64,000 bases of DNA from Mizuhopecten yessoensis (lineage: Eukaryota), in assembly GCF_002113885.1 (NCBI RefSeq), contig NW_018408916.1, forward strand, positions 912,957 through 976,956, written 5' to 3'. This document shows, one piece after another, positions 1 through 64,000 of this stretch. Under the pieces are notes generated by a model. The model worked only from the letters and a program-made list of their open reading frames with translations, did not search any database and was not told where the DNA came from. How positions within the stretch are numbered: position 1 is the stretch's first letter; the number at the start of each line of letters is the position of its first letter. The position numbers and the translations under genes are program-made.

Positions 1-3000
1 CGAACATCATATATGTACACACAAAACGAACATCATACATGTACAACATACCATTCGAACATCATATATGTACACACAAAACGAACATCATACATGTACA
101 ACATACCATTCGAACATCATATATGTACACACAAACCGAACATCATACATGGACATATATTCGGAACATCATACATGCACATACAGTCCGAACATCATAC
201 ATGTACATATGTTCGGAACATCATACATGCACATACAGTCCGAACATCATACATGCACAACATACAGTCCCAACATCATACATGTACAATATACAATCCG
301 AACATCATACATGTACAATATACAATCCGAACATCATATATGTACACACAAACCGAACATCATACATGTACATATATTCGGAACATCATACATGCACATA
401 CAGTCCGAACATCATACATGTACATTTATTCGAAACATCATACATGCACATACAGTCCGAACATCATACATGCACAACATACAGCCCCAACATCATACAT
501 GTACAACATACAATCCGAACATCATACATGTACAATATGCAATCCGAATATCATACATATACACACAATCCGAACATCATACATGTACAATATACAATCC
601 GAACATCATACATGTACAACATACAATCCGAACATCATACATGTACATTCACTCCGAACATCATACATATACACGCAATCCGAAAATCATACATGTACAA
701 TATACAATTCGAACATCATACATGTACAACATACAATCCGAACATCATACATGTACAACATACAATCCGAACATCATACATGTACATACACTCGGAACAT
801 CATACATATACACACAATCCAAAAATCATACATGTACAATATACAATCCGAACATCATACATGTACAACATACAATCCGAACATCATATATGTACACACA
901 AAACGAACATCATACATGTACAACATACCATTCGAACATCATATATGTACACACAAAACGAACATCATACATGTACAACATACCATTCGAACATCATATA
1001 TGTACACACAAACCGAACATCATACATGGACATATATTCGGAACATCATACATGCACATACAGTCCGAACATCATACATGTACATATGTTCGGAACATCA
1101 TACATGCACATACAGTCCGAACATCATACATGCACAACATACAGTCCCAACATCATACATGTACAATATACAATCCGAACATCATACATGTACAATATAC
1201 AATCCGAACATCATATATGTACACACAAACCGAACATCATACATGTACATATATTCGGAACATCATACATGCACATACAGTCCGAACATCATACATGTAC
1301 ATATATTCGAAACATCATACATGCACATACAGTCCGAACATCATACATGCACAACATACAGCCCCAACATCATACATGTACAACATACAATCCGAACATC
1401 ATACATGTACAATATACAATCCGAACATCATACATGTACACACAAACCGAACATCATACATGTACATATATTCGGAACATCATACATGCACATACAGTCC
1501 GAACATCATACATGTACATATATTCGAAACATCATACATGCACATACAGTCCGAACATCATACATGCACAACATACAGCCCCAACATCATACATGTACAA
1601 CATACAATCCGAACATCATACATGTACAATATACAATCCGAACATCATACATATACACACAATCCGAACATCATACATGTACAATATACAATCCGAACAT
1701 CATACATGTACAACATACAATCCGAACATCATACATGTACATACACTCCGAACATCATACATGTACATATATTCGGAACATTATACATGCACATACAGTC
1801 CGAACATCATACATGCACAACATACAGCCCCAACATCATACATGTACAACATACAATCCGAACATCATACATGTACAATATACAATCCGAACATCATACA
1901 TATACACACAATCCGAACATCATACATGTACAATATACAATCCGAACATCATACATGTACAACATACAATCCGAACATCATACATGTACATACACTCCGA
2001 ACATCATACATGTACATATATTCGGAACATTATACATGCACATACAGTCCGAACATCATACATGCACAACATACAGCCCCAACATCATACATGTACAACA
2101 TACAATCCGAACATCATACATGTACAATATACAATCCGAACATCATACATATACACACAATCCGAACATCATACATGTACAATATACAATCCGAACATCA
2201 TACATGTACAACATACAATCCGAACATCATACATGTACATACACTCCGAACATCATACATGTACATATATTCGGAACATTATACATGCACATACAGTCCG
2301 AACATCATACATGCACAACATACAGCCCCAACATCATACATGTACAACATACAATCCGAACATCATACATGTACAATATACAATCCGAACATCATACATA
2401 TACACACAATCCGAACATCATACATGTACAATATACAATCCGAACATCATACATGTACAACATACAATCCGAACATCATACATGTACATACACTCCGAAC
2501 ATCATACATGTACATATATTCGGAACATTATACATGCACATACAGTCCGAACATCATACATGCACAACATACAGCCCCAACATCATACATGTACAACATA
2601 CAATCCGAACATCATACATGTACAATATACAATCCGAACATCATACATATACACACAATCCGAACATCATACATGTACAATATACAATCCGAACATCATA
2701 CATGTACAACATACAATCCGAACATCATACATGTACATACACTCCGAACATCATACATGTACATATATTCGGAACATTATACATGCACATACAGTCCGAA
2801 CATCATACATGCACAACATACAGCCCCAACATCATACATGTACAACATACAATCCGAACATCATACATGTACAATATACAATCCGAACATCATACATATA
2901 CACACAATCCGAACATCATACATGTACAATATACAATCCGAACATCATACATGTACAACATACAATCCGAACATCATACATGTACATACACTCCGAACAT

Positions 3001-4668
3001 CATACATGTACATATATTCGGAACATTATACATGCACATACAGTCCGAACATCATACATGCACAACATACAGCCCCAACATCATACATGTACAACATACA
3101 ATCCGAACATCATACATGTACAATATACAATCCGAACATCATACATATACACACAATCCGAACATCATACATGTACAATATACAATCCGAACATCATACA
3201 TGTACAACATACAATCCGAACATCATACATGTACATACACTCCGAACATCATACATGTACATATATTCGGAACATTATACATGCACATACAGTCCGAACA
3301 TCATACATGCACAACATACAGCCCCAACATCATACATGTACAACATACAATCCGAACATCATACATGTACAATATGCAATCCGAACATCATACATATACA
3401 CACAATCCGAACATCATACATGTACAATATACAATCCGAACATCATACATGTACAACATACAATCCGAACATCATACATGTACAACATACAATCCGAACA
3501 TCATACATGTACACACAAAACGAACATCATACATGTACAACATACCATTCGAACATCATATATGTACATACAAAACGAACATCATACATGTACAACATAC
3601 AATCCGAACATCATACATGTACACACAAAACGAACATCATACATGTACAACATACCATTCGAACATCATATATGTACACACAAAACGAACATCATACATG
3701 TACAACATACAATCCGAACATCATACATGTACACACAAAACGAACATCATACATGTACAACATACCATTCGAACATCATATATGTACACTCAATCCGAAC
3801 ATTATACATGTACCTATAATCTGAACGTCATATATGTACACCATACATGTACAACATGCAATCCGAACATCATACATGTACAACATGCAATCCGAACATC
3901 ATACATGTACAACATGCAATCCGAACATCATACATGTACAACATGCAATCCGAACATCATACATGTACAACATGCAATCCGAACATCATACATGTACAAC
4001 ATGCAATCCGAACATCATACATGTACAACATGCAATCCGAACATCATACATGTACAACATGCAATCCGAACATCATACATGTACAACATGCAATCCGAAC
4101 ATCATACATGTACAACATTCAGTCCGAACATCATACATGTACTTAAAGTCCGAACATCATACATGTACATACAGTCCAAACATCATACATGTACATGTAC
4201 CTAGAATCCGAACATCATACTACATAAAATCCGTACATCATACATGTACCCACACTCCGAACATCATAGATGTACAACATACAATCCGAACATCATACAT
4301 GTACAACATACAGTCCAAACATCATACATGTACACGTACAGTCCAAACATTATACATGTACTTAAAGTCCGAACATCATACATGTACATACAGTCCGAAC
4401 ATGTACATGTACCTAGAATCCGAACATCATACTACATACAATCCGAACTTCATACATGTACCCACACTCCGAACATCATAGATGTACAACATACAATCCG
4501 AACATCATATATGTACACTCAATCCGAACATTATACATGTACCTAGAATCTGAACGTCATATATGTACACCATACATGTACAACATACAATCTGAACATC
4601 ATACATGTACAACATACAGTCCAAACATCATACATGTACAACATACAGTCCGAACATCACACATGTAT
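1..4668 (+). repeat. Satellite array of 26/29-bp monomers (consensus ~CCGAACATCATACATGTAC[AAC]ATACAAT) with 249-bp higher-order repeat; runs off the left edge
   Basis: Continuous tandem repeat. The CAGCCCCAA variant recurs every 249 bp from 1576 to 3319 (5x29+4x26). Homogeneous 29-mers at ~3845-4110. Confidence 0.97.
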
Positions 4669-5747
4669 TTTGCATCACACCTTGTATTACATCTCTGATA
4701 ACGACTATTCCCTGCCACTAGATAAATAACGACGTGACACATGTTTACGATAGGTATAGATATCCCACTCCATATTTGATATAGTTTGATTCCGTCCGTA
4801 ATACACGCTTAAGTTTGTAAACTTATCATAGATACTGTACACTTAATAGAATTAACTCCAGTTCATTTTTTAATACTCGTTCATGTTCACATGTTTCAAG
4901 CAATATCATGGTAGGCGATATTTCAGACATACAAAAAAGCTCTGCCATTTATCCATATAAAAATACATTTCTTGATCGTCTTCATTTTCTTTTTGCCGCT
5001 CTATCTTAAAAAAATAATAATCAAATATCAGCTTTTCAAACGTTGATATTTTATAAGAACTTATTGATTTGAGACGTTGGAATTTTCCGTCCGATTTTAG
5101 TCTGGTTTCGTATCACATTGATATACCAAAAGAAATTATGTTATCGATTTATATCATACATGTAGTGATTTCCGTTAGATCTAAGTACCTGTACTTACTG
5201 AAAAACTGTAAAGCATAGAGTAAATGAACAGTTTTGTATTACCTAAGTCTGAAGTTAAACGAGTATCAATTTCGTGAAATTCAATGATGATGTGTAAGTT
5301 ATAAAAGCTCTAGCAAATTTCGTTGTACTGAAGGGTGCGTGTCTTAAACCGTAAATTGTCAATAAAATACAACTGTAAGAATGATGTGTTAATTTGTTCT
5401 CAATCAGATATCTTTAACTTATGAGCAGTAAACAACCCGTAAGTTATCCGGATATATCGTACCCGGCATTACAATGTACGGACGTGTTATTAGTGTATTG
5501 AGTCACATTCTAAAGGGCGCCATAACGACTGAGAGGTGTCCCACATCTACACCTCGTCAATCGTCATTAAAACCATATCTATTCATTGATGCAGCAGTAA
5601 GTACAGTCGTACATATTCCGTACTTATATTTGAATAATAGTAACATCATTTACACCAAATGAACATGCAAATAGAGTGTGTTTACTCAGAATACGGTCAT
5701 TGTTATCGTAGAATATGCTGTAGCGGCTGTAGTAATGTTAGACGGAC

Positions 5748-5777
5748 GGAAACCGAAAGAGGAAGTACATGACGTCA
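5748..5777 (+). promoter_or_regulatory. ISRE-like GGAAACCGAAAG + Ets AGGAAGT + CRE TGACGTCA module, TRIM copy 1
   Basis: Matches the GAAANNGAAA IRF consensus; the 12-mer is invariant in four paralogous upstream regions. Confidence 0.65.
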
Positions 5778-7603
5778 TCAGTTTACTATGTATGCATAAT
5801 AGAGTAGGAATCGCATCGTGTGTACAGTAATACCACTGTCGGATACCATAACGTGATGGCTTTAAGTATCCGATGGCGCCATTTTCTTATTACATGCAGA
5901 GCGGAAGTAAAACGGAAAGGTACATACATACAGCCCGAACATATATGTATGGTTTACATATATGACGTTCAGATTATAGGTACATGTATAATGTTCGGAT
6001 TGTGAATACATATATGATGTTCGAATGGTATGTTGTTCACGTGTCTGCGTTGATACATGCGTGAGTATGGAGGGTCGTTAGGGCTTGTCTTATCCCATTC
6101 AAAACGCACTGTCACATGGCATCAATAAAATTGTTGCTGATCGGAACTAAATTGTTCGAACACAATCATGTTTATTTTAAATCAACATTGATAACAAGCA
6201 AATATAATATATATTATATATTTGCCGTCATCAGTAGCTTTCACGATGAAATTTAGTCTTTTTCACATATTCCTAATAAATGATTTGTCGGGCGGTAAAT
6301 ATATTGAATTCAACAAGGAAAAGGACAATTTAAAAAAATAGTTTTAAAGGGAAATTGTTAACAAAGGGAAGGGTACATTGTTACGAGTTACCTCCCGTTG
6401 TGCGATAGAGGAACCTAATTATTCAGCTATCCATAAGGGAAACATATATTTTAATAAATATCAAAGAACATGAAAACCAAGACAACTTTTTCCTAAATCA
6501 GACTTAAGGAGGACAGTAGCCTGAAAATTATGATATGAATAATATTCTAAGAATTCCTGAATGTATACATGGATGGCAAGAAAACATATCCATAAATTTC
6601 CATGACTTTCTTCGCTCGGCTTTTTATAACAACACACACATATATACATTGTACGTAAGTTTTCTCAGCAAAGTACCTTTCATGATAATCTGACTACGTT
6701 ATCAACTCATTCTAATGGTGTATATGAAAGTTTGCAATGGAATATCGCATACATATTTGATATAGTTGTTATTCTTGAGACAGCTACGGATCGGACACTC
6801 GCTCTGAGAAATACAATGTATAACATATTTTGATGTAGTTTGAAATGTACGTACCAAAAGTACGATCATAATTATTTCATATCTAAAGCCAAGTTTGTTT
6901 TTGTAGAAATTGTTTTGTGAACCAATTCAAACAGAGCCAAGCATTCAGTCTGCACTGTATACGTCAAATAGCATGATTAATCACATAACGCAATAGATAT
7001 AAACTACGACTGAATACCAGGCGAAGGTACTCGATAAGCATTTTAGTGACCATTTGACATGTAATCAAACGTAATCGGTCTGTGACTTTGAAGTGTTGTT
7101 CCCACTTTGATTCAGAAATTATACTTGTAACGGTTATGGTGTTTTATATGGATCAATAACACCTTCTGCCCCTGAAACACACTATACCAGGCAGATGTAA
7201 TTAATAAACATTAAGTTTGTGATAATATTCAAGATACTTAATTGCAACCTCTAAGTCTTTCGCATCACTGTGAAAGTCGGGTTAATGTAAATTGTGTTTC
7301 AAACCTATTGTGATGCTCTGTTAAATTGTTAACGGGCCGTTCCATTTGTTGTCATCAGATGAATGGATTACCTGCCTAGCATTATAACTCTCCGCTATGA
7401 TACAGTATATAAACTTTATTAATCAAAATATCAGGATTGGTAAACGTAACATATCTTGCATCTCCACAGGTGTCTACAACCAAATCTTAGATGTAGTAAC
7501 ATGAAAAGTGTCTTATTTTCCTCTTATTTATGAGAGAAACAAACTTTACGTTCCATAAAAGTCATACCGATAATGTTTCGTTATTCTCATACTTGCAGAT
7601 ACA

Positions 7604-9628
7604 ATGGCGGAAGGTGGTCCCCATGCAGACCCTCCAGATACAATGGCGGAAGGTGGTCCCCATGCAGACCCTCAATCTGAAGACAACACACTACGCAACC
7701 TGTCGGATTCCCACCTTCTCAAATGTCCGATCTGTCTGGAGCAGTTACGACAGCCGAAGTCTCTGCCGTGTCGTCATTCTCTGTGTGAGGAATGTTTGAG
7801 TAGCTACATCGTCAGTGAGATGTCAGGGACGAGTGATACGGCGACTTCCTTTATCTGTCCGGTATGTAGGACCCTAACTCACCCCGTGGACAAATCAGAG
7901 GCAAAGGAGAAATGGGCCCAGCAGTTCCCGACCGACAACGTTGCCATAGAGATAATACAACTGAGAAACAGGACGACAGAGCCACGTTACTGCGCGCCCT
8001 GTCAGAGAAAGGGAAGCATGACCTCCGCACGATTCTGGTGTAAAATTACTCAGTCATTGTTCTGTGAGTCTTGTAAAGTGGATTTCCATGATGTGGTCCA
8101 TGTGAGCTGTGATATTGTAGATATGAGAGGTTCCGGAAATTTCTTGCTGAAACATGATACATCTGACAAAAGATGCGACAAACACAAGGATGAGATTGCT
8201 TATTATTGTGAGGATCACAAGTCCCTGGGTTGCAGTAAATGTATAACTGTTGGTCACAGGAAATGTGACAATGTGTCCACAACAGAGGATTACTGTGAGA
8301 AACTGAATAGTAGCTCCCAACTAGAGGAAAGAAAGACATTTCTACAGCAAGGAGCAGACGACATGGAATCTATGATAAAGGACTTTTATCGACGACAACA
8401 GAACATTGCAGACGACAAAGATGCGGTACTGAAAAGAATCGACGACCTGCAGGAACGTATGGATAAACGTATCAGAGAGATGAAGAGGGAAATCACAGAT
8501 GACGTAATCACGGCGTACAAACAAGAAAGAGAAAATCTGAAGGTGTCGACTCAGAAGTGTGAACGACTGATGGTCGCTATACAGAATACATTAGAATCGT
8601 CCACTACAGCTCTACAGAGGAACGACCATATGGACACGATCCGGCTTTACCAGAAAGGTCAGACGGAGCTCGAGGCTTGTAAGGATCTAGTGAAAGAAAT
8701 GCAGATGTCGATTTCAACTGTCAGTATTGAACATGAAATTGATTCGGACGTGACAAGTCTGAACTTTGGTAAAATCTTTGTTCGAAAGCAACAAAAACAT
8801 TTACCAGGTGTCCAAACTCTCGTCAAACCTTTATCCCAATGTAAAGTAAAGGAAATAAGAAAGATGAACATACAATGTCCGTCTGATCAATTTGAATGTG
8901 TTGCCCGTGGTGTTGTTTACTTTCCTGACGGCAGAATTGTGGTGGGAGATGAAAGCAATGAGAAGATCAAGTTAATAAACGACGCTGGGGATGTTGTGGA
9001 CGAGTTGAAATTGGATGGAAATCCTTGGGATCTGTGTATGGTGGATAACACCACTGTGGCGGCCGCTATAGAGAGGCCTGGAGGTATACGTGTAGTGACT
9101 GTCACACCCTCCAAACTTATACTGTCGTCTGTAATAAACACAAATACACGATATTACGGCATAACGTACAGAGATGATGAGTTTATCGTGACTACAGGAT
9201 CCGAAGTCTGTAGTGTTAAGAAAGACGGGACGACCAAGACGTTATATCGATATACTGACAGAGTATACGCGTTGTCACATGATTCCAAGGACGGACAGCT
9301 CTTTATCGCCCATAATACCTACAGAACTGGTAGTACAGCGATTGGTAGGTTGTCTACTGACAACAAGTACACGGACGTGTTGAAGTTTGGTGTAGTTAAG
9401 TGTCCGTATGGAGTGGACGTCGACGTGAAAGGTAACGTCTATGTCTGTGGTTGTACCTCCAACAACGTGGTACAGATGTCCGGGGACGGTACTAACGTCC
9501 GGGAACTGATAACGGCAGCGGACGGTATCACACTTCCACTAGCAATATCTGTTTGTGGTGATAAACTGGTGGTGACAAACAACTTGCATGGTCAGAGTAA
9601 TTTCATCCAAGTGTTTCAACTTGTATGA
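7604..9628 (+). CDS. TRIM-family E3 ligase (RING, two B-box-like domains, coiled coil, NHL-like beta-propeller), copy 1
   Basis: 674-aa ORF with RING CPIC..LPCRHSLCEEC..CPVC, B-boxes CAPC..C/CDKH..CEDH..CSKC..H, a helical region and repeated PxG/xVxD blades. Acceptor ttctcatacttgcAG at 7597-7598. Confidence 0.93.
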   Translation: MAEGGPHADPPDTMAEGGPHADPQSEDNTLRNLSDSHLLKCPICLEQLRQPKSLPCRHSLCEECLSSYIVSEMSGTSDTATSFICPVCRTLTHPVDKSEAKEKWAQQFPTDNVAIEIIQLRNRTTEPRYCAPCQRKGSMTSARFWCKITQSLFCESCKVDFHDVVHVSCDIVDMRGSGNFLLKHDTSDKRCDKHKDEIAYYCEDHKSLGCSKCITVGHRKCDNVSTTEDYCEKLNSSSQLEERKTFLQQGADDMESMIKDFYRRQQNIADDKDAVLKRIDDLQERMDKRIREMKREITDDVITAYKQERENLKVSTQKCERLMVAIQNTLESSTTALQRNDHMDTIRLYQKGQTELEACKDLVKEMQMSISTVSIEHEIDSDVTSLNFGKIFVRKQQKHLPGVQTLVKPLSQCKVKEIRKMNIQCPSDQFECVARGVVYFPDGRIVVGDESNEKIKLINDAGDVVDELKLDGNPWDLCMVDNTTVAAAIERPGGIRVVTVTPSKLILSSVINTNTRYYGITYRDDEFIVTTGSEVCSVKKDGTTKTLYRYTDRVYALSHDSKDGQLFIAHNTYRTGSTAIGRLSTDNKYTDVLKFGVVKCPYGVDVDVKGNVYVCGCTSNNVVQMSGDGTNVRELITAADGITLPLAISVCGDKLVVTNNLHGQSNFIQVFQLV

Positions 9629-10207
9629 TTGTAGACTCAGTTGTACACCAGATAGACAATTGTCATGACTTAATAGTCTATTCCTGATTTATTATTAACA
9701 AAACTTATTTAACGAACAGAAAATATCCTTTCTATCATAAATGAGAATGATGGGTAAATGTTTTTTGGAATAAGGAGAATATCTAACGATTATATTACAA
9801 ATAACAGGTAAGGAAAAATATGTTCTAGTTAACGTTCTAAATGAATTGTCAATTTCACATTTTAGTTTATGTTAACATTGTCGGACTAACAAGCGAAGCG
9901 GATTTTTTATCTTTTATACATACATGTATGTACTGTAATATATATATATATAATTATGTGATAAAGTCGCTAGCATTGATCTTGTTAGCACACCAAATGT
10001 CAACTTCTTTGTGAATTTAGGATCGTAGAGATGATTGCTAATTTACAACGTACAACTGAAGTGGAGACTTTTACTTTATCAAAGCAATGAGTCCCTTATG
10101 GGGAAATGAAGGAAAGGAAACCTTTGTTGAGATTGTTTCGAAAAAAATGGTTTTCTAAGTGGCAATCGTTTTGGAATCGAAATCGAATCGGAAAAAAAAA
10201 AAATACG

Positions 10208-10758
10208 TTTTAGCTCACCTGTCCAAGAGGCAAGTGAGCTTATGCCATGGCACAGCGTCCGTCGTCCGTCCGTACGTCAACTTCCCCCCCCCCCCTCCCC
10301 CGACTCCGCGGAGGTGCGTGGCCCAATAAGGGATATAGAAGAATGGCTTCAATATTCTTTTTTTAATTTTTAAATAAATGGTGGTTTTGAGCCCCCAGGG
10401 GCCGAGGGGTGGGGCTTAATAAGGAAAATAGAAAAATTAACTTTAAAATTCTTCTTCTTCTGTAGGAATGACAAGATTATGTCCATATTTGGTCTAAAGC
10501 ATCCTTGGATGAAGGGGATCTTATTTTGTATCAACGGTGGGTCTAACCCTCCTGGGGCAGAGGGGCGGGACCCAATAGAGGAAACATAGTAAATTCTTGA
10601 AATCCTCCTTTTCTTGTAGGTTGACAGGGTTTTGTCCAATTGCATATAAATATAATCCCTGACTAACCATGTAATGCATACAGTAACATCTGGCTATTCT
10701 TACTTCAATTTTGATAACATTTCCAGGTGAGCGATACAGGCCCTCTGAACCTCTTGTT
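10208..10758 (+). mobile_element. Non-autonomous Helentron-associated (HINE/CvA-pearl-like) element
   Basis: Starts TTTTAGCTCACCTG, has a GTCC microsatellite and ~160-bp internal repeats, ends CAGGTGAGCG...CCTCTTGTT (subterminal inverted repeat). Confidence 0.8.
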
Positions 10759-11364
10759 AAAGTCCACATGGTAGATTTTAGTTTTAACATCAAATTGTGA
10801 CTTCTTTATGCCCGACGGATGTTGACGGAAGAAGACGTATCGACATAGGCAATAAAATATTAAGATTAGCCACCAAGAACCTTGAATATTGTTTACCTAG
10901 CTGTAGCTGTTTTTGGTGATGAACTATTTATTCAGATATTAGAGTAATGCGACTACGAGAAAGTGGTGTTTTACTGTATAACATCAAAGCATATTAACTT
11001 TTTTATACTGGGCAGAATTCGCCAAGTCAAACTTTCGCCCTTCGCCGTGAATAATTAATGTGCATCCTATCTTGTTTACTAATGTTCGATGTAATGATAA
11101 ATTCGCCCTCGTTATGGAAAGCGATAATTTAACTGCAGCGAAATTTTGTTGGTAAACAGTTTTATATCCGATTGGATTCCGAAATATAATATAGATACAG
11201 ATATAGAACGCAGCCTAAGAGATGAGCGGAAGTCAATCTTGGTGTCCAGTGTAAACTGCCTCGATTTTTAAATATATAATTTGAGCTGGAAACACTCGAT
11301 TCTCAGACATGATAGACAACTCAAATCGACTTTTACATCTGCTTTCTTGAAAAGAAAATTATAA

Positions 11365-11512
11365 GACTTTTTCATGCCCAGCGGTGTAGAATAGGGAAAT
11401 TCCACCATAAGGGTTTTCAAATTTGATGAAAAGCCGAGGGTTTTGCCAGATTTAAAAATCCCGAGGGTACAATTTCCCTATCCTACACCCCTGGGCATGG
11501 AAGAGTATTTTA
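11365..11512. mobile_element. Long-hairpin end of a non-autonomous DNA element (Crypton-like, family inferred)
   Basis: Arms CATGCCCAGCGGTGTAGAATAGGGAAATT / AATTTCCCTATCCTACACCCCTGGGCATG with central GCCGAGG motif. Confidence 0.55.
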
Positions 11513-14500
11513 CTGACATTCAAACTATCAGAATAAGCTCAGAAATCATGAAAATGCGTTTGGACTGCCCACCATTTTGAAAATATCAATCCTCCAACCC
11601 CCATTAGCTTTGTAAAGCGGTAAAAGTGTGGATACACTTGTTCAGGGTAAAAGAAAGCTCTATTTTACACACACAGAAATGATAGAAATGTATTAACATA
11701 GAACATGCTATTTTCAAACTAAACATGCGTCCCGTTTCACTGCCTAAACTGAAAGTGAAATATGTGGTGATGTCACGTTCCTTGACCCCAACTGGAAGCG
11801 AAAGACACTTATGGTTTTCAAAACCGTGGCTCAAACCGGAAGTGGGTTCAAAGGTGATGTTCCTATATATGTTGTTCTTAAATTGGACTCCGACTGAAAT
11901 GGAATAAAAGGGTATGTTCATGACACGGTTCAAGTCGTAATTTAAATTAATGGTGATGTCCTTACCTTCATTCCAGCCAGATCTGAATTTAATACTGCTT
12001 ATGATGACATTAAGTCAGGCAGAAAATAATTTGAAGTAGTTTATCTAACACTATTTTAGTTTGGTTAGAGTGGACGATGTGCTTCTTGATTTGTTTCTAA
12101 AATTCATTCGCCGGCCACATTACCGGCTGTCAAACCAATCGAGCGCACTTGCTGATGTCAAATATAACTGCCACTTGGGGTACATTATCTTTGAATGCAT
12201 CAATTAAAGCTACTTTTACAACTAATCAGTCTCATATCAACAGTTTTATCTCACACTGGGGGAATCTTATCATTCATCCGCCATGTTTGCTGCTGTCTGC
12301 GCCAGTTACAGCAAGGCGGGCGATCCAGGGTCCACCGGGTGGCCCGCCCGAACAATATCTAAACCAATCGAGATAAATACCCGATAAGCCGGTACTGTCG
12401 GCTTACTCGCCGGTGGACGAATCGAGCAGCACCCCTGGCAGTGGTCTAAGTTGGATGTGAATTAAATCTTCCGGATGTTTCAGCTAAAGGCTTATTGAAT
12501 TGTCTCTTACCTGTCATCCAACTGAAAGAGAATTAAAAGTGGTTTGCGAACATCCCTTAAGTATACTTTCTACAGCCAGTAGCAAAGTAAATGGACGCAT
12601 GTCTGAACTTTGTTACGTCCAAGAGCGAAACGAAAATTAGTGTTCATGACCTCGGTGCCAGCCGGAAGTGAGTTGGAACGTGGTATCTTTGACCGTGAAC
12701 CTAAAATGAAATGAACTGAAGGTTAACATCTCTGACCATACTTTCATCCGGAAATGAACTCAAAAACAGTAACACTGACTTTGATGCTAGTGGGAAGTAG
12801 ACAGAATGGTGGTATTCCAGATCTTGCCACATGTATCAGCTGAACATTAACTGACGAGTGATATATTTTACCTTGTTGTTTATCGGCATTTAATGAACTG
12901 TGATGTATATGACTTTGTTGACAATCAGAATTGACCTGCAGACTTGTATCTGTTTCACAAAGGGGATGTATAAACAATATGACAAAAATTTGGGTGATTT
13001 TGAAATAACTTCTTATCGATACACTGCTGCTCCAATATCAACACAATTTGGAACTAACCTTAATTTCTTTCTGAGATAAAATAAGTTGTATCAACTCTTT
13101 TATCTCATAGAAGGTTCCCCTGTTTGCAATTGTGTATGTTATGTTTAATTTTGCCTTGTACAGAACGTACCTATTTACATGTACATAGCTAACCTCCGAG
13201 ACACATCCTGTTAAAGTGACAATACAGTTCCAGATGTTGTTATTCACTGACTTTACGATATACTTCCTTTTCATATTACTTATATATGCCCACCGGAAAT
13301 TACATCATGTTGATATTAAATACCTGTTATCCTGGATACATTCTGTAGATATTAATTTAATCAATTGACCTTTTTTTATTTATATCCACACATATTTAAA
13401 GCTCTGGGTTTATCTTTTGCAAAGCCGTTTCTTTGTTCATATCTCAATTCAAGTATATAATATTCAATATATTCACGTTAAATAATTTCGCTTTTAAGCC
13501 GGTCATTTTCCATTAAATATATGTTTTCAATGTTAGTTTAATACATGTGTAACGTTATTATTTGCAATTACAATACTGAAGTAAACGGATGAAGGTTTAG
13601 GGCCCGTATTCATTTAACCGTTCCCAAACACAGAATTTGTGCTTACGCCCATTTTCTTGTTCCAGTGATGAATTAATAATAATGTCACAATTTGTCAATA
13701 ATAGAGGATGATTTTGGCAAGACAAAACGCAAGTACCGTTTTCAACATTTACATGTTACATGATTAAAACGTATTACAAGAAATTTGGCTTGAGCACATA
13801 TCTCATCCCTGAGTATGAGAACGATTTCATGAATACGGGCCTAGGTCTTTCTGCATGGTATTTTGATTTACATTTGTACAAAAGTAAGTCGTCAATCGAA
13901 CTCATCGATTTCTATTATATAGATAGCATAAATAGTTTATTGTAAAGCTTTTTTTATTTGTTCCAAGCTTGATTGATATCAATCTTACAACATTCAGCGT
14001 TATTAAACATCAGTGATATGCGCAAAACACTTGAGTCCGGGCTGATGTAGTTTAAGCACAGCCTGGGTCTGTTTTTTTGTTTTGTTTTTGTTTTTTTGTT
14101 TTAAATTTAAATAACATTAATTTTAATTATACAATGAAGTACCTAGAAATAACCTATTCATGGTATTTCACATCTCAAACAATGCATAGCATGTGTACTT
14201 ATATAAAACTCGAGTTATCCGGATACATCATACCCGGTATTACGTCCTTGTTGTTAGTGGACCGGTCAACAACTTGGGAACATATTCCTACGACACTACA
14301 TGTTTTACCTGTAAATACTTGTCCACATTATATATTAACTGTTGTTTTAAGTTTATTTGAAATGTTTACTTTGTCATTAATATTTCCATTGCATTGAAAC
14401 CTGTTTATGATTAAAAAAAAATGTGGAACTACTTTGCACTGCGCCGAACGACAATACTACGATCGGAGTACTTTGGTTTTGACCTATATATAATCGATTT

Positions 14501-28642: not shown

Positions 28643-29517
28643 CTCGCATAACGACTATTAGCTGCCACTAGAAAAATAACGACGTGATTTACGATATGAA
28701 TACGATATCCCACTCCATATTTGATATTGTTTAATTCCGTAATACACGCTAAAGTTTGAAAAACTTTACTCCAGTTGAAAGATTACATAATTTTTACACA
28801 TATTTTATATGAATTTATTGATTGGAGAGGTTGAAATTTTCCGTCTGATTTTACTTTGATTTTGTATCACAATAGTGTACCAAAGTAAGTTATCTCACTA
28901 TTGATTGCATTATAATGATTTCCGTTAGATCTCAGAACCTATACTAACTGATGAACTGTAAAACATAAAGTAAAAAAACGGTTTCTGATTTCCTAGTGTA
29001 AAGTTAGACGGATATTTATTTCATAAAATTCAATGCGATGTTGTGTCAGTGATAAAAGCTCTAAAAATGTCATTGTACCGGGGTGTTTACATGTATGTCT
29101 TCAGTAACGTAAATTGTCAATAATAGTCACCTGTAAGGATGCTGTGTTAATTTGTTCTCTAGTAAATATCTTAAATGAAACAAGGTATGTGTAGTAAACA
29201 ATCGGTAAATTATCCGGATATATCGTACCCGACATTACAATGTACGGACGTGCTATTAGTGTATTGAGTCGCATTCCAAAGTGCGCCGAGCTACCAACGG
29301 GGACGTGTCCCACATCTACACCTCCTCATTTCAAAGACTACAACCATATTCATACATTGATGGAGCGGTAAGTACAAATAAGTATCTCCCGTACTGAGGT
29401 TTTATAACAGTACCACCTTTTACATCAAATGAACATGTAAATAGCGTGTTTTTACTAAGAACACGTTCATTTTAATCGTTGAATATGTTGAAGCGGCTGT
29501 AGTAATGTTAGACGTAC

Positions 29518-29547
29518 GGAAACCGAAAGAGGAAGTACAGGACGTCA
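29518..29547 (+). promoter_or_regulatory. ISRE/Ets module, TRIM copy 3
   Basis: GGAAACCGAAAGAGGAAGTACAGGACGTCA. Confidence 0.65.
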
Positions 29548-31407
29548 CCGATTTATTATCTATGCACAATAGAGTAGGAATCGCATTGGTTGTACAGTCA
29601 AAACACCGTCGGATACCATAATTTGAAGAATTTACGTATCCAACGGCGTCATTTTCTAATTACATACAGAGCGGAAGTAATAGTAAAATTGGGCAAACCC
29701 TCGTTCTATAAATAAATTGTTTTGGTATGGTTGACCGAGAAACGTGTTCATATACATGTGTATGCGTGGATACATGCGTGAGTATGAAGGGTCGTCAGGG
29801 CTTGCTTTTCCAATTCAAAATGCATTGTCAAAGGATTAAAAGTATTTAAATGATATGACCTGATCGGAACTCAATTGTTCGAACACACTCATGTTTATAC
29901 GGCGTTTACACAGGTAAAAAGCAAATGTAATGAATATTATATCTCTGCCAGTATTAATAGCTTTCACTTTGAAATTGACTCGTTTTCACATGTTCGTATT
30001 AAACGATTTGTCGGGCGGTAAATTCATATAATTTAAGAGGCAAATTAGACATACAAAAAGTTTGAAACATACATTTTAAGACATTTGAGGAACATAAAAA
30101 CCAACACAACTTTGTCCTAAATAAGACTGAGGACAGGAGTCCTGGTAAAACTATGTGTAGTAATCTTAGGGTTACTTAACATGTTTACTTTGTTGAAAAG
30201 AAAAAAAAATCCATGAATTTCCGTGGCTTTCTTAGCTCGTCTTTTTATAATAACACACCTACATATATACATTGAATATAAATTTTCTAGCAAATTTGTC
30301 GCTAATCTAAATAAGCTATCCACTCCCTCTATTGGGGAATATGTAAGTTTGCACAGATTCGTTTGAACGCATTACGATTGAAAGAAGATTACTTCGGAAA
30401 TATGTCCAAGTACTGATGACAAATATTAGGAGTAACAAGAAACACAGTTTTCATGTATACGTGTCTAAGTTGCACCTATATCGTACAACGGGAGGTAACT
30501 CATTACACATTATCCTTTCCTATTCGAAATGTAACATTCGTGTACATGTGTACACACTTATTACGTCGCCTATACAAATATCGAGTAAAAATATCGGATA
30601 CAAATTTGATATTGTTGTTATTATTGAGCTACCGATCAGACACTCGCTCTGGGAAATACAATGCATACAATATTTTGATGTAGTTTGAGGCGTACCAAAA
30701 GTACGATCATAATTCTTTCATATCTAAAGGCAAGTTTGTTTGTTGCAGACACTGTTTTGTGAACCAATCTAAACAGAGCCAAGCATTTAGTCTACACTGT
30801 ATAGGTCATATGCCGCAATGAATCACAAAACGCAATAGATGTAAACTACGAATGCGTGTACTATATGAGGCGAATGTACTGCATGTATTTATTATACGTA
30901 TTTGAAGAGTTTGTGCAATTTTGATTTAGAAAGATGGTGTATAGATCAGTAACATTTCGGTTGAAATTCACTATACCAGGCCAATGTAACTGATAAACTC
31001 GATGTTTATCATAATATTCAAGATGCTTGTAACCAATAAGCATTTTGCATCACTTAAAATTTGTTTCAAACCTATATTAATGCTATGTTAAACTGTTCAC
31101 GGAGCATTACGTCTTTCGGCATCAGGAAAATGGATTGCATGCCTAAGTTTTATTTCTCTACCAGGAAACAGTATATAAACGTTCACTAATCAAATTGTCT
31201 GGATTGGTTCACATGACATGTCGTAATTGTGTCTACAAAAAATTTCCTATGTAGTAACATGTACAATACCTTATTTCTATCTTACTTATGAAAAAAAATG
31301 AGTTGCAAGTACGCAAACTTTTCTTTATATACCAGCAAAGTCATGCCGATAATATTTCGTTATTCTCATACTTGCAGATACGGAACTAGCGTTTGAGTAC
31401 GTATACC

Positions 31408-33393
31408 ATGGCAGAAGGTGGTCCCCATGCAGACCCTCACTCTGAAGACGGCACACTACGAAACATCTCGGACTCCCAACTTCTCGAATGTCCAATCTGT
31501 CTTGAGCAGTTACGACAGCCGAAGTCTCTGCCGTGTCGTCATTCTCTTTGTGAGGAATGTTTGAGTAGCTACATCGTCAGTGAGGTGTTAGGGACGAGTG
31601 ATACGGCGACTTCCTTTATCTGTCCGGTATGTAGAACGTTAACTCACCCCGTGGACAAAACAGAGGACAAAGAGAAATGGGCCCGGCAGTTTCCGACCGA
31701 CACCGTTGCCATAGAGATGATACAACTGAGAAACAGGGCGACAGAGCCACGTTACTGCGCGCCCTGTCAGAGAAAGGGAAAGATGACCTCTGCACAATTC
31801 TGGTGTAAAATGAATCAGTCATTGTTCTGTGAGTCTTGTAAAGTGAATCACCATGATGTGGTCCATGTGAGCTGTGATATCGTAGATATAAGAGGTTCCG
31901 GGAATTTCCTGTTGAGACGGGAAACATCTGATAAAAGATGCGACAAACACAAGGATGAGATTGCTTATTATTGTGAGGATCACAAGTCATTGGGTTGCAG
32001 TAAATGTATCATTATTGGTCACAGGGAATGTGACAACGTTTCAACAACAGAGGGTTACTGTGAGAAACTTAATAGTAGCTCCCAACTAGAGGAAAGAAAG
32101 ACATTTCTACAGAAAGGAGCAGACGACATGGAATCCATGATAAAGGACTTTTATCTACGACAACAGAATATTGCAGACGACAAAGATGCGGTACTGAAAA
32201 GCATCGACGACCTGCAGGAACGTATGGAGAAGCGTATCAGAGAGATGAAGAAGGAAATCACAGATGACGTAATCACGGCGTACAAACAGGAAAGAGAAAA
32301 TCTGAAGGTGTCCACACAGAAGTGTGAACGACTGAAGGTCGCTATACAGAATACATTAGAATCGTCCGCTACAGCTCTACAGAGGAACGACCATATGGAC
32401 ACGATCCGGCTTTACCAGAAAGGTCAGACGGAGCTCGAGGCTTGTAAAGATCTAGTGAAAGAAATGCAGATGTCGATTTCAACTGTCAGTATTAAACATG
32501 AAATCGATTTGGACGTGGCAGGTCTGAACTTTGGTAAAGTCGTTGTCAGGAAGCAACGAAGAGATTTACCAGGTGTCCCAACTGTCGTCAAACCCTTATT
32601 CAAATGTGAAGTAAAGGAAATAAGAAAGGTGAACATAAAATGTCCGTCTGATCAATCTGCTTGTAATTCTCGTGGTGTTGTTTACTTTCCTGACGGCGGA
32701 ATTGTAGTGGGAGATAACAACAATCAGAAGATCAAGTTAATAAACGATGAGGGGGATGTTGTGGACGAGTTAAACTTGGATGGACGTCCTTGGGATCTGT
32801 GTATGGTGGATAACACCACTGTGGCGGCCGCTATAGAGAGCCCTGGAGGTATACATGTAGTGACTGTCACACCCTCCAAACTTACACTGTCGTCTGTTAT
32901 AAACAAAAATAAACAGTATTACGGGATAACGTACAGAGATGGTGAGTTTATCGTGAGTACGGGATCCGAAGTCTGTAGCGTAAAGAAAGACGGGACGACC
33001 AAGGCGTTATATCGATATACTGGCGAAGTACTCATGTTGTCACATGATTCCAAGGACGGACAGCTCTTTGTCTCACATTTCAACTCCAGGACTGATAGTA
33101 CGGTGATTGGTAAGTTGTCTACTGACAACAAGTACACGGACGTGTTGAAGGTTGGTGTAGTTAAGAGTACGTATGGAGTGGACGTCGACATGGAAGGTAA
33201 CGTCTATGTCTGTGGTTTTTTCTCCAACAACGTGGTACAGATGTCCGGGGATGGGACTAACGTCCGGGAACTGTTAACGGCAGAGGACGGTATCATACGC
33301 CCACTAGCAATATCTGTTTGTGGTGATAAACTGGTGGTGACAAATTGCGCATCAGGACTGAGGAATTCCATCAAAGTCTTTCAACTCTTTTGA
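31408..33393 (+). CDS. TRIM-family E3 ligase (RING/B-box/coiled-coil/NHL-like propeller), copy 3
   Basis: Intact ORF from ACCATGG at 31408 (661 aa), same architecture as copy 1; acceptor just upstream. Confidence 0.93.
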   Translation: MAEGGPHADPHSEDGTLRNISDSQLLECPICLEQLRQPKSLPCRHSLCEECLSSYIVSEVLGTSDTATSFICPVCRTLTHPVDKTEDKEKWARQFPTDTVAIEMIQLRNRATEPRYCAPCQRKGKMTSAQFWCKMNQSLFCESCKVNHHDVVHVSCDIVDIRGSGNFLLRRETSDKRCDKHKDEIAYYCEDHKSLGCSKCIIIGHRECDNVSTTEGYCEKLNSSSQLEERKTFLQKGADDMESMIKDFYLRQQNIADDKDAVLKSIDDLQERMEKRIREMKKEITDDVITAYKQERENLKVSTQKCERLKVAIQNTLESSATALQRNDHMDTIRLYQKGQTELEACKDLVKEMQMSISTVSIKHEIDLDVAGLNFGKVVVRKQRRDLPGVPTVVKPLFKCEVKEIRKVNIKCPSDQSACNSRGVVYFPDGGIVVGDNNNQKIKLINDEGDVVDELNLDGRPWDLCMVDNTTVAAAIESPGGIHVVTVTPSKLTLSSVINKNKQYYGITYRDGEFIVSTGSEVCSVKKDGTTKALYRYTGEVLMLSHDSKDGQLFVSHFNSRTDSTVIGKLSTDNKYTDVLKVGVVKSTYGVDVDMEGNVYVCGFFSNNVVQMSGDGTNVRELLTAEDGIIRPLAISVCGDKLVVTNCASGLRNSIKVFQLF

Positions 33394-36300
33394 CTTATCA
33401 TTAACAACTTATTTTTTTATTGACTTAACGAACACATAAAACCTTTCTGTCATAAATAATAATGATGGGTAAAATCAGCAGTGCGTTCATGAGTAAAGAT
33501 AATATCTTTAAAATCTTACGATCACATTATCAACAGCAGTAATGAAAAACAAACTTTGTTCTGAATGAAGCGTCAATTACGCATTTAATGTTTGTTTGCA
33601 TTGTCCTCACTACCGACCTTAGCCTTGTTTTTTTTTAATCTGATACACATATTTACGGTACATTAATGTTGTAAAGCCGCTATAACTGATCGTGTTGAAA
33701 TACAAAATGTCGATTTCTTCGTGAATTAAGGGTTGTAGATAATTGCTGTTTTAAAGTGTATATCAACTCAAGACAGTTTCTTTAAATATTTTAGCAATGC
33801 TTTCGTTATGAGAAATGAAATCAAGGAAAATAATTTTGAAGATGTTTCGTGAAACCAAAACATGGGTCTGATTCAACGAACGTGAGAGAGCTGAAGTTTA
33901 GAATAATCTGAAAGAGTTTGCATAAGCAATGCTACTACCTAGGAAGAAAACATGTGACGGTAAACTGTTTTTTATGGGGTATTTGGAACTGAAACTTCGT
34001 ATCTTGGGGAACCAACCTGTACGTTTTAATTTGGTTCCGTTGTTTATCGAATTACTTCATCTGTACACCAATCGAAGTTTCTGGTTGTGTTTTTATTAGT
34101 CCAAATAAAGAGGTTTCTATGATACGGTATTATAGCGTATCGATTTTTCTTCGATTCCTGATCGATCCGCAATCAAAATCATTGTGATCATCCAATGATA
34201 ACAAATACTACCGATGAACATGTGTGATAACATAGACCTTGTCCTTCCACTGTTATTGTGCCCATGTAACGGTTCTGAACGGGCAGTAAGGGATTACTTT
34301 TTTTGTGTCTGTCATTTCTTCCGTAAATTCGTAAGACATTTGTGTATTACTTGTGTTGTATGTGTTCTAGAGAAGCTAATGGGTTTGCATGCCGTGCCGT
34401 TTATATGTTATTGTTGACACATGCGTTAGGGTATCGCTCATACTACGAAGTTTGCTTAACGTGGAATTGCAGAAACGAAAGTAGTGACAACTATGACCTT
34501 ATATGGCACGTCATTCATAACTTTTCATTCATATGCAAATATTTGCAGTGACACCTATCGGTAGATGATACAGTTGTGTGACCGCACAACGCACCAAAAA
34601 TAGCGTGTACACACCGTGTATACATCGTGCACACACGCGCCGCACATCAACACATGGTGCGCACATTTGTGCGATAAAACGATCATTCGGGGCGTTGTGC
34701 GCTTCTCTCCGCACAAATGTGCGATTTGGTACAATTGGTTGATCATTATTACGGAATGAAAAAATATCCGGAACCGAACCTTGTGTGGAATAAGGAACAC
34801 TGTATATATCAATTTCTCATCATATTAATTAGGATTATTTTAATTTTACAATGCGTGTTACACAGCATTACAGTGACAGTTAGCTATAAATATAAGCTGT
34901 CAAGATAAGGTTTGGCTCCCAGGTAACAGAACAGGTAAATAACACTTTGATGATTGACCGGAGTTTTACCTGGCCTGTCACTGATAAAGAAAGCTAATAT
35001 GTGATACCGTATGACCGTTATGAAAACAAAACTGGACGTTAAGTATTTATTGTTTTAGATATATAACTCCCCTTCACCTGGATGTTCACACCTTGACGAG
35101 TAAAGTTAGTGCCCCGGTAGGGGAAAATCACGGTTCAGGTACATGCACAAAGTAGCTATGTTTACCTGTATAGGAGAACGTGTCCATATACGTTGTATGC
35201 TATTTTCTATGTGTCGATTGTGGTCGTTTAAAAACACTGAAAACGCTATTTACAACGTTAGCATTACCCTTATCGTTATGTGTCATATGCATATCTCCAT
35301 CGTAAATGGATTTTTGTATTGTCTTTTTGTCAAGATCGACGATTTGAAAAAGACGATCATCAATATTTGAAATGATTCTGTACTTTTCTTCTTCTTATAA
35401 TTAAACCTATAAACATGCATCTGTATGCATACACTGTGAGTATCGTAAGGTGAAAGTAATTAAGGCCCTGATTATATAAATTCTTTCTACTTCACGTTTC
35501 GTATAGAGATTGTGTGTTTACCAGGTGTTTTTTAATTCAAACGCAGATTCACTCAACACTGAAGGTCATGTGATAAAGTGCATTTCATATTACAAACATC
35601 AGTGCGTAGCATGCGAGTCGGACATTTTGTTCATGATCACAAATAACAACCGAAGTAAGATTAAATTTAACAAACAATATTGTAATGTAAAGTAATTGAG
35701 TTTTGAGCAGTGAAATGTATTTAGAAAGTATCTATAAATGGTATACACGTATCGTCAAATATTCGTATTGTAATGAAATGTAGAATACAGAATACAGTTA
35801 TTTGTATGCTAAGTGTTATTGATACAGCAGTAGATATTTAAGTCGGTAGCTATAAGCCGTTATCTGAGACGGTGATTTAAGAACAACTATAAAGTTAAAG
35901 GACGATTATTCCGCATGCAATGATAATTTGGAATATACTGATCGCTTGACAGTCGGAACTTCTCTTGAAATTCAGAAATGGAGAGTTGAGCATTATGCGT
36001 TTGCGTCAAGTAAGTTAAAGGTGAAGTGGACAAAACATTTAAAGTATTTCCCTGAAAATACAGTTAGTGTAAAACGAACAGGTTTGGTCACAAACTAGTA
36101 ACTTGGTATATATAAACCAGGTTTTTTTTCGCACAAATAGCAATCTTGGTTCGGAATGTAGAATACAATCAATCGAACAACACACATGATTTCAAATAAT
36201 TCTGAATTATTTTCACAGGTCTTTCATACGAATGATTACCATGTCAAATTATTAATAAAATGCTCATATCTACCATTATACAATACGGACCCAGTACATC

Positions 36301-36519
36301 CAAGTCTATAATATTGATACCTTTAAAATCTATTCCTTATTTTGAGGTTTAACGGATATGAGCAAGAGCAAGAAACAAATTCAGACCTCATAACTTATCA
36401 CTGTAAGAAAAGAAAAAACATGTAATGGTAATATGAAAAGGCAAAGCCTTAAAAGAGCGTAGCTTTTGTTGATCTCTGATATTTACTGATTCAGAATACT
36501 GCTTTCAGAATGAGATCAA

Positions 36520-37860
36520 TAGAACCTCTCACCCCTTGGGGGCGAGATAAGGGAATCACAACCCTAGGGGGGAGATTCTTATGTTTGGCAAATTACGAAT
36601 CTTTCCCCGAGGGTTAAGATCCCCTGCTATCTTACCCACAAGGGGGTGAATGATTCTTTTTCTCTTACCCTGTTTTCCCAATGTGTATCATATACACAAT
36701 ATAATGATAACGTTACATGCTAAATTCAGGGTTGACATAACTTTGATGGATTGTTGACGTGACGTCATTGTATTTTTGAAGTGACTTCATACCATTGTTA
36801 TGAATAGGGGAATCCCCCCGTCTTAACCCTAGGGTGAGACTAATAGAATCCATCCCTGATGTGAGGTATGGATAAGGTTATTCAAACCCAAGTGATAAAA
36901 TATTGAGCAGGAGACCCGAGGTTTTGCCGAGGGTCTTTTGCTCAATATTTCATCCCGACGATTTGAATACCCTTATCCTTACCTCACATCAGGGATGGAT
37001 TCTATTTCTTGCTTATTATCTAAAACCCATAAAAACATATGCTTTTCTTGTAAAGTTGTAAACTGTCCGAACATTTCTCATTTGCATATGGAGCCCGGCT
37101 GGCAATTGCTTGTGAAGTCAATGACCCTGACTGACCCAAAACGTCATAATATGACGTCACGAACAATAGCGTGACCCCGAAAGGTCACTATAATTCCCCT
37201 GACAGTCTGCGCGTGTAAGCGATCTAGACCGTTGGGTCAGATAGAATCTTCCAGCACCGCCGGAAATGCGGATATATCGGTCTAGTATGCAAGAATAATA
37301 AAATCTATCATCTGTAACTGAGCGAGATCGGGTTATCTCAGTCTAGGGTTAAGATTCTGTAACAAAATCCTAACCGTGGCGTAAGCCGAGGTTGGGATGT
37401 TACAAAATCTTAGCCCGAGACTGAGATATCCCGATCTTGCTCAGTTACAGGTATTTTTTTTTTTTTTCTCGCAACTTTTAGTTCCGAAATTTTCTTTTCT
37501 ATTTTTTTAAAAAAAACTACATGTATCCCGCCTTGGGCCTCAAGTGATAATGACCTCTTCACTACTAAAGCTACATTTGAATGCTTCCGCGTAAAAGCGT
37601 AGTCCGTCCTTACATAGATTACAACGTATTTCACAGTGTTGATTATATTTTATCTACAACATCAAATATCTTACAACGTCGAAACTATACATATAACTAC
37701 AAAACAGAACATGTATCAGGCAAATTATCTATTTCAAGCAGTTAACGCGTGGATAAATACCTCGCAGTGTATGACGTGGGATATCACTGTCTGAGGTGCG
37801 AGAAAAGGAAATTTCACACCGGTAAAAGTGCGGATACACCTGTCCAGGGTAAGAGAAAAG
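36520..37860. mobile_element. Cluster of three long-hairpin non-autonomous DNA elements (Crypton-like, inferred)
   Basis: Inverted repeats at ~36520-36660, ~36845-37005 and ~37312-37452; the latter two have CCG(A/T)GG..GCCGAGG loops. Confidence 0.55.
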
Positions 37861-38609
37861 CTAAACTTTATTTAAAGTTGGCTAGTCGACGAATAAGAAT
37901 AAAACAAAAGCTCTAATGAGAGTAAGACCGACATAATAATAGGAGAACATTTTTGAACATTATTTAATTTTCCCTGTCGGAAGATCGGATGGCCGAACGA
38001 GCCCCGCCACGGGATAAGTCGGACAGGCATTCGGGTAAGTCCGGCCCACGTCGGAATCAGCTTAATTATGACGTCATAAAGTAGGCAACGTCAGATTTGA
38101 CCGCCAATTTTACGACTTTTTATGTGATACATGGGCCGAACTTGCCACAGTATTATTAGCCGAACCTGTCCGGGCCCAAATTGATACAGCAATATGGTAG
38201 TGAGTGCTGGGCTTGGCTTTTATCTATATCATTTGAAGCTGTCAGTGTGTTGCACGTTTGACCTTAAAAAGGAACAATTCCGTCTACAGAAAATTTGCAT
38301 AAGTAGAAGCGATATCATGATTTTCTTTCTATCCTCTGTAAAGCAATTTTCTCCAGTTTAGTAATTTTACATTAGAGTTTTCCTCATCATTTTTTTTTGT
38401 GTGAATGCCCAGCCAACTTAACTGCTAAAATCCTTAAAGTTGAAAATATTAGCTCAAAACAAAAATATCAGGGGTGGCCGAACTTGCCCTGGTCTCCCGT
38501 TTGTAGTTTTTTTTTTGTATTATTGATGATTGGTAAAAATGTATTCACAATATAAATTTGTTGCATCAATGATGCCATTTTCTTCCAGTTAAAGCTTAAG
38601 TAGATACTT

Positions 38610-38815
38610 GGTCGGGTGGCGCAGTGGATAGCGCGCCCGTCTTCACCAAGATGGCGGGATTCAATACCGGTTACCTGCCCGACCATGCAGGTTTTCTCAG
38701 GATCCGCTGTCATCCTCCCACATAAAGAATTAAATCCTCTGCGTGCTTCCGTCAGGTCACAAAAAGAATGATTGAGATAAGTTGGGGAAAAAACTGTTTG
38801 GTAATTGCTATAGAA
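38610..38815 (+). mobile_element. tRNA-derived V-SINE-like element (same family as 20290-20519)
   Basis: A-box TGGCGCAGTGG, B-box-like GATTCAATACC, and a degenerate GGTTTTCTC..CCTCCCAC core. Confidence 0.75.
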
Positions 38816-39717
38816 AAAAGTGCATAAGACATATTTGACGATAAGTCTAATTACATACTGTGGTCAAACGGCACTGTATAGGTTCCGGAAATAGCGATCG
38901 CTTAAACGAGGCAGATTATTGAAGATCACAGCATGCTTGTGATCATAGACATGTTTATGGTATACTATCATCATTACGAAGGTGGGTACAAATCAATTAG
39001 TGTATTATAGATCAACCTTGTTATAAACTTGAAATATCCCAGAAATGAAACTTAAAAGCACATTAAAATATAACGAATCAGTGAGTTTATCACGGCCCGA
39101 AGTCGACAATCTCACAGATTATGTCAATAATTAACTCACAGATCTCCTTTGACACATGGTTTATGTATTTTTTCATTATTCAATGATTTATAAATTCAAA
39201 ACACACATTAACGAAAATATTTGTGTTTTTAAACATAATATAAACAATGATTGTAAATAACACCTATGGACATGCTACTGTATGGATAATAGCGACCAGA
39301 CTGTAGGTTAATAGCGATTACGGCTTTATATTACTGTATGGTTTATTGGATTATTACATTTTGTCTGTTGGTGGGAAAAACACTTTCTCTCACACAGATG
39401 GATAATTTCGAGTTCAGTTACTGCCAAAAGAGCTTTACAGAGTTTAGTGAAATAATTGAACATTGTAATGCAAGACCACGGAACTTAGGAAGAACGGTTA
39501 AATAAACGAAGAATTTTCTTAAACGTTGTAGTATCCCCGCGGTTCAGAGTAATAGCGGGGATTATTTGTCTCGTGCGGCACTCGTTTGCTAGTTGGAGCA
39601 CGAGCGGCGAGTGCTGTCACGCGTCCACGGGACAGGTGAGCACGGGGCCTATAGTATAGGGTCATTTCTAGTCGCCTATTCGGGACGCGCGGTTCACATC
39701 AAACTTTGACTACGAGC

Positions 39718-42693
39718 ATGAATATGGAGGGGGAAGCTATCAACCCCGATATTAATGAGGCTATAGCAGAGAAGGTGAAAGATGCGGTTGCCAATACGCA
39801 GAACCAAGTCCTTTCCCATTTGGACCGGCTTATATCTAGCAAGCTAGACGCTTTTGAATTAAAAAATTCCAGTAATTCTGAGGCACAGATATCGAAACTA
39901 CAGCAAAATATCGCGAGTGTGGATTCACATAAATTCAGCAAGAAGAGTTGTGAGGACCAGTATAAGTTCAACACGAAGCTTAAAGCTAAATTCATGGAAG
40001 TTGGGCATGCTACGAAGTCGGGTCCAGGGGCAGTGGAGGCCATAGTTTCGGAGGGCGTGGACATGATAGACTATAGGCAAAAGTTGGTCAAGCTGGCCGA
40101 CACGTCGGAGGCAGGATGGAGGGCTGTCGACGAGTATATCGTTAATCCCATTGCGGAGGATTCTGAGGACGAAAAGAGGATGGACCGGGCCACTAATAGG
40201 GCCAACAGGAAAATGAAGGCGGTATCAAAGTCTAAATCAGCGAGGGGAGGTCGCAGATTTAATACCCCTTATCAACGATTCGGCGGACCTACGGCTACTA
40301 TTACTTCTAATACGACGGACAGCAGCAGGTCCGGGCCGGCATGGAGGGCACAGCGACCGGGTCTATGCTATAGTTGTGGTAAGCCTGGCCACTGGAGGTT
40401 GGAGTGTCCCGGGGTGTCCGGAGGGATGGCAGCCACGAACGGCAGTAAGATAAGTAAATTTTGCTATTTTAAGCATGTTCTCCCTGATGGTACGCCTTTG
40501 TGTAATTCAGATGAGGCACGAAAGGGCGACGTAAAGCATTCTGATGTTTTAAATGTTAATTTGTCTAGCATGAAAGGTAAGGTCAGCGAGTCGCCGATGG
40601 GTAGGTTGAGGCAGAGAGTGGATTTCTGGCGAGAGAAAGGTACATGCGATGCCGTATTATCCATTGTGTCGGACGGGTATAAGATCCCGTTTCGGGTAAT
40701 CCCGACTGGCGTTTATTTGCACAATAACAAGTCTGCACGAAACGATCCAGTTTTTGTTGGGTCTGAGATAGGAAAGTTGCTAGGGCTGGGTTTAGTTTCC
40801 GAAGTAGTGACACAGCCGTGCATCGTAAACCCACTTACTGTTGCTTACAACAGGGCAGGTAAGCCACGCCTTGTTTTGGATTGTCGGCATATCAATCCTC
40901 ATTTGCATAAATTCAAGTTTAAGTACGAGGATGCCAGGACGGCACGTGATTTGTTCACGGAAGGTGAGTTTTTGTTTACATTCGACCTCAAGTCTGCTTA
41001 CCATCATGTGGAGATTTTTCCTAGTCATCGGACCTTTTTGGGTTTTAGTTGGGAAGATCAAGGTATAACAAGATATTACATTTTCAACGTGTTGCCTTTC
41101 GGCATAGCCACAGCAGGGTACGTATTTACAAAAGTATTACGTGAGGTAGTCAAACACGTGCGCTCAGAAGGGCACAAGCTGATCATGTATTTGGACGACG
41201 GTATCGGTGGTCATGAGAATCAAGGCGGGGCCAATGAGGCCAGCAGGTATGTACAGCGAGTGTTGTTTGGATACGGTTTTTTGATAGCCGATGACAAGTG
41301 TCAATGGCAAGCTTCGCAGTGCGTTACGTGGCTGGGGTACACGTGGTCGATGGCAGAAGGCGTGGTTAGGGTGACCGAGGTACGGTTGGAAGGACTACTC
41401 GGGCTATTACGTCATACAATGAGCCTTGTCAATCAGCGAGGTCAGATGTGGTTCACTGCACGATACGTGGCTAGTATCATAGGTAAGATTATATCGATGC
41501 AAAGTGTAGTTGGCAGTCTGGCCAGACTACGTACACGTGAGTTGTACGCATGTGTGATGTTGAGAGCAGGTGGGAATGCTCGGGTGTTACTCACACATAG
41601 TGCTTTGGCTGAAATAAAGCACTGGTTGTTGAATATGCATGATTTAAATGCCAAGGGTTCCAGGTTGAAGGACACCCGGGTGTGTACAAACTTAGTTTGC
41701 ACAGACGCGTCTGGCGTTGGGTATGGCGGGTTTGTGACCCAATGCGCATGTTTACATAACGAGGCGTGTGAGTTTGTGAATGACATGCAGGTCATCGAGT
41801 CTCTGTGTGACGCATCAGGTACACAGGTACCTGTGGCGGTTCCATTGGAGGAATCGGTAGGATCAGGCGCTGATGGCTTTACCTCCATGGGGGGTAGTAC
41901 GGTGAGTATTCCGAGTGTAGCGGAATCGGGGGGTATGTCGCATGTAATAGGTGCATAGAGTGATGTCGAAAGGTCATTCAGTTCTACATGGAGAGAACTA
42001 GAGGCAGCAAAACGGGTGTTATACAGTGTGGCCGACGAGATGAGAGGTAAGAACATCAAACTGGTGATGGATAATAAAATTGCATGCTCTATAGTGAATA
42101 TAGGGAGCAGAAAGGCCGCGCTGCAGGGCATTGCATGCGAGTTGTATTGTTTCTGTTCCGACAATGGGGTAAGTTTGAGTACGCAGTGGATACCTAGGTC
42201 AGCTAACGGTACCGCTGATCACCTGAGCAGGTGTATGGATTGTGACGATTGGTGCATTCAATACTGGGTTGTTGTATTGTGTGAGAAAGCATGGGGTGTG
42301 CATGAGGTTGAGTTCGCCTCGGGATACAACGCTAAATGTAAGCGTTTTAATTCTAGATGGTGGTGTGAAGGCACGGAGGCTATAGATGCTTTTACAGTTT
42401 CGTGGGAGGGGGTAAATAATTGGTTAGTGCCGCCTCCAAGCTTAGTGTGCGAGACCATTTAAAAAATGAAGGTGGAAAGATCACACGACACTTTGATTGT
42501 TCCAGAATGGAAATCGGCATCTTTTTGGCCGATTATATGTATAACTGGGAATACGTTTGTTAGCTTTGTCAGTGATTATCGTGTACTGGGTAGCCAACAC
42601 GTTACTTCCATGGGTAGAGGAAATAACGGCTGTTTTGGGAAGCCGCTGTTGGCTTTTAACATGCTGGCACTGTGTGTCGATTTCAGAGTATAA
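39718..42693 (+). pseudogene. DIRS-like gag-RT-RNaseH-methyltransferase, one reading frame with two stops
   Basis: Zn knuckle CYSCGKPGHWRLEC; RT FDLKSAYHH, LPFG, YLDD; RNaseH TDAS, SSTWRELEA, WIPRSAN..AD; MT-like FAS..N..C.RFNS..DAF..PPP. Stops at 41956 and 42460. Confidence 0.88.
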
Positions 42694-42731
42694 TTAATAC
42701 GGAGAGTTTTCCTTTTCTGTCTTTTCAACAG

Positions 42732-43000
42732 GCGTAGGATTGGAGAGGACTCTGAAGGACGCTATTAATGCGTCAGGGGTCACGGAGGGGTCATATCTGT
42801 ACTGCTGTTCAGAGGGCATGGCAGTTAGGTTGCTGTCCAGCAAGAGCGAAAATACTAACAAAAAATACAGTGGAAGTTTCCGGAGATGGCAGTCGTTTAT
42901 TACTTCGCATGGTTTTCCTGATTTCCCTGCGAGCCCTATTCACGTGGCGCTATATTTGAACCATCTGTTGGACATTGCAGTCCAATGTATAGGTTTATAG
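42732..43000 (+). pseudogene. Tyrosine recombinase, N-terminal SAM-like domain only; catalytic domain apparently deleted
   Basis: SKSENTNKKYSGSFRRWQSF..PASPIHVALYLNHL runs directly into a C-terminus-like AVQCIGL*; no R-H-R-Y motifs. Confidence 0.75.
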
Positions 43001-44151
43001 GTCGCATGTAGTAAATGCGGGGAGTTTGTGGGGTTTTATTATTTTTAGGCGTTTTTCATGCTTGTATTTGTGGTTTATAAATATTTTGTTTGGAAATAAC
43101 GTACAGAGTATGACATTGGTTTCCGGGTGTCACCCTTGAGAGATATCCCGCAGGGAAATAATAGTTGTCCCGCCTCTGGACGCAGATTTCCGGGGGTTAT
43201 CTCCGGTTTTTTCTGAGCGAGCGGGTTGATCTCGATGAAGGGGAATCTCTGAGACATGTACGGTTTTCAAAAGGGGGTCTGTATTTTTGGCAGAGTACTG
43301 AAAAGTTTGTGATGTTTATGTTATGAATGTCCATTGCTTGGTATATATGTATATGCTGTCGTATTGTTTAATGTCTGATTAAACGCCTACCGCCTACGTC
43401 CTCACGGCGAGCTAGCGGCAAATTGAATATTTGAGTTGTGTCGGTTTTTCAAGTAGCGGAGTGAAGCGAGACGAGATATGTCTCATATATATATGTAAAT
43501 GTATTGTATAAAGACTTGATCCACTTTTATGTTCCCCGTTTAGAAAAATACCAAAAAAGTTATCAACCCAACAGTGACCTGAGAGTGTGTTGCAGCTATA
43601 TTTGGACCTAAACTAAGGTGGTCATAGTAATTTGATATGTTTCGGGGGTTCAGATTTACTGTCGGTAAATATGCCGTCCGTATTTGACTGTTCTATTTCA
43701 GTTGAAAATGGTGGTATGCTTAGCTTTAGACTTTTCCCATGTAAATATCTAAGGTTGGTGAGGTAATTTGTGGAAAAACTTCAAATCTAGCTGTTTCAAT
43801 TTAGTGATTGTTTTTCTCACAAAATTGTTAAACATTAATTTCAGAAAATAAAACAGGCATTTTTGTTCAGGCACAGAATATGTTATTCCTATTTTAATAC
43901 TATTTTTATTTTATTTTTGTAGATAATAAACAACAAGTTCTGTTTTGATCATTTCCAATCATTTTATTAGCCAAGGAAAATGTTAATACTCATTTTAGCC
44001 TCACTTTCTACATCCAGTAAACACTTTGACATGATGAAAAAAAACTATACAACTTGTACAGCCACAGAAAGACAGTCCTTACGCCAGTACAGATGGACTG
44101 AATAGAATAGTCACTGAAATGCACTACATGTATTAACATAAGAAGTAGATT

Positions 44152-45415
44152 TCAAACACAGTATGTCATCATTCTTTTGTTTGGATAGATCACCATTATG
44201 AGATTAATTACATCTAGAAGTAGGCAGGGAAGGTACTTGCAAGTATTTTTGTGGAGGTAGCAGACATGTTGCCAACTTGGTGACAATCCTTTAGCATCTA
44301 ACCCCACTGGAAGACATTCAGGAATGACTGTCCCTCTCATTACTAGTCTCACATTAGTCTCCTCCCCGTCAAGTGCATGCGTCACCTTTAGCACCCCTGA
44401 AATGAAATTAAATTACATGTAGTGTATATATATCAACAGAAAGTATATGCATTAAATAGCAGTTGATATATACCTGGTACATTGGTACATACAAGTGATG
44501 GTGATCATCTATGCCACACAATATACAAAAATTGTCCAGTTTTTTTGCGAAGTAAAAAAGTTTTATAAAAATAATGCATTCTTTACACTTTCATTGGACG
44601 TAAAAAAACAACATTTAACAATCAAAAACGATGGAGTTCAGGGGGAAGATGACCCAATCTCAATCTATGCAACTCAGTTTCAGGAGATTAAAGTCAGAAA
44701 TGTTTTTAAAGCAGAGACATATATTTCGAGCACCTAAATAGTGTATTTATGAGGAATATATCTCCCTGCTTTAAAGAAAGATACAGTATTGATCATTGGC
44801 AAAGCTTGCTAGGTCTTCTGTTTGCAAATTTAGTGGATTAAATTCACCTGCTTATAAGTCTTATCAGGCACAGTGCATCAAATAAATAGGGCATCTATTT
44901 GGCAAGACCCATACATAATTTCAGAATTTCACAAATAAAATATTTCAAATTGAATTAATTCCAATATTTGAATATTTTTTATCCATCGAAAAAAAATTAT
45001 ATTATAATATTTATAACTCAATTGTATTACATGTGAATTTAAATTTTATATGATAATCATCATACTGTTGTATTTTTTTCCTGATATGAGTGGTTAAGCC
45101 AGCAACTTAAGCAATATTATGAATGCATTAAGTTCATAGGTTTAAATTCCATACTGTTTTATTATTATTATTATTGAATGAGAAAAAATATGATTGTTTT
45201 TGCTAATGGTTCTGCCCATTACACAATTTCTATTCATTGTTTGATTTGTAAAGCATTTGGTCATTAATCTCATTATAATTTATATAATAAAAATAATACC
45301 AATTGTTCTTAATGTTTACATACCTTGAAATCTTTGCTGTACATGCTCATATTTTACAGCATGTTTTTCTTTCTTCCGAATGTTCCCATAGAACTGCATC
45401 ATACCAAAGGCCCCT
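44152..45415 (-). pseudogene. Two putative spliced exons of a degraded, possibly transposon-derived protein
   Basis: Donor CAAG|gtatgt at 45324 and acceptor tttcatttcag| at 44396 join in frame: ..KYEHVQQRFQG|VLKVTH..KGLSPSWQHVCYLHK. Confidence 0.35.
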
Positions 45416-45491
45416 GTGATCATGCTTAAGAAAATGTGTCATAACATTCTTAAGATAATGCACGTTGATATTATTGAAGTGCAGAAAACAC

Positions 45492-45563
45492 AATCCTATT
45501 AAAATCATCTGTTACATGGCTCTGCCTGAACAGAGCCATGTGATAGATGATTTTAATCAGATT
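45492..45563. mobile_element. 72-bp palindromic insertion with 11-bp direct flanking repeat GCAGAAAACAC
   Basis: Arms ATTAAAATCATCTGTTACATGGCTCTG / CAGAGCCATGTGATAGATGATTTTAAT; flanks at 45481-45491 and 45564-45574. Confidence 0.7.
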
Positions 45564-47136
45564 GCAGAAAACACGAATTGCCGATTGAATTAGATCTTTT
45601 GTGTTTTGAAACTGGAAGTGTACACGTGAAAGTTAGTCTGCAACACTTGTGACCTAGGGCTAGGCTTCTCCCACACGCCTGAACCTGGCCAACATTTAGC
45701 ACGATGACAAGCCAAAGAAACGGGAAAGAAGTGACTGAACTAATCGTCTATTACTTCAGATAGCACATTATAACATCCATATATTTTAAATCACTACATA
45801 CTACATGTCACAAATTTTAACGCAGACACCGTGTCTGTCATCTTCCTTAGGAAATGTAAACAATCTACCGGATGCGTGCGCACCAGAAATCGGAGAAATC
45901 CCTGGCGCCTCGATATTTAAGTCGATTTGATTAATTACTGATATCTAAAGTGTCGAATATTGTTTGAATAATTAACGAGATAGTCTTCTAGTTGCAGAAG
46001 GTATATAAGTTGTATATGTTTCGGGAATAAAAGAAGTAATATTTTACATTCTTGTGTAGCAAGTGATATTTCCGCGCGAAACAGAAATAGAATACAGAAT
46101 TATGACGTCAATCGGAATTCCTGTTTTTCTCCCTTTTCATTGGCTAGAAGTCACGTCCTGTTTCCCCACTGGAGGACTACTTCCGGACGAAAAAAACTCA
46201 AGGACAAGGTGTAGAAAGGGGAAACAACTCTGTTTAGGCACGCATGTCTTACCATTAAAGAGTTTTTTGTTACAAATGGCGGATTGGGTCAAGAATTCCA
46301 AATATTTAAACTTGTTTGATTTTAAGAATCAATGGCACTCAAGGTCAACAAGTAATTAAGGATAAGGTTATAAACAGGTCAAACTGTATAATTGTCACTG
46401 CCACTATTGTGAAATATATATGAAGTCCTTTTCATTAGAAGAATTATTCTATAAAAAATCACACGTTGCGATGAATTTTCAGAATTCAAGTTGTTTGAAA
46501 GTATTTTAAAAAATATGTAGAAATGTAAACGGATAGTGACTCACTTCACATTTAGCAGTTTGAAGATATGGAATGATCAACACGAGGACACCAGTGATAT
46601 ATATTTCGGTAATATCTCGTTTGTTTGCCTGTCGACAAATGTCTCCCGCTCTGTAAGGTAACTTGATTCATTAAGGTGCTTTCTTCTAAAAAATATCGGT
46701 TTATACATCGGGAAATCATTTTGGTAATGTTTAAAAGGTGGTTCCTATCTATATATTTGTTCACACTTCTTCGTTATGAGGCCAAGCCATTCAATATAAC
46801 TACTTTAAATACTATTGCCTGATTGTGTCCACTCCACAACTGCACTTTTGCTTTTGTCGTATATAACCTCAGACTTCAAAAAGGAAATATGATATGATCA
46901 GTTTCCTAAAATCCTTTTTAAAGGTCCTGATATGATCCGACTTTTATATGTTGGTAATAATACACAACACATATATACATTTAATTATCATGCGTTGATT
47001 GTCAAATAAATTATGAGTATTTAAATAATAATAAAATGCTGGACATGTGTCAGATTTCCAATGAGAATTCCAAACAAATTGTTTGAGATAGGACCCCGAG
47101 CGCTGGCGCTTAGTGTCTCAATTTTGTGTTCACAGT

Positions 47137-48303
47137 TGTTGTGAAACTGGGATTTGTTGACATTCGTTATAATAATAGTAATTCTTTATATAGCTTGCTA
47201 AAATCGTATTTATCATTACTAGTGTATCTCTATGTCAATGTGATATCAACAATACCTTTATAATCGTTAAGAGAGTCAGTTTTTTTGTTTTCAAAATGTC
47301 GGACGTCAAACTTTCCCGCAATCTATTGACAGTTTATGTCGTTGTATACGTGACGTAACTTCCGGGTTATTTCGTCAGCTATTAATAGTATCATACGTTA
47401 AAGATAACGGACTCTTTGTAATTCGTACTGAATTTGTCCATAAGAAAGAAATACATATGTAATTGTAAAATTATACTTCAAGAATGTTCTGTTGTTTTGC
47501 GTTACCATTGTGGCACGCGCTATTCGATATAAAAGCGGATTGCGGTCTGTTTTGAAGGAGTCGAGCTGGTAGAGATCCTGAGTGTACCAAGCGAGGTAAC
47601 TCTTGTGAAAGGTAGGGCATTTTTATAGGAACTTAAATTATACTCTATCTAGTTTAATGGAGTATTTATATATTTCCAATTCATATTTATAACCTTCGGT
47701 GAACCGTGAAGTCGGGCTCGGAGGAAAATAAGTTACAAATACTAATTTAAGGGGTATTTGAATACATTTCGATAACTTGTGTGAGCCACGTAATGCGGAG
47801 TCACAAGAAAGTAATTGTGTTTAAGGTTTAGATAACTCTATATGTTATAACCTGTGTTGAACCGTGAAGTCGGTCTCACGGGAAACTAAAGAAACTTGTA
47901 AGGCATAGATAAATCTATCAATCATAACCTGTGGTGAGTCGTGAATTCGAACTCACAGGAAAACAATGTACATGTAAGGCTTATTTTAACTAACCGTTAA
48001 GCTCCCCGAGCGTATATTTCTTGATTGATAAGTAATTCCTAGTGTTTATGATAGCTATATTGTTCAAGTAGGATTTTTCATGATAGCATAGTACGACTCG
48101 ACTCATATGCTTTGGTGACGGGATTATGTAAATGTATTTTGTATACGAATATGTAAATTGTATGTAATGGAATTCTGTATACTGATATGTATATGGTAGT
48201 AACTGAATAAACACCATCCTCGTACTTGATATCAACGTATCGAACTCTTAATTTCTGGTACCGAATAACGGCTTTCCATACAAGAAGGCACAATTTTATT
48301 ACA
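47137..48303 (+). repeat. 5' LTR (1167 bp)
   Basis: Near-identical to 55302-56467; TATAAAA at 47528-47534, AATAAA at 48206-48211. Confidence 0.97.
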
Positions 48304-48304
48304 C

Positions 48305-48316
48305 TGGTGGCAGCGG
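48305..48316 (+). other. Primer binding site, complementary to tRNA-Leu 3' end
   Basis: TGGTGGCAGCGG is the reverse complement of CCGCTGCCA-CCA; lies 1 nt after the LTR. Confidence 0.85.
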
Positions 48317-48493
48317 AAACTTTTCTTTTTTCCTGAATATTTGGCCTGTACATTTTGGATTTTTCAAAAGATAGTGACAGGAGAACAATTGAACTCGGGA
48401 GTAATTTGAATATTTGGTAACGTCTATATTTTTATTGTTTTGGTGAAATTTTTGAGGTACCAGAGTTTTAATAGTAATAGATTTTAGTAAAGG

Positions 48494-50302
48494 ATGGATT
48501 TAAGGAGTAGAAAATTGACTTCGCCGAATTTTGTAAGGGGGGAAATTGTGGGCAGTGAACATATCGATTCTCAAAATAGCCGTGTTGGGTCGCCAATGCC
48601 AAGCGTCATGGGAGTGAACATTCCACAATGTCAATTGGATAAATCACTGGATAGGAGCAGACCAACACCAAGTTTTGGAGAAGACAACAGTTATAGTCCA
48701 CAGGATGTCGATAAAGCAAATCAGGATTCTATGACCTTAGGCGATAACCTTGGAAACCAAGCAGGTCAACCTTCTTACAGACATACAGAGAACGATGTCT
48801 GTGATAGTGCAACCTTACCTCCTATGAGATATGGAGTCCAACAAGATTTATGTAGCAGTACAGTTCCAGTCCACACAACTCAGGGAGCTTCTACAAATCT
48901 GTTTCAAAACCCCCAAAGCACAACTATATCTCAGGAGTTCCGTAATGGAAACCGGGATAGTTCTTCCAATATGTATGACAATCGGGCGTCCCACGATTTA
49001 TATAGAGGAAACCAATGCGATGTCACTGTTGGACCATCTCATGAGTTCCGTAATGGAAACAGAGACATGTTCCGTAATGGAAATAATTCACAGTGTCCCT
49101 CCGCAAACTACTCAGAGTTCCGTAATGGAAACTGGGGAGATGTCGCTGTTGCGGAATCCCATGAATTCCGTAATGGAAACAGGGATAAGTTCCGTGATGG
49201 AAATACCTCACAGTGCCAACAAAACGATTTCTCAGAGTTCCGTAATGGAAACAATGGAAATCATCGCAGACAGCAGAACTATGGAGCGGAAGTGGAGTTC
49301 CGGCGCAGAAACAACGACCAAATTTCTACGGAACCCTACCACAACGCAAGATCTGGTTACAATCAGAATTGTATGCCGTATTCGGGATCACTTTCTTACT
49401 CATCAAGTCGGACGGGTAGAGAACCTGAGACTAGATTACCTACATTCAACGGACGTGGAGACTGGCAAGCGTTCATAACAACTTTCAACATGATTGCTGG
49501 TAGATTTTGCTGGAACGAGGCGAGACGGTGTGAGGAGATATTGTTTTGTCTGAGAGAGGACACCTTATCCTTTGCGACTAGACTGCCAATTCAGAGCAGA
49601 CTGGACTACTATCAGTTATGTACAGACATGCAACGGCGGTTTGGGGATATCTCATTACCAGAGACATACAGACGGAAGTTGACAAACGTTAAGAAATCAA
49701 GTGAAGAATCCATGCAAACCTTTTCTTCTAGAGTGGAACAAATGGTTCGAAAGGCCTATCCGGGCATCAACCACATACTCTACAATAACCTATGTGTGGA
49801 GCATATGTTAAATGGTATCCAAGACCAGAGTATAGCATACGATGTCCTGACTAAAAGACCACAGACAGTGGAAGAAGCTATTAATCTCCTAACATGGCAT
49901 TATACTTGCAAGAACAGTGTGAAGCAAGTTAAGAACAACGTGCGAGAGGTCACGGTAATAGAGAAAGACCATGATGATCCGGAAGTACGGCGAACCAGTC
50001 AAGGACGTTACGTGACTGAAGAACGGTTACAACAGTTTGGCAGGGATATGGTGAAAGACCTTAAGGAGAGCATTTCGAAGGAAATCAAGGAAGCAATAAG
50101 TAACCTAGACAGGTCAAAATCAAATGGCTACAAGAAGGGTAATTTTGCCCGGAATCACCAAGATGTGGAATGCTACCAATGCCATAAGAAAGGTCACTAT
50201 CGAAGTGAATGTCCAGAGCTAAATGAAGGCAACAAAGGACACAGAGCGAACAATACGACGCAGACAGAACTTAAAAATGGAGTGACAAAGAATTTAAACT
50301 AG
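48494..50302 (+). CDS. gag: Gypsy Gag with N-terminal EFRNGN repeats and CCHC knuckle
   Basis: 602-aa ORF; capsid-like LPTFNG..W..F; CYQCHKKGHYRSEC. Confidence 0.92.
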   Translation: MDLRSRKLTSPNFVRGEIVGSEHIDSQNSRVGSPMPSVMGVNIPQCQLDKSLDRSRPTPSFGEDNSYSPQDVDKANQDSMTLGDNLGNQAGQPSYRHTENDVCDSATLPPMRYGVQQDLCSSTVPVHTTQGASTNLFQNPQSTTISQEFRNGNRDSSSNMYDNRASHDLYRGNQCDVTVGPSHEFRNGNRDMFRNGNNSQCPSANYSEFRNGNWGDVAVAESHEFRNGNRDKFRDGNTSQCQQNDFSEFRNGNNGNHRRQQNYGAEVEFRRRNNDQISTEPYHNARSGYNQNCMPYSGSLSYSSSRTGREPETRLPTFNGRGDWQAFITTFNMIAGRFCWNEARRCEEILFCLREDTLSFATRLPIQSRLDYYQLCTDMQRRFGDISLPETYRRKLTNVKKSSEESMQTFSSRVEQMVRKAYPGINHILYNNLCVEHMLNGIQDQSIAYDVLTKRPQTVEEAINLLTWHYTCKNSVKQVKNNVREVTVIEKDHDDPEVRRTSQGRYVTEERLQQFGRDMVKDLKESISKEIKEAISNLDRSKSNGYKKGNFARNHQDVECYQCHKKGHYRSECPELNEGNKGHRANNTTQTELKNGVTKNLN

Positions 50303-50335
50303 TTAGGACTGTGCCTGTCGGCCAAGACACAGTCC
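50293..50335 (+). promoter_or_regulatory. -1 programmed ribosomal frameshift signal
   Basis: T TTA AAC in the gag frame just before the stop, 6-nt spacer, stem GGACTGTG/CACAGTCC; pol is in the -1 frame. Confidence 0.88.
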
Positions 50336-53300
50336 GTATAGATATAACAGAAAAGACAGATAGATGCGAGGTCCATGTAGTTAAGGAGACTGACACATCA
50401 GTGGAATTAGAGTCTGATAACGGAGCGTATTTGAGGGAGCTGTTTGATGAGACTTCATGTGATACTGCTGGTCGGTGCCAGGCAGTAGAGATCGATGTTT
50501 GTCCAGCCAAAATGGAGCGATCGGAGGACGAGGACAATATGACAAAACCATTGAGGGAAGTAGTCATAGATAGGGTCCGGGCAGTCACGATTACGGCGTC
50601 CATGATGGTGGAAGGAAAAATTATCAGGGCGGTAGTGGACACAGGTGCTGAAGTCACTGTGATGAGCGAGAAGAAGTTTATGCAGTTTCCGGAAGATATG
50701 ACACCGTTGGTGAGAGATGCCGATGTAGGTTTAGCTGTAGCCGAGGCCGGCAAGAAACTAACGACATACGGCTTAGCTGATGTACAGATGACTTTGGGCG
50801 ACAAAGTATTTCCTTGGAGTATTTATATTGCTCCTATCAAAGACGACTTGTTGTTGGGTTGTGACGTCATCGATGCATTTGACATTACAGTTAACACCAA
50901 ACGTGGATTGGAGATTGATGGGAAATGGATGGAGTGTGAAGTGAGAAGGGCTCAGGACCAGATCGCAAGATTAGTAGTACAGGAGACAGTTCTTATACCT
51001 GCTATGTCTGAAGTCATAGTGGCGGGAGAGGCGCAAAATGCCGAAGTATTGGATACACGGTATTCTGCTGTGGAGCCTACAGTTGAAGACGAAAGAACTT
51101 TCATAGTTGCACGGACGTTGGTTGATCCATACAAGCACACAGTGCCGATCAGGATTGTAAACACCAGTAAAACGCCAGTCAAGTTAAGGAAAAGACACAT
51201 GATAGCCGCGTTACACCCTGTGGAGAGTTTTGAAGAAATATTTAAAGAAAATGGAGATACATGGGACAGATTTATCATGATGGAACAAGCTAAACAAAGA
51301 ACTAAAAATCTTCGTCAGGTGGAAGTTATTTTGGAGGACACAGCTACTCAGGCACCAATCATTCCAAAAGAGTGGAATACGGACACAGAGGGAAAGGCCG
51401 ATTCTCCAGTTGTACCGGAATTTCTCAGGGAATTGTTTGACAGAAGCTGTGAAAACGTCACAGATAAAAAACACAGAGATAGATTGGCAGACATTCTTAT
51501 CAGAAATCAGGACAGCTTTGCTAAAAACAAGTTGGAGCTAGGATCCTGCTCAGTTATTGAACACAAAATAGAGACAGGTACAGCTGCACCTGTTCGTCAA
51601 CCTTTGAGGAGGACACCTCGTGGTTTCGAGGTGGAGGAAGAAATATATCTAAAGGATCAAATAGACAACGGGACTATTCATGAATCCAAGTCAAGTTGGG
51701 CTTCAAATATTGTCTTAATCCGGAAAAAAGATGGCACGGTTTGCTGGTGCTGTGATTATCGCCGTTTGAATGATTGTACTATCAATGATGCATATCCACT
51801 ACCTCGCATCGATACTTGCTTGGATTGCCTATCGTCAGCATCTATATTTTCAACTATGGATCTTCAAAGCGGATACTGGCAACTAAAACTAGCTGAGGAG
51901 GATCGAGCGAAGACAGCATTTATCACAAAATATGGATTGTATGAGTACATAAAGATGCCTTTTGGTCTTTGCAACGCTCCTAGCACATTTCAAAGATGTA
52001 TGGAACTCATTTTCCGAGGAATGCAGTGGAAAACCATATTAATCTACTTGGATGACGTCATTCTATTCAGCTCAGATATGGAGGAACATTTGGAGAAACT
52101 GGAAGAAATTCTGAAACGCTTCAAGTCTGCAGGTTTAAATTTGAAACCATCAAAGTGCGAGTTTGTGAAAAAGGAAGTCCTATATCTCGGACACATCGTC
52201 GGAGCAGAGGGGATAAATGCTAACTCTAAGATAGTAGAAGCTGTAAGAAACTGGAAGCAGCCTACTACAGTCAAAGAAGTCCAACAGTTCATCGGGCTCT
52301 GCAATTATTACAGGCGCTTTATTGAGCACTTTAGTGAACTATCTGCACCTTTAACAGAGTTGACCAAAAAGGATGTAAAATTCATTTGGACTGAAGAATG
52401 CGAGAACACATTTCACCTTTTGAAAGAAAAAATGTGTCATTCACCAATTTTGGCTATACCAAACAACGAGGACCCAATAATCTTGGACAGATGCCTCAAA
52501 TATTGGAGTTGGAGCAGTGCTTTCACAAGTACAAAACGGAAGAGAGCGTCCAGTAGCTTACGCGTCTAAAAAGCTAGACCGTCATCAACAAAGATACAGT
52601 GTGACCCGGAGGGAGCTTTTGGCTGTCGTGACATTTATCACACAGTTTAAGCACTATCTCCTGGGAAGGCGATTCCTGTTGCGGACAGATCATGGATCAC
52701 TACGCTGGCTGTTTGGATTCAAAGATCCACAGGGACAAGTCGCCAGATGGTTGGAATGTCTTGGGGAATTCGATTTTGAAATACAGCATCGTGCAGGAAA
52801 ACGTCATCAGAACGCGGATGCCCTATCACGTTGTGATGTTGATGATTTGTGCACACATCAAAAGGAGGGAACCGTGGATAAGCAATGTATTACTTGTATC
52901 CAGCTGAAGCAGAATTGGAAGCAGTTCAAGGAAGACGTTGACAATGTGCAACCATTAGGAGGTCAAAACATTGAGAAAGATGTTCGAGCCGTTAAGACAA
53001 ACGTGGTCAAGGCAAAAGAAAGTAACTGGATGGACGGATATTCTTATAAGGAACTGTCAGTTTTCCAGGAAGAAGACGACGATTTGAAACATCTACATGA
53101 GTGGGTTAAGGTCGATAAGATACCCACAAGAGACAATGTGGCTAAACATAGCCCTGCTGTAAGGAAGTTATGGCTAAATTGGAATAACATTGTATGCCAA
53201 CATGGACTGTTGTATCAGCGTTGGAGAACGGCATCACCTGAAACAGAGAAACTGCAACTGTTAGTACCAAAAATACTTAAACCAGAGATTATGAAGCGTT

Positions 53301-54346
53301 GTCACAACTCTACGTATGCTGCTCATCCGGGTGTTCAACGTACAATGGAGAAACTACGGGAAATTTTTTATTGGTACAAGATGATCAATGATGTCAAGAC
53401 CCATGTGCATTTATGCGAAAACTGTAATCGATGGAAATCGACAGTACCAACATCCAAAGCTACGCCCAGTGACCACAGAGTGGGATATCCTTTGGATAGA
53501 GTTGGCATCGACGTGATCGGACCACTCCCTCGGACAAAGAATCAGAATCAATATATCCTAGTAATTGGAGATCATTTCACAAGATGGATGGAAGCGTATC
53601 CTCTTCCTAACCAATCAGCTGAAAAAGTCGCGGAGAAGTTGGTAAAAGAATTCATAGCCAGATTCGAGATTCCTTTAGAAATTCATTCGGACCAAGGTAC
53701 CAATTTTGAAAGTCAGATCTTTCAGGAAGTGTGCAAACTCCTTCAAATTACAAAGACCAGGACCACCCCCTATCATCCTGAATCAAACGGATTGATCGAA
53801 CGGTTTAATAAAACGTTGGGAACTATGATCAAGTGCTTCCTGAAAGAGAATCCTAAGGAATGGGACCGTCACTTGGAAATACTTATGGCAGCATATAGAA
53901 GTACAAAGCATTCTGCAACTGGATTCAGCCCCAACGTTATGATGTTTGGACGTGAAGTGAATACACCAATAAACATTTTGTTTCCGACAGAGGGATCAAC
54001 GGAATTCACATCTACCGAATACGTGGGAAGATTACGCGAGACCTTGGAGACCATGTACAACACGGCTAGAAATAAATTAGGGGAAAAAGCGAGTTACACA
54101 AAAAGAAACAGTGATACCCGTATTCATGATAAACCATACAATATAGGGGAATTTGTGTATAAATTAAAGCCGAAACATAGAAAACTGGAGTCACCATGGT
54201 CAGGACCGTACATCGTCACCAAAGTATTGAGTGATGTCGTTTACGAGATCACCCATAGTAAACATAAAGAGATTGTACATTTTAATAAATTAAAGACCTG
54301 TACAATGTTAGAAAGTCCAAAATGGGCCAAAACCTATATGCTATGA
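50293..54346 (+). pseudogene. pol: Gypsy Pol (protease, RT, RNase H, integrase) with one frameshift at ~52489
   Basis: VDTGAE; MPFGL, YLDD; RNaseH D[T]DAS broken by an apparent 2-bp deletion; integrase H..H..CxxC, D..D..E and WSGPY. Confidence 0.92.
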
Positions 54347-54369
54347 TCTTTTGTTTTTACAGGTTAACG

Positions 54370-55086
54370 ATGAGCTTTCAATGTAGTATTTGTGAAGGCA
54401 AATATAAAGGAAAGAAGAGTGCCATAGTACATTTCTTGTCACAGCACAAACCTATTGAGAGTGCCCCATTTAGTTGTACCCTTTGTGGGTATAGATCCCT
54501 AACCTCTGCTTCTTTGAAAGCTCACACCAAAGGATATCGACCACATTGGGAAAAAAGACAGATAACCAGTTTAAATGATCTGGATTGCTTTCAAAGAAGC
54601 CTAAGACCGTATTCAGTGACTTTTGGAGTCGGAAATGAAGATATGTGTTATATAAAGGAAGATCTGGAAGTGAGGAAGGAAGAAAGATTGACAGAGATTA
54701 AGGAAAATATGGAAGCGAAGAATGAAGAAAGAGCGACAGAGATCAAGGAAGATATGGAAGTGAGGAAGGAAGAAAGAGCGACAGAGACCAAGGAAGACCT
54801 GGATGGACTGTTACATGATGTCCTGGAATTGTGTGAGGACGAGACAGAGAGGTTCAAGAAGGAAAAGGAAGCGGAAGCGGAAGTGGACAGGATCCGGAAA
54901 GAGATAGTTTAGTGCGAAAAGAAAAGAGCGACAGAGAGTGCGAAGTTTGGAAAGTATGTAGAGAGATTAGAGAAGAAGTTAGATGAGTGTAGAGGGCGTA
55001 AGAGAGATTATGGAAGTTCATACGGTTTTGAGGAGATGTGGGAGGAATATGGGAATGAAAGTAAGAGACTTAAGAGTGTGGTGTGA
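54370..55086 (+). CDS. Extra ORF3 of the Gypsy element: two C2H2-type fingers plus charged coiled coil; in-frame TAG at 54910
   Basis: Acceptor ttttgtttttacAG at 54362; CSIC..H..H and CTLC..H..H; EERxTEIKEDMEVRK-like repeat x3; frame stays open ~57 codons beyond the TAG. Confidence 0.7.
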
Positions 55087-55288
55087 GTGGTAAAGAAATA
55101 AACATGTTGTCATATCTATTGTTAAAATTAAAGAGCTGGAAATGTAATTTAAATAATATTTGGCTGGATGTACATATCTTTGTAAAGAAAGATTTGATTT
55201 TGAATTCTACTGTGTAGATTCTTGAAATATTTCTCAAAGTGTTCTGTTTTAAAATTGTTCTTTCTACATTTTGGGGACAAAATGGTCT

Positions 55289-55301
55289 AAAAGGGGAAAA
55301 G
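55289..55301 (+). other. Polypurine tract
   Basis: AAAAGGGGAAAAG abutting the 3' LTR. Confidence 0.9.
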
Positions 55302-56467
55302 TGTTGTGAAACTGGGATTTGTTGACATTCGTTATAATAATAGTAATTCTTTATATAGCTTACTAAAATCGTATTTATCATTACTAGTGTATCTCTATGT
55401 CAATGTGATATCAACAATACCTTTATAATCGTTAAGAGAGTCAGTTTTTATGTTTTCAAAAAGTCGGACGTCAAACTTTCCCGCAATCTATTGACAGTTT
55501 ATGTCGTTGTATACGTGACGTAACTTCCGGGTTATTTCGTCAGCTATTAATAGTATCATACGTTAAAGATAACGGAGTCTTTGTAATTCGTACTGAATTT
55601 GTCCATAAGAAAGAAATACATATGTAATTGTAAAATTATACTTCAAGAATGTTCTGTTGTTTTGCGTTACCATTGTGGCACGCGCTATTCGATATAAAAG
55701 CGGATTGCGGTCTGTTTTGAAGGAGTCGAGCTGGTAGAGATCCTGAGTGTACCAAGCGAGGTAACTCTTGTGAAAGGTAGGGCATTTTTATAGGAACTTA
55801 AATTATACTCTATCTAGTTTAATGGAGTATTTATATATTTCCAATTCATATTTATAACCTTCGGTGAACCGTGAAGTCGGGCTCGGAGGAAAATAAGTTA
55901 CAAATACTAATTTAAGGGGTATTTGAATACATTTCGATAACTTGTGTGAGCCACGTAATGCGGAGTCACAAGAAAGTAATTGTGTTTAAGGTTTAGATAA
56001 CTCTATATGTTATAACCTGTGTTGAACCGTGAAGTCGGTCTCACGGGAAACTAAAGAAACTTGTAAGGCATAGATAAATCTATCAATCATAACCTGTGGT
56101 GAGTCGTGAATTCGAACTCACAGGAAAACAATGGACATGTAAGGCTTATTTTAACTAACCGTTAAGCTCCCCGAGCGTATATTTCTTGATTGATAAGTAA
56201 TTCCTAGTGTTTATGATAGCTATATTGTTCAAGTAGGATTTTTCATGATAGCATAGTACGACTCGACTCATATGCTTTGGTGACGGGATTATGTAAATGT
56301 ATTTTGTATACGAAGATGTAAATTGTATGTAATGGAATTCTGTATACTGATATGTATATGGTAGTAACTGAATAAACACCATCCTCGTACTTGATATCAA
56401 CTATCGAACTCTTAATTTCTGGTACCGAATAACGGCTTTCCATACAAGAAGGCACAATTTTATTACA
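55302..56467 (+). repeat. 3' LTR (1166 bp)
   Basis: About 6 substitutions and 1 indel versus the 5' LTR, counted by eye. Confidence 0.97.
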
Positions 56468-57299
56468 ACAGTCATATACAATACAAAGACATTACTCTAC
56501 ATGTAGCAATGCCCTTCATTGCTTTTATGTTGCAATCCTCGATTTTGACACGACATACAATATATTTTTGTAGAAAGTGCACATGCTATTAGTGCACTGA
56601 CATTGTCTTTTCGCGCCTCCTTCTGGGTATTCTGAATATATCAGTCTTCACGCATATCAACGTTCCCGTGCTTCTTTCCTTGATTTTTTTCTCTTGTGCC
56701 TGTCACTTGCTCTCGTCTGCATCAGTAGAACATGAGGTTTTCCCTCTTTAACAACTCGCTTCCTTTCAGACATTGTTCTATGCAACAACGCTACCATGGA
56801 TGAAACTTGACCAATTGTTCTGTCTTCGGTATACTGGCCGTTATCAACGTCTGGTTAGTCACGTAGTATACTGACTATGTATTGTTTATGTTTGGATCTT
56901 ATAGGTCCACATAAATGAACAAAGATTCCACTGTGTCATAACAGAAACTTTTTGTCTGGCCTATACTTACTTATCACGACGGATACAAGAAACTTCATTG
57001 AATAGATGTACATGCAGTTTCTTGAAATTTTGTTCTTCTTGTATATGATATATTAAGCGGTTTTCATTACGTCTGCTGGAACAAAATGTATTGTAAACAG
57101 TGTCTTACCGCATGAGTAAGCACACCACTGTGTACACTTTTGTCTGTGTGTACAAATGAGATAAATAGCATAACGTACGATGTATTTAAGTATAATGTCA
57201 CGACTACACGGGTACCTAGTGACATTGCCCGTACTAAGACAAAATAACGTTTAAATAGCAATACAGGATTTAAAAAGATCCATCTCAAACCCTTACAGA

Positions 57300-58138
57300 T
57301 GATGTTGACACAGAAAGATCATATAGCATTGACACAAAAAGATCATATAGCGTTGACACAGAAAGATCATATAGCGTTGACACAGAAAGATCATATAGCG
57401 TTGACACAGAAAGATCATATAGCGTTGACACAGAAAGATCATATAGCGTTGACACAGAAAGATCATATAGCGTTGACACAGAAAGATCATATAGCGTTGA
57501 CACAGAAAGATCATATAGCGTTGACACAGAAAGATCATATAGCGTTGACACAGAAAGATCATATAGCGTTGACACAGAAAGATCATATAGCGTTGACACA
57601 GAAAGATCATATAGCGTTGACACAAAAGGATCATATAGCGTTGACACAGAAAGATCATATAGCGTTGACACAGAAAGATCATATAGCGTTGACACAGAAA
57701 GATCTTGTAGCGTTGACACAGAAAGATCATATAGCGTTGACACAGAAAGATCATATAGCGTTGACACAGAAAGATCATATAGCGTTGACACAGAAAGATC
57801 ATATAGCGTTGACACAGAAAGATCATATAGCGTTGACACAGAAAGATCATATAGCGTTGACACAGAAAGATCATATAGCGTTGACACAGAAAGATCATAT
57901 AGCGTTGACACAGAAAGATCATATAGCGTTGACACAGAAAGATCATATAGCGTTGACACAGAAAGATCATATAGCGTTGACACAAAAGGATCATATAGCG
58001 TTGACACAGAAAGATCATATAGCGTTGACACAGAAAGATCATATAGCGTTGACACAGAAAGATCTTGTAGCGTTGACACAAAAAGATCATATAGCGTTGA
58101 CACAAAAAGATCATATAGCGTTGACACAAAAGGATCAT
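57300..58138 (+). repeat. 24-bp minisatellite GTTGACACAGAAAGATCATATAGC, ~35 copies
   Basis: Near-perfect tandem array; variant monomers recur at 360-bp spacing. Confidence 0.97.
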
Positions 58139-58569
58139 TAATTAATATTTTATTTCAATAGCTATTTTCACCTGCAACAAAGGGTTTACCAACCTTTACA
58201 CTACACATAATACCTAGTGTTATAATTGACCTTTAATAATCACATACCATGCAATATGATTGGCATAATTATCAATAAACAAATCATTGTAATGTCTTTG
58301 ATTGATTATCATTATGAACACACTAGTCTATTAACCCTCGAAAAATCCCTCCTTAATCCATTATGGCGGATTACAAAGATATAGAAGGTAAACAGTGGTC
58401 TATAGATACTGCGTCCTATACTACTTCTATAAATTTACCAAATAATTTGCCATTATTGATATAGGAGGAGTTATGTCGTAATAATATCTGTCGATACCAG
58501 CGGTATGTGTATGTATTGTAGGCCGCAGCTATAATTAAAATAGCAATGTTTGTAAAATTATAAACTTAT

Positions 58570-59710
58570 AAATTAAACTATGATCGTAAAAGTTGGTACG
58601 TTTATCCCAAAATTGCTCCATTCGACTTCTGGTAAAAATCCAACCATCATATTTGATTCATTACATCACTTATAACAATTAAATGATACCAATGCTCGTT
58701 CATGTTTATAGATTTTCGGCATTGTCTTTCATTTTCTTGTTACCTCAAAATGTATCTGTCAACCTTTCAAACATGAATATTTTATATTAAATTTTCGATT
58801 TAAGAGACGTTTATCATCGCCTTCATCTGACTAAACTCTGGTCTCTTTCCAATAATATATCAAAAGAAATTCAGAACTTTATCGATTGCTATTATGACTA
58901 TTTCCGTTAGATCCTAGTACATTGGCATACTGAGAAAACGTAACATGTAAGCATTGAGTAAATAAACGGTTTTGGATTACCTAGTCTAAAGTAAGACGGA
59001 TATCCATTTCATAAAAATCAATGCGATGTTGTGACAGTGATAATAGCTCTACAAAATGTCATTGTACCGAAGGGTGTGTGACTTCTTTAACGTAAATCGT
59101 CAATTTTACAAACATGTAAGGATGATGTATTTTGTTTTTAGTATAAATCTTAAACGAAACAACACATCTTGATTTTTTTCCCGGACACACCGCACCCGTC
59201 ACTACGGTCTTCTAATTAGTGTATTGGTTCACATTCCAACGGTAGCCGTGACAACAACAGGCTGTGGAGAGGTGTAAACACACCTTGTTACGTCACAGAG
59301 CACAACTATATTCATACATTGATGGAACGTTAAGTACAATTAAATATCTTCCGTACTGACATTTTATAACGTAACACTAATTACACCAAATTAACATTTA
59401 AATAGAGTGTATTCACTAAGAAAACATTCATTTTAATCGTAGAATATGTTGTAGCGTCTGTGGTAATGTTAGATTTAAGGAAACCGAAAGAGGATGTACA
59501 GGACGTCAACAGTTTAGTCTTTATGCAAAATAAAGATCGAATCATAACGGCGTCATTTTCCAATGGATACGCATAGCGGAAGTTATAGGAAAATTGGGCA
59601 AACCCTCGTTCTATAAATAAATCGCTATGTTATACATGTAGTTGACCAAGAAAGGTATGTGTACATGTAGGTGATGAACATGAAACGCCACGACTGTCTT
59701 ATCTTCATTG
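58570..59710 (+). promoter_or_regulatory. Fourth, more diverged copy of the TRIM upstream region; ISRE at 59479-59490
   Basis: Colinear homology to 18240-20240 and 28415-29810, but without the satellite. Confidence 0.75.
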
Positions 59711-60054
59711 TCTCTATTATGTTCGGTTAACAAATCATGATGTTGTGTTGACATGTCATTATTTTGGGTTGGCATGTCATAATGTTGAGTTAACAAAGGA
59801 TTATTTTGCTTTGATAAATCTAGTGACTCAACAAGTTTGGTTTATTATGTTTGATCCGCATAGTTGAAACTGTAAATAATGTCACATGTTTTTCTATGTG
59901 TCGGGTGTATCCGTTGTAAAATACAGAAATCAACCTGTTTCGTGGTGGACGTACACTAGCACAACGACATAATATATGCTATAATTATAACGAGATATGA
60001 CTAGTATCATTTAATCTGTTATAAATAATATTATATTCAATTGGAAATAATTAG

Positions 60055-60339
60055 TTGACTTGATATTGACGAGTCCTATGCCACCTGGCGAATATCTCCC
60101 TATGTGTGTATGCTTGCGTGTGTGCTGGAATTAGTGCCACCTCACTTGAATGCTACAGCACAGATACCGCAACATCCACCCCAGACCAATTTATACTCCA
60201 CCTGGGTTGTACGAGTTGTGTGGGCAGGAAAAACAATACTTTCTCTGAATATCCATGCGTACGACGACTTATAGGGGATCGAACCCCGGCCGCCTGCGTG
60301 GAAGGCCGGGGTGTTCACCACTCGACCAATCCGCCCATA
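60055..60339 (-). mobile_element. tRNA-derived SINE (Gly-like head)
   Basis: Minus strand A-box TGGTCGAGTGG, loop CTTCCAC, B-box GGTTCGATCCC, followed by non-tRNA body. Confidence 0.7.
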
Positions 60340-60653
60340 GTCATTCATACGTTTTTCTATCATTTGCGTCGGTCGTTATTTTCGTGCACTGATAGACTGC
60401 TATGATAGTGACTCATTGAATGTTCCAGAAAGATGCTGCTATTGAGTAATGCAAGTAAAAGAGAAAAATCATTACCTAAATTGCATCAGTTAATCTCTTT
60501 TATTTAACTATTGTTAACAATACTTTTATTTATTCTTTTTCGTATTTTTCTGGACCTTGTGTTTCGTGAGTAGCTGTGAAGACATGAATACATATTACAT
60601 GTACGCAAATGTGATGATGAAATTTTGCCGAACCGTAAAGAAAACAGATTCTA

Positions 60654-60757
60654 AACTTTTCTTTGTTAATGAGGTAATAAATCAAGTCGAGCACGCTGTA
60701 AATTAATATTTACCGCGTGCTCGACTTGGTTTATTACCTCATCAACAAAGAAAAGTT
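60654..60757. repeat. ~104-bp near-perfect palindrome
   Basis: Two ~50-bp inverted arms around a TAAT centre; the right arm recurs at ~62961-63010. Confidence 0.9.
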
Positions 60758-61088
60758 AAAAGATAATCCTCAAGTGCGTACAGTCCGGACATCATGCATG
60801 TCCATACAGTTAGAACATCATACATGTACCTACAGTCCGGACATCATACATGTACATACAGTTAGGACATCATACATGTACAAAAAGTCTGAACATCATA
60901 CATGTACACACAGTTACGACATCATACATGTACATACAGTTCGAACATCATACATGTACATACAGTTAGGCCATCATACATGTACAGACAATCCGAACAT
61001 TATACAGGTACATACAGTTAGGACATCCTACATGTACATACAGTCCTAAGATCATACATGTCCATACAGCCCGAACATCATACATATT

Positions 61089-61400
61089 GAATGACAAAAA
61101 CTGATAATTATTGTCCAACAAGTCCTTAACTGTCTTCACCCCATTCCGTTCATATTCCATATATTGTTTGTAACTAGGAACTGGTATGTAATTCAAAAGA
61201 TCATCACCAAGAAAACTTGATACTTCATTATTGTCATCTTTATATTCCATCCATGCTAAAATAACATCTTTCCAGAAAACATTAGTTACATTTTTCGATA
61301 TTTCCTCCAGTTTTGATTTTTTCAGATTCCATAATCTCTCCCCTCCAAATTTACTAAAATTAGATTTTGCTAAACTTTGCCAGTCCCCATTTCCATCATA
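61089..61400 (-). mobile_element. Tx1/L1-type ORF2 fragment (duplicated at 62737-62960)
   Basis: GDWQSL..FGGERLW..NVFWKDVILAW..GVKTVKDLLD. Confidence 0.7.
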
Positions 61401-61987
61401 TATCCGGATAACTTACGGTTTGTTTATTACAAGTGGCTTGTTTCGTTTAAGAAAATTTATTAAAAAAAAAAGAAAAAAAAAAAAAAAAAAAAAATAATGC
61501 CCAGACTTTTTGTACATATATGATGTCCTAACTGTTTGTACATGTATGACGTCCTAACTGTATGTACCTGTATAATGTTCGGACTGTATGTACAAGTATG
61601 GTGTCCTAACTGTATGCACATGTATGATGTTCGGATTGTATGTACATTTATGATGTCCTAACTGTATTTACATGTATGATGTCCTCACTGTATGTACATG
61701 TTTGATATTCGGACTGTATGTTTCTGTATGATGTTCGGACTTTATGTACATGTATAATGTTCTGATTGTATGTACATGTATCAGGTCGTACCTGTGTGTA
61801 CATGTATGATTGGACAATAATTATCAGTTTTTGTCATTCAATATGTATGATGTTCGGACTTTATGTACATGTATAATGTTCGGATTGTCTGTACATGTAT
61901 GATGCTCAGACTTTTTGTACATGTATGATGGCCTAACTGTATGTACATGGATGATGTCGTAACTGTGTGTACTTGTATGATGTCCAG

Positions 61988-62325
61988 ACAAAATTAGTAT
62001 ATGATATAATGCATGAATTAGAAGAAAAAAATATGTCTGGTTTGTTGCTACTTGTTGATTTTGAAAAAGCCTTTGACTCGATAGAATGGAGTTTTATTCA
62101 TAGGTCTTTAAAATCTTTCAATTTTGGTGAATCTTTGCTTAAATGGATACATATTTTCTATCATAATGCAAAAAGCAGAATAATTAATAATGGGTATTTT
62201 TCATCATTTTTGGACGTAAAACGTGGATGTAGACAAGGGGATCCCATCTCCCCATATCTATTCCTGATAGGTGTTGAAATGTTGGCTATACAATGGAAAA
62301 AAAATAAAAGTATCAAAGGTGTACA
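61988..62325 (+). mobile_element. Tx1/L1-type reverse transcriptase fragment
   Basis: LLLVDFEKAFDSIEW..RGCRQGDPISPYLF. Confidence 0.9.
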
Positions 62326-63683
62326 AACATACATGTACATACAATCAGAACATTATACATGTACATACAGTCCTAACGTCATACATGTCCATAGAGTCCG
62401 AACATCATACAGAAACATACAGTCCGAATATCAAACATGTACATACATGTACAACATACAGCCGAATATCATACAATTACATACAATCCGACCATCATAC
62501 ATGTACACACAGGTACGACATCATACATCTACATACAGTTCGAACATCCTACATGTACATACAGTCCTAACGTCATACATGTCCATACAGTCCGAACGTC
62601 ATACATGTACAAAAAGTCTGAAAATCATACATGTACACACAGGTACGACATCATACATGGACATACAGTTCGAACATCCTACATGTACATACAGTCCTAG
62701 CATCATACATGTCCATACAGCCCGAACATCATACATATTGAATGACAAAAACTGATAATTATTGTCCAACAAGTCCTTAACTGTCTTCACCCCATTCCGT
62801 TCATATTCCATATATTGTTTGTAACTAGGAACTGGTATGTAATTCAAAAGATCATCACCAAGAAAACTTGATACTTCATTATTGTCATCTTTATATTATT
62901 TCCATGCTAAAATAACATCTTTCCAGAAAACATTAGTTACATTTTTCGATATTTCCTCCATTACCGCGTGCTCGACTTGGTTTAATACCTCATCAACAAA
63001 GAAAAGTTACAAGATAATCCTCAAGTGCGTACAGTCCGGACATCATACATTATAAACACATCCCATACATACATACAACGACCAGAAAATAAACATCCTA
63101 CAACAACATATACAGTTAGGACATCATAAATGTACAAAAAGTCTGAGCATCATACATGTACACACAGGTACGACATCATACATGTACCTACAGTCCGGAC
63201 CTCATACATGTACATAAAGTCCGAACATCATATATGTGCGTACTGTCCGAACATCACACATGTACATACAGTCCTAAGATCATACATGTCCATACAGTCC
63301 GAACATCATACATGTACATACAATCCGAACATTATACATGTACATACAGTCCGAACATCATATATGTGCATACTGTCCGAACATCATACATGTACATACA
63401 GTTAGGACATCATACATGTACAAAAAGTCTGGATATCATACATGTACATACAGTTAGGACACCATACTTGTACATACAGTCCGAACATCATACAGAAACA
63501 TACAGTCCGAATATCAAACATGTACATACATGTACAACATACAGCCGAATATCATACAATTACATACAATCCGAACATCATACATGTACATTCAGTCCGA
63601 ACATCATACATGTACATACAATCCGAACATCATACATGTACATACAGTTAGGACATCATACATGTACAAAAAGTCTGGACATC

Positions 63684-64000
63684 ATTTTTTTAATTTTTTT
63701 TTTTTTTTACGTTCAAATTGTTTTATTCCCCCAGCATTTTTGGGAGGGATGCCAGGGTTGGGGTGCCCCGGAATCATCCCTCTTACATAATATAGCCTCA
63801 TGCAAAAGGCCTCTTTCTCTTCATTCTCTCTTTCTTTTTCATTCATTCTTTCATACTCAAATTCAAAATCATTCATTCTTTCATACGTATATTTTATTCA
63901 TTACAATAACGATAATATTTATTTTGATTAAATTGATATATTAAATTACATCAACCATTCCTTCTTTATATATTCAAATATTGAACGTATTTTTATATTT
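63684..64000 (-). mobile_element. 3' end of a polyadenylated LINE, continuing beyond the window
   Basis: Poly(T) on + strand, AATAAA on - strand, 3' UTR, and ORF end KYVQYLNIKKEWLM*. Confidence 0.6.

What the first reader, a model, noticed from the sequence alone, without database searches (positions are those of the whole stretch)
5748..59490. Invariant ISRE + Ets (+CRE, kB-like) module upstream of every TRIM unit
Seen: GGAAACCGAAAGAGGA(A/T)GTACA occurs at 5748, 19968, 29518 and 59479 and is conserved while its flanks diverge. It sits 1.79-1.89 kb before each ATG. A second GCGGAAGT lies ~100-150 bp downstream in all four, and kB-like GGAATTTTCC occurs at 5079 and 19396. Established: GAAANNGAAA is the IRF-binding ISRE, and bivalves have IRFs and an interferon-like response. 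Inference: the array is virus/dsRNA-inducible, with a noncoding first exon spliced to the acceptor before the ATG.
Basis: partly seen in the sequence, partly recalled or inferred. Interest (0 to 1): 0.78.

Follow-up and report, generated by a model that had tools for sequence, protein, structure and literature searches.

The report
Conserved ISRE-like element in scallop TRIMs
A short DNA motif resembling a binding site for interferon-regulatory factors sits at the 5' end of each copy of a duplicated scallop TRIM gene and is kept in the same place in four scallop genera, so it is very probably a real gene switch, but what binds it and what induces it is untested.

Summary
The window is Yesso scallop (Mizuhopecten yessoensis) DNA with three tandem RING/B-box/NHL TRIM genes. 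In a formal seven-copy alignment it is the single most conserved 22-column window of 960.

The core AAA[C/A]CGAAAG-N-GGA[A/T]G recurs on the sense strand 5' of related TRIM genes in Pecten, Argopecten and Ylistrum, where the flanks no longer align. It is therefore a selected cis-element. It fits the IRF-E/ISRE core and, in this species, the IRF-Ets composite GAAANNGGAA.

- The fourth copy (59479) has no TRIM gene behind it and is an orphan.
- TRIM B carries a nonsense codon.
- The kB-like site is at chance level, and the CRE is exact only in copy A. The CRE, the second Ets site and the TATA box are not conserved across genera (the kB-like site was not compared there).
- A consensus splice donor (GTAAGT) lies about 100-285 bp upstream of the element in every lineage. 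The element therefore probably sits at the start of intron 1, not upstream of the ancestral start site. A species-specific TATA/donor downstream may give an alternative first exon.

IRF binding and virus or dsRNA induction remain untested inference. I class it as a new member of a known kind, of moderate interest.

The parts
5748..5769 (+). ISRE-like + Ets-like element, copy A (GGAAACCGAAAGAGGAAGTACA)
   Evidence: Exact match. It is the most conserved window in the 7-copy alignment.
19968..19989 (+). Element, copy B
29518..29539 (+). Element, copy C
59479..59500 (+). Element, copy D (GGATGT form). This is an orphan copy of the 5' block (58757-59673) with no TRIM ORF downstream. Its exon-1 donor is mutated to GTTAAGT.
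5444..5484 (+). Putative core promoter/start region of exon 1a in copy A (TTATCCGGATATA ... CATTACAATGTACGGACGTG). These are the second most conserved blocks among the six gene-linked copies. Related pieces occur in Pecten, Ylistrum and paralogues.
   Evidence: The start site itself is inferred, not mapped.
5597..5602 (+). Consensus 5' splice donor GTAAGT, 153 bp upstream of the element (copy A). This is the putative end of noncoding exon 1a.
19818..19823 (+). Same donor, copy B
29368..29373 (+). Same donor, copy C
5901..5908 (+). Second Ets-type site GCGGAAGT, copy A. The other copies are at 20121, 29671 and 59576. It is invariant in the seven M. yessoensis copies but not conserved across genera.
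29707..29713 (+). TATAAAT box 187 bp downstream of the element, copy C. It is also at 20157 (B) and 59612 (D). In A it is replaced by satellite-like sequence. It is a possible species-specific alternative promoter (exon 1b).
29778..29783 (+). GTGAGT donor of the putative alternative exon 1b, copy C. Copy A has it at 6061-6066. It is absent or mutated in B and D.
5770..5777 (+). Palindromic CRE TGACGTCA abutting the element. It is exact only in copy A; the other window copies keep the CGTCA part (ACGTCA in C and D, GCGTCA in B).
7597..7598 (+). Splice acceptor AG after a pyrimidine tract, 5 nt before the ATG of TRIM A. The equivalents are at 21724-21725 (B) and 31376-31377 (C).
7604..9628 (+). 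TRIM A coding exon (674 aa; RING, B-box, NHL)
21756..23732 (+). TRIM B coding exon with a TGG-to-TAG nonsense codon at 22149-22151 (probable pseudogene)
31408..33393 (+). TRIM C coding exon (about 661 aa)

Best explanation
The 22-mer is the core of a selected, promoter-proximal cis-regulatory element of a scallop-specific subfamily of RING/B-box/NHL TRIM genes.

Sequence. Its invariant part, AAA[C/A]CGAAAG, is an IRF-type site: the ISRE/IRF-E core GAAANNGAAA, or at least AANNGAAA. It is followed 1 nt later by GGA[A/T]G. That second part may be an Ets core or a degenerate third GAAANN hexamer. In M. yessoensis the arrangement GAAA-GA-GGAA equals the IRF-Ets composite sequence GAAANN[N]GGAA.

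Ancestral gene layout. The layout is a short noncoding exon 1, a GTAAGT donor, the element 100-285 bp further on, an intron of 1.2-8.6 kb, an acceptor, and the ATG 5-35 nt later. The element most likely acts as an intron-1 enhancer about 250 bp from the start site. In the M. yessoensis cluster a TATA box and a second donor downstream may add an alternative first exon. Relative to that exon the element lies at about -220.

Proposed mechanism (inferred). Scallop IRFs, possibly with an Ets partner, bind the element and give immune-stimulus-dependent and/or haemocyte-biased transcription to the whole tandem array.

What is shown: the sequence, the conservation, the position and the splice signals. 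What is inferred: IRF occupancy, inducibility and the start site.
For: Conservation within the species:
- There are exact copies at the four sites.
- The window ranks 1 of 960 in the 7-copy alignment. The longest invariant run among the six gene-linked copies is 24 nt.

Conservation across genera:
- The cross-genus alignment has only one invariant run, AAACCGAA plus GGA.GT.
- The pattern was fixed after seeing L004, L007 and L008. It was then found in newly fetched Argopecten loci: L009 has one exact and one near match, L011 has four. Pecten L010 matches 18 of 22 positions. About 0.002 matches per locus are expected by chance.
- Variants with an intact GAAA-AC-GAAAG core sit at the homologous spot in M. 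yessoensis P0012 and Pecten P0027.
- The 10-mer AAA[AC]CGAAAG occurs 19 times in 316 kb, all on the sense strand. Seventeen of these are this element.
- Across nine lineage representatives, information content is 1.41 bits per position in the motif against 0.74 in the flanks.

Gene layout:
- A donor lies upstream of the element in 9 of 9 lineage representatives. Acceptors are conserved.
- The tree places all carriers in one TRIM subfamily.

Literature:
- Scallop CfIRF1/2 and oyster CgIRF1/2/8 bind or activate ISREs (PMC13524488, PMC5557890).
- The IECS is defined as GAAANN[N]GGAA (PMC3189223).
- TRIMs are among the poly(I:C)-primed gene families in oyster (PMC7064767).
Against: - There are no expression, start-site or binding data.
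- In Argopecten and in Pecten L004 the first half-site is CAAA, not GAAA. L004 also has GAAC in the second half-site.
- Most non-Mizuhopecten copies have GGAT rather than GGAA. P0012 lacks the Ets-like part altogether. The composite reading is therefore weak outside this species.
- The invariant C before GAAA and a conserved 5' flank (TG.TAGA..TA) are not required by IRFs. They hint at another or an additional factor.
- Blimp-1/PRDM1-type factors recognise overlapping GAAAG sites (own knowledge).
- Two close paralogues (P0002 and its neighbour) have lost the element, although P0002 is still annotated as a full-length gene.
Confidence: 0.5

Rival explanations
1. The element is a real, selected cis-element, but a non-IRF factor binds it. 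Candidates are a Blimp-1/PRDM1-like repressor on GAAAG, an Ets protein alone on GGAWG, or an unknown factor that reads the whole ~32-bp block TG.TAGA..TA..AAACCGAAAG.GGAWG. It would then set tissue-specific or constitutive expression, not an interferon-like response.
For: - The conserved block is longer than an IRF site and includes positions IRFs do not specify.
- The first GAAA is CAAA in Argopecten and in Pecten L004.
- GGAT predominates over GGAA.
Against: - The only part kept in every clade is AAA[C/A]CGAAAG. The one tolerated change falls on an N position of GAAANNGAAA.
- P0012 lost the GGAWG part but kept and extended the GAAA repeats.
- Extra canonical GAAAGTGAAAGT and AAAACGAAAG sites lie nearby in Argopecten L009 and Ylistrum L007.
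Confidence: 0.27
2. The element is an upstream promoter module at about -220 from a TATA-driven start site. The noncoding first exon lies downstream of it, ending at the GTGAGT donor at +245 to +311.
For: - TATAAAT at +131 to +188 sits inside a nearly invariant block of about 28 nt in 6 of 7 M. yessoensis copies, including the old copy D.
- GCGGAAGT lies about 35 bp before it.
- A GTGAGT donor is present in copies A, C, E and G.
Against: - None of these features exists downstream of the element in Pecten, Ylistrum, Argopecten or M. yessoensis P0012.
- Copy A lacks the TATA box and copy B lacks the donor.
- By contrast, the upstream GTAAGT donor and the CCGGAT/CCCGGCATT promoter piece are kept in all lineages, even in the element-less P0002.
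- This rival concerns position only. It could be true as an additional, species-specific first exon.
Confidence: 0.3
3. The element has no function. The identity among copies would be left over from recent tandem duplication or gene conversion, or the motif would be part of a repeat or transposon carried along with the unit.
For: - The copies are 69-91% identical over the whole 5' block.
- Copy D, probably dead, still keeps 21 of 22 positions.
- The element unit is tandemly repeated four times in Argopecten L011.
- Satellites and retroelements surround the units.
Against: - Cross-genus retention occurs in otherwise unalignable sequence.
- Strand and position are strictly specific in 316 kb.
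- No match occurs elsewhere in the window.
- Gene conversion cannot act between genera.
Confidence: 0.04
4. The element functions at the RNA level. It would be an intronic splicing enhancer or a small RNA encoded at the start of intron 1.
For: It lies at a fairly constant short distance (about 100-285 nt) downstream of a conserved donor.
Against: - No Rfam family matches anywhere in the window.
- The purine-rich GAAA repeats fit a DNA-binding site.
- In Argopecten L011 extra copies accumulate far from the donor.
- The distance to the donor varies nearly threefold.
Confidence: 0.05

Closest known systems
Vertebrate ISRE / IRF-E (GAAANNGAAA; IRF-E consensus G(A)AAA(G/C)(T/C)GAAA(G/C)(T/C))
   Same: The M. 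yessoensis, Ylistrum and Pecten L010 copies carry GGAAACCGAAA. From my own memory, not checked here, this equals the core of the classical human ISG15 ISRE probe. The two GAAA cores are 2 nt apart, and the variable positions fall on the N positions.
   Different: - The host is a protostome with no known ISGF3.
- The 3' flank is G-A/T/C rather than C-T.
- The first G is C in Argopecten.
- The probable location is intron 1.
- Neither binding nor induction has been shown.
IRF-Ets composite sequence, IECS (GAAANN[N]GGAA), and EICE (GGAANNGAAA) of IRF4/IRF8 with PU.1 (PMC3189223)
   Same: GAAA-GA-GGAA in the M. yessoensis copies and Pecten L010, and GAAA-GC-GGAA in one Argopecten copy, match the IECS exactly in order and spacing.
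   Different: - Most other copies have GGAT, and one paralogue has none.
- To my knowledge, Spi/PU.1-class Ets factors are not described in molluscs, so any partner would be a different Ets protein.
- Cooperative binding is untested.
Mollusc IRF target promoters (oyster CgIFNLP promoter bound by CgIRF1; human ISRE reporters activated by CgIRF2/8 and bound by scallop CfIRF1/2; PMC13524488, PMC5557890)
   Same: The same proposed trans-factors in the same animal class. This would be an endogenous target site.
   Different: Those studies used heterologous ISRE reporters or one cytokine-like gene promoter. No conserved endogenous ISRE in a TRIM family has been described in the papers I could search.
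Blimp-1/PRDM1 sites overlapping IRF sites (own knowledge)
   Same: The GAAAG(T/C)G core is present in the Argopecten form AAACCGAAAGTGG.
   Different: The bases 5' of GAAAG fit less well. The comparison was made by eye only.

Membership tests
ISRE / IRF-E cis-element | Sequence core GAAANNGAAA (minimal IRF site AANNGAAA) | tested here: met
   The full core is present in all M. yessoensis copies, P0012, Ylistrum L007, and Pecten L010 and L012. Argopecten has CAAACCGAAA, so only the minimal site is met. Pecten L004 has GAAC, so the site is not met there.
ISRE / IRF-E cis-element | Bound by IRF-family DNA-binding domains | not testable with these tools
   Only the literature shows that scallop and oyster IRFs bind ISRE probes (PMC13524488, PMC5557890).
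ISRE / IRF-E cis-element | Confers induction by virus, dsRNA or an interferon-like signal | not testable with these tools
   No transcript or expression data are reachable. Oyster TRIM families respond to poly(I:C) priming (PMC7064767), but this concerns another species and other genes.
ISRE / IRF-E cis-element | Promoter-proximal position, conserved among orthologues | tested here: met
   The element has the same orientation in four genera. It lies 100-285 bp after the exon-1 donor and 1.2-8.7 kb before the ATG.
IRF-Ets composite sequence (IECS) | GAAANN[N]GGAA arrangement | tested here: inconclusive
   Met in M. yessoensis copies A-C and E-G, Pecten L010 and Argopecten L011b. It reads GGAT in copy D, Ylistrum, Pecten L004 and L012, and most Argopecten copies. 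It is absent in P0012.
IRF-Ets composite sequence (IECS) | Cooperative IRF + Ets occupancy | not testable with these tools
   None.
cAMP response element (CRE) | TGACGTCA, conserved | tested here: not met
   Exact only in window copy A (5770) and in L005. The other M. yessoensis copies keep the CGTCA part. It is absent in the other genera.
NF-kB / Rel site | GGGRNNYYCC-type 10-mer, more frequent than chance and conserved | tested here: not met
   GGAATTTTCC lacks the third G. It is intact in 2 of 7 copies. The window count is at chance level, with 37 of 100 shuffles reaching it.
TRIM-NHL proteins (the genes served) | RING + B-box + C-terminal NHL repeats | tested here: met
   - RING: E 1e-8.
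- B-box: 19-24 bits, near the cut-off of 24.1.
- NHL: 17-30 bits against a cut-off of 20.
- Best relatives are scallop TRIM2/3/MID-like entries.

The most novel reading that the evidence does not exclude
The element is a true IRF-Ets composite enhancer of the IECS type, sitting at the 5' end of intron 1. It has been maintained since before the split of Mizuhopecten, Pecten, Argopecten and Ylistrum. This would show that cooperative IRF/Ets cis-logic controlling an expanded antiviral-type TRIM family exists in a protostome. Natural loss (P0002) and multimerised (Argopecten L011) alleles would mark regulatory sub-functionalisation within the arrays.
Probability: 0.18. Interest if true: 0.7.

Novelty: new member of a known kind. 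Interest (0 to 1): 0.5.

Why it matters
Bivalves have very large TRIM expansions and an interferon-like response. Almost nothing is known about the cis-regulatory code that links the two. Mollusc IRFs have mainly been assayed on human ISRE reporters.

A short element conserved across four scallop genera, at a fixed place in a tandemly expanding TRIM subfamily, gives a concrete endogenous target to test. Natural controls come with it: element-less paralogues, a fourfold-repeated allele and an orphan copy.

If IRFs bind it, it would be a handle for defining invertebrate 'ISG-like' regulons by motif. If they do not, it points to an unknown regulator of an immune-type gene family.

Tried and rejected
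- kB-like site: at chance level and not conserved.
- CRE as part of an invariant module: exact in only 2 of 7 M. yessoensis copies (A and G) and absent in other genera.
- 'Every TRIM unit': tblastn shows three TRIM ORFs only. Copy D is an orphan.
- ncRNA or tRNA origin: no Rfam hits at gathering thresholds and no tRNAs in the window.
- Neutral leftover of duplication, or a repeat: rejected on cross-genus retention and strict strand and position specificity.
- Strict pattern too narrow: AAACCGAA.{1,7}GGAWGT first scored L006 and L012 as negatives. Inspection showed homologous AAAACGAAAG variants at the expected place, so those 'absences' were artefacts of the pattern.
- Shuffle control: a Markov-shuffle control script timed out. 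It was replaced by an analytic expectation.
- By-eye comparison with Myb (YAACKG), E2F (TTTSSCGC) and Grainyhead (AACCGGTT) consensus sites: poor fits, and the AAAACG variants break the Grainyhead half-site. This rests on my own knowledge; no matrix scan was available.
- Literature searches for scallop TRIM regulation or ISREs in TRIM promoters found nothing specific.
- No transcript evidence could be obtained. All twelve contig look-ups returned genome assemblies only.
- An N run in L001 (14330-14605) was left as it is.

Full report
**What the window is.** The best protein matches identify the window as a scaffold of the Yesso scallop Mizuhopecten yessoensis. TRIM A is 100% identical to a protein on a 2.99-Mb contig, and its closest named relatives are M. 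yessoensis TRIM-like entries.

The window holds three tandem units. Each has a single coding exon for a RING/B-box/NHL TRIM protein:
- A: 7604-9628.
- B: 21756-23732.
- C: 31408-33393.

B carries a TGG-to-TAG nonsense codon at 22149-22151. The units are segmental duplicates. Their coding parts are 80-89% identical and their 5' blocks are 74-80% identical.

The rest of the window is:
- a 26-bp satellite (1-4664, 18292-18930, 28468-28633, 60779-63685);
- a young Ty3/gypsy-type LTR element (47137-56467);
- other retroelement pieces and minisatellites.

There are no N runs in the window.

**Checking the observation.** The 22-mer is exactly at 5748, 19968 and 29518 (GGAAGT form) and at 59479 (GGATGT form). 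There are no further matches with up to three mismatches and none in shuffles. GCGGAAGT follows at +153, +153, +153 and +97. The ATG lies 1856, 1788 and 1890 bp downstream for A, B and C.

The fourth copy does not fit the claim.
- tblastn finds no TRIM sequence after 33393.
- Homology of copy D to the other units covers only 58757-59673.
- D is followed by SINE-like sequence, satellite and an RT fragment.
- The locus fetched for protein P0007 overlaps the window end (window 61377-64000 equals L002 1-2624). It shows that the next TRIM gene has its own copy of the motif, about 9.1 kb beyond D.

D is therefore an orphan copy of the 5' block.

The kB-like 10-mer is at the stated coordinates but is at chance level. 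It is intact in only two of seven copies. TGACGTCA is exact only in window copy A.

**Is the motif more conserved than its flanks?** I aligned seven M. yessoensis copies. Four come from the window. The other three are E (from L002), F (from L003) and G (from L005), the last two on a second scaffold.
- The motif window has 1 minimum substitution. It ranks first of 960 22-column windows, and the next best has 4.
- Its invariant run is 16 columns against 10 for the next longest. A local permutation gives p = 0.0006.
- Without the orphan D, the invariant run is 24 nt.

The motif is, however, the summit of a conserved block of about 450 bp, not an island.

**Related loci.** The stronger test came from other genera. 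Loci encoding the closest TRIMs were fetched from Pecten maximus, Ylistrum balloti and Argopecten irradians.

In the cross-genus alignment the flanks do not align. The only invariant run is AAACCGAA followed by GGA.GT. I then fixed the pattern AAACCGAA.{1,7}GGAWGT and fetched four more loci.
- Argopecten L009 has one exact copy and one near copy, one before each of its two TRIM genes.
- Argopecten L011 has four tandem copies.
- Pecten L010 has GGAAACCGAAAGAGGAAGG.
- Pecten L012 seemed negative.

About 0.002 matches per locus are expected by chance.

Inspection showed that L012 and the M. yessoensis paralogue P0012 (L006) carry AAAACGAAAG variants at the homologous place. The single change falls on an N position of GAAANNGAAA.

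In all 316 kb held, AAA[AC]CGAAAG occurs 19 times, always on the sense strand. Seventeen of these are this element. Across nine lineage representatives the consensus is TG.TAgAtaTAtg.AAAcCGAAAG.GGA.Gt. The motif carries 1.41 bits per position against 0.74 in the flanks.

A protein tree puts the carriers in one TRIM subfamily. The window cluster is sister to the Ylistrum/Pecten/Argopecten orthologues.

Only P0002 and its neighbour (L001) have lost the element. Homology runs through exon 1 and the donor up to ...GTTAGA. The core there reads AAATTAGTAG, beside an AP-1-like TGACTCA.

**Anatomy.** Every gene has a pyrimidine tract and an AG acceptor 5-35 nt before the ATG. A noncoding first exon is therefore well supported.

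In all nine lineage representatives, and in all M. yessoensis copies except D, a consensus donor (mostly G|GTAAGT) lies 102-283 bp upstream of the element. The product of the chance probabilities is 1.4e-10. In D it is mutated to GTTAAGT.

Upstream of that donor lie the next most conserved blocks: TTATCCGGATATA and CATTACAATGTACGGACGTG. Recognisable relatives occur in Pecten, Ylistrum, P0012 and P0002.

The ancestral layout is therefore:
1. promoter piece;
2. exon 1a of about 110 nt;
3. donor;
4. the element;
5. an intron of 1.2-8.6 kb;
6. acceptor;
7. ATG.

It rests on features found only in the M. yessoensis cluster. These are a TATAAAT in 6 of 7 copies and a GTGAGT donor in A, C, E and G. 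They are absent in the other genera. It may be an added alternative first exon. In either layout the element is within about 250 bp of a start site. The start sites are inferred; no transcript data were reachable.

**Mechanism.** The core fits the ISRE/IRF-E consensus. In M. yessoensis the order GAAA-GA-GGAA equals the IRF-Ets composite sequence GAAANN[N]GGAA (PMC3189223).

Scallop CfIRF1/2 and oyster CgIRF1/2/8 are reported to bind or activate ISREs (PMC13524488, PMC5557890). TRIM families are among the genes that respond to poly(I:C) priming in oyster (PMC7064767).

The pattern of variation favours the IRF part as the functional core:
- the GAAA cores are kept everywhere except one Pecten copy;
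- the NN position varies;
- P0012 lost GGAWG but gained more GAAA-type repeats;
- Argopecten multiplied the unit;
- further canonical sites lie nearby in Argopecten and Ylistrum.

Against a simple IRF reading:
- the first half-site is CAAA in Argopecten;
- GGAT predominates outside this species;
- the conserved 5' flank suggests an additional factor.

I therefore give 0.5 to 'IRF-bound, immune-responsive enhancer'. I give about 0.27 to 'real element, other factor'. Non-functional or RNA-level readings get little.

**Comparison and novelty.** This works like a vertebrate ISRE or IECS. Membership is met only at the level of sequence and conserved position. Binding and inducibility are untested.

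I found no paper describing a conserved ISRE-like element in bivalve TRIM genes. I file it as a new member of a known kind, of moderate interest (0.5). The interest comes from deep conservation, the natural loss and gain variants, and direct testability.

**Limits.**
- All inferences about transcription are from sequence alone.
- Factor assignments by consensus are partly from my own knowledge.
- The scallop genomes could not be scanned as a whole.
- The retroelements were only described.

Noticed in passing
window 1-4664, 18292-18930, 28468-28633, 60779-63685; L002 5891-6196; L003 1758-2063: A 26-bp satellite (CATCATACATGTACATACAGTCCGAA) lies 170-400 bp 5' of nearly every TRIM 5' block. In copy A a satellite-like stretch (about 5920-5960) replaces the TATA block. 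The satellite may be part of the duplication unit or may promote unequal crossing-over.
   Followed up: partly
window 47137-56467: A Ty3/gypsy-type LTR retrotransposon with 1167-bp LTRs that are 99.4% identical. It has long gag/protease/RT/RNase H/integrase ORFs (48494-54346) and looks like a recent insertion. It was described only.
   Followed up: partly
window 39706-41958 and 61967-62755: There is a further retroelement ORF (zinc knuckle + RT) in a GC-rich patch (49% GC at 40-42 kb). There is also an RT fragment embedded in the satellite.
   Followed up: no
window 22149-22151: TRIM B has a TGG-to-TAG nonsense codon at codon 132, in an otherwise intact reading frame that is 87% identical to A. 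It is a young pseudogene, a polymorphism or an assembly error.
   Followed up: partly
window 57304-58138 and 26951-27195: There is a 24-bp minisatellite (34.8 copies, 97% matches), open in several frames, just 5' of orphan copy D. There is also a 20-bp minisatellite between units B and C.
   Followed up: no
window ~20290-20530 (matches 38597-38819 on the minus strand) and ~60230-60340: GC-rich inserts that look like tRNA-derived SINEs. One lies in the intron of unit B and one downstream of copy D. ARAGORN calls no tRNA.
   Followed up: no
L001 5900-5960 and 19540-19600: Two close paralogues (P0002 and the next gene) keep exon 1 and its donor but have lost the element. An AP-1-like TGACTCA sits at that spot. 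This may be a regulatory switch between paralogues.
   Followed up: partly
L011 6961, 7428, 7594, 7788: In one Argopecten irradians TRIM gene the ~80-bp unit carrying the element is repeated four times, 166-467 bp apart. This forms a homotypic cluster.
   Followed up: partly
L009 7816 and 16628; L007 1095: Extra canonical IRF-type sites occur nearby. TCGAAAGTGAAAGTAAT lies about 510 bp 5' of the exon-1 donor of both Argopecten L009 genes. A second AAAACGAAAG lies 256 bp 5' of the element in Ylistrum.
   Followed up: no
L012 817-6802 and 17118-21845: The Pecten maximus TRIM P0027 lies between two divergently oriented cytidine/dCMP-deaminase-domain genes.
   Followed up: no

What the first reader, a model, noticed from the sequence alone, without database searches (positions are those of the whole stretch)
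7604..33393. TRIM paralogs diversify in clusters on the beta-propeller loops: candidate variable immune-sensor array
Seen: the RING and much of the coiled coil are nearly identical across copies, but dense replacements recur in short patches, about once per blade. Copy1/2/3: QFECVAR/QLYCFAR/QSACNSR; DESNE/DGNNN/DNNNQ; TRYY/KQCY/KQYY; DRVYA/GRVLA/GEVLM; AHNTYRTG/SHHTVTTG/SHFNSRTD; KCPY/QYAC/KSTY; CTS/FIS/FFS; TLPL/TTPR/IRPL; NLHGQSNF/QSGQS/CASGLRNS. The intervening strands are conserved. Established: NHL propellers bind ligands on the top face, and antiviral TRIMs such as TRIM5 evolve fast in C-terminal recognition loops. Inference: a constant E3 effector joined to a variable recognition surface under diversifying selection.
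Basis: partly seen in the sequence, partly recalled or inferred. Interest (0 to 1): 0.85.

Follow-up and report, generated by a model that had tools for sequence, protein, structure and literature searches.

The report
Scallop TRIM-NHL genes with hypervariable propeller face
Three tandem scallop genes encode E3 ubiquitin ligases whose enzyme part is conserved, while the loops on one face of their C-terminal propeller are under strong diversifying selection, the evolutionary signature of a receptor repertoire chasing fast-changing targets.

Summary
The window (Mizuhopecten yessoensis, judged from protein names) carries three tandem RING–B-box–coiled-coil–NHL genes. Each has a single coding exon. 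Copy 2 has one in-frame TAG.

- **Family size:** the three genes belong to a young subfamily of at least 13 members (82–88% identity), inside an expansion with about 600 first-look candidates.
- **Selection test:** codon site models on 13 sequences give, for the NHL domain, M1a/M2a 2ΔlnL=155, M7/M8 171 and M8a/M8 148. About 8% of sites have ω≈6.5. The RBCC half gives only 6.5.
- **Robustness:** the signal survives wrong trees, a star tree and per-segment trees. It repeats in a second subfamily 45% identical to the first (LRT 67.5 for NHL, 0 for RBCC).
- **Not hypermutation:** synonymous diversity is not raised next to the selected sites.
- **Location:** On an AlphaFold model (pLDDT 95, six blades) all 14 sit in or beside D–A and B–C loops, the "top" ligand-binding face. 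None sit in bottom loops (P≈8e-6).
- **Composition:** selected sites are rich in Tyr, Phe and Arg, and almost every paralog carries a unique loop combination.

An immune or antiviral role is inferred, not shown. I rate this a new variant of a known kind: a finTRIM/TRIM5-like design with NHL in place of B30.2. An earlier scan note (s1-504991) flags a similar array elsewhere in this genome.

The parts
7604..9628 (+). TRIM-NHL copy 1 (674 aa from the first ATG). It has a 13-aa N-terminal duplication, and a second ATG at 7643 matches the start of the other paralogs. The ORF is intact.
   Evidence: ORF and translation; Pfam RING, B-box and NHL; same as L008 in the own-genome search.
7724..7873 (+). 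C3HC4 RING finger of copy 1 (residues 41-90). All zinc ligands are conserved in every full-length paralog.
   Evidence: Pfam PF13445/PF00097; sequence matches to TRIM2, TRIM56 and TRIM5 RING structures; alignment.
8846..9625 (+). Six-bladed NHL beta-propeller of copy 1 (about residues 415-674). The 14 positively selected codons start at 8891, 8900, 8951, 9071, 9260, 9320, 9401, 9452, 9455, 9533, 9539, 9581, 9596 and 9602.
   Evidence: AlphaFold2 model with pLDDT 95.2 and 24 strands; Foldseek hits to TRIM2, Thin, TRIM71 and Brat NHL domains at TM 0.74-0.78; site posteriors; loop assignment.
21756..23732 (+). TRIM-NHL copy 2, full length apart from one in-frame stop.
   Evidence: Read-through translation; same as L007 with '1 TAG'.
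22149..22151 (+). In-frame TAG in copy 2, at the position of a conserved Trp (TGG) in B-box 1. It marks either a recent pseudogene or a null allele.
31408..33393 (+). TRIM-NHL copy 3 (661 aa), intact.
   Evidence: Contigs from RNA-like runs cover only the CDS and about 0.7 kb of 3' flank.
7584..7598 (+). Conserved splice-acceptor-like motif TTCTCATACTTGCAG just upstream of the copy 1 ATG. Identical copies lie at 21711-21725 and 31363-31377. It implies a 5'-UTR intron and a single coding exon.
   Evidence: Three exact matches against 0 expected; conserved across 10 paralogs. The splice itself was not observed (no joints).
1..4664 (.). Minisatellite of 26-29 nt units (CGAACATCATACATGTACA...). 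It lies 3-4 kb upstream of copy 1, with shorter arrays at 18292-18930 and 28468-28633 upstream of copies 2 and 3. It is part of the duplicated unit.
   Evidence: TRF; self-BLAST of the three units.

Best explanation
The region is a tandem array of lineage-specific TRIM-NHL genes of the Yesso scallop. Their order is RING, two B-boxes, coiled coil and a six-bladed NHL propeller, with no filamin domain, so they resemble TRIM32 in architecture. They have no signal peptide and are therefore presumably cytosolic. Shown here: the RBCC half evolves under purifying selection. About 8% of NHL codons evolve at omega of roughly 6.5. All of these codons lie on the D-A and B-C loops that form the top face, which is the face NHL propellers use to bind ligands. 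These positions are enriched in Tyr, Phe and Arg. Nearly every paralog carries a unique combination of loop variants. Recombination or gene conversion among paralogs reshuffles segments. A second, 45%-identical subfamily shows the same pattern. Inferred: each paralog is an E3 ligase whose propeller face recognises a different ligand or ligand variant, and binding leads to ubiquitination of the ligand or to signalling. The family would then act as a germline-encoded repertoire against fast-evolving targets, most plausibly viral or other parasite-derived proteins or RNAs. This is analogous to TRIM5alpha and the fish finTRIM/btr/trim35 families, with NHL replacing B30.2. Confidence by part: about 0.9 for the structural and evolutionary part (diversifying selection on the top face of a TRIM-NHL array), and about 0.5 for the immune or anti-parasite function.
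For: - **Architecture:** Pfam RING, B-box and NHL hits. Sequence matches to the TRIM2/3/5/56 RINGs, the KAP1 RBCC and the TRIM72 B-box-CC. AlphaFold2 model with pLDDT 95.2 and 24 strands. Foldseek hits to TRIM2, Thin, TRIM71 and Brat NHL domains.
- **Family:** 69 scored matches and 606 first-look candidates in the same genome. At least 13 members share 82-88% identity, in two clusters. Protein names identify Mizuhopecten yessoensis, and relatives were found only in Pectinidae.
- **Selection:** my M0 likelihood reproduces IQ-TREE's exactly (-4051.53). For the NHL domain, M1a/M2a LRT is 155 with omega2=6.6 and p2=0.077. M7/M8 is 170.7 and M8a/M8 is 147.8. The RBCC control gives 6.5.
- **Robustness:** LRT is 171-236 on wrong or star trees, 168 without the outgroups, and 23, 23 and 123 for three segments each on its own tree.
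- **Replication:** the second subfamily gives NHL LRT 67.5 and RBCC LRT 0.0. Several selected positions coincide with the first subfamily: 430, 433, 617 and 646 exactly, and 661 next to 660.
- **No local hypermutation:** synonymous diversity in amino-acid-invariant codons is 0.071-0.081 near selected sites and 0.068 far from them (p=0.72).
- **One face:** 14 of 14 selected sites fall in or beside odd-numbered (D-A, B-C) loops and none in even loops (hypergeometric 8e-6, Fisher 3e-4). The face definition and the ligand-binding role of the top surface come from PMC4015489. Across 56 family members, entropy is 2.30 bits in top loops and 1.72 bits in bottom loops (p=9e-4).
- **Composition:** aromatic residues make up 23% of selected sites against 7.5% elsewhere, and Arg 10.6% against 3.4%. 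There are 8-11 distinct variants per patch among 11 paralogs.
- **Transcription:** RNA-like contig runs cover only the CDS and 3' flank, and one true RNA run gives a few CDS-only reads.
- **Context:** many TRIM2/3-like genes in oysters respond to OsHV-1 or Perkinsus (PMC9892467, PMC9437489).
Against: - No functional data exist for ligand, E3 activity or induction by infection.
- Recombination among paralogs is real: in the PHI-like test, 0 of 1000 permutations reached the observed value. Recombination can inflate site-model LRTs.
- The site models are my own implementation, with branch lengths fixed up to one scale factor and NEB rather than BEB posteriors.
- Many codon pairs at selected sites differ at 2-3 positions, so multi-nucleotide changes may inflate omega.
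- Expression evidence is thin. The true RNA run gave only 16 reads, all 95-99% alike, so they may come from alleles or close paralogs.
- Copy 2 carries a stop codon.
- The net charge of the top face is near neutral and variable (-3 to +5). It gives no positive support for RNA binding and says nothing about ligand class.
Confidence: 0.65

Rival explanations
1. The same diversifying selection occurs, but for a non-immune purpose. The variable face would recognise endogenous or intragenomic targets, for example transposon products or RNAs (the array sits among DIRS and Gypsy elements), self/non-self or gamete-recognition factors, or a diversified set of cellular substrates or mRNAs, as with Brat and LIN-41.
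For: Canonical TRIM-NHL proteins are developmental RNA regulators that bind RNA on the top face (PMC4015489). Tyr, Phe and Arg enrichment would suit RNA as well as protein. Retroelements flank the array. Nothing here ties the genes to infection.
Against: Omega of about 6.5 repeated at homologous positions in two subfamilies, together with hundreds of copies, is typical of an arms race rather than housekeeping substrate recognition. The top face is not consistently electropositive. Oyster TRIM2/3-like genes track infection phenotypes.
Confidence: 0.25
2. The loops are simply unconstrained (omega about 1) in redundant young duplicates drifting towards pseudogenes. On this view the patches reflect relaxed constraint, not positive selection.
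For: Copy 2 has a premature stop. Several family members carry stops. Pooled NG86 pN/pS at patch sites is only 1.2-1.4.
Against: Models that allow a neutral class are rejected decisively (M1a vs M2a LRT 155; M8a vs M8 147.8). Ten of the 11 close paralogs keep intact 660-aa ORFs. Strands and bottom loops stay under strong constraint (omega0 about 0.1). Patch pN (0.36-0.48 among the three window copies) exceeds the noncoding divergence of the duplicated upstream DNA, which is 75-86% identical.
Confidence: 0.03
3. The signal is an artefact of gene conversion, mosaicism or alignment. Short tracts imported from divergent paralogs, or mis-aligned indel-bearing loops, would mimic excess nonsynonymous change on a single assumed tree.
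For: Recombination is detected. Trees are star-like and poorly supported. Some loop cassettes are shared between otherwise different paralogs, for example HHTVTTG and YAC in copy 2 and L009. The last patch contains 1-2 residue indels.
Against: The LRT stays at or above 23 in each of three short segments with their own trees, and is higher still on star or wrong trees. The RBCC half of the same recombining genes shows almost no signal. Synonymous diversity is not raised beside selected sites, as it would be if divergent tracts had been imported. Nine of the ten patches are gap-free.
Confidence: 0.05

Closest known systems
Teleost multigene TRIMs (finTRIM/ftr, btr, trim35/hltr) and primate TRIM5alpha
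   Same: They are RBCC E3 ligases in tandem, lineage-specific multigene arrays. The RBCC part is conserved, and a C-terminal recognition domain has solvent-exposed loops with site-specific positive selection under M2a/M8 (PMC3137616).
   Different: The recognition domain here is a six-bladed NHL beta-propeller, not a B30.2/PRY-SPRY sandwich. The host is a bivalve mollusc. No antiviral activity or interferon-like induction is known for these genes.
Canonical TRIM-NHL proteins (TRIM32/Thin, TRIM2, TRIM3, TRIM71/LIN-41, Brat, Mei-P26)
   Same: They share the RING-B-box-coiled-coil-NHL order and the six-bladed propeller fold (TM 0.74-0.78), and they bind ligands on the top face formed by the B-C and D-A loops. 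Like TRIM32, these genes lack a filamin domain. From memory, not tested here: vertebrate TRIM32 also has a single coding exon.
   Different: The canonical members are few per genome (3-5), highly conserved and act as developmental RNA regulators with an electropositive top face. Here there are hundreds of copies, sequence identity to solved NHL domains is only 13-20%, the top face is hypervariable and near neutral in charge, and there is no one-to-one orthology outside scallops (closest non-Mizuhopecten hit 63% identical).
Expanded 'TRIM2/3-like' gene sets reported in oysters
   Same: They are large bivalve TRIM repertoires annotated as TRIM2/3/45/71-like. Their expression or allele frequency is associated with OsHV-1 or Perkinsus outcomes (PMC9892467, PMC9437489).
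   Different: Those reports are at the level of expression or association. I found no paper describing site-specific positive selection on the NHL propeller face, though the held library is incomplete.

Membership tests
TRIM / RBCC E3 ligases | N-terminal C3HC4 RING finger with intact zinc ligands | tested here: met
   PF13445 at 35.5 bits (cut-off 25.2) and PF00097 at 33.4 bits (cut-off 21). Matches to the TRIM2, TRIM56 and TRIM5 RING structures. The Cys and His ligands are invariant in the alignment.
TRIM / RBCC E3 ligases | One or two B-box zinc fingers after the RING | tested here: inconclusive
   PF00643 scores 24.0 bits in copy 2 against a cut-off of 24.1, and 19.6 and 19.0 bits in copies 1 and 3. 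phmmer aligns residues 27-287 to the KAP1 RBCC and 176-243 to the TRIM72 B-box-CC. A second Cys/His-rich B-box1-like stretch is visible by eye.
TRIM / RBCC E3 ligases | Coiled coil following the B-boxes | tested here: inconclusive
   No coiled-coil predictor or full-length model was run. The roughly 160-residue charged, heptad-like segment aligns with the KAP1 RBCC and is under purifying selection.
TRIM-NHL (class VII) | C-terminal six-bladed NHL beta-propeller | tested here: met
   AlphaFold2 model with pLDDT 95.2 and 24 strands. Top Foldseek hits are the TRIM2, Thin, TRIM71 and Brat NHL domains, E about 1e-12. PF01436 scores 30 bits in copy 2.
TRIM-NHL (class VII) | Filamin/Ig domain between the coiled coil and NHL (present in TRIM2/3/71, absent in TRIM32) | tested here: not met
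   No Pfam filamin hit. Only about 30-40 residues separate the coiled coil from the first propeller strand. The architecture is therefore TRIM32-like.
TRIM-NHL (class VII) | Electropositive, RNA-binding top surface | tested here: inconclusive
   A crude count of charged residues in top-face loops gives net -3 to +5 among paralogs, while the bottom face is -3 to -8. No electrostatics on coordinates and no RNA-binding assay were possible.
Diversifying multigene 'immune' TRIMs (TRIM5alpha / finTRIM type) | Lineage-specific tandem multigene expansion | tested here: met
   Three copies in the window. At least 13 members at 82-88% identity in two clusters. There are 606 first-look candidates genome-wide, and the closest hits in other scallop genera are only 61-63% identical.
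Diversifying multigene 'immune' TRIMs (TRIM5alpha / finTRIM type) | Site-specific positive selection on exposed loops of the C-terminal recognition domain | tested here: met
Diversifying multigene 'immune' TRIMs (TRIM5alpha / finTRIM type) | B30.2 (PRY-SPRY) recognition domain | tested here: not met
   The C-terminal domain is an NHL propeller, and there is no SPRY hit. These genes work like this group but are not members of it.
Diversifying multigene 'immune' TRIMs (TRIM5alpha / finTRIM type) | Induction by infection, or direct restriction or sensing of a pathogen | not testable with these tools
   There is only weak evidence of transcription, plus indirect oyster literature.

The most novel reading that the evidence does not exclude
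Bivalves possess a germline-encoded, hypervariable intracellular receptor repertoire built on the top face of an NHL beta-propeller fused to a TRIM E3 ligase. Hundreds of genes would be diversified by positive selection and by shuffling of loop cassettes between paralogs, and would act as pathogen-specific restriction or sensing factors. This would be an NHL-based counterpart of TRIM5/finTRIM and, conceptually, of plant NLR or lamprey VLR diversity.
Probability: 0.4. Interest if true: 0.8.

Novelty: new variant of a known kind. Interest (0 to 1): 0.62.

Why it matters
Bivalves lack adaptive immunity, suffer mass mortalities from viruses and protists, and are known for huge expansions of innate-immune genes. 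What their hundreds of "TRIM2/3-like" genes actually do is unknown. This analysis shows that selection acts specifically on the ligand-binding face of the NHL propeller while the ligase module stays constant. That turns a vague annotation into a testable model: a constant effector joined to a variable recognition surface. It names the exact residues to swap or mutate. It also extends the TRIM5/finTRIM principle to a different recognition fold and a different phylum. Because these genes may affect disease resistance, they are candidates for study in scallop and oyster aquaculture.

Tried and rejected
- **Single-sequence AlphaFold2** of the propeller gave a useless model (pLDDT 46.6). The run with a 56-sequence alignment was used instead.
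- **IQ-TREE codon trees** with bootstraps are star-like, with support mostly below 75. I did not rely on topology and tested alternative, star and per-segment trees instead.
- **A first batch run of all site models timed out**. It was rerun in pieces.
- **MAFFT p-distances of flanks across 10 paralogs** (0.25-0.32, range up to 0.57) are unreliable as a neutral yardstick, because some flanks are not homologous. I used BLAST HSPs among the three window copies instead.
- **Micro-conversion from divergent donors or local hypermutation** was considered as the source of the patches. It was rejected because synonymous diversity beside the patches is not raised.
- **Conservation of the RBCC half by gene conversion** was rejected because dS is the same in both halves.
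- **Eight literature searches** found no description of NHL-loop positive selection in molluscan TRIMs. PMC8382680 and PMC4346834 do not mention TRIMs at all.
- **Read laying** showed no splice joint within 3 kb upstream of copy 3 and too few true RNA reads to define transcript ends.
- **Sequences with gaps:** L012 and L019 (broken by N or a frameshift) were left out. N stretches in L011 and L014 were treated as missing data and not filled.

Full report
**What is there.**

The window is G000:C5589:912957-976956, from a genome of about 988 Mb in 82,659 contigs. Names attached to near-identical database proteins identify the organism as the Yesso scallop, Mizuhopecten yessoensis.

Between 7.6 and 33.4 kb lie three same-strand ORFs of about 660-674 codons:
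- **Copy 1:** 7604-9628. It has a 13-residue N-terminal duplication, and the ATG at 7643 matches the start used by the other paralogs.
- **Copy 2:** 21756-23732, interrupted by one in-frame TAG at 22149-22151 where all other copies have Trp.
- **Copy 3:** 31408-33393.

The TTG starts in the ORF list are artefacts of the bacterial start-codon rule. All paralogs begin at MAEGG or MADGG.

Pfam finds a C3HC4 RING, a borderline B-box and NHL repeats. phmmer against PDB sequences aligns the RING to TRIM2/3/5/56, residues 27-287 to the KAP1 RBCC, and the B-box-CC to TRIM72. There is no filamin domain and no signal peptide.

An exact 15-nt splice-acceptor-like motif (TTCTCATACTTGCAG) sits 5-30 nt upstream of each ATG (3 matches against 0 expected). 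It is conserved in 10 paralogs. The coding sequence is therefore probably a single exon behind a 5'-UTR intron. The splice itself was not observed.

**The duplicated unit.**

Self-BLAST shows that homology between copies runs from about 4 kb upstream to just past the stop codon. The upstream part includes a 26-29-nt minisatellite. Upstream noncoding identity is 75-86%.

**Family context.**

The same genome gives 69 scored matches and 606 first-look candidates. A young subfamily at 82-88% identity comprises six genes on this contig, including one only 7 kb beyond the window end, and seven on contig C2985. The nearest proteins from other scallop genera (Pecten, Argopecten, Ylistrum) are only 61-63% identical. 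The subfamily therefore expanded, or was homogenised, within the Mizuhopecten lineage.

**Checking the observation.**

With 11 close paralogs the pattern becomes sharper. There are ten short hypervariable patches in the C-terminal 250 residues, each with 8-11 distinct variants among the 11 genes, separated by almost invariant strands.

Nei-Gojobori estimates give the following:
- RBCC: dN 0.056, dS 0.159, omega 0.35.
- NHL: dN 0.096, dS 0.133, omega 0.72.

Because dS is equal in the two halves, the N-terminal conservation reflects purifying selection and not local gene conversion.

This gave pN/pS of 1.25-1.44, against 0.55 for the rest of the NHL domain and 0.38 for RBCC.

**Formal test.**

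PAML and HyPhy were not available, so I wrote a Goldman-Yang F3x4 site-model likelihood. The topology is fixed and branch lengths come from IQ-TREE up to one scale factor. Its M0 likelihood reproduces IQ-TREE's to 0.002 lnL units (-4051.527 against -4051.526).

For the NHL domain (254 codons, 13 sequences):
- M1a -3924.87 against M2a -3847.34 gives 2ΔlnL=155 (p=2e-34), with 7.7% of sites at omega=6.6.
- M7 against M8 gives 170.7, and M8a against M8 gives 147.8, with omega_s=6.3 and p_s=0.086.

The RBCC half of the same genes gives only 6.5 (p=0.04).

Fourteen sites have posterior >0.95 under both M2a and M8.

**Robustness.**

A PHI-like compatibility test shows that recombination or gene conversion is present. 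Incompatibility is 0.42 within 100 nt against 0.54 after permutation, and 0 of 1000 permutations reached the observed value. The trees are star-like. Recombination can inflate such tests, so I repeated the M1a/M2a test in several ways:
- NHL data on the RBCC tree: LRT 203.
- NHL data on the full-length tree: LRT 171.
- NHL data on a star tree: LRT 236.
- Without the outgroups: LRT 168.
- Three segments of about 85 codons, each on its own tree: LRT 23, 23 and 123, all with p<=1.2e-5.

The RBCC half recombines just as much but shows almost no signal, so it serves as an internal control.

Synonymous diversity in amino-acid-invariant codons is 0.071-0.081 within 5 codons of a selected site and 0.068 further away (p=0.72). 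The patches are therefore not mutation hot spots or tracts imported from divergent donors.

**Replication.**

A second subfamily (10 genes, 61-95% identical to each other, 45% to the first) gives NHL LRT 67.5 (p=2e-15; 7.3% of sites at omega 4.3) and RBCC LRT 0.0. Its selected positions, in copy 1 numbering, are 430, 433, 475, 556, 602, 617, 646 and 661. Four of these coincide exactly with the first set and one is adjacent.

**Where the sites are.**

AlphaFold2 with a 56-sequence alignment gives a confident model (pLDDT 95.2, pTM 0.92) with 24 strands, that is six four-stranded blades. Foldseek's best matches are the NHL domains of TRIM2, Thin (fly TRIM32), TRIM71 and Brat, at TM 0.74-0.78.

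Coordinates are not returned by the tool, so I used topology. In a four-stranded antiparallel blade, successive loops alternate between the two faces. All 14 sites with posterior >0.95, and all 19 with posterior >0.5, lie in or within two residues of odd-numbered loops, which are the D-A and B-C loops. None lie in A-B or C-D loops (hypergeometric P=8e-6; odd against even loops, Fisher P=3e-4).

By the definition used for Brat-NHL, the B-C and D-A loops form the top surface, and that surface binds RNA and Pumilio (PMC4015489). Across 56 scallop family members, column entropy is 2.30 bits in top loops, 1.72 in bottom loops and 1.43 in strands (p=9e-4).

Selected positions are enriched in aromatic residues (23% against 7.5%) and Arg (10.6% against 3.4%). 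The summed charge of top-face loops varies from -3 to +5 between paralogs, while the bottom face is always negative.

**Expression.**

One RNA raw-read run gave 16 reads, all inside the copy 3 CDS and all 95-99% alike. They could come from alleles or close paralogs. Two runs guessed to be RNA cover only the CDS, and one of them also covers about 0.7 kb of 3' flank. Neither covers any of the 3 kb upstream. A DNA-like run covers everything. This suggests transcription but is weak evidence.

**Interpretation.**

Shown here: these are tandem, young TRIM32-like TRIM-NHL genes with a constrained ligase and scaffold module. One propeller face, the one NHL domains use for ligands, is under strong and repeated diversifying selection, with nearly unique loop combinations in each gene and with exchange between paralogs.

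Inferred: each protein couples recognition of a different, rapidly changing ligand to ubiquitination, and the family forms a recognition repertoire against pathogens or other genetic parasites.

The closest known systems are the fish ftr, btr and trim35 families and primate TRIM5alpha, where B30.2 loops show the same signature (PMC3137616). These scallop genes work like that group but are not members of it, because the recognition fold differs.

Oyster studies report many TRIM2/3-like genes linked to OsHV-1 or Perkinsus outcomes (PMC9437489, PMC9892467). I found no paper describing selection on the NHL face. The library searched is incomplete, so the novelty claim is provisional.

I did not examine that piece, but the second-subfamily result is in line with it.

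**Caveats.**
- The likelihood code is my own, with NEB posteriors and scaled fixed branch lengths.
- Recombination among paralogs is present.
- Codons at selected sites often differ at two or three positions, so omega may be over-estimated.
- The face assignment uses loop parity on a predicted structure.
- Some "paralogs" could be haplotigs.
- No functional evidence exists.

Noticed in passing
window 1-4664; also 18292-18930 and 28468-28633: A strongly strand-skewed minisatellite of 26-29 nt units (CGAACATCATACATGTACAACATACAATC; about 140 copies at the window start, with a 249-nt higher-order period) recurs 3-4 kb upstream of each TRIM copy. It is part of the duplicated unit and could be a substrate for unequal crossing-over. 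It also creates long spurious ORFs (13-4204).
   Followed up: partly
window 39706-41958: A 750-aa ORF with a CCHC zinc knuckle and a reverse transcriptase domain (retroelement). An earlier first-reader note (s1-510945) calls it DIRS-like.
   Followed up: no
window 48494-54912: A run of long same-strand ORFs (602, 752, 609 and 196 aa) typical of an LTR retrotransposon. Earlier first-reader notes (s1-510916, s1-510901) describe it as a Gypsy element with LTR stem-loops and an extra zinc-finger ORF. Not examined here.
   Followed up: no
window 26951-27195: A 20-nt tandem repeat (ACGTTTACCTCACAGGGGAG, about 12 copies) between copies 2 and 3. It gives repetitive ORFs.
   Followed up: no
window 8000-8200 (B-box 1 region of copy 1; alignment columns 134-194): Paralogs fall into two haplotype-like classes across B-box 1. 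L006, L009, L010 and L011 share RRKGT..VPAQ..DLHDNIHVGC..NWQLRQNTS, against the form seen in the window copies. This is a block pattern that suggests gene conversion or an old recombination breakpoint.
   Followed up: partly
G000:C5589:984318-986306 (about 7 kb beyond the window end) and C5589:807245-809233: Further intact members of the same subfamily lie on the same contig, so the local array extends beyond the window. A second cluster of seven lies on C2985:611-728 kb.
   Followed up: partly
L028 and L029 (C1248 and C76580): Two loci on different contigs encode 100% identical proteins, and neighbouring genes match in order. These are probably haplotigs or an assembly duplication rather than true paralogs.
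   Followed up: no

Follow-up and report, generated by a model that had tools for sequence, protein, structure and literature searches.

A covarying hairpin array in the LTR of a Ty3/Gypsy retrotransposon, a candidate response element for unspliced RNA

Introduction

The window (the whole stretch of 64,000 nucleotides of DNA that was analysed) contains an LTR retrotransposon with four similar hairpins in each LTR, which raises the questions of whether these hairpins function as RNA and, if so, by what they are read. An accessory protein paired with an RNA response element is a hallmark of complex retroviruses, and one case from an LTR retrotransposon was found in print, that of CERV, which according to the main text of PMC10309623 is the product of a spliced mRNA of the C. 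elegans Gypsy/Ty3 element Cer1 and is needed for export of the unspliced RNA. Literature searches on Gypsy elements retrieved no paper that describes either a hairpin array or a zinc-finger accessory ORF expressed by splicing; Repbase, subscription journals and supplements were outside the search and therefore the ORF3 layout described below may be annotated there. In a survey of mollusc LTR elements the terms 'ORF', 'zinc' and 'PBS' are absent from the main text (PMC6238403).

Results

The retrotransposon and its layout

The element carrying the array is a young Ty3/Gypsy LTR retrotransposon (Table 1). Besides its pair of LTRs, which differ from each other at 7 positions, it has a primer-binding site, a polypurine tract, a 5-bp target duplication (ACAGT) flanking it on both sides, gag, and protease, RT, RNase H and integrase in the order typical of Gypsy. 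The primer-binding site is presumably of the tRNA-Leu type, and the two U3 motifs are taken by us to be CRE/ATF- and ETS-like. In the window's copy a frame change located at 52481-52569 disrupts pol and an in-frame stop at 54910-54912 interrupts ORF3. The host genome searched is that of an animal, AT-rich and 988 Mb in size, in which the array region has 17 matches. An internally deleted derivative with a near-identical LTR (L004) occurs both in this genome and in a separate, independent data set. A tRNA-derived LTR element of the Helenus type was excluded by the finding of 0 tRNA in 47000-56600 and by the gag-pol coding of the element; Helenus is described in the available text of PMC10886601 as non-autonomous with a tRNA-derived LTR, and Helenus and Ajax differ from the window's element.

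Table 1. Features of the element in the window (window positions) and positions of the second hairpin type in related loci (locus positions).
Feature	Position	Strand	Remarks
5' LTR, TG...CA, 1167 nt	47137..48303	+	Ty3/Gypsy element
Promoter motifs TGACGTAA and ACTTCCGG, U3	47351..47365	+	ACTTCCGG also in family B
TATA box TATAAAAG	47528..47535	+	kept in family B
Two candidate 5' splice donors	47593..47617	+	predicted: GAG/GTAACT (GT at 47596), AAG/GTAGGG (GT at 47612)
Hairpin 1	47693..47724	+	6-bp outer stem, 5x3 internal loop, 3-bp inner stem, loop UGAAGU
Hairpin 2	47776..47807	+	6-bp outer stem, 4x3 internal loop, 4-bp inner stem, one mismatch, loop GUAAU
Hairpin 3	47851..47882	+	loop UGAAGU
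Hairpin 4	47928..47959	+	loop UGAAUU
AATAAA, predicted poly(A) signal	48206..48211	+	97 nt from LTR end; similar distance in family B
Primer-binding site TGGTGGCAGCGG	48305..48316	+	
gag	48494..50302	+	weak Retrotrans_gag match, one CCHC knuckle
Seven small hairpins TTCC-GTRAT-GGAA, 5' part of gag	48938..49250	+	peptide repeat EFRNGN; GUAAU loop as in LTR hairpin 2
TTTAAAC slippery-type heptamer, gag end	50293-50299	+	gag/pol overlap (-1 frame)
pol: protease, RT, RNase H, integrase	50275..54346	+	Gypsy order
Predicted 3' splice acceptor TTTTGTTTTTACAG	54349..54362	+	11/12 pyrimidines; ATG 8 nt downstream
ORF3	54370..55086	+	two C2H2 fingers, acidic repeats, coiled-coil-like part
3' LTR with second array copy	55302..56467	+	polypurine tract 5' of it
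3' LTR hairpins	55858-55889, 55941-55972, 56016-56047, 56093-56124	+	identical copies, 8165 nt further on
CU-GNRYA-AG hairpins, L063	1950-2170		
CU-GNRYA-AG hairpins, L059	1940-2055		
CU-GNRYA-AG hairpins, L055	5140-5195	-	
CU-GNRYA-AG hairpin (single), L058	1307-1341		

Shape and stability of the hairpins

The sequence-only reading had placed four 32-nt hairpins in the LTR with spacings of 83, 75 and 77 nt, ATAA and AAA as frames, and outer stems CCTTCG/CGGAGG, CTTGTG/CACAAG, CCTGTG/CACGGG and CCTGTG/CACAGG, all of which was borne out. The claimed change of the inner stem from CCG/CGG to TCG/CGA did not hold for hairpin 2, whose pentaloop is GUAAU and whose inner stem has 4 bp; this stem contains an A-C mismatch in the window and is GTGG, fully paired, in L006, L010 and L011. 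The TAAGG said to follow each hairpin does so in the window, but in several copies hairpin 1 is followed by TAGGG. In sister family B the motif is not conserved, occurring once within 450 nt 3' of the donor, and a count over 13 LTRs showed no enrichment (53 against 44 expected, with 26 of 300 shuffles as high).

The array lies between the TATA box and AATAAA as claimed, and because of these two signals, at 47528 and 48206, it would fall within the R region. Hairpin 1 begins 165 nt 3' of the TATA box, which would be ~135 nt after the start of transcription. Taken singly, the hairpins fold with only modest stability (z -1.4 to -2.4), and the stability of the full 341 nt is not unusual (z -0.9). 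The pair probability of the outer stem in context is 0.12-0.20 for hairpin 2 and 0.45-0.91 for the other three, and in the window the hairpins pair with neither the donor nor AATAAA.

An Rfam scan of the window returned 4 chance-level matches at E 0.4-9, none of them on the array, and four related loci gave 0 matches at the gathering score. No covariance model of TAR, RRE, CTE, ribozymes, K-turn RNAs, SECIS or IRE matched the array, and comparison of the hairpins by eye with the ribozyme, K-turn, SECIS and IRE consensus also revealed no fit.

Covariation within the array

The changes between the stems had been described as compensatory or G-U tolerant and pointing to RNA structure, a view supported by covariation within the array, by family B and by the balance of G-U pairs to A-C mismatches. 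In the four hairpins of the window all 24 cells of the outer stems are paired, with 3 double changes in addition to G-U pairs. An ungapped MAFFT alignment of the four hairpins had 34 of 36 cells paired and 4 pairs changed on both sides; this pairing was equalled by 2 of 500 shuffles, while slid controls paired at 31-53%. When the 9 observed stem changes were placed randomly in a null simulation, all pairs were kept in 27 of 1,000,000 trials.

The signal was also present across families A (that of the window's element), B and C. A structure-blind MAFFT alignment of 9 hairpins, from which B2 was left out, had 74 of 87 cells paired (85%) with double changes in 10 cells; none of 500 shuffles, which ignore relatedness, was as good, and slid controls paired at 25-51%. 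With the arms of A1-4 and B1-4 assigned by hand, 75 of 78 cells were paired. On the + strand the hairpins of A and B have 6 G-U pairs versus 1 A-C mismatch, and therefore the + strand is favoured as the RNA. Older genomic copies decay without compensation, mostly at CpG, as is expected of dead insertions, and such copies give no covariation. These comparisons, all within one genome, support the array as an RNA-structure element under selection, and it is likely that the hairpins function as RNA.

The array in related families

Family B was found by searching with ORF3, of which it encodes a 35% relative, and its LTR is known in several solo copies. Identity with family A is 40-52% in gag, 35% in ORF3 and 404 of 898 aligned columns (about 45-50%) in the LTR. 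The family B LTR keeps the TATA box, the donor, four hairpins and an AATAAA near the end. Its array occupies the same place with further compensatory changes while the spacers are near saturation; the GUAAU type is again the second hairpin, AUAAC and GAAA flanks are found on 3 of the 4, and the outer stem of B2 is wholly different. The decayed family C contributed two more hairpins.

Searched over the window and 40 loci with default filters, the model R1 detected only the window's 8 hairpins and missed a decayed family B copy (L064), whereas the hairpins of families B and C were recovered with filters off. Sequences preselected for the flank pattern score up to 28 bits by chance and 9 of 80 loci reached E<=0.01, therefore the homology of family B rests on LTR context and not on the score alone. 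Genome-wide, a loose hairpin pattern was in no excess over the control (6160 versus 7228), and a tight pattern gave 57 matches versus 26, the excess being families A and B; 6 other tight matches that were inspected were single, unrelated or a tandem duplication. At least 120 single matches were obtained in viral contigs with no arrays among 80 inspected, and protein searches of the viral and prokaryote collections found no relatives.

The proposed co-occurrence of hairpins with ORF3 was mixed in outcome: arrays are present in 5 ORF3-bearing families, but none was detected in 5 others, and one hairpin is present in an ORF3-less family. The scan of the LTRs of the ORF3-bearing L035, L044, L046, L048 and L071, which did find the window's array, had no repeated hairpin array among the matches listed for these five, a result that counts against ORF3 as the reader.

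Splice sites and the predicted ORF3 message

The two donor-like sites are located 68 and 84 nt 3' of the TATA box and 80-100 nt 5' of hairpin 1, and a donor is found at a similar distance from the TATA box in other families. A strong predicted acceptor lies directly 5' of ORF3, 8 nt before its start. Of 34 regions picked by integrase similarity, several of them copies of one family, 20 have a zinc-finger ORF 3' of the integrase, and a pyrimidine-rich YAG precedes every one of these ORFs; this is a raw count with no chance control. The layout of donor, acceptor and zinc-finger ORF recurs widely in the Gypsy families of this genome.

Eleven families with a usable LTR were compared for start codon and phase, taking the nearest good acceptor and for L070 the second-ranked one. 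All 4 families in which ORF3 has no ATG after the acceptor have an ATG in the LTR exon, its phase matching ORF3 in 3 of them (L035, L046 and L070) and failing in L071, while 6 of the 7 families in which ORF3 has its own ATG have none in the LTR exon. These results constitute good sequence evidence for a predicted LTR-to-ORF3 splice. RNA reads on the 8.2 kb numbered 3, 9 and 8 from three runs, of each of which ~19% was read, and contained no splice joint, start or end. A contig joint 48315-53480 was rejected as splicing, as it matches the deleted genomic copy L004.

If the AATAAA at 48206 and its counterpart at 56371 in the 3' LTR are used, an array in R would also be present on the 3' end of the spliced RNA, which counts against ORF3 as the reader.

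A second clade with its own hairpin motif

In a second clade (L063/L051, L059 and L055/L042) tandem hairpins of the form CU-GNRYA-AG were found in 5, 2 and 2 copies versus ~0.1 expected, starting 10-15 nt 3' of the donor. Their pairing of 94% is partly by construction because they were picked by requiring four pairs, which does not apply to the copy number, the invariant C-G pair or the five different stems. Different hairpin motifs in one host point to a reader encoded by the element.

The ORF3-less L053/L057/L058 nests in the second clade in the tree and has a weak donor and a single hairpin that keeps the internal loop and one compensatory change. This family fits a loss of the intron together with ORF3; it is also a case of a hairpin retained where no ORF3 is present in cis, which counts against ORF3 as the reader. 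Two ORF3-less families have ten or more identical-scoring integrase copies each, indicating recent spread without ORF3.

ORF3-less families (L053, L057 and L058; L039 and L043; L052) are nested among ORF3-bearing ones, and the LTRs of L039 and L052 are only about 180 nt long.

The ORF3 protein

Domain matches of ORF3 are to C2H2 families only. Full-length homologues with the same fingers and C-terminal motifs were detected by HMMER in other data sets, the FEEMW and KRLKSVV motifs being common to unnamed homologues, of which P0014, P0016 and P0038 lie on contigs of 6-45 kb; two word-index protein searches gave no match and an Atlas search gave only generic C2H2 clusters. One metagenome contig contains integrase and the start of ORF3, again behind an acceptor, with no LTR on the contig. 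The fingers are classical C2H2, with DNA binders such as CTCF as the nearest solved relatives, a likeness that counts against ORF3 as a reader of the hairpins. The structural model is weak (pLDDT 60) and uninformative, and a fold search with it gave no match at E<=0.001. Neither the finger sequence nor this model distinguishes between binding of DNA and of RNA. Rev, Rex and Rec combine an arginine-rich motif for RNA binding with a leucine-rich export signal. Inspection of ORF3 by eye revealed no arginine-rich motif, and of its one Leu-rich stretch, LDGLLHDVLEL, homologues retain only part.

Several accessory ORFs have further features. xQT/TQT motifs, which we take to be LC8-binding-like, occur in the ORF3 of P0016, P0151, L060 and L063, with the conserved FEEMW and K-S-V-V tail in homologues. 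By eye, ORF3 of L045 (about 1700-2020) and L070 (about 980-1270) ends in a BTB/KCTD-like domain, and the 3' accessory ORF of L032, L033, L034, L040 and L062 runs on, judged from motifs, into TatD-like nuclease sequence; a literature search for TatD in gypsy LTR retrotransposons found no paper. ORF3 of L041 contains 75-nt coding repeats (1640-2290), each folding into a strong hairpin (about -23 kcal/mol). The integrases of L038 and L052 end in a PHD-like finger.

Hairpins in gag

The small hairpins in gag would be on unspliced RNA only. In the context of the window, 4 of the 7 have a pair probability of 0.74-0.90 and the other 3 of about 0. Family B has 11 in L295 (1453-1717, 9 of them fully paired) and 4 in L289 (1429-1561), with the same codons and G-U-tolerant changes; over families A and B together the form is TTCC-GTRAT-GGRA. 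The peptide repeat could be an alternative source of these hairpin repeats.

Discussion

The array is a real structured RNA element outside Rfam and a member of none of the TAR, RRE, RxRE or RcRE families. It likely marks the unspliced genomic transcript, and our best guess is that it works like a response element. From sequence and by analogy with Rex, Rec and CERV, we tentatively prefer the reading, to which we give somewhat less than an even chance, that the array is a response element with multiple sites on the unspliced genomic transcript, recognised by the ORF3 protein that the element itself encodes. A two-component system had been suggested from the sequence; the donor 5' of the array, the acceptor before ORF3, the complementarity of start codon and phase and the clade-specific motifs argue for it, but the mixed co-occurrence does not.

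We infer transcription, splicing, the R-region status of the array, binding of any kind and the controlled step, be it splicing or export. Transcription would start ~30 nt after the TATA box, and by default the donor at 47596 or 47612 would be spliced to the acceptor at 54362 to yield the ORF3 mRNA. The protein translated from it would then attach to the stem-loops that closely follow the donor and, on the unspliced RNA, to the GUAAU hairpins of gag. Bound ORF3 may hold off splicing or license export, switching the output to gag-pol and genome RNA in a manner analogous to Rec/RcRE, Rex/RxRE and CERV of Cer1.

HIV TAR, with which the array had been compared together with RxRE, is located at the extreme 5' end (+1) of the RNA, single or double. 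The array is like TAR in its bulged stem-loops with 6-nt loops and in its predicted location in R; unlike TAR it has four copies, the first of which would begin at about +135, 3' of the donor. Of the earlier comparison, the RxRE/RcRE half therefore fits better than the TAR half. RxRE is a structured LTR element, and Rec and Rex use arginine-rich motifs. The likeness to HERV-K Rec/RcRE and HTLV Rex/RxRE consists of a structured LTR element, an accessory protein from a message that is here predicted to be spliced, and an intron-containing genome RNA; unlike Rec and Rex, ORF3 has zinc fingers, and the array is without sequence or Rfam likeness to these systems. RcRE is described in the available text of PMC11379458 as one 433-nt region in the LTR overlapping U3, in contrast to the array here, made up of four separate 32-nt repeats located 3' of both the TATA box and the donor.

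Cer1 CERV is the closest known case: both elements belong to Gypsy and encode an accessory protein, made from a spliced mRNA in Cer1 and predicted to be so here. The two proteins are set apart by their descriptions: CERV (517 aa) carries H, M and G domains plus a cysteine loop of the C4 type, a proposed RNA-binding site, whereas ORF3 has 240-300 aa with two C2H2 fingers. The terms 'response element' and 'stem-loop' occur 0 times in the main text on Cer1 (PMC10309623), whereas here a candidate cis element is visible in the sequence.

A packaging or dimerisation signal, in which the hairpins of the LTR and the GUAAU hairpins of gag would form a multi-copy psi 3' of the donor read by the nucleocapsid of Gag, is an unlikely alternative for which several results nevertheless count. 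Retroviral psi is typically located downstream of the donor and into gag, and that of MLV has tandem hairpins with GACG loops; the repeated shared-loop hairpins here are similarly placed, the GUAAU loop being common to LTR hairpin 2 and 7 (family A) or up to 11 (family B) gag hairpins with codons unchanged. The hairpin retained without ORF3 agrees with a psi, and the clade-specific motifs are also compatible with a co-evolving Gag. The main array, however, precedes the primer-binding site and has a second copy at the 3' end, unlike retroviral psi, and a psi in R would also be present on spliced RNA. Moreover, across copies the loops lack self-complementarity, GAAUUC being confined to hairpin 4, the gag region of the second clade is without matching hairpins, and the gag repeats may reflect a peptide repeat that duplication has homogenised, 3 of the 7 not being predicted to form in context.

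It is doubtful that the array acts through host factors without a reader encoded by the element, either as a CTE-like export element or as a structure controlling access to the donor and the choice of 5' versus 3' poly(A) site. Such control would resemble that of foamy viruses, for which the abstract of PMC3694450 describes a major donor upstream of the poly(A) signal in the LTR, the layout also seen here, with U1 binding and RNA structure deciding the use of the poly(A) site; the abstract describes no repeated hairpin array and R would here be ~670 nt. The replacement of Rec/RcRE by CTEs (PMC11379458) and the hairpin retained without ORF3 are also consistent with a host factor. It would have to recognise unrelated motifs in two clades of one host, TA(A)GG, the motif considered for a host protein, shows no enrichment, and neither the absence of Rfam matches on the array nor the lack of pairing with the donor or AATAAA in the window agrees with this alternative.

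A role in transcription, either Tat/TAR-like recruitment on nascent RNA or inverted DNA half-sites for a dimeric ORF3 activator, is improbable. It would accord with the resemblance of the ORF3 fingers to DNA binders, with the promoter-proximal array and with the conserved acidic-aromatic FEEMW tail, which we take to resemble activation motifs. The two arms change together between copies (ACAGAU/GUCUGU versus CUUGUG/CACAAG), unlike a DNA site read by its sequence, and the 6 to 1 predominance of G-U over A-C and the distance of the first hairpin from the presumed start likewise argue against it. A neutral origin, in which a palindromic unit was duplicated in tandem and template switching preserved its symmetry, although in line with the uncompensated decay of old copies mostly at CpG, the weak folding z-scores and the frequency of tandem repeats in LTRs, is very improbable and already largely refuted by the null simulation, by the four hairpins kept in family B among nearly saturated spacers, and by the persistence of G-U pairs and asymmetric internal loops, which template-switch repair would presumably remove.

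The Gypsy group carrying the array looks like complex retroviruses in layout. Extending the ORF3-reader reading, one may speculate, on the unlikely side but as a serious conjecture, that a widespread invertebrate Gypsy group consists of 'complex' elements with a Rev-like switch, each with a spliced two-finger C2H2 protein and a family-specific hairpin array next to the donor, the protein and RNA halves co-evolving as orthogonal codes (loops UGAA(G/U)U and GUAAU versus CU-GNRYA-AG) that were lost together with the intron in streamlined families. If true, such elements would provide natural pairs of C2H2 fingers with RNA hairpins, both cognate and non-cognate. As both candidate halves are visible in many diverged families of one genome, how retrotransposons keep intron-containing RNA unspliced is directly testable. 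Even with Gag or a host factor as the reader, the array is a real and previously undescribed structured element.

Other features of the window and related LTRs

The LTR of the ORF3-bearing family L048 contains, at about 430-500 and 875-892, two CCAGCAAGA.TCCAGC repeats with a complementary stretch ~400 nt downstream, a possible long-range stem. Elsewhere in the window are three tandem TRIM-NHL-like reading frames with RING, B-box and NHL (7574-9628, 22152-23732 and 31390-33393), a second retroelement frame of higher GC content that has RT and a CCHC knuckle (39655-42462), and tandem satellites of 24 nt (57250-58160) and 26 nt (60700-63650).

What the first reader, a model, noticed from the sequence alone, without database searches (positions are those of the whole stretch)
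54346..55086. Gypsy element with a spliced, env-position accessory ORF encoding C2H2 zinc fingers
Seen: right after the pol stop there is a strong acceptor (tcttttgtttttacAG|G, 54362) and an ATG at 54370. The ORF encodes two C2H2-like fingers, a repeated acidic/basic coiled coil and, past one TAG, a basic tail (RGRKR..SKRLKSVV). It has no signal peptide or TM segment, so it is not Env. The 5' LTR has a candidate donor GAG|GTAACT (47596) ~60 nt after the TATA box. Inference: a subgenomic mRNA makes a nucleic-acid-binding regulator or anti-silencing factor, as complex retroviruses do.
Basis: partly seen in the sequence, partly recalled or inferred. Interest (0 to 1): 0.8.

Follow-up and report, generated by a model that had tools for sequence, protein, structure and literature searches.

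The report
Spliced zinc-finger gene in Gypsy retrotransposons
A Gypsy retrotransposon carries, where retroviruses keep their envelope gene, a conserved zinc-finger gene that is joined by splicing to the element's own promoter region and likely makes a nuclear regulator of the element's expression, as complex retroviruses do; this copy's gene is cut short by a premature stop.

Summary
Observation confirmed, with one correction. A young Gypsy element (LTRs 99.4% alike) has a third ORF 24 nt after pol. Contigs of two runs from two studies (RNA by guess) join the LTR to the acceptor at GT..AG, but from donor 47612, not 47596, and cover ORF3 but not gag or pol. The TAG at 54910 is a nonsense lesion (no stop in 3 of 3 sister copies covering it). 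ORF3 is under purifying selection (dN/dS 0.11-0.33). It belongs to a family without its own Pfam model (49 divergent homologues; named ones from two bivalves and a snail): double zinc finger, disordered acidic linker, coiled coil, basic tail. 14 of 17 family loci in this genome follow an integrase. Related Gypsy lineages carry other finger-led ORF3s, some fused to BTB or TatD domains. It is not Env and not a one-off capture. Best reading: a nuclear trans-regulator of its own element (Tat/Rev/CERV logic); function untested. Ten literature searches found no description; spliced non-Env ORF3s as such are known. The scan had no look-alike; it noted other zinc ORF3s in other genomes.

The parts
47137..48303 (+). 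5' LTR (TG...CA), 99.4% identical to the 3' LTR; ACAGT target-site duplication at 47132-47136 and 56468-56472
47527..47534 (+). TATA box candidate; no ATG between it and the donor, so ATG 54370 is the first ATG of the spliced RNA
47609..47617 (+). splice donor seen in the joint, exon ends 47611, intron starts 47612
   Evidence: joint 47609 to 54361, GT..AG with cut +2, runs X1 and X2
47693..47959 (+). three related hairpins (47693-47724, 47851-47882, 47928-47959) in the transcribed part of the LTR, downstream of the donor; candidate RNA element
48305..48316 (+). primer binding site TGGTGGCAGCGG (tRNA-Leu type; assignment recalled)
48494..50302 (+). gag with CCHC knuckle
50275..54346 (+). pol (protease, RT, RNase H, integrase), broken by a frame change inside RNase H near 52480-52570
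54346..54363 (+). polypyrimidine tract and splice acceptor, 54362|54363
54370..54654 (+). ORF3 N-terminal ~95-aa double zinc-finger domain
54652..54912 (+). ORF3 acidic repeat and linker, with an amphipathic acidic stretch at 54799-54831, ending at the premature TAG 54910-54912
54913..55087 (+). conserved ORF3 tail (helix, FEEMW motif, basic end), untranslated in this copy
55290..55301 (+). polypurine tract
55302..56467 (+). 3' LTR, AATAAA at 56371

Best explanation
The ORF is a conserved third gene of a Gypsy lineage, joined by a GT..AG splice from the LTR (47612) to the acceptor before its ATG, and its protein likely acts as a nuclear trans-regulator that binds the element's own LTR-derived sequence and raises output of full-length gag-pol RNA. 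Shown: the gene, the joint, purifying selection, linkage to integrase, the family layout. Inferred: the basic double finger would bind the element's nucleic acid (the repeated LTR hairpins are the leading candidate, LTR DNA the alternative), the coiled coil would oligomerise it, the basic tail would take it to the nucleus, and the acidic helix would recruit host expression machinery. The spliced RNA would be made first and its product would license the unspliced RNA. In this copy the stop at 54910 removes the conserved tail, so its product is probably crippled.
For: Joint at GT..AG in contigs of two runs from two studies, with depth over ORF3 and none over gag or pol. dN/dS 0.14-0.33 against 5 sister loci and 0.11-0.28 in 4 pairs of a second family. 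14 of 17 family loci follow an integrase on the same strand, against 0 of 7 ordinary multi-finger hits. 49 single-domain homologues among the best 150 hits; 37 of 49 carry C-x2-C-x12-H-x3-Y-x2-H against 0 of 101 multi-finger hits. Domain net charge positive in 35 of 36; C-terminal heptads in 27 of 36 against 1.1 shuffled; acidic amphipathic motif in 15 of 36 against 1.6. Confident compact fold, pLDDT 92.7; finger 2 superposes on U1/matrin/JAZ-type RNA-binding fingers at rmsd 1.4-2.9 over 33-42 residues. Three LTR hairpins with 3 of 9 pairs changed on both sides. Precedent: CERV, made from a spliced Cer1 mRNA, is needed for export of unspliced RNA (PMC10309623, abstract and passages).
Against: No binding or activity test. 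Fold matches are weak (best Z 5.7; RNA-type fingers Z 2.6-3.9, tandem DNA-binding fingers Z up to 4.6; no Foldseek hit at E<=0.001), so RNA against DNA is open. Export-signal patterns are not enriched. The second family's LTR shows no repeated hairpins, and one element without ORF3 (L107) has them. The motifs were picked after seeing the sequences, and the window's own protein misses the acidic-motif rule and the heptad cut-off. The joint has only 26 letters on its short side, under the tool's 30-31 guide, likeness was set to 90, the runs are RNA by guess, and two raw RNA runs showed no ORF3 reads.
Confidence: 0.5

Rival explanations
1. Anti-silencing or host-antagonist adaptor: the finger pair targets a host protein, chromatin mark or small-RNA pathway part, and the C-terminal modules neutralise it.
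For: Related lineages fuse a finger pair to a KCTD-type BTB domain (E 1e-15 to 1e-16) or place it before a TatD nuclease (E 3e-44); these types follow integrase clades. Short linear motifs recur in the linker (F.PDYE 6 of 33, P[VLI][QC]DE 8 of 33). ORF3 diverges faster at silent sites than integrase in the same copies, as exchange or conflict would give.
Against: dN/dS is well below 1 with no sign of positive selection in pairwise counts. No host target identified. The window's type has no enzyme or BTB module.
Confidence: 0.22
2. Replication accessory: the protein joins the particle or pre-integration complex and steers RNA packaging, nuclear entry or target-site choice.
For: Basic fingers, coiled coil and basic tail also fit a tether; a TQT-like motif (LC8-type, recalled) occurs in 7 of 33 homologues against 1.8 shuffled. 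LTR hairpins could be packaging signals.
Against: Separate spliced RNA seen without gag-pol RNA. Several related intact elements lack any ORF3. The window's protein has no TQT motif.
Confidence: 0.13
3. The gene now serves the host (or is a one-off host capture): the transcript is kept for a host role or is neutral cargo.
For: Only the ORF3 exon of the internal region is seen in the two runs, and these contigs carry this copy's stop. L025 is an LTR-PBS-ORF3 derivative without gag-pol and with an open frame. Some homologues are annotated as host genes.
Against: Linkage to integrases only 29-44% identical to the window's, purifying selection among transposed copies, young LTRs and a truncated frame.
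Confidence: 0.08
4. A degenerate or unusual Env.
For: Position after pol and expression by splicing match env.
Against: No hydrophobic segment (0.51 in the window's protein; at most 1.62 in 29 homologues), N-terminus is a zinc finger, no Env family match.
Confidence: 0.02

Closest known systems
CERV of C. elegans Cer1 (PMC10309623; abstract, outline and passages seen)
   Same: Extra protein of an LTR retrotransposon made from a spliced mRNA; nuclear; candidate zinc site, leucine zipper and NLS; needed for unspliced RNA output.
   Different: CERV shares its N-terminal zipper with Gag, has a Cys-rich loop and G-protein-like domain; here a free-standing C2H2-type pair, a non-coding first exon, and no enriched export signal. 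Homology was not tested directly; no such match appeared.
Non-Env ORF3s of bdelloid Gypsy-like elements (PMC5408684; passages seen)
   Same: Diverse family-specific ORF3s in the env position, described as typically spliced; include nuclease and coiled-coil types.
   Different: Those are GDSL, DEDDy, TM or CC types; 'zinc' and 'C2H2' occur 0 times in the main text, and the authors report no clear departure from neutrality, whereas dN/dS here is 0.11-0.33.
Regulatory genes of complex retroviruses: Tat, Rev, Tax, Rex, foamy-virus Tas (recalled)
   Same: Small nuclear regulators from spliced RNAs, donor within the LTR R region, structured RNA elements in the LTR.
   Different: Host element is a Gypsy without env; no sequence or fold match found; function here untested.
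Env of insect errantiviruses (listing and recall)
   Same: Third ORF, LTR-leader to post-pol splice.
   Different: No signal peptide, TM or fusion protein.
Classical tandem C2H2 proteins (CTCF, Kaiso, ZBTB) and U1/matrin/JAZ fingers
   Same: Beta-beta-alpha fingers with Cys2His2 ligands.
   Different: Second finger has H-x3-Y-x2-H and a ~35-residue extension that folds back; the pair fits tandem DNA-binding pairs only at rmsd 4-6.6.

Membership tests
Ty3/Gypsy LTR retrotransposon | gag, then PR-RT-RH-IN order between two LTRs | tested here: met
Ty3/Gypsy LTR retrotransposon | TG...CA ends, PBS, PPT, 4-6 bp TSD | tested here: met
   5-bp ACAGT TSD
Ty3/Gypsy LTR retrotransposon | named clade (MolGy, Mag, CsRN1 and so on) | not testable with these tools
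   no reference RT set on hand; tree has only this genome's rows
Troyka | CG...CG ends and 3-bp TSD (PMC12440569 passages) | tested here: not met
Env / errantivirus ORF3 | signal peptide and TM anchor | tested here: not met
Env / errantivirus ORF3 | spliced RNA from the LTR leader to a post-pol acceptor | tested here: met
   with the caveats on short side and guessed RNA
CERV/Rev-like export factor | encoded by a spliced mRNA of the element | tested here: met
CERV/Rev-like export factor | conserved leucine-rich export signal | tested here: inconclusive
   a match in the window's protein, but no enrichment in 36 members
CERV/Rev-like export factor | required for export of unspliced RNA | not testable with these tools
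   needs an experiment
Tat/Tax/Tas-like transactivator | activation-type acidic segment and nuclear signal | tested here: inconclusive
   acidic amphipathic motif 15 of 36, basic tails common, motif chosen after the fact
Tat/Tax/Tas-like transactivator | activates the cognate LTR | not testable with these tools
   needs a reporter assay
Classical C2H2 (PF00096) | C-x2-C-x12-H-x3-5-H above the curated cut-off | tested here: not met
   16.4 bits against 25.2; finger 2 is H-x6-H
U1/matrin/JAZ-type finger | extended helix fold of finger 2 | tested here: inconclusive
   rmsd 1.4-2.9 but Z 2.6-3.9; Pfam jaz and met matches in 3 and 2 of 53 members at E<=0.01

The most novel reading that the evidence does not exclude
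A broad lineage of mollusc Gypsy elements has a complex-retrovirus-style regulatory layer without Env: a spliced, env-position gene built from a zinc-finger targeting module plus exchangeable effectors (coiled coil and acidic activator, Cullin3-type BTB, TatD nuclease), each recognising its own element's LTR RNA or DNA or a host silencing factor.
Probability: 0.35. Interest if true: 0.85.

Novelty: new variant of a known kind. Interest (0 to 1): 0.66.

Why it matters
Dedicated regulatory genes are a hallmark of complex retroviruses and have few tested cases among Gypsy elements. Here a conserved, selected, spliced regulator candidate occurs across many Gypsy families of one genome and in distant molluscs, with natural variation in its effector module and natural losses. 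That makes testable how LTR elements control their unspliced RNA or evade silencing, and it warns that some 'C2H2 domain' genes in mollusc annotations may be transposon cargo.

Tried and rejected
Single-sequence homologue search found nothing; only the profile search did. No RNA holder on record was listed. Raw RNA runs X19 and X24 (about 19 and 24 in 100 read) gave no ORF3 reads. Viral contigs: no relative. Metagenome scans: none, then one locus, L060, whose contig starts 72 nt before the match, so no context; linkage to pol outside this genome is therefore not shown, only hinted by equal contig lengths of a Pol and an ORF3 relative (14149: P0179 and P0153; 8999: P0200 and P0166). Fold searches of the 180-aa model were dominated by the long helix; no Foldseek hit at E<=0.001 in PDB or viral models. 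Atlas gave unnamed or generic C2H2 clusters. Homodimer prediction for a family member gave no verdict. The whole transcribed LTR folds no better than shuffles, z 0.20. Programmed read-through of the TAG rejected: sisters have no stop there. A spliced DNA retrocopy as source of the joint: none among the genome hits, the close copies keep the acceptor; counts are lower bounds. The ZF-coiled-coil type did not resolve as one integrase clade (long branches; L033 dropped). L047 and L048 could not be aligned at DNA level for ORF3 dN/dS. Literature searches showed no description by title or abstract start; PMC6238403 has 0 hits for 'zinc' or 'orf' in its main text (supplements not read); PMC2774666, PMC12440569 and PMC13087858 passages gave nothing on it. 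Repbase, GyDB, Dfam and subscription papers could not be searched.

Full report
Element. The finding lies in a complete Gypsy-order element: 5' LTR 47137-48303, 3' LTR 55302-56467, 99.4% alike (6 mismatches, 1 gap), ACAGT duplicated on both sides, PBS at 48305, PPT before 55302. gag has a CCHC knuckle; pol runs PR-RT-RH-IN and is broken by a frame change in RNase H. The host is probably a mollusc; this is an inference from named homologues only.

The ORF. ATG 54370 lies 7 nt after the acceptor and 24 nt after the pol stop. It reads 180 codons to TAG 54910 and, with X at the stop, 238 residues to TGA 55087. There is no hydrophobic segment. The stop is a lesion: 3 of 3 sister loci that cover the codon (L002, L003, L008; L004 and L005 do not reach it) have no stop there, and the tail is conserved in distant homologues (43% over 76 columns to P0054, E 2e-10).

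Splicing. Four runs were laid on 47100-55300. X1 and X2, contigs from two studies and RNA only by the tool's guess, each hold a record that joins 47609 to 54361; the cut two places on gives GT..AG, that is 47611 to 54363. Both have depth over ORF3 (16.3 and 11.2) and zero from 48470 to 54223. The X2 record runs on into the LTR. No ATG lies between the TATA box and the donor. Caveats: 26 letters on the short side (with 4 ambiguous letters this equals the overlap expected at a branch of a 31-mer graph; my inference), likeness 90, no DNA control run, and raw RNA runs X19 and X24 had no ORF3 reads. The contigs differ from the window at 54399 only, whereas L002 differs at 16 places, so they come from this copy or one very near it and carry the stop.

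Selection. Pairwise counts against natural copies give dN/dS 0.14, 0.29, 0.33, 0.16 and 0.32 (L002, L003, L004, L005, L008); integrase in three of these gives 0.72, 0.60, 0.54. A second family (L026) gives 0.18, 0.28, 0.11, 0.22. Pairs share a reference and the L002 counts are small (5 silent, 3 replacement).

Not a one-off. Of 24 loci from two protein searches, 17 score 23 bits or more on the family profile (built partly from four of them); 14 have an integrase upstream on the same strand, two contigs end too soon, and L025 is an LTR-PBS-ORF3 derivative lacking gag-pol. The 7 weaker hits have no integrase. The linked integrases are as little as 29-44% identical to the window's. L026 sits in a young element with 99.9% alike LTRs and an open 260-codon ORF3.

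Protein family. A profile of 9 genomic rows found, among the best 150 of 3247 hits, 49 with a single N-terminal match; 43 have the two-finger pattern, 37 the H-x3-Y-x2-H signature, which none of the 101 multi-finger hits has. Of 30 clusters looked up, three carry a species: Potamilus streckersoni, Dreissena polymorpha, Gigantopelta aegis. No member of 53 scanned matched a dedicated Pfam family. The 95-residue domain folds confidently (pLDDT 92.7, pTM 0.77): two fingers plus an extension. Basic residues are conserved at positions 15, 17, 24 and 42. Finger 2 alone superposes on RNA-associated fingers (pre-60S factor, TUT1, spliceosomal chains, JAZ) at rmsd 1.4-2.9, the pair on DNA-binding tandems at rmsd 4-6.6; all Z are low. 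Over 36 near-full-length members the layout is basic domain, Pro/Ser/Thr- or acid-rich linker, heptad repeat (27 of 36), basic end; export-signal patterns are not enriched.

Wider clade. Of 40 ten-kb loci picked around related integrases (not 40 independent families), 22 have a finger-led ORF after pol by a fixed pattern (one further match, L121, judged spurious). Types include fusion to a BTB/POZ domain, a TatD nuclease, and two unnamed modules (part was cut). 13 of 19 family representatives have a pyrimidine-rich YAG within 8 nt of an ATG (14 of 29 in-frame ATGs against 8-11% of background ATGs; threshold set after viewing). BTB, TatD and the two unnamed types each fall in a supported integrase clade, with some losses. 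Homology of these other finger pairs to the window's is only weakly supported (4 loci at 12-15 bits).

LTR hairpins. Three repeats downstream of the donor each fold into a stem-loop (z -1.7, -2.8, -2.2), with 3 of 9 pairs changed on both sides (13 of 500 shuffles; three rows, structure chosen from them). Repeated hairpins also occur in L095, L096 and L107 but not in the L026 family, so their link to ORF3 is open.

Mechanism. Shown: gene, splice joint, selection, linkage, layout. Inferred: nuclear oligomer binding the element's own LTR sequence and raising full-length RNA (0.5, about evenly RNA- or DNA-level); host antagonist (0.22); particle or integration accessory (0.13); host role or cargo (0.08); Env (0.02); the rest unassigned.

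Known systems. Spliced non-Env ORF3s are known: CERV (PMC10309623, abstract and passages) and bdelloid ORF3s (PMC5408684, passages). Ten searches of the held library showed no account of a C2H2-led, BTB- or TatD-bearing ORF3 in mollusc Gypsy elements; the mollusc survey PMC6238403 does not use 'zinc' or 'orf' in its main text. Repeat databases and unread supplements may hold a note. Verdict: real, a new variant of a known kind, interest 0.66.

Noticed in passing
L094, L097, L099, L116: Gypsy elements whose post-pol ORF joins a finger pair to a KCTD-type BTB/POZ domain (Pfam BTB_2 for L097 and L099); L097 has an acceptor before the fingers but no ATG, so its start may lie in an upstream exon.
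   Followed up: partly
L102, L111, L119, L125, L127, L128: Gypsy elements with a TatD nuclease-like ORF after pol (Pfam E 3e-44 for L119), mostly behind a finger-like pair.
   Followed up: partly
L093, L104, L106; L095, L096, L098, L103, L120: Two further finger-led ORF3 types with conserved unnamed C-terminal motifs.
   Followed up: partly
L025 / L038:1583-4349: LTR-PBS-ORF3 derivative that lost gag-pol but keeps an open 244-codon ORF3.
   Followed up: partly
window 54370-55087 vs L003, L004, L005: ORF3 differs from sister copies at silent sites about three times more than integrase does (0.17-0.52 against 0.06-0.15), hinting at exchange between subfamilies.
   Followed up: no
window 47693-47959 and L095, L096, L107 LTRs: Repeated hairpins with compensatory changes in LTRs.
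   Followed up: partly
homologue linkers (P0019, P0054, P0075 and others; L119, L125): Recurring short motifs F.PDYE, P[VLI][QC]DE, TQT-like and a terminal KSVV-like motif; F.PDYE is shared with TatD-type ORF3s.
   Followed up: partly
window 48928-49259: Five copies of a 32-nt repeat (EFRNGN) in the N-terminal half of gag.
   Followed up: no
window 57300-58150; 60770-61990: A 24-nt tandem array, and two 26-nt arrays in opposite orientation that may be the ends of a DNA element.
   Followed up: no
L102, L113 pol ends: Pol ends in a Cys/His cluster that looks like a PHD finger (by eye).
   Followed up: no
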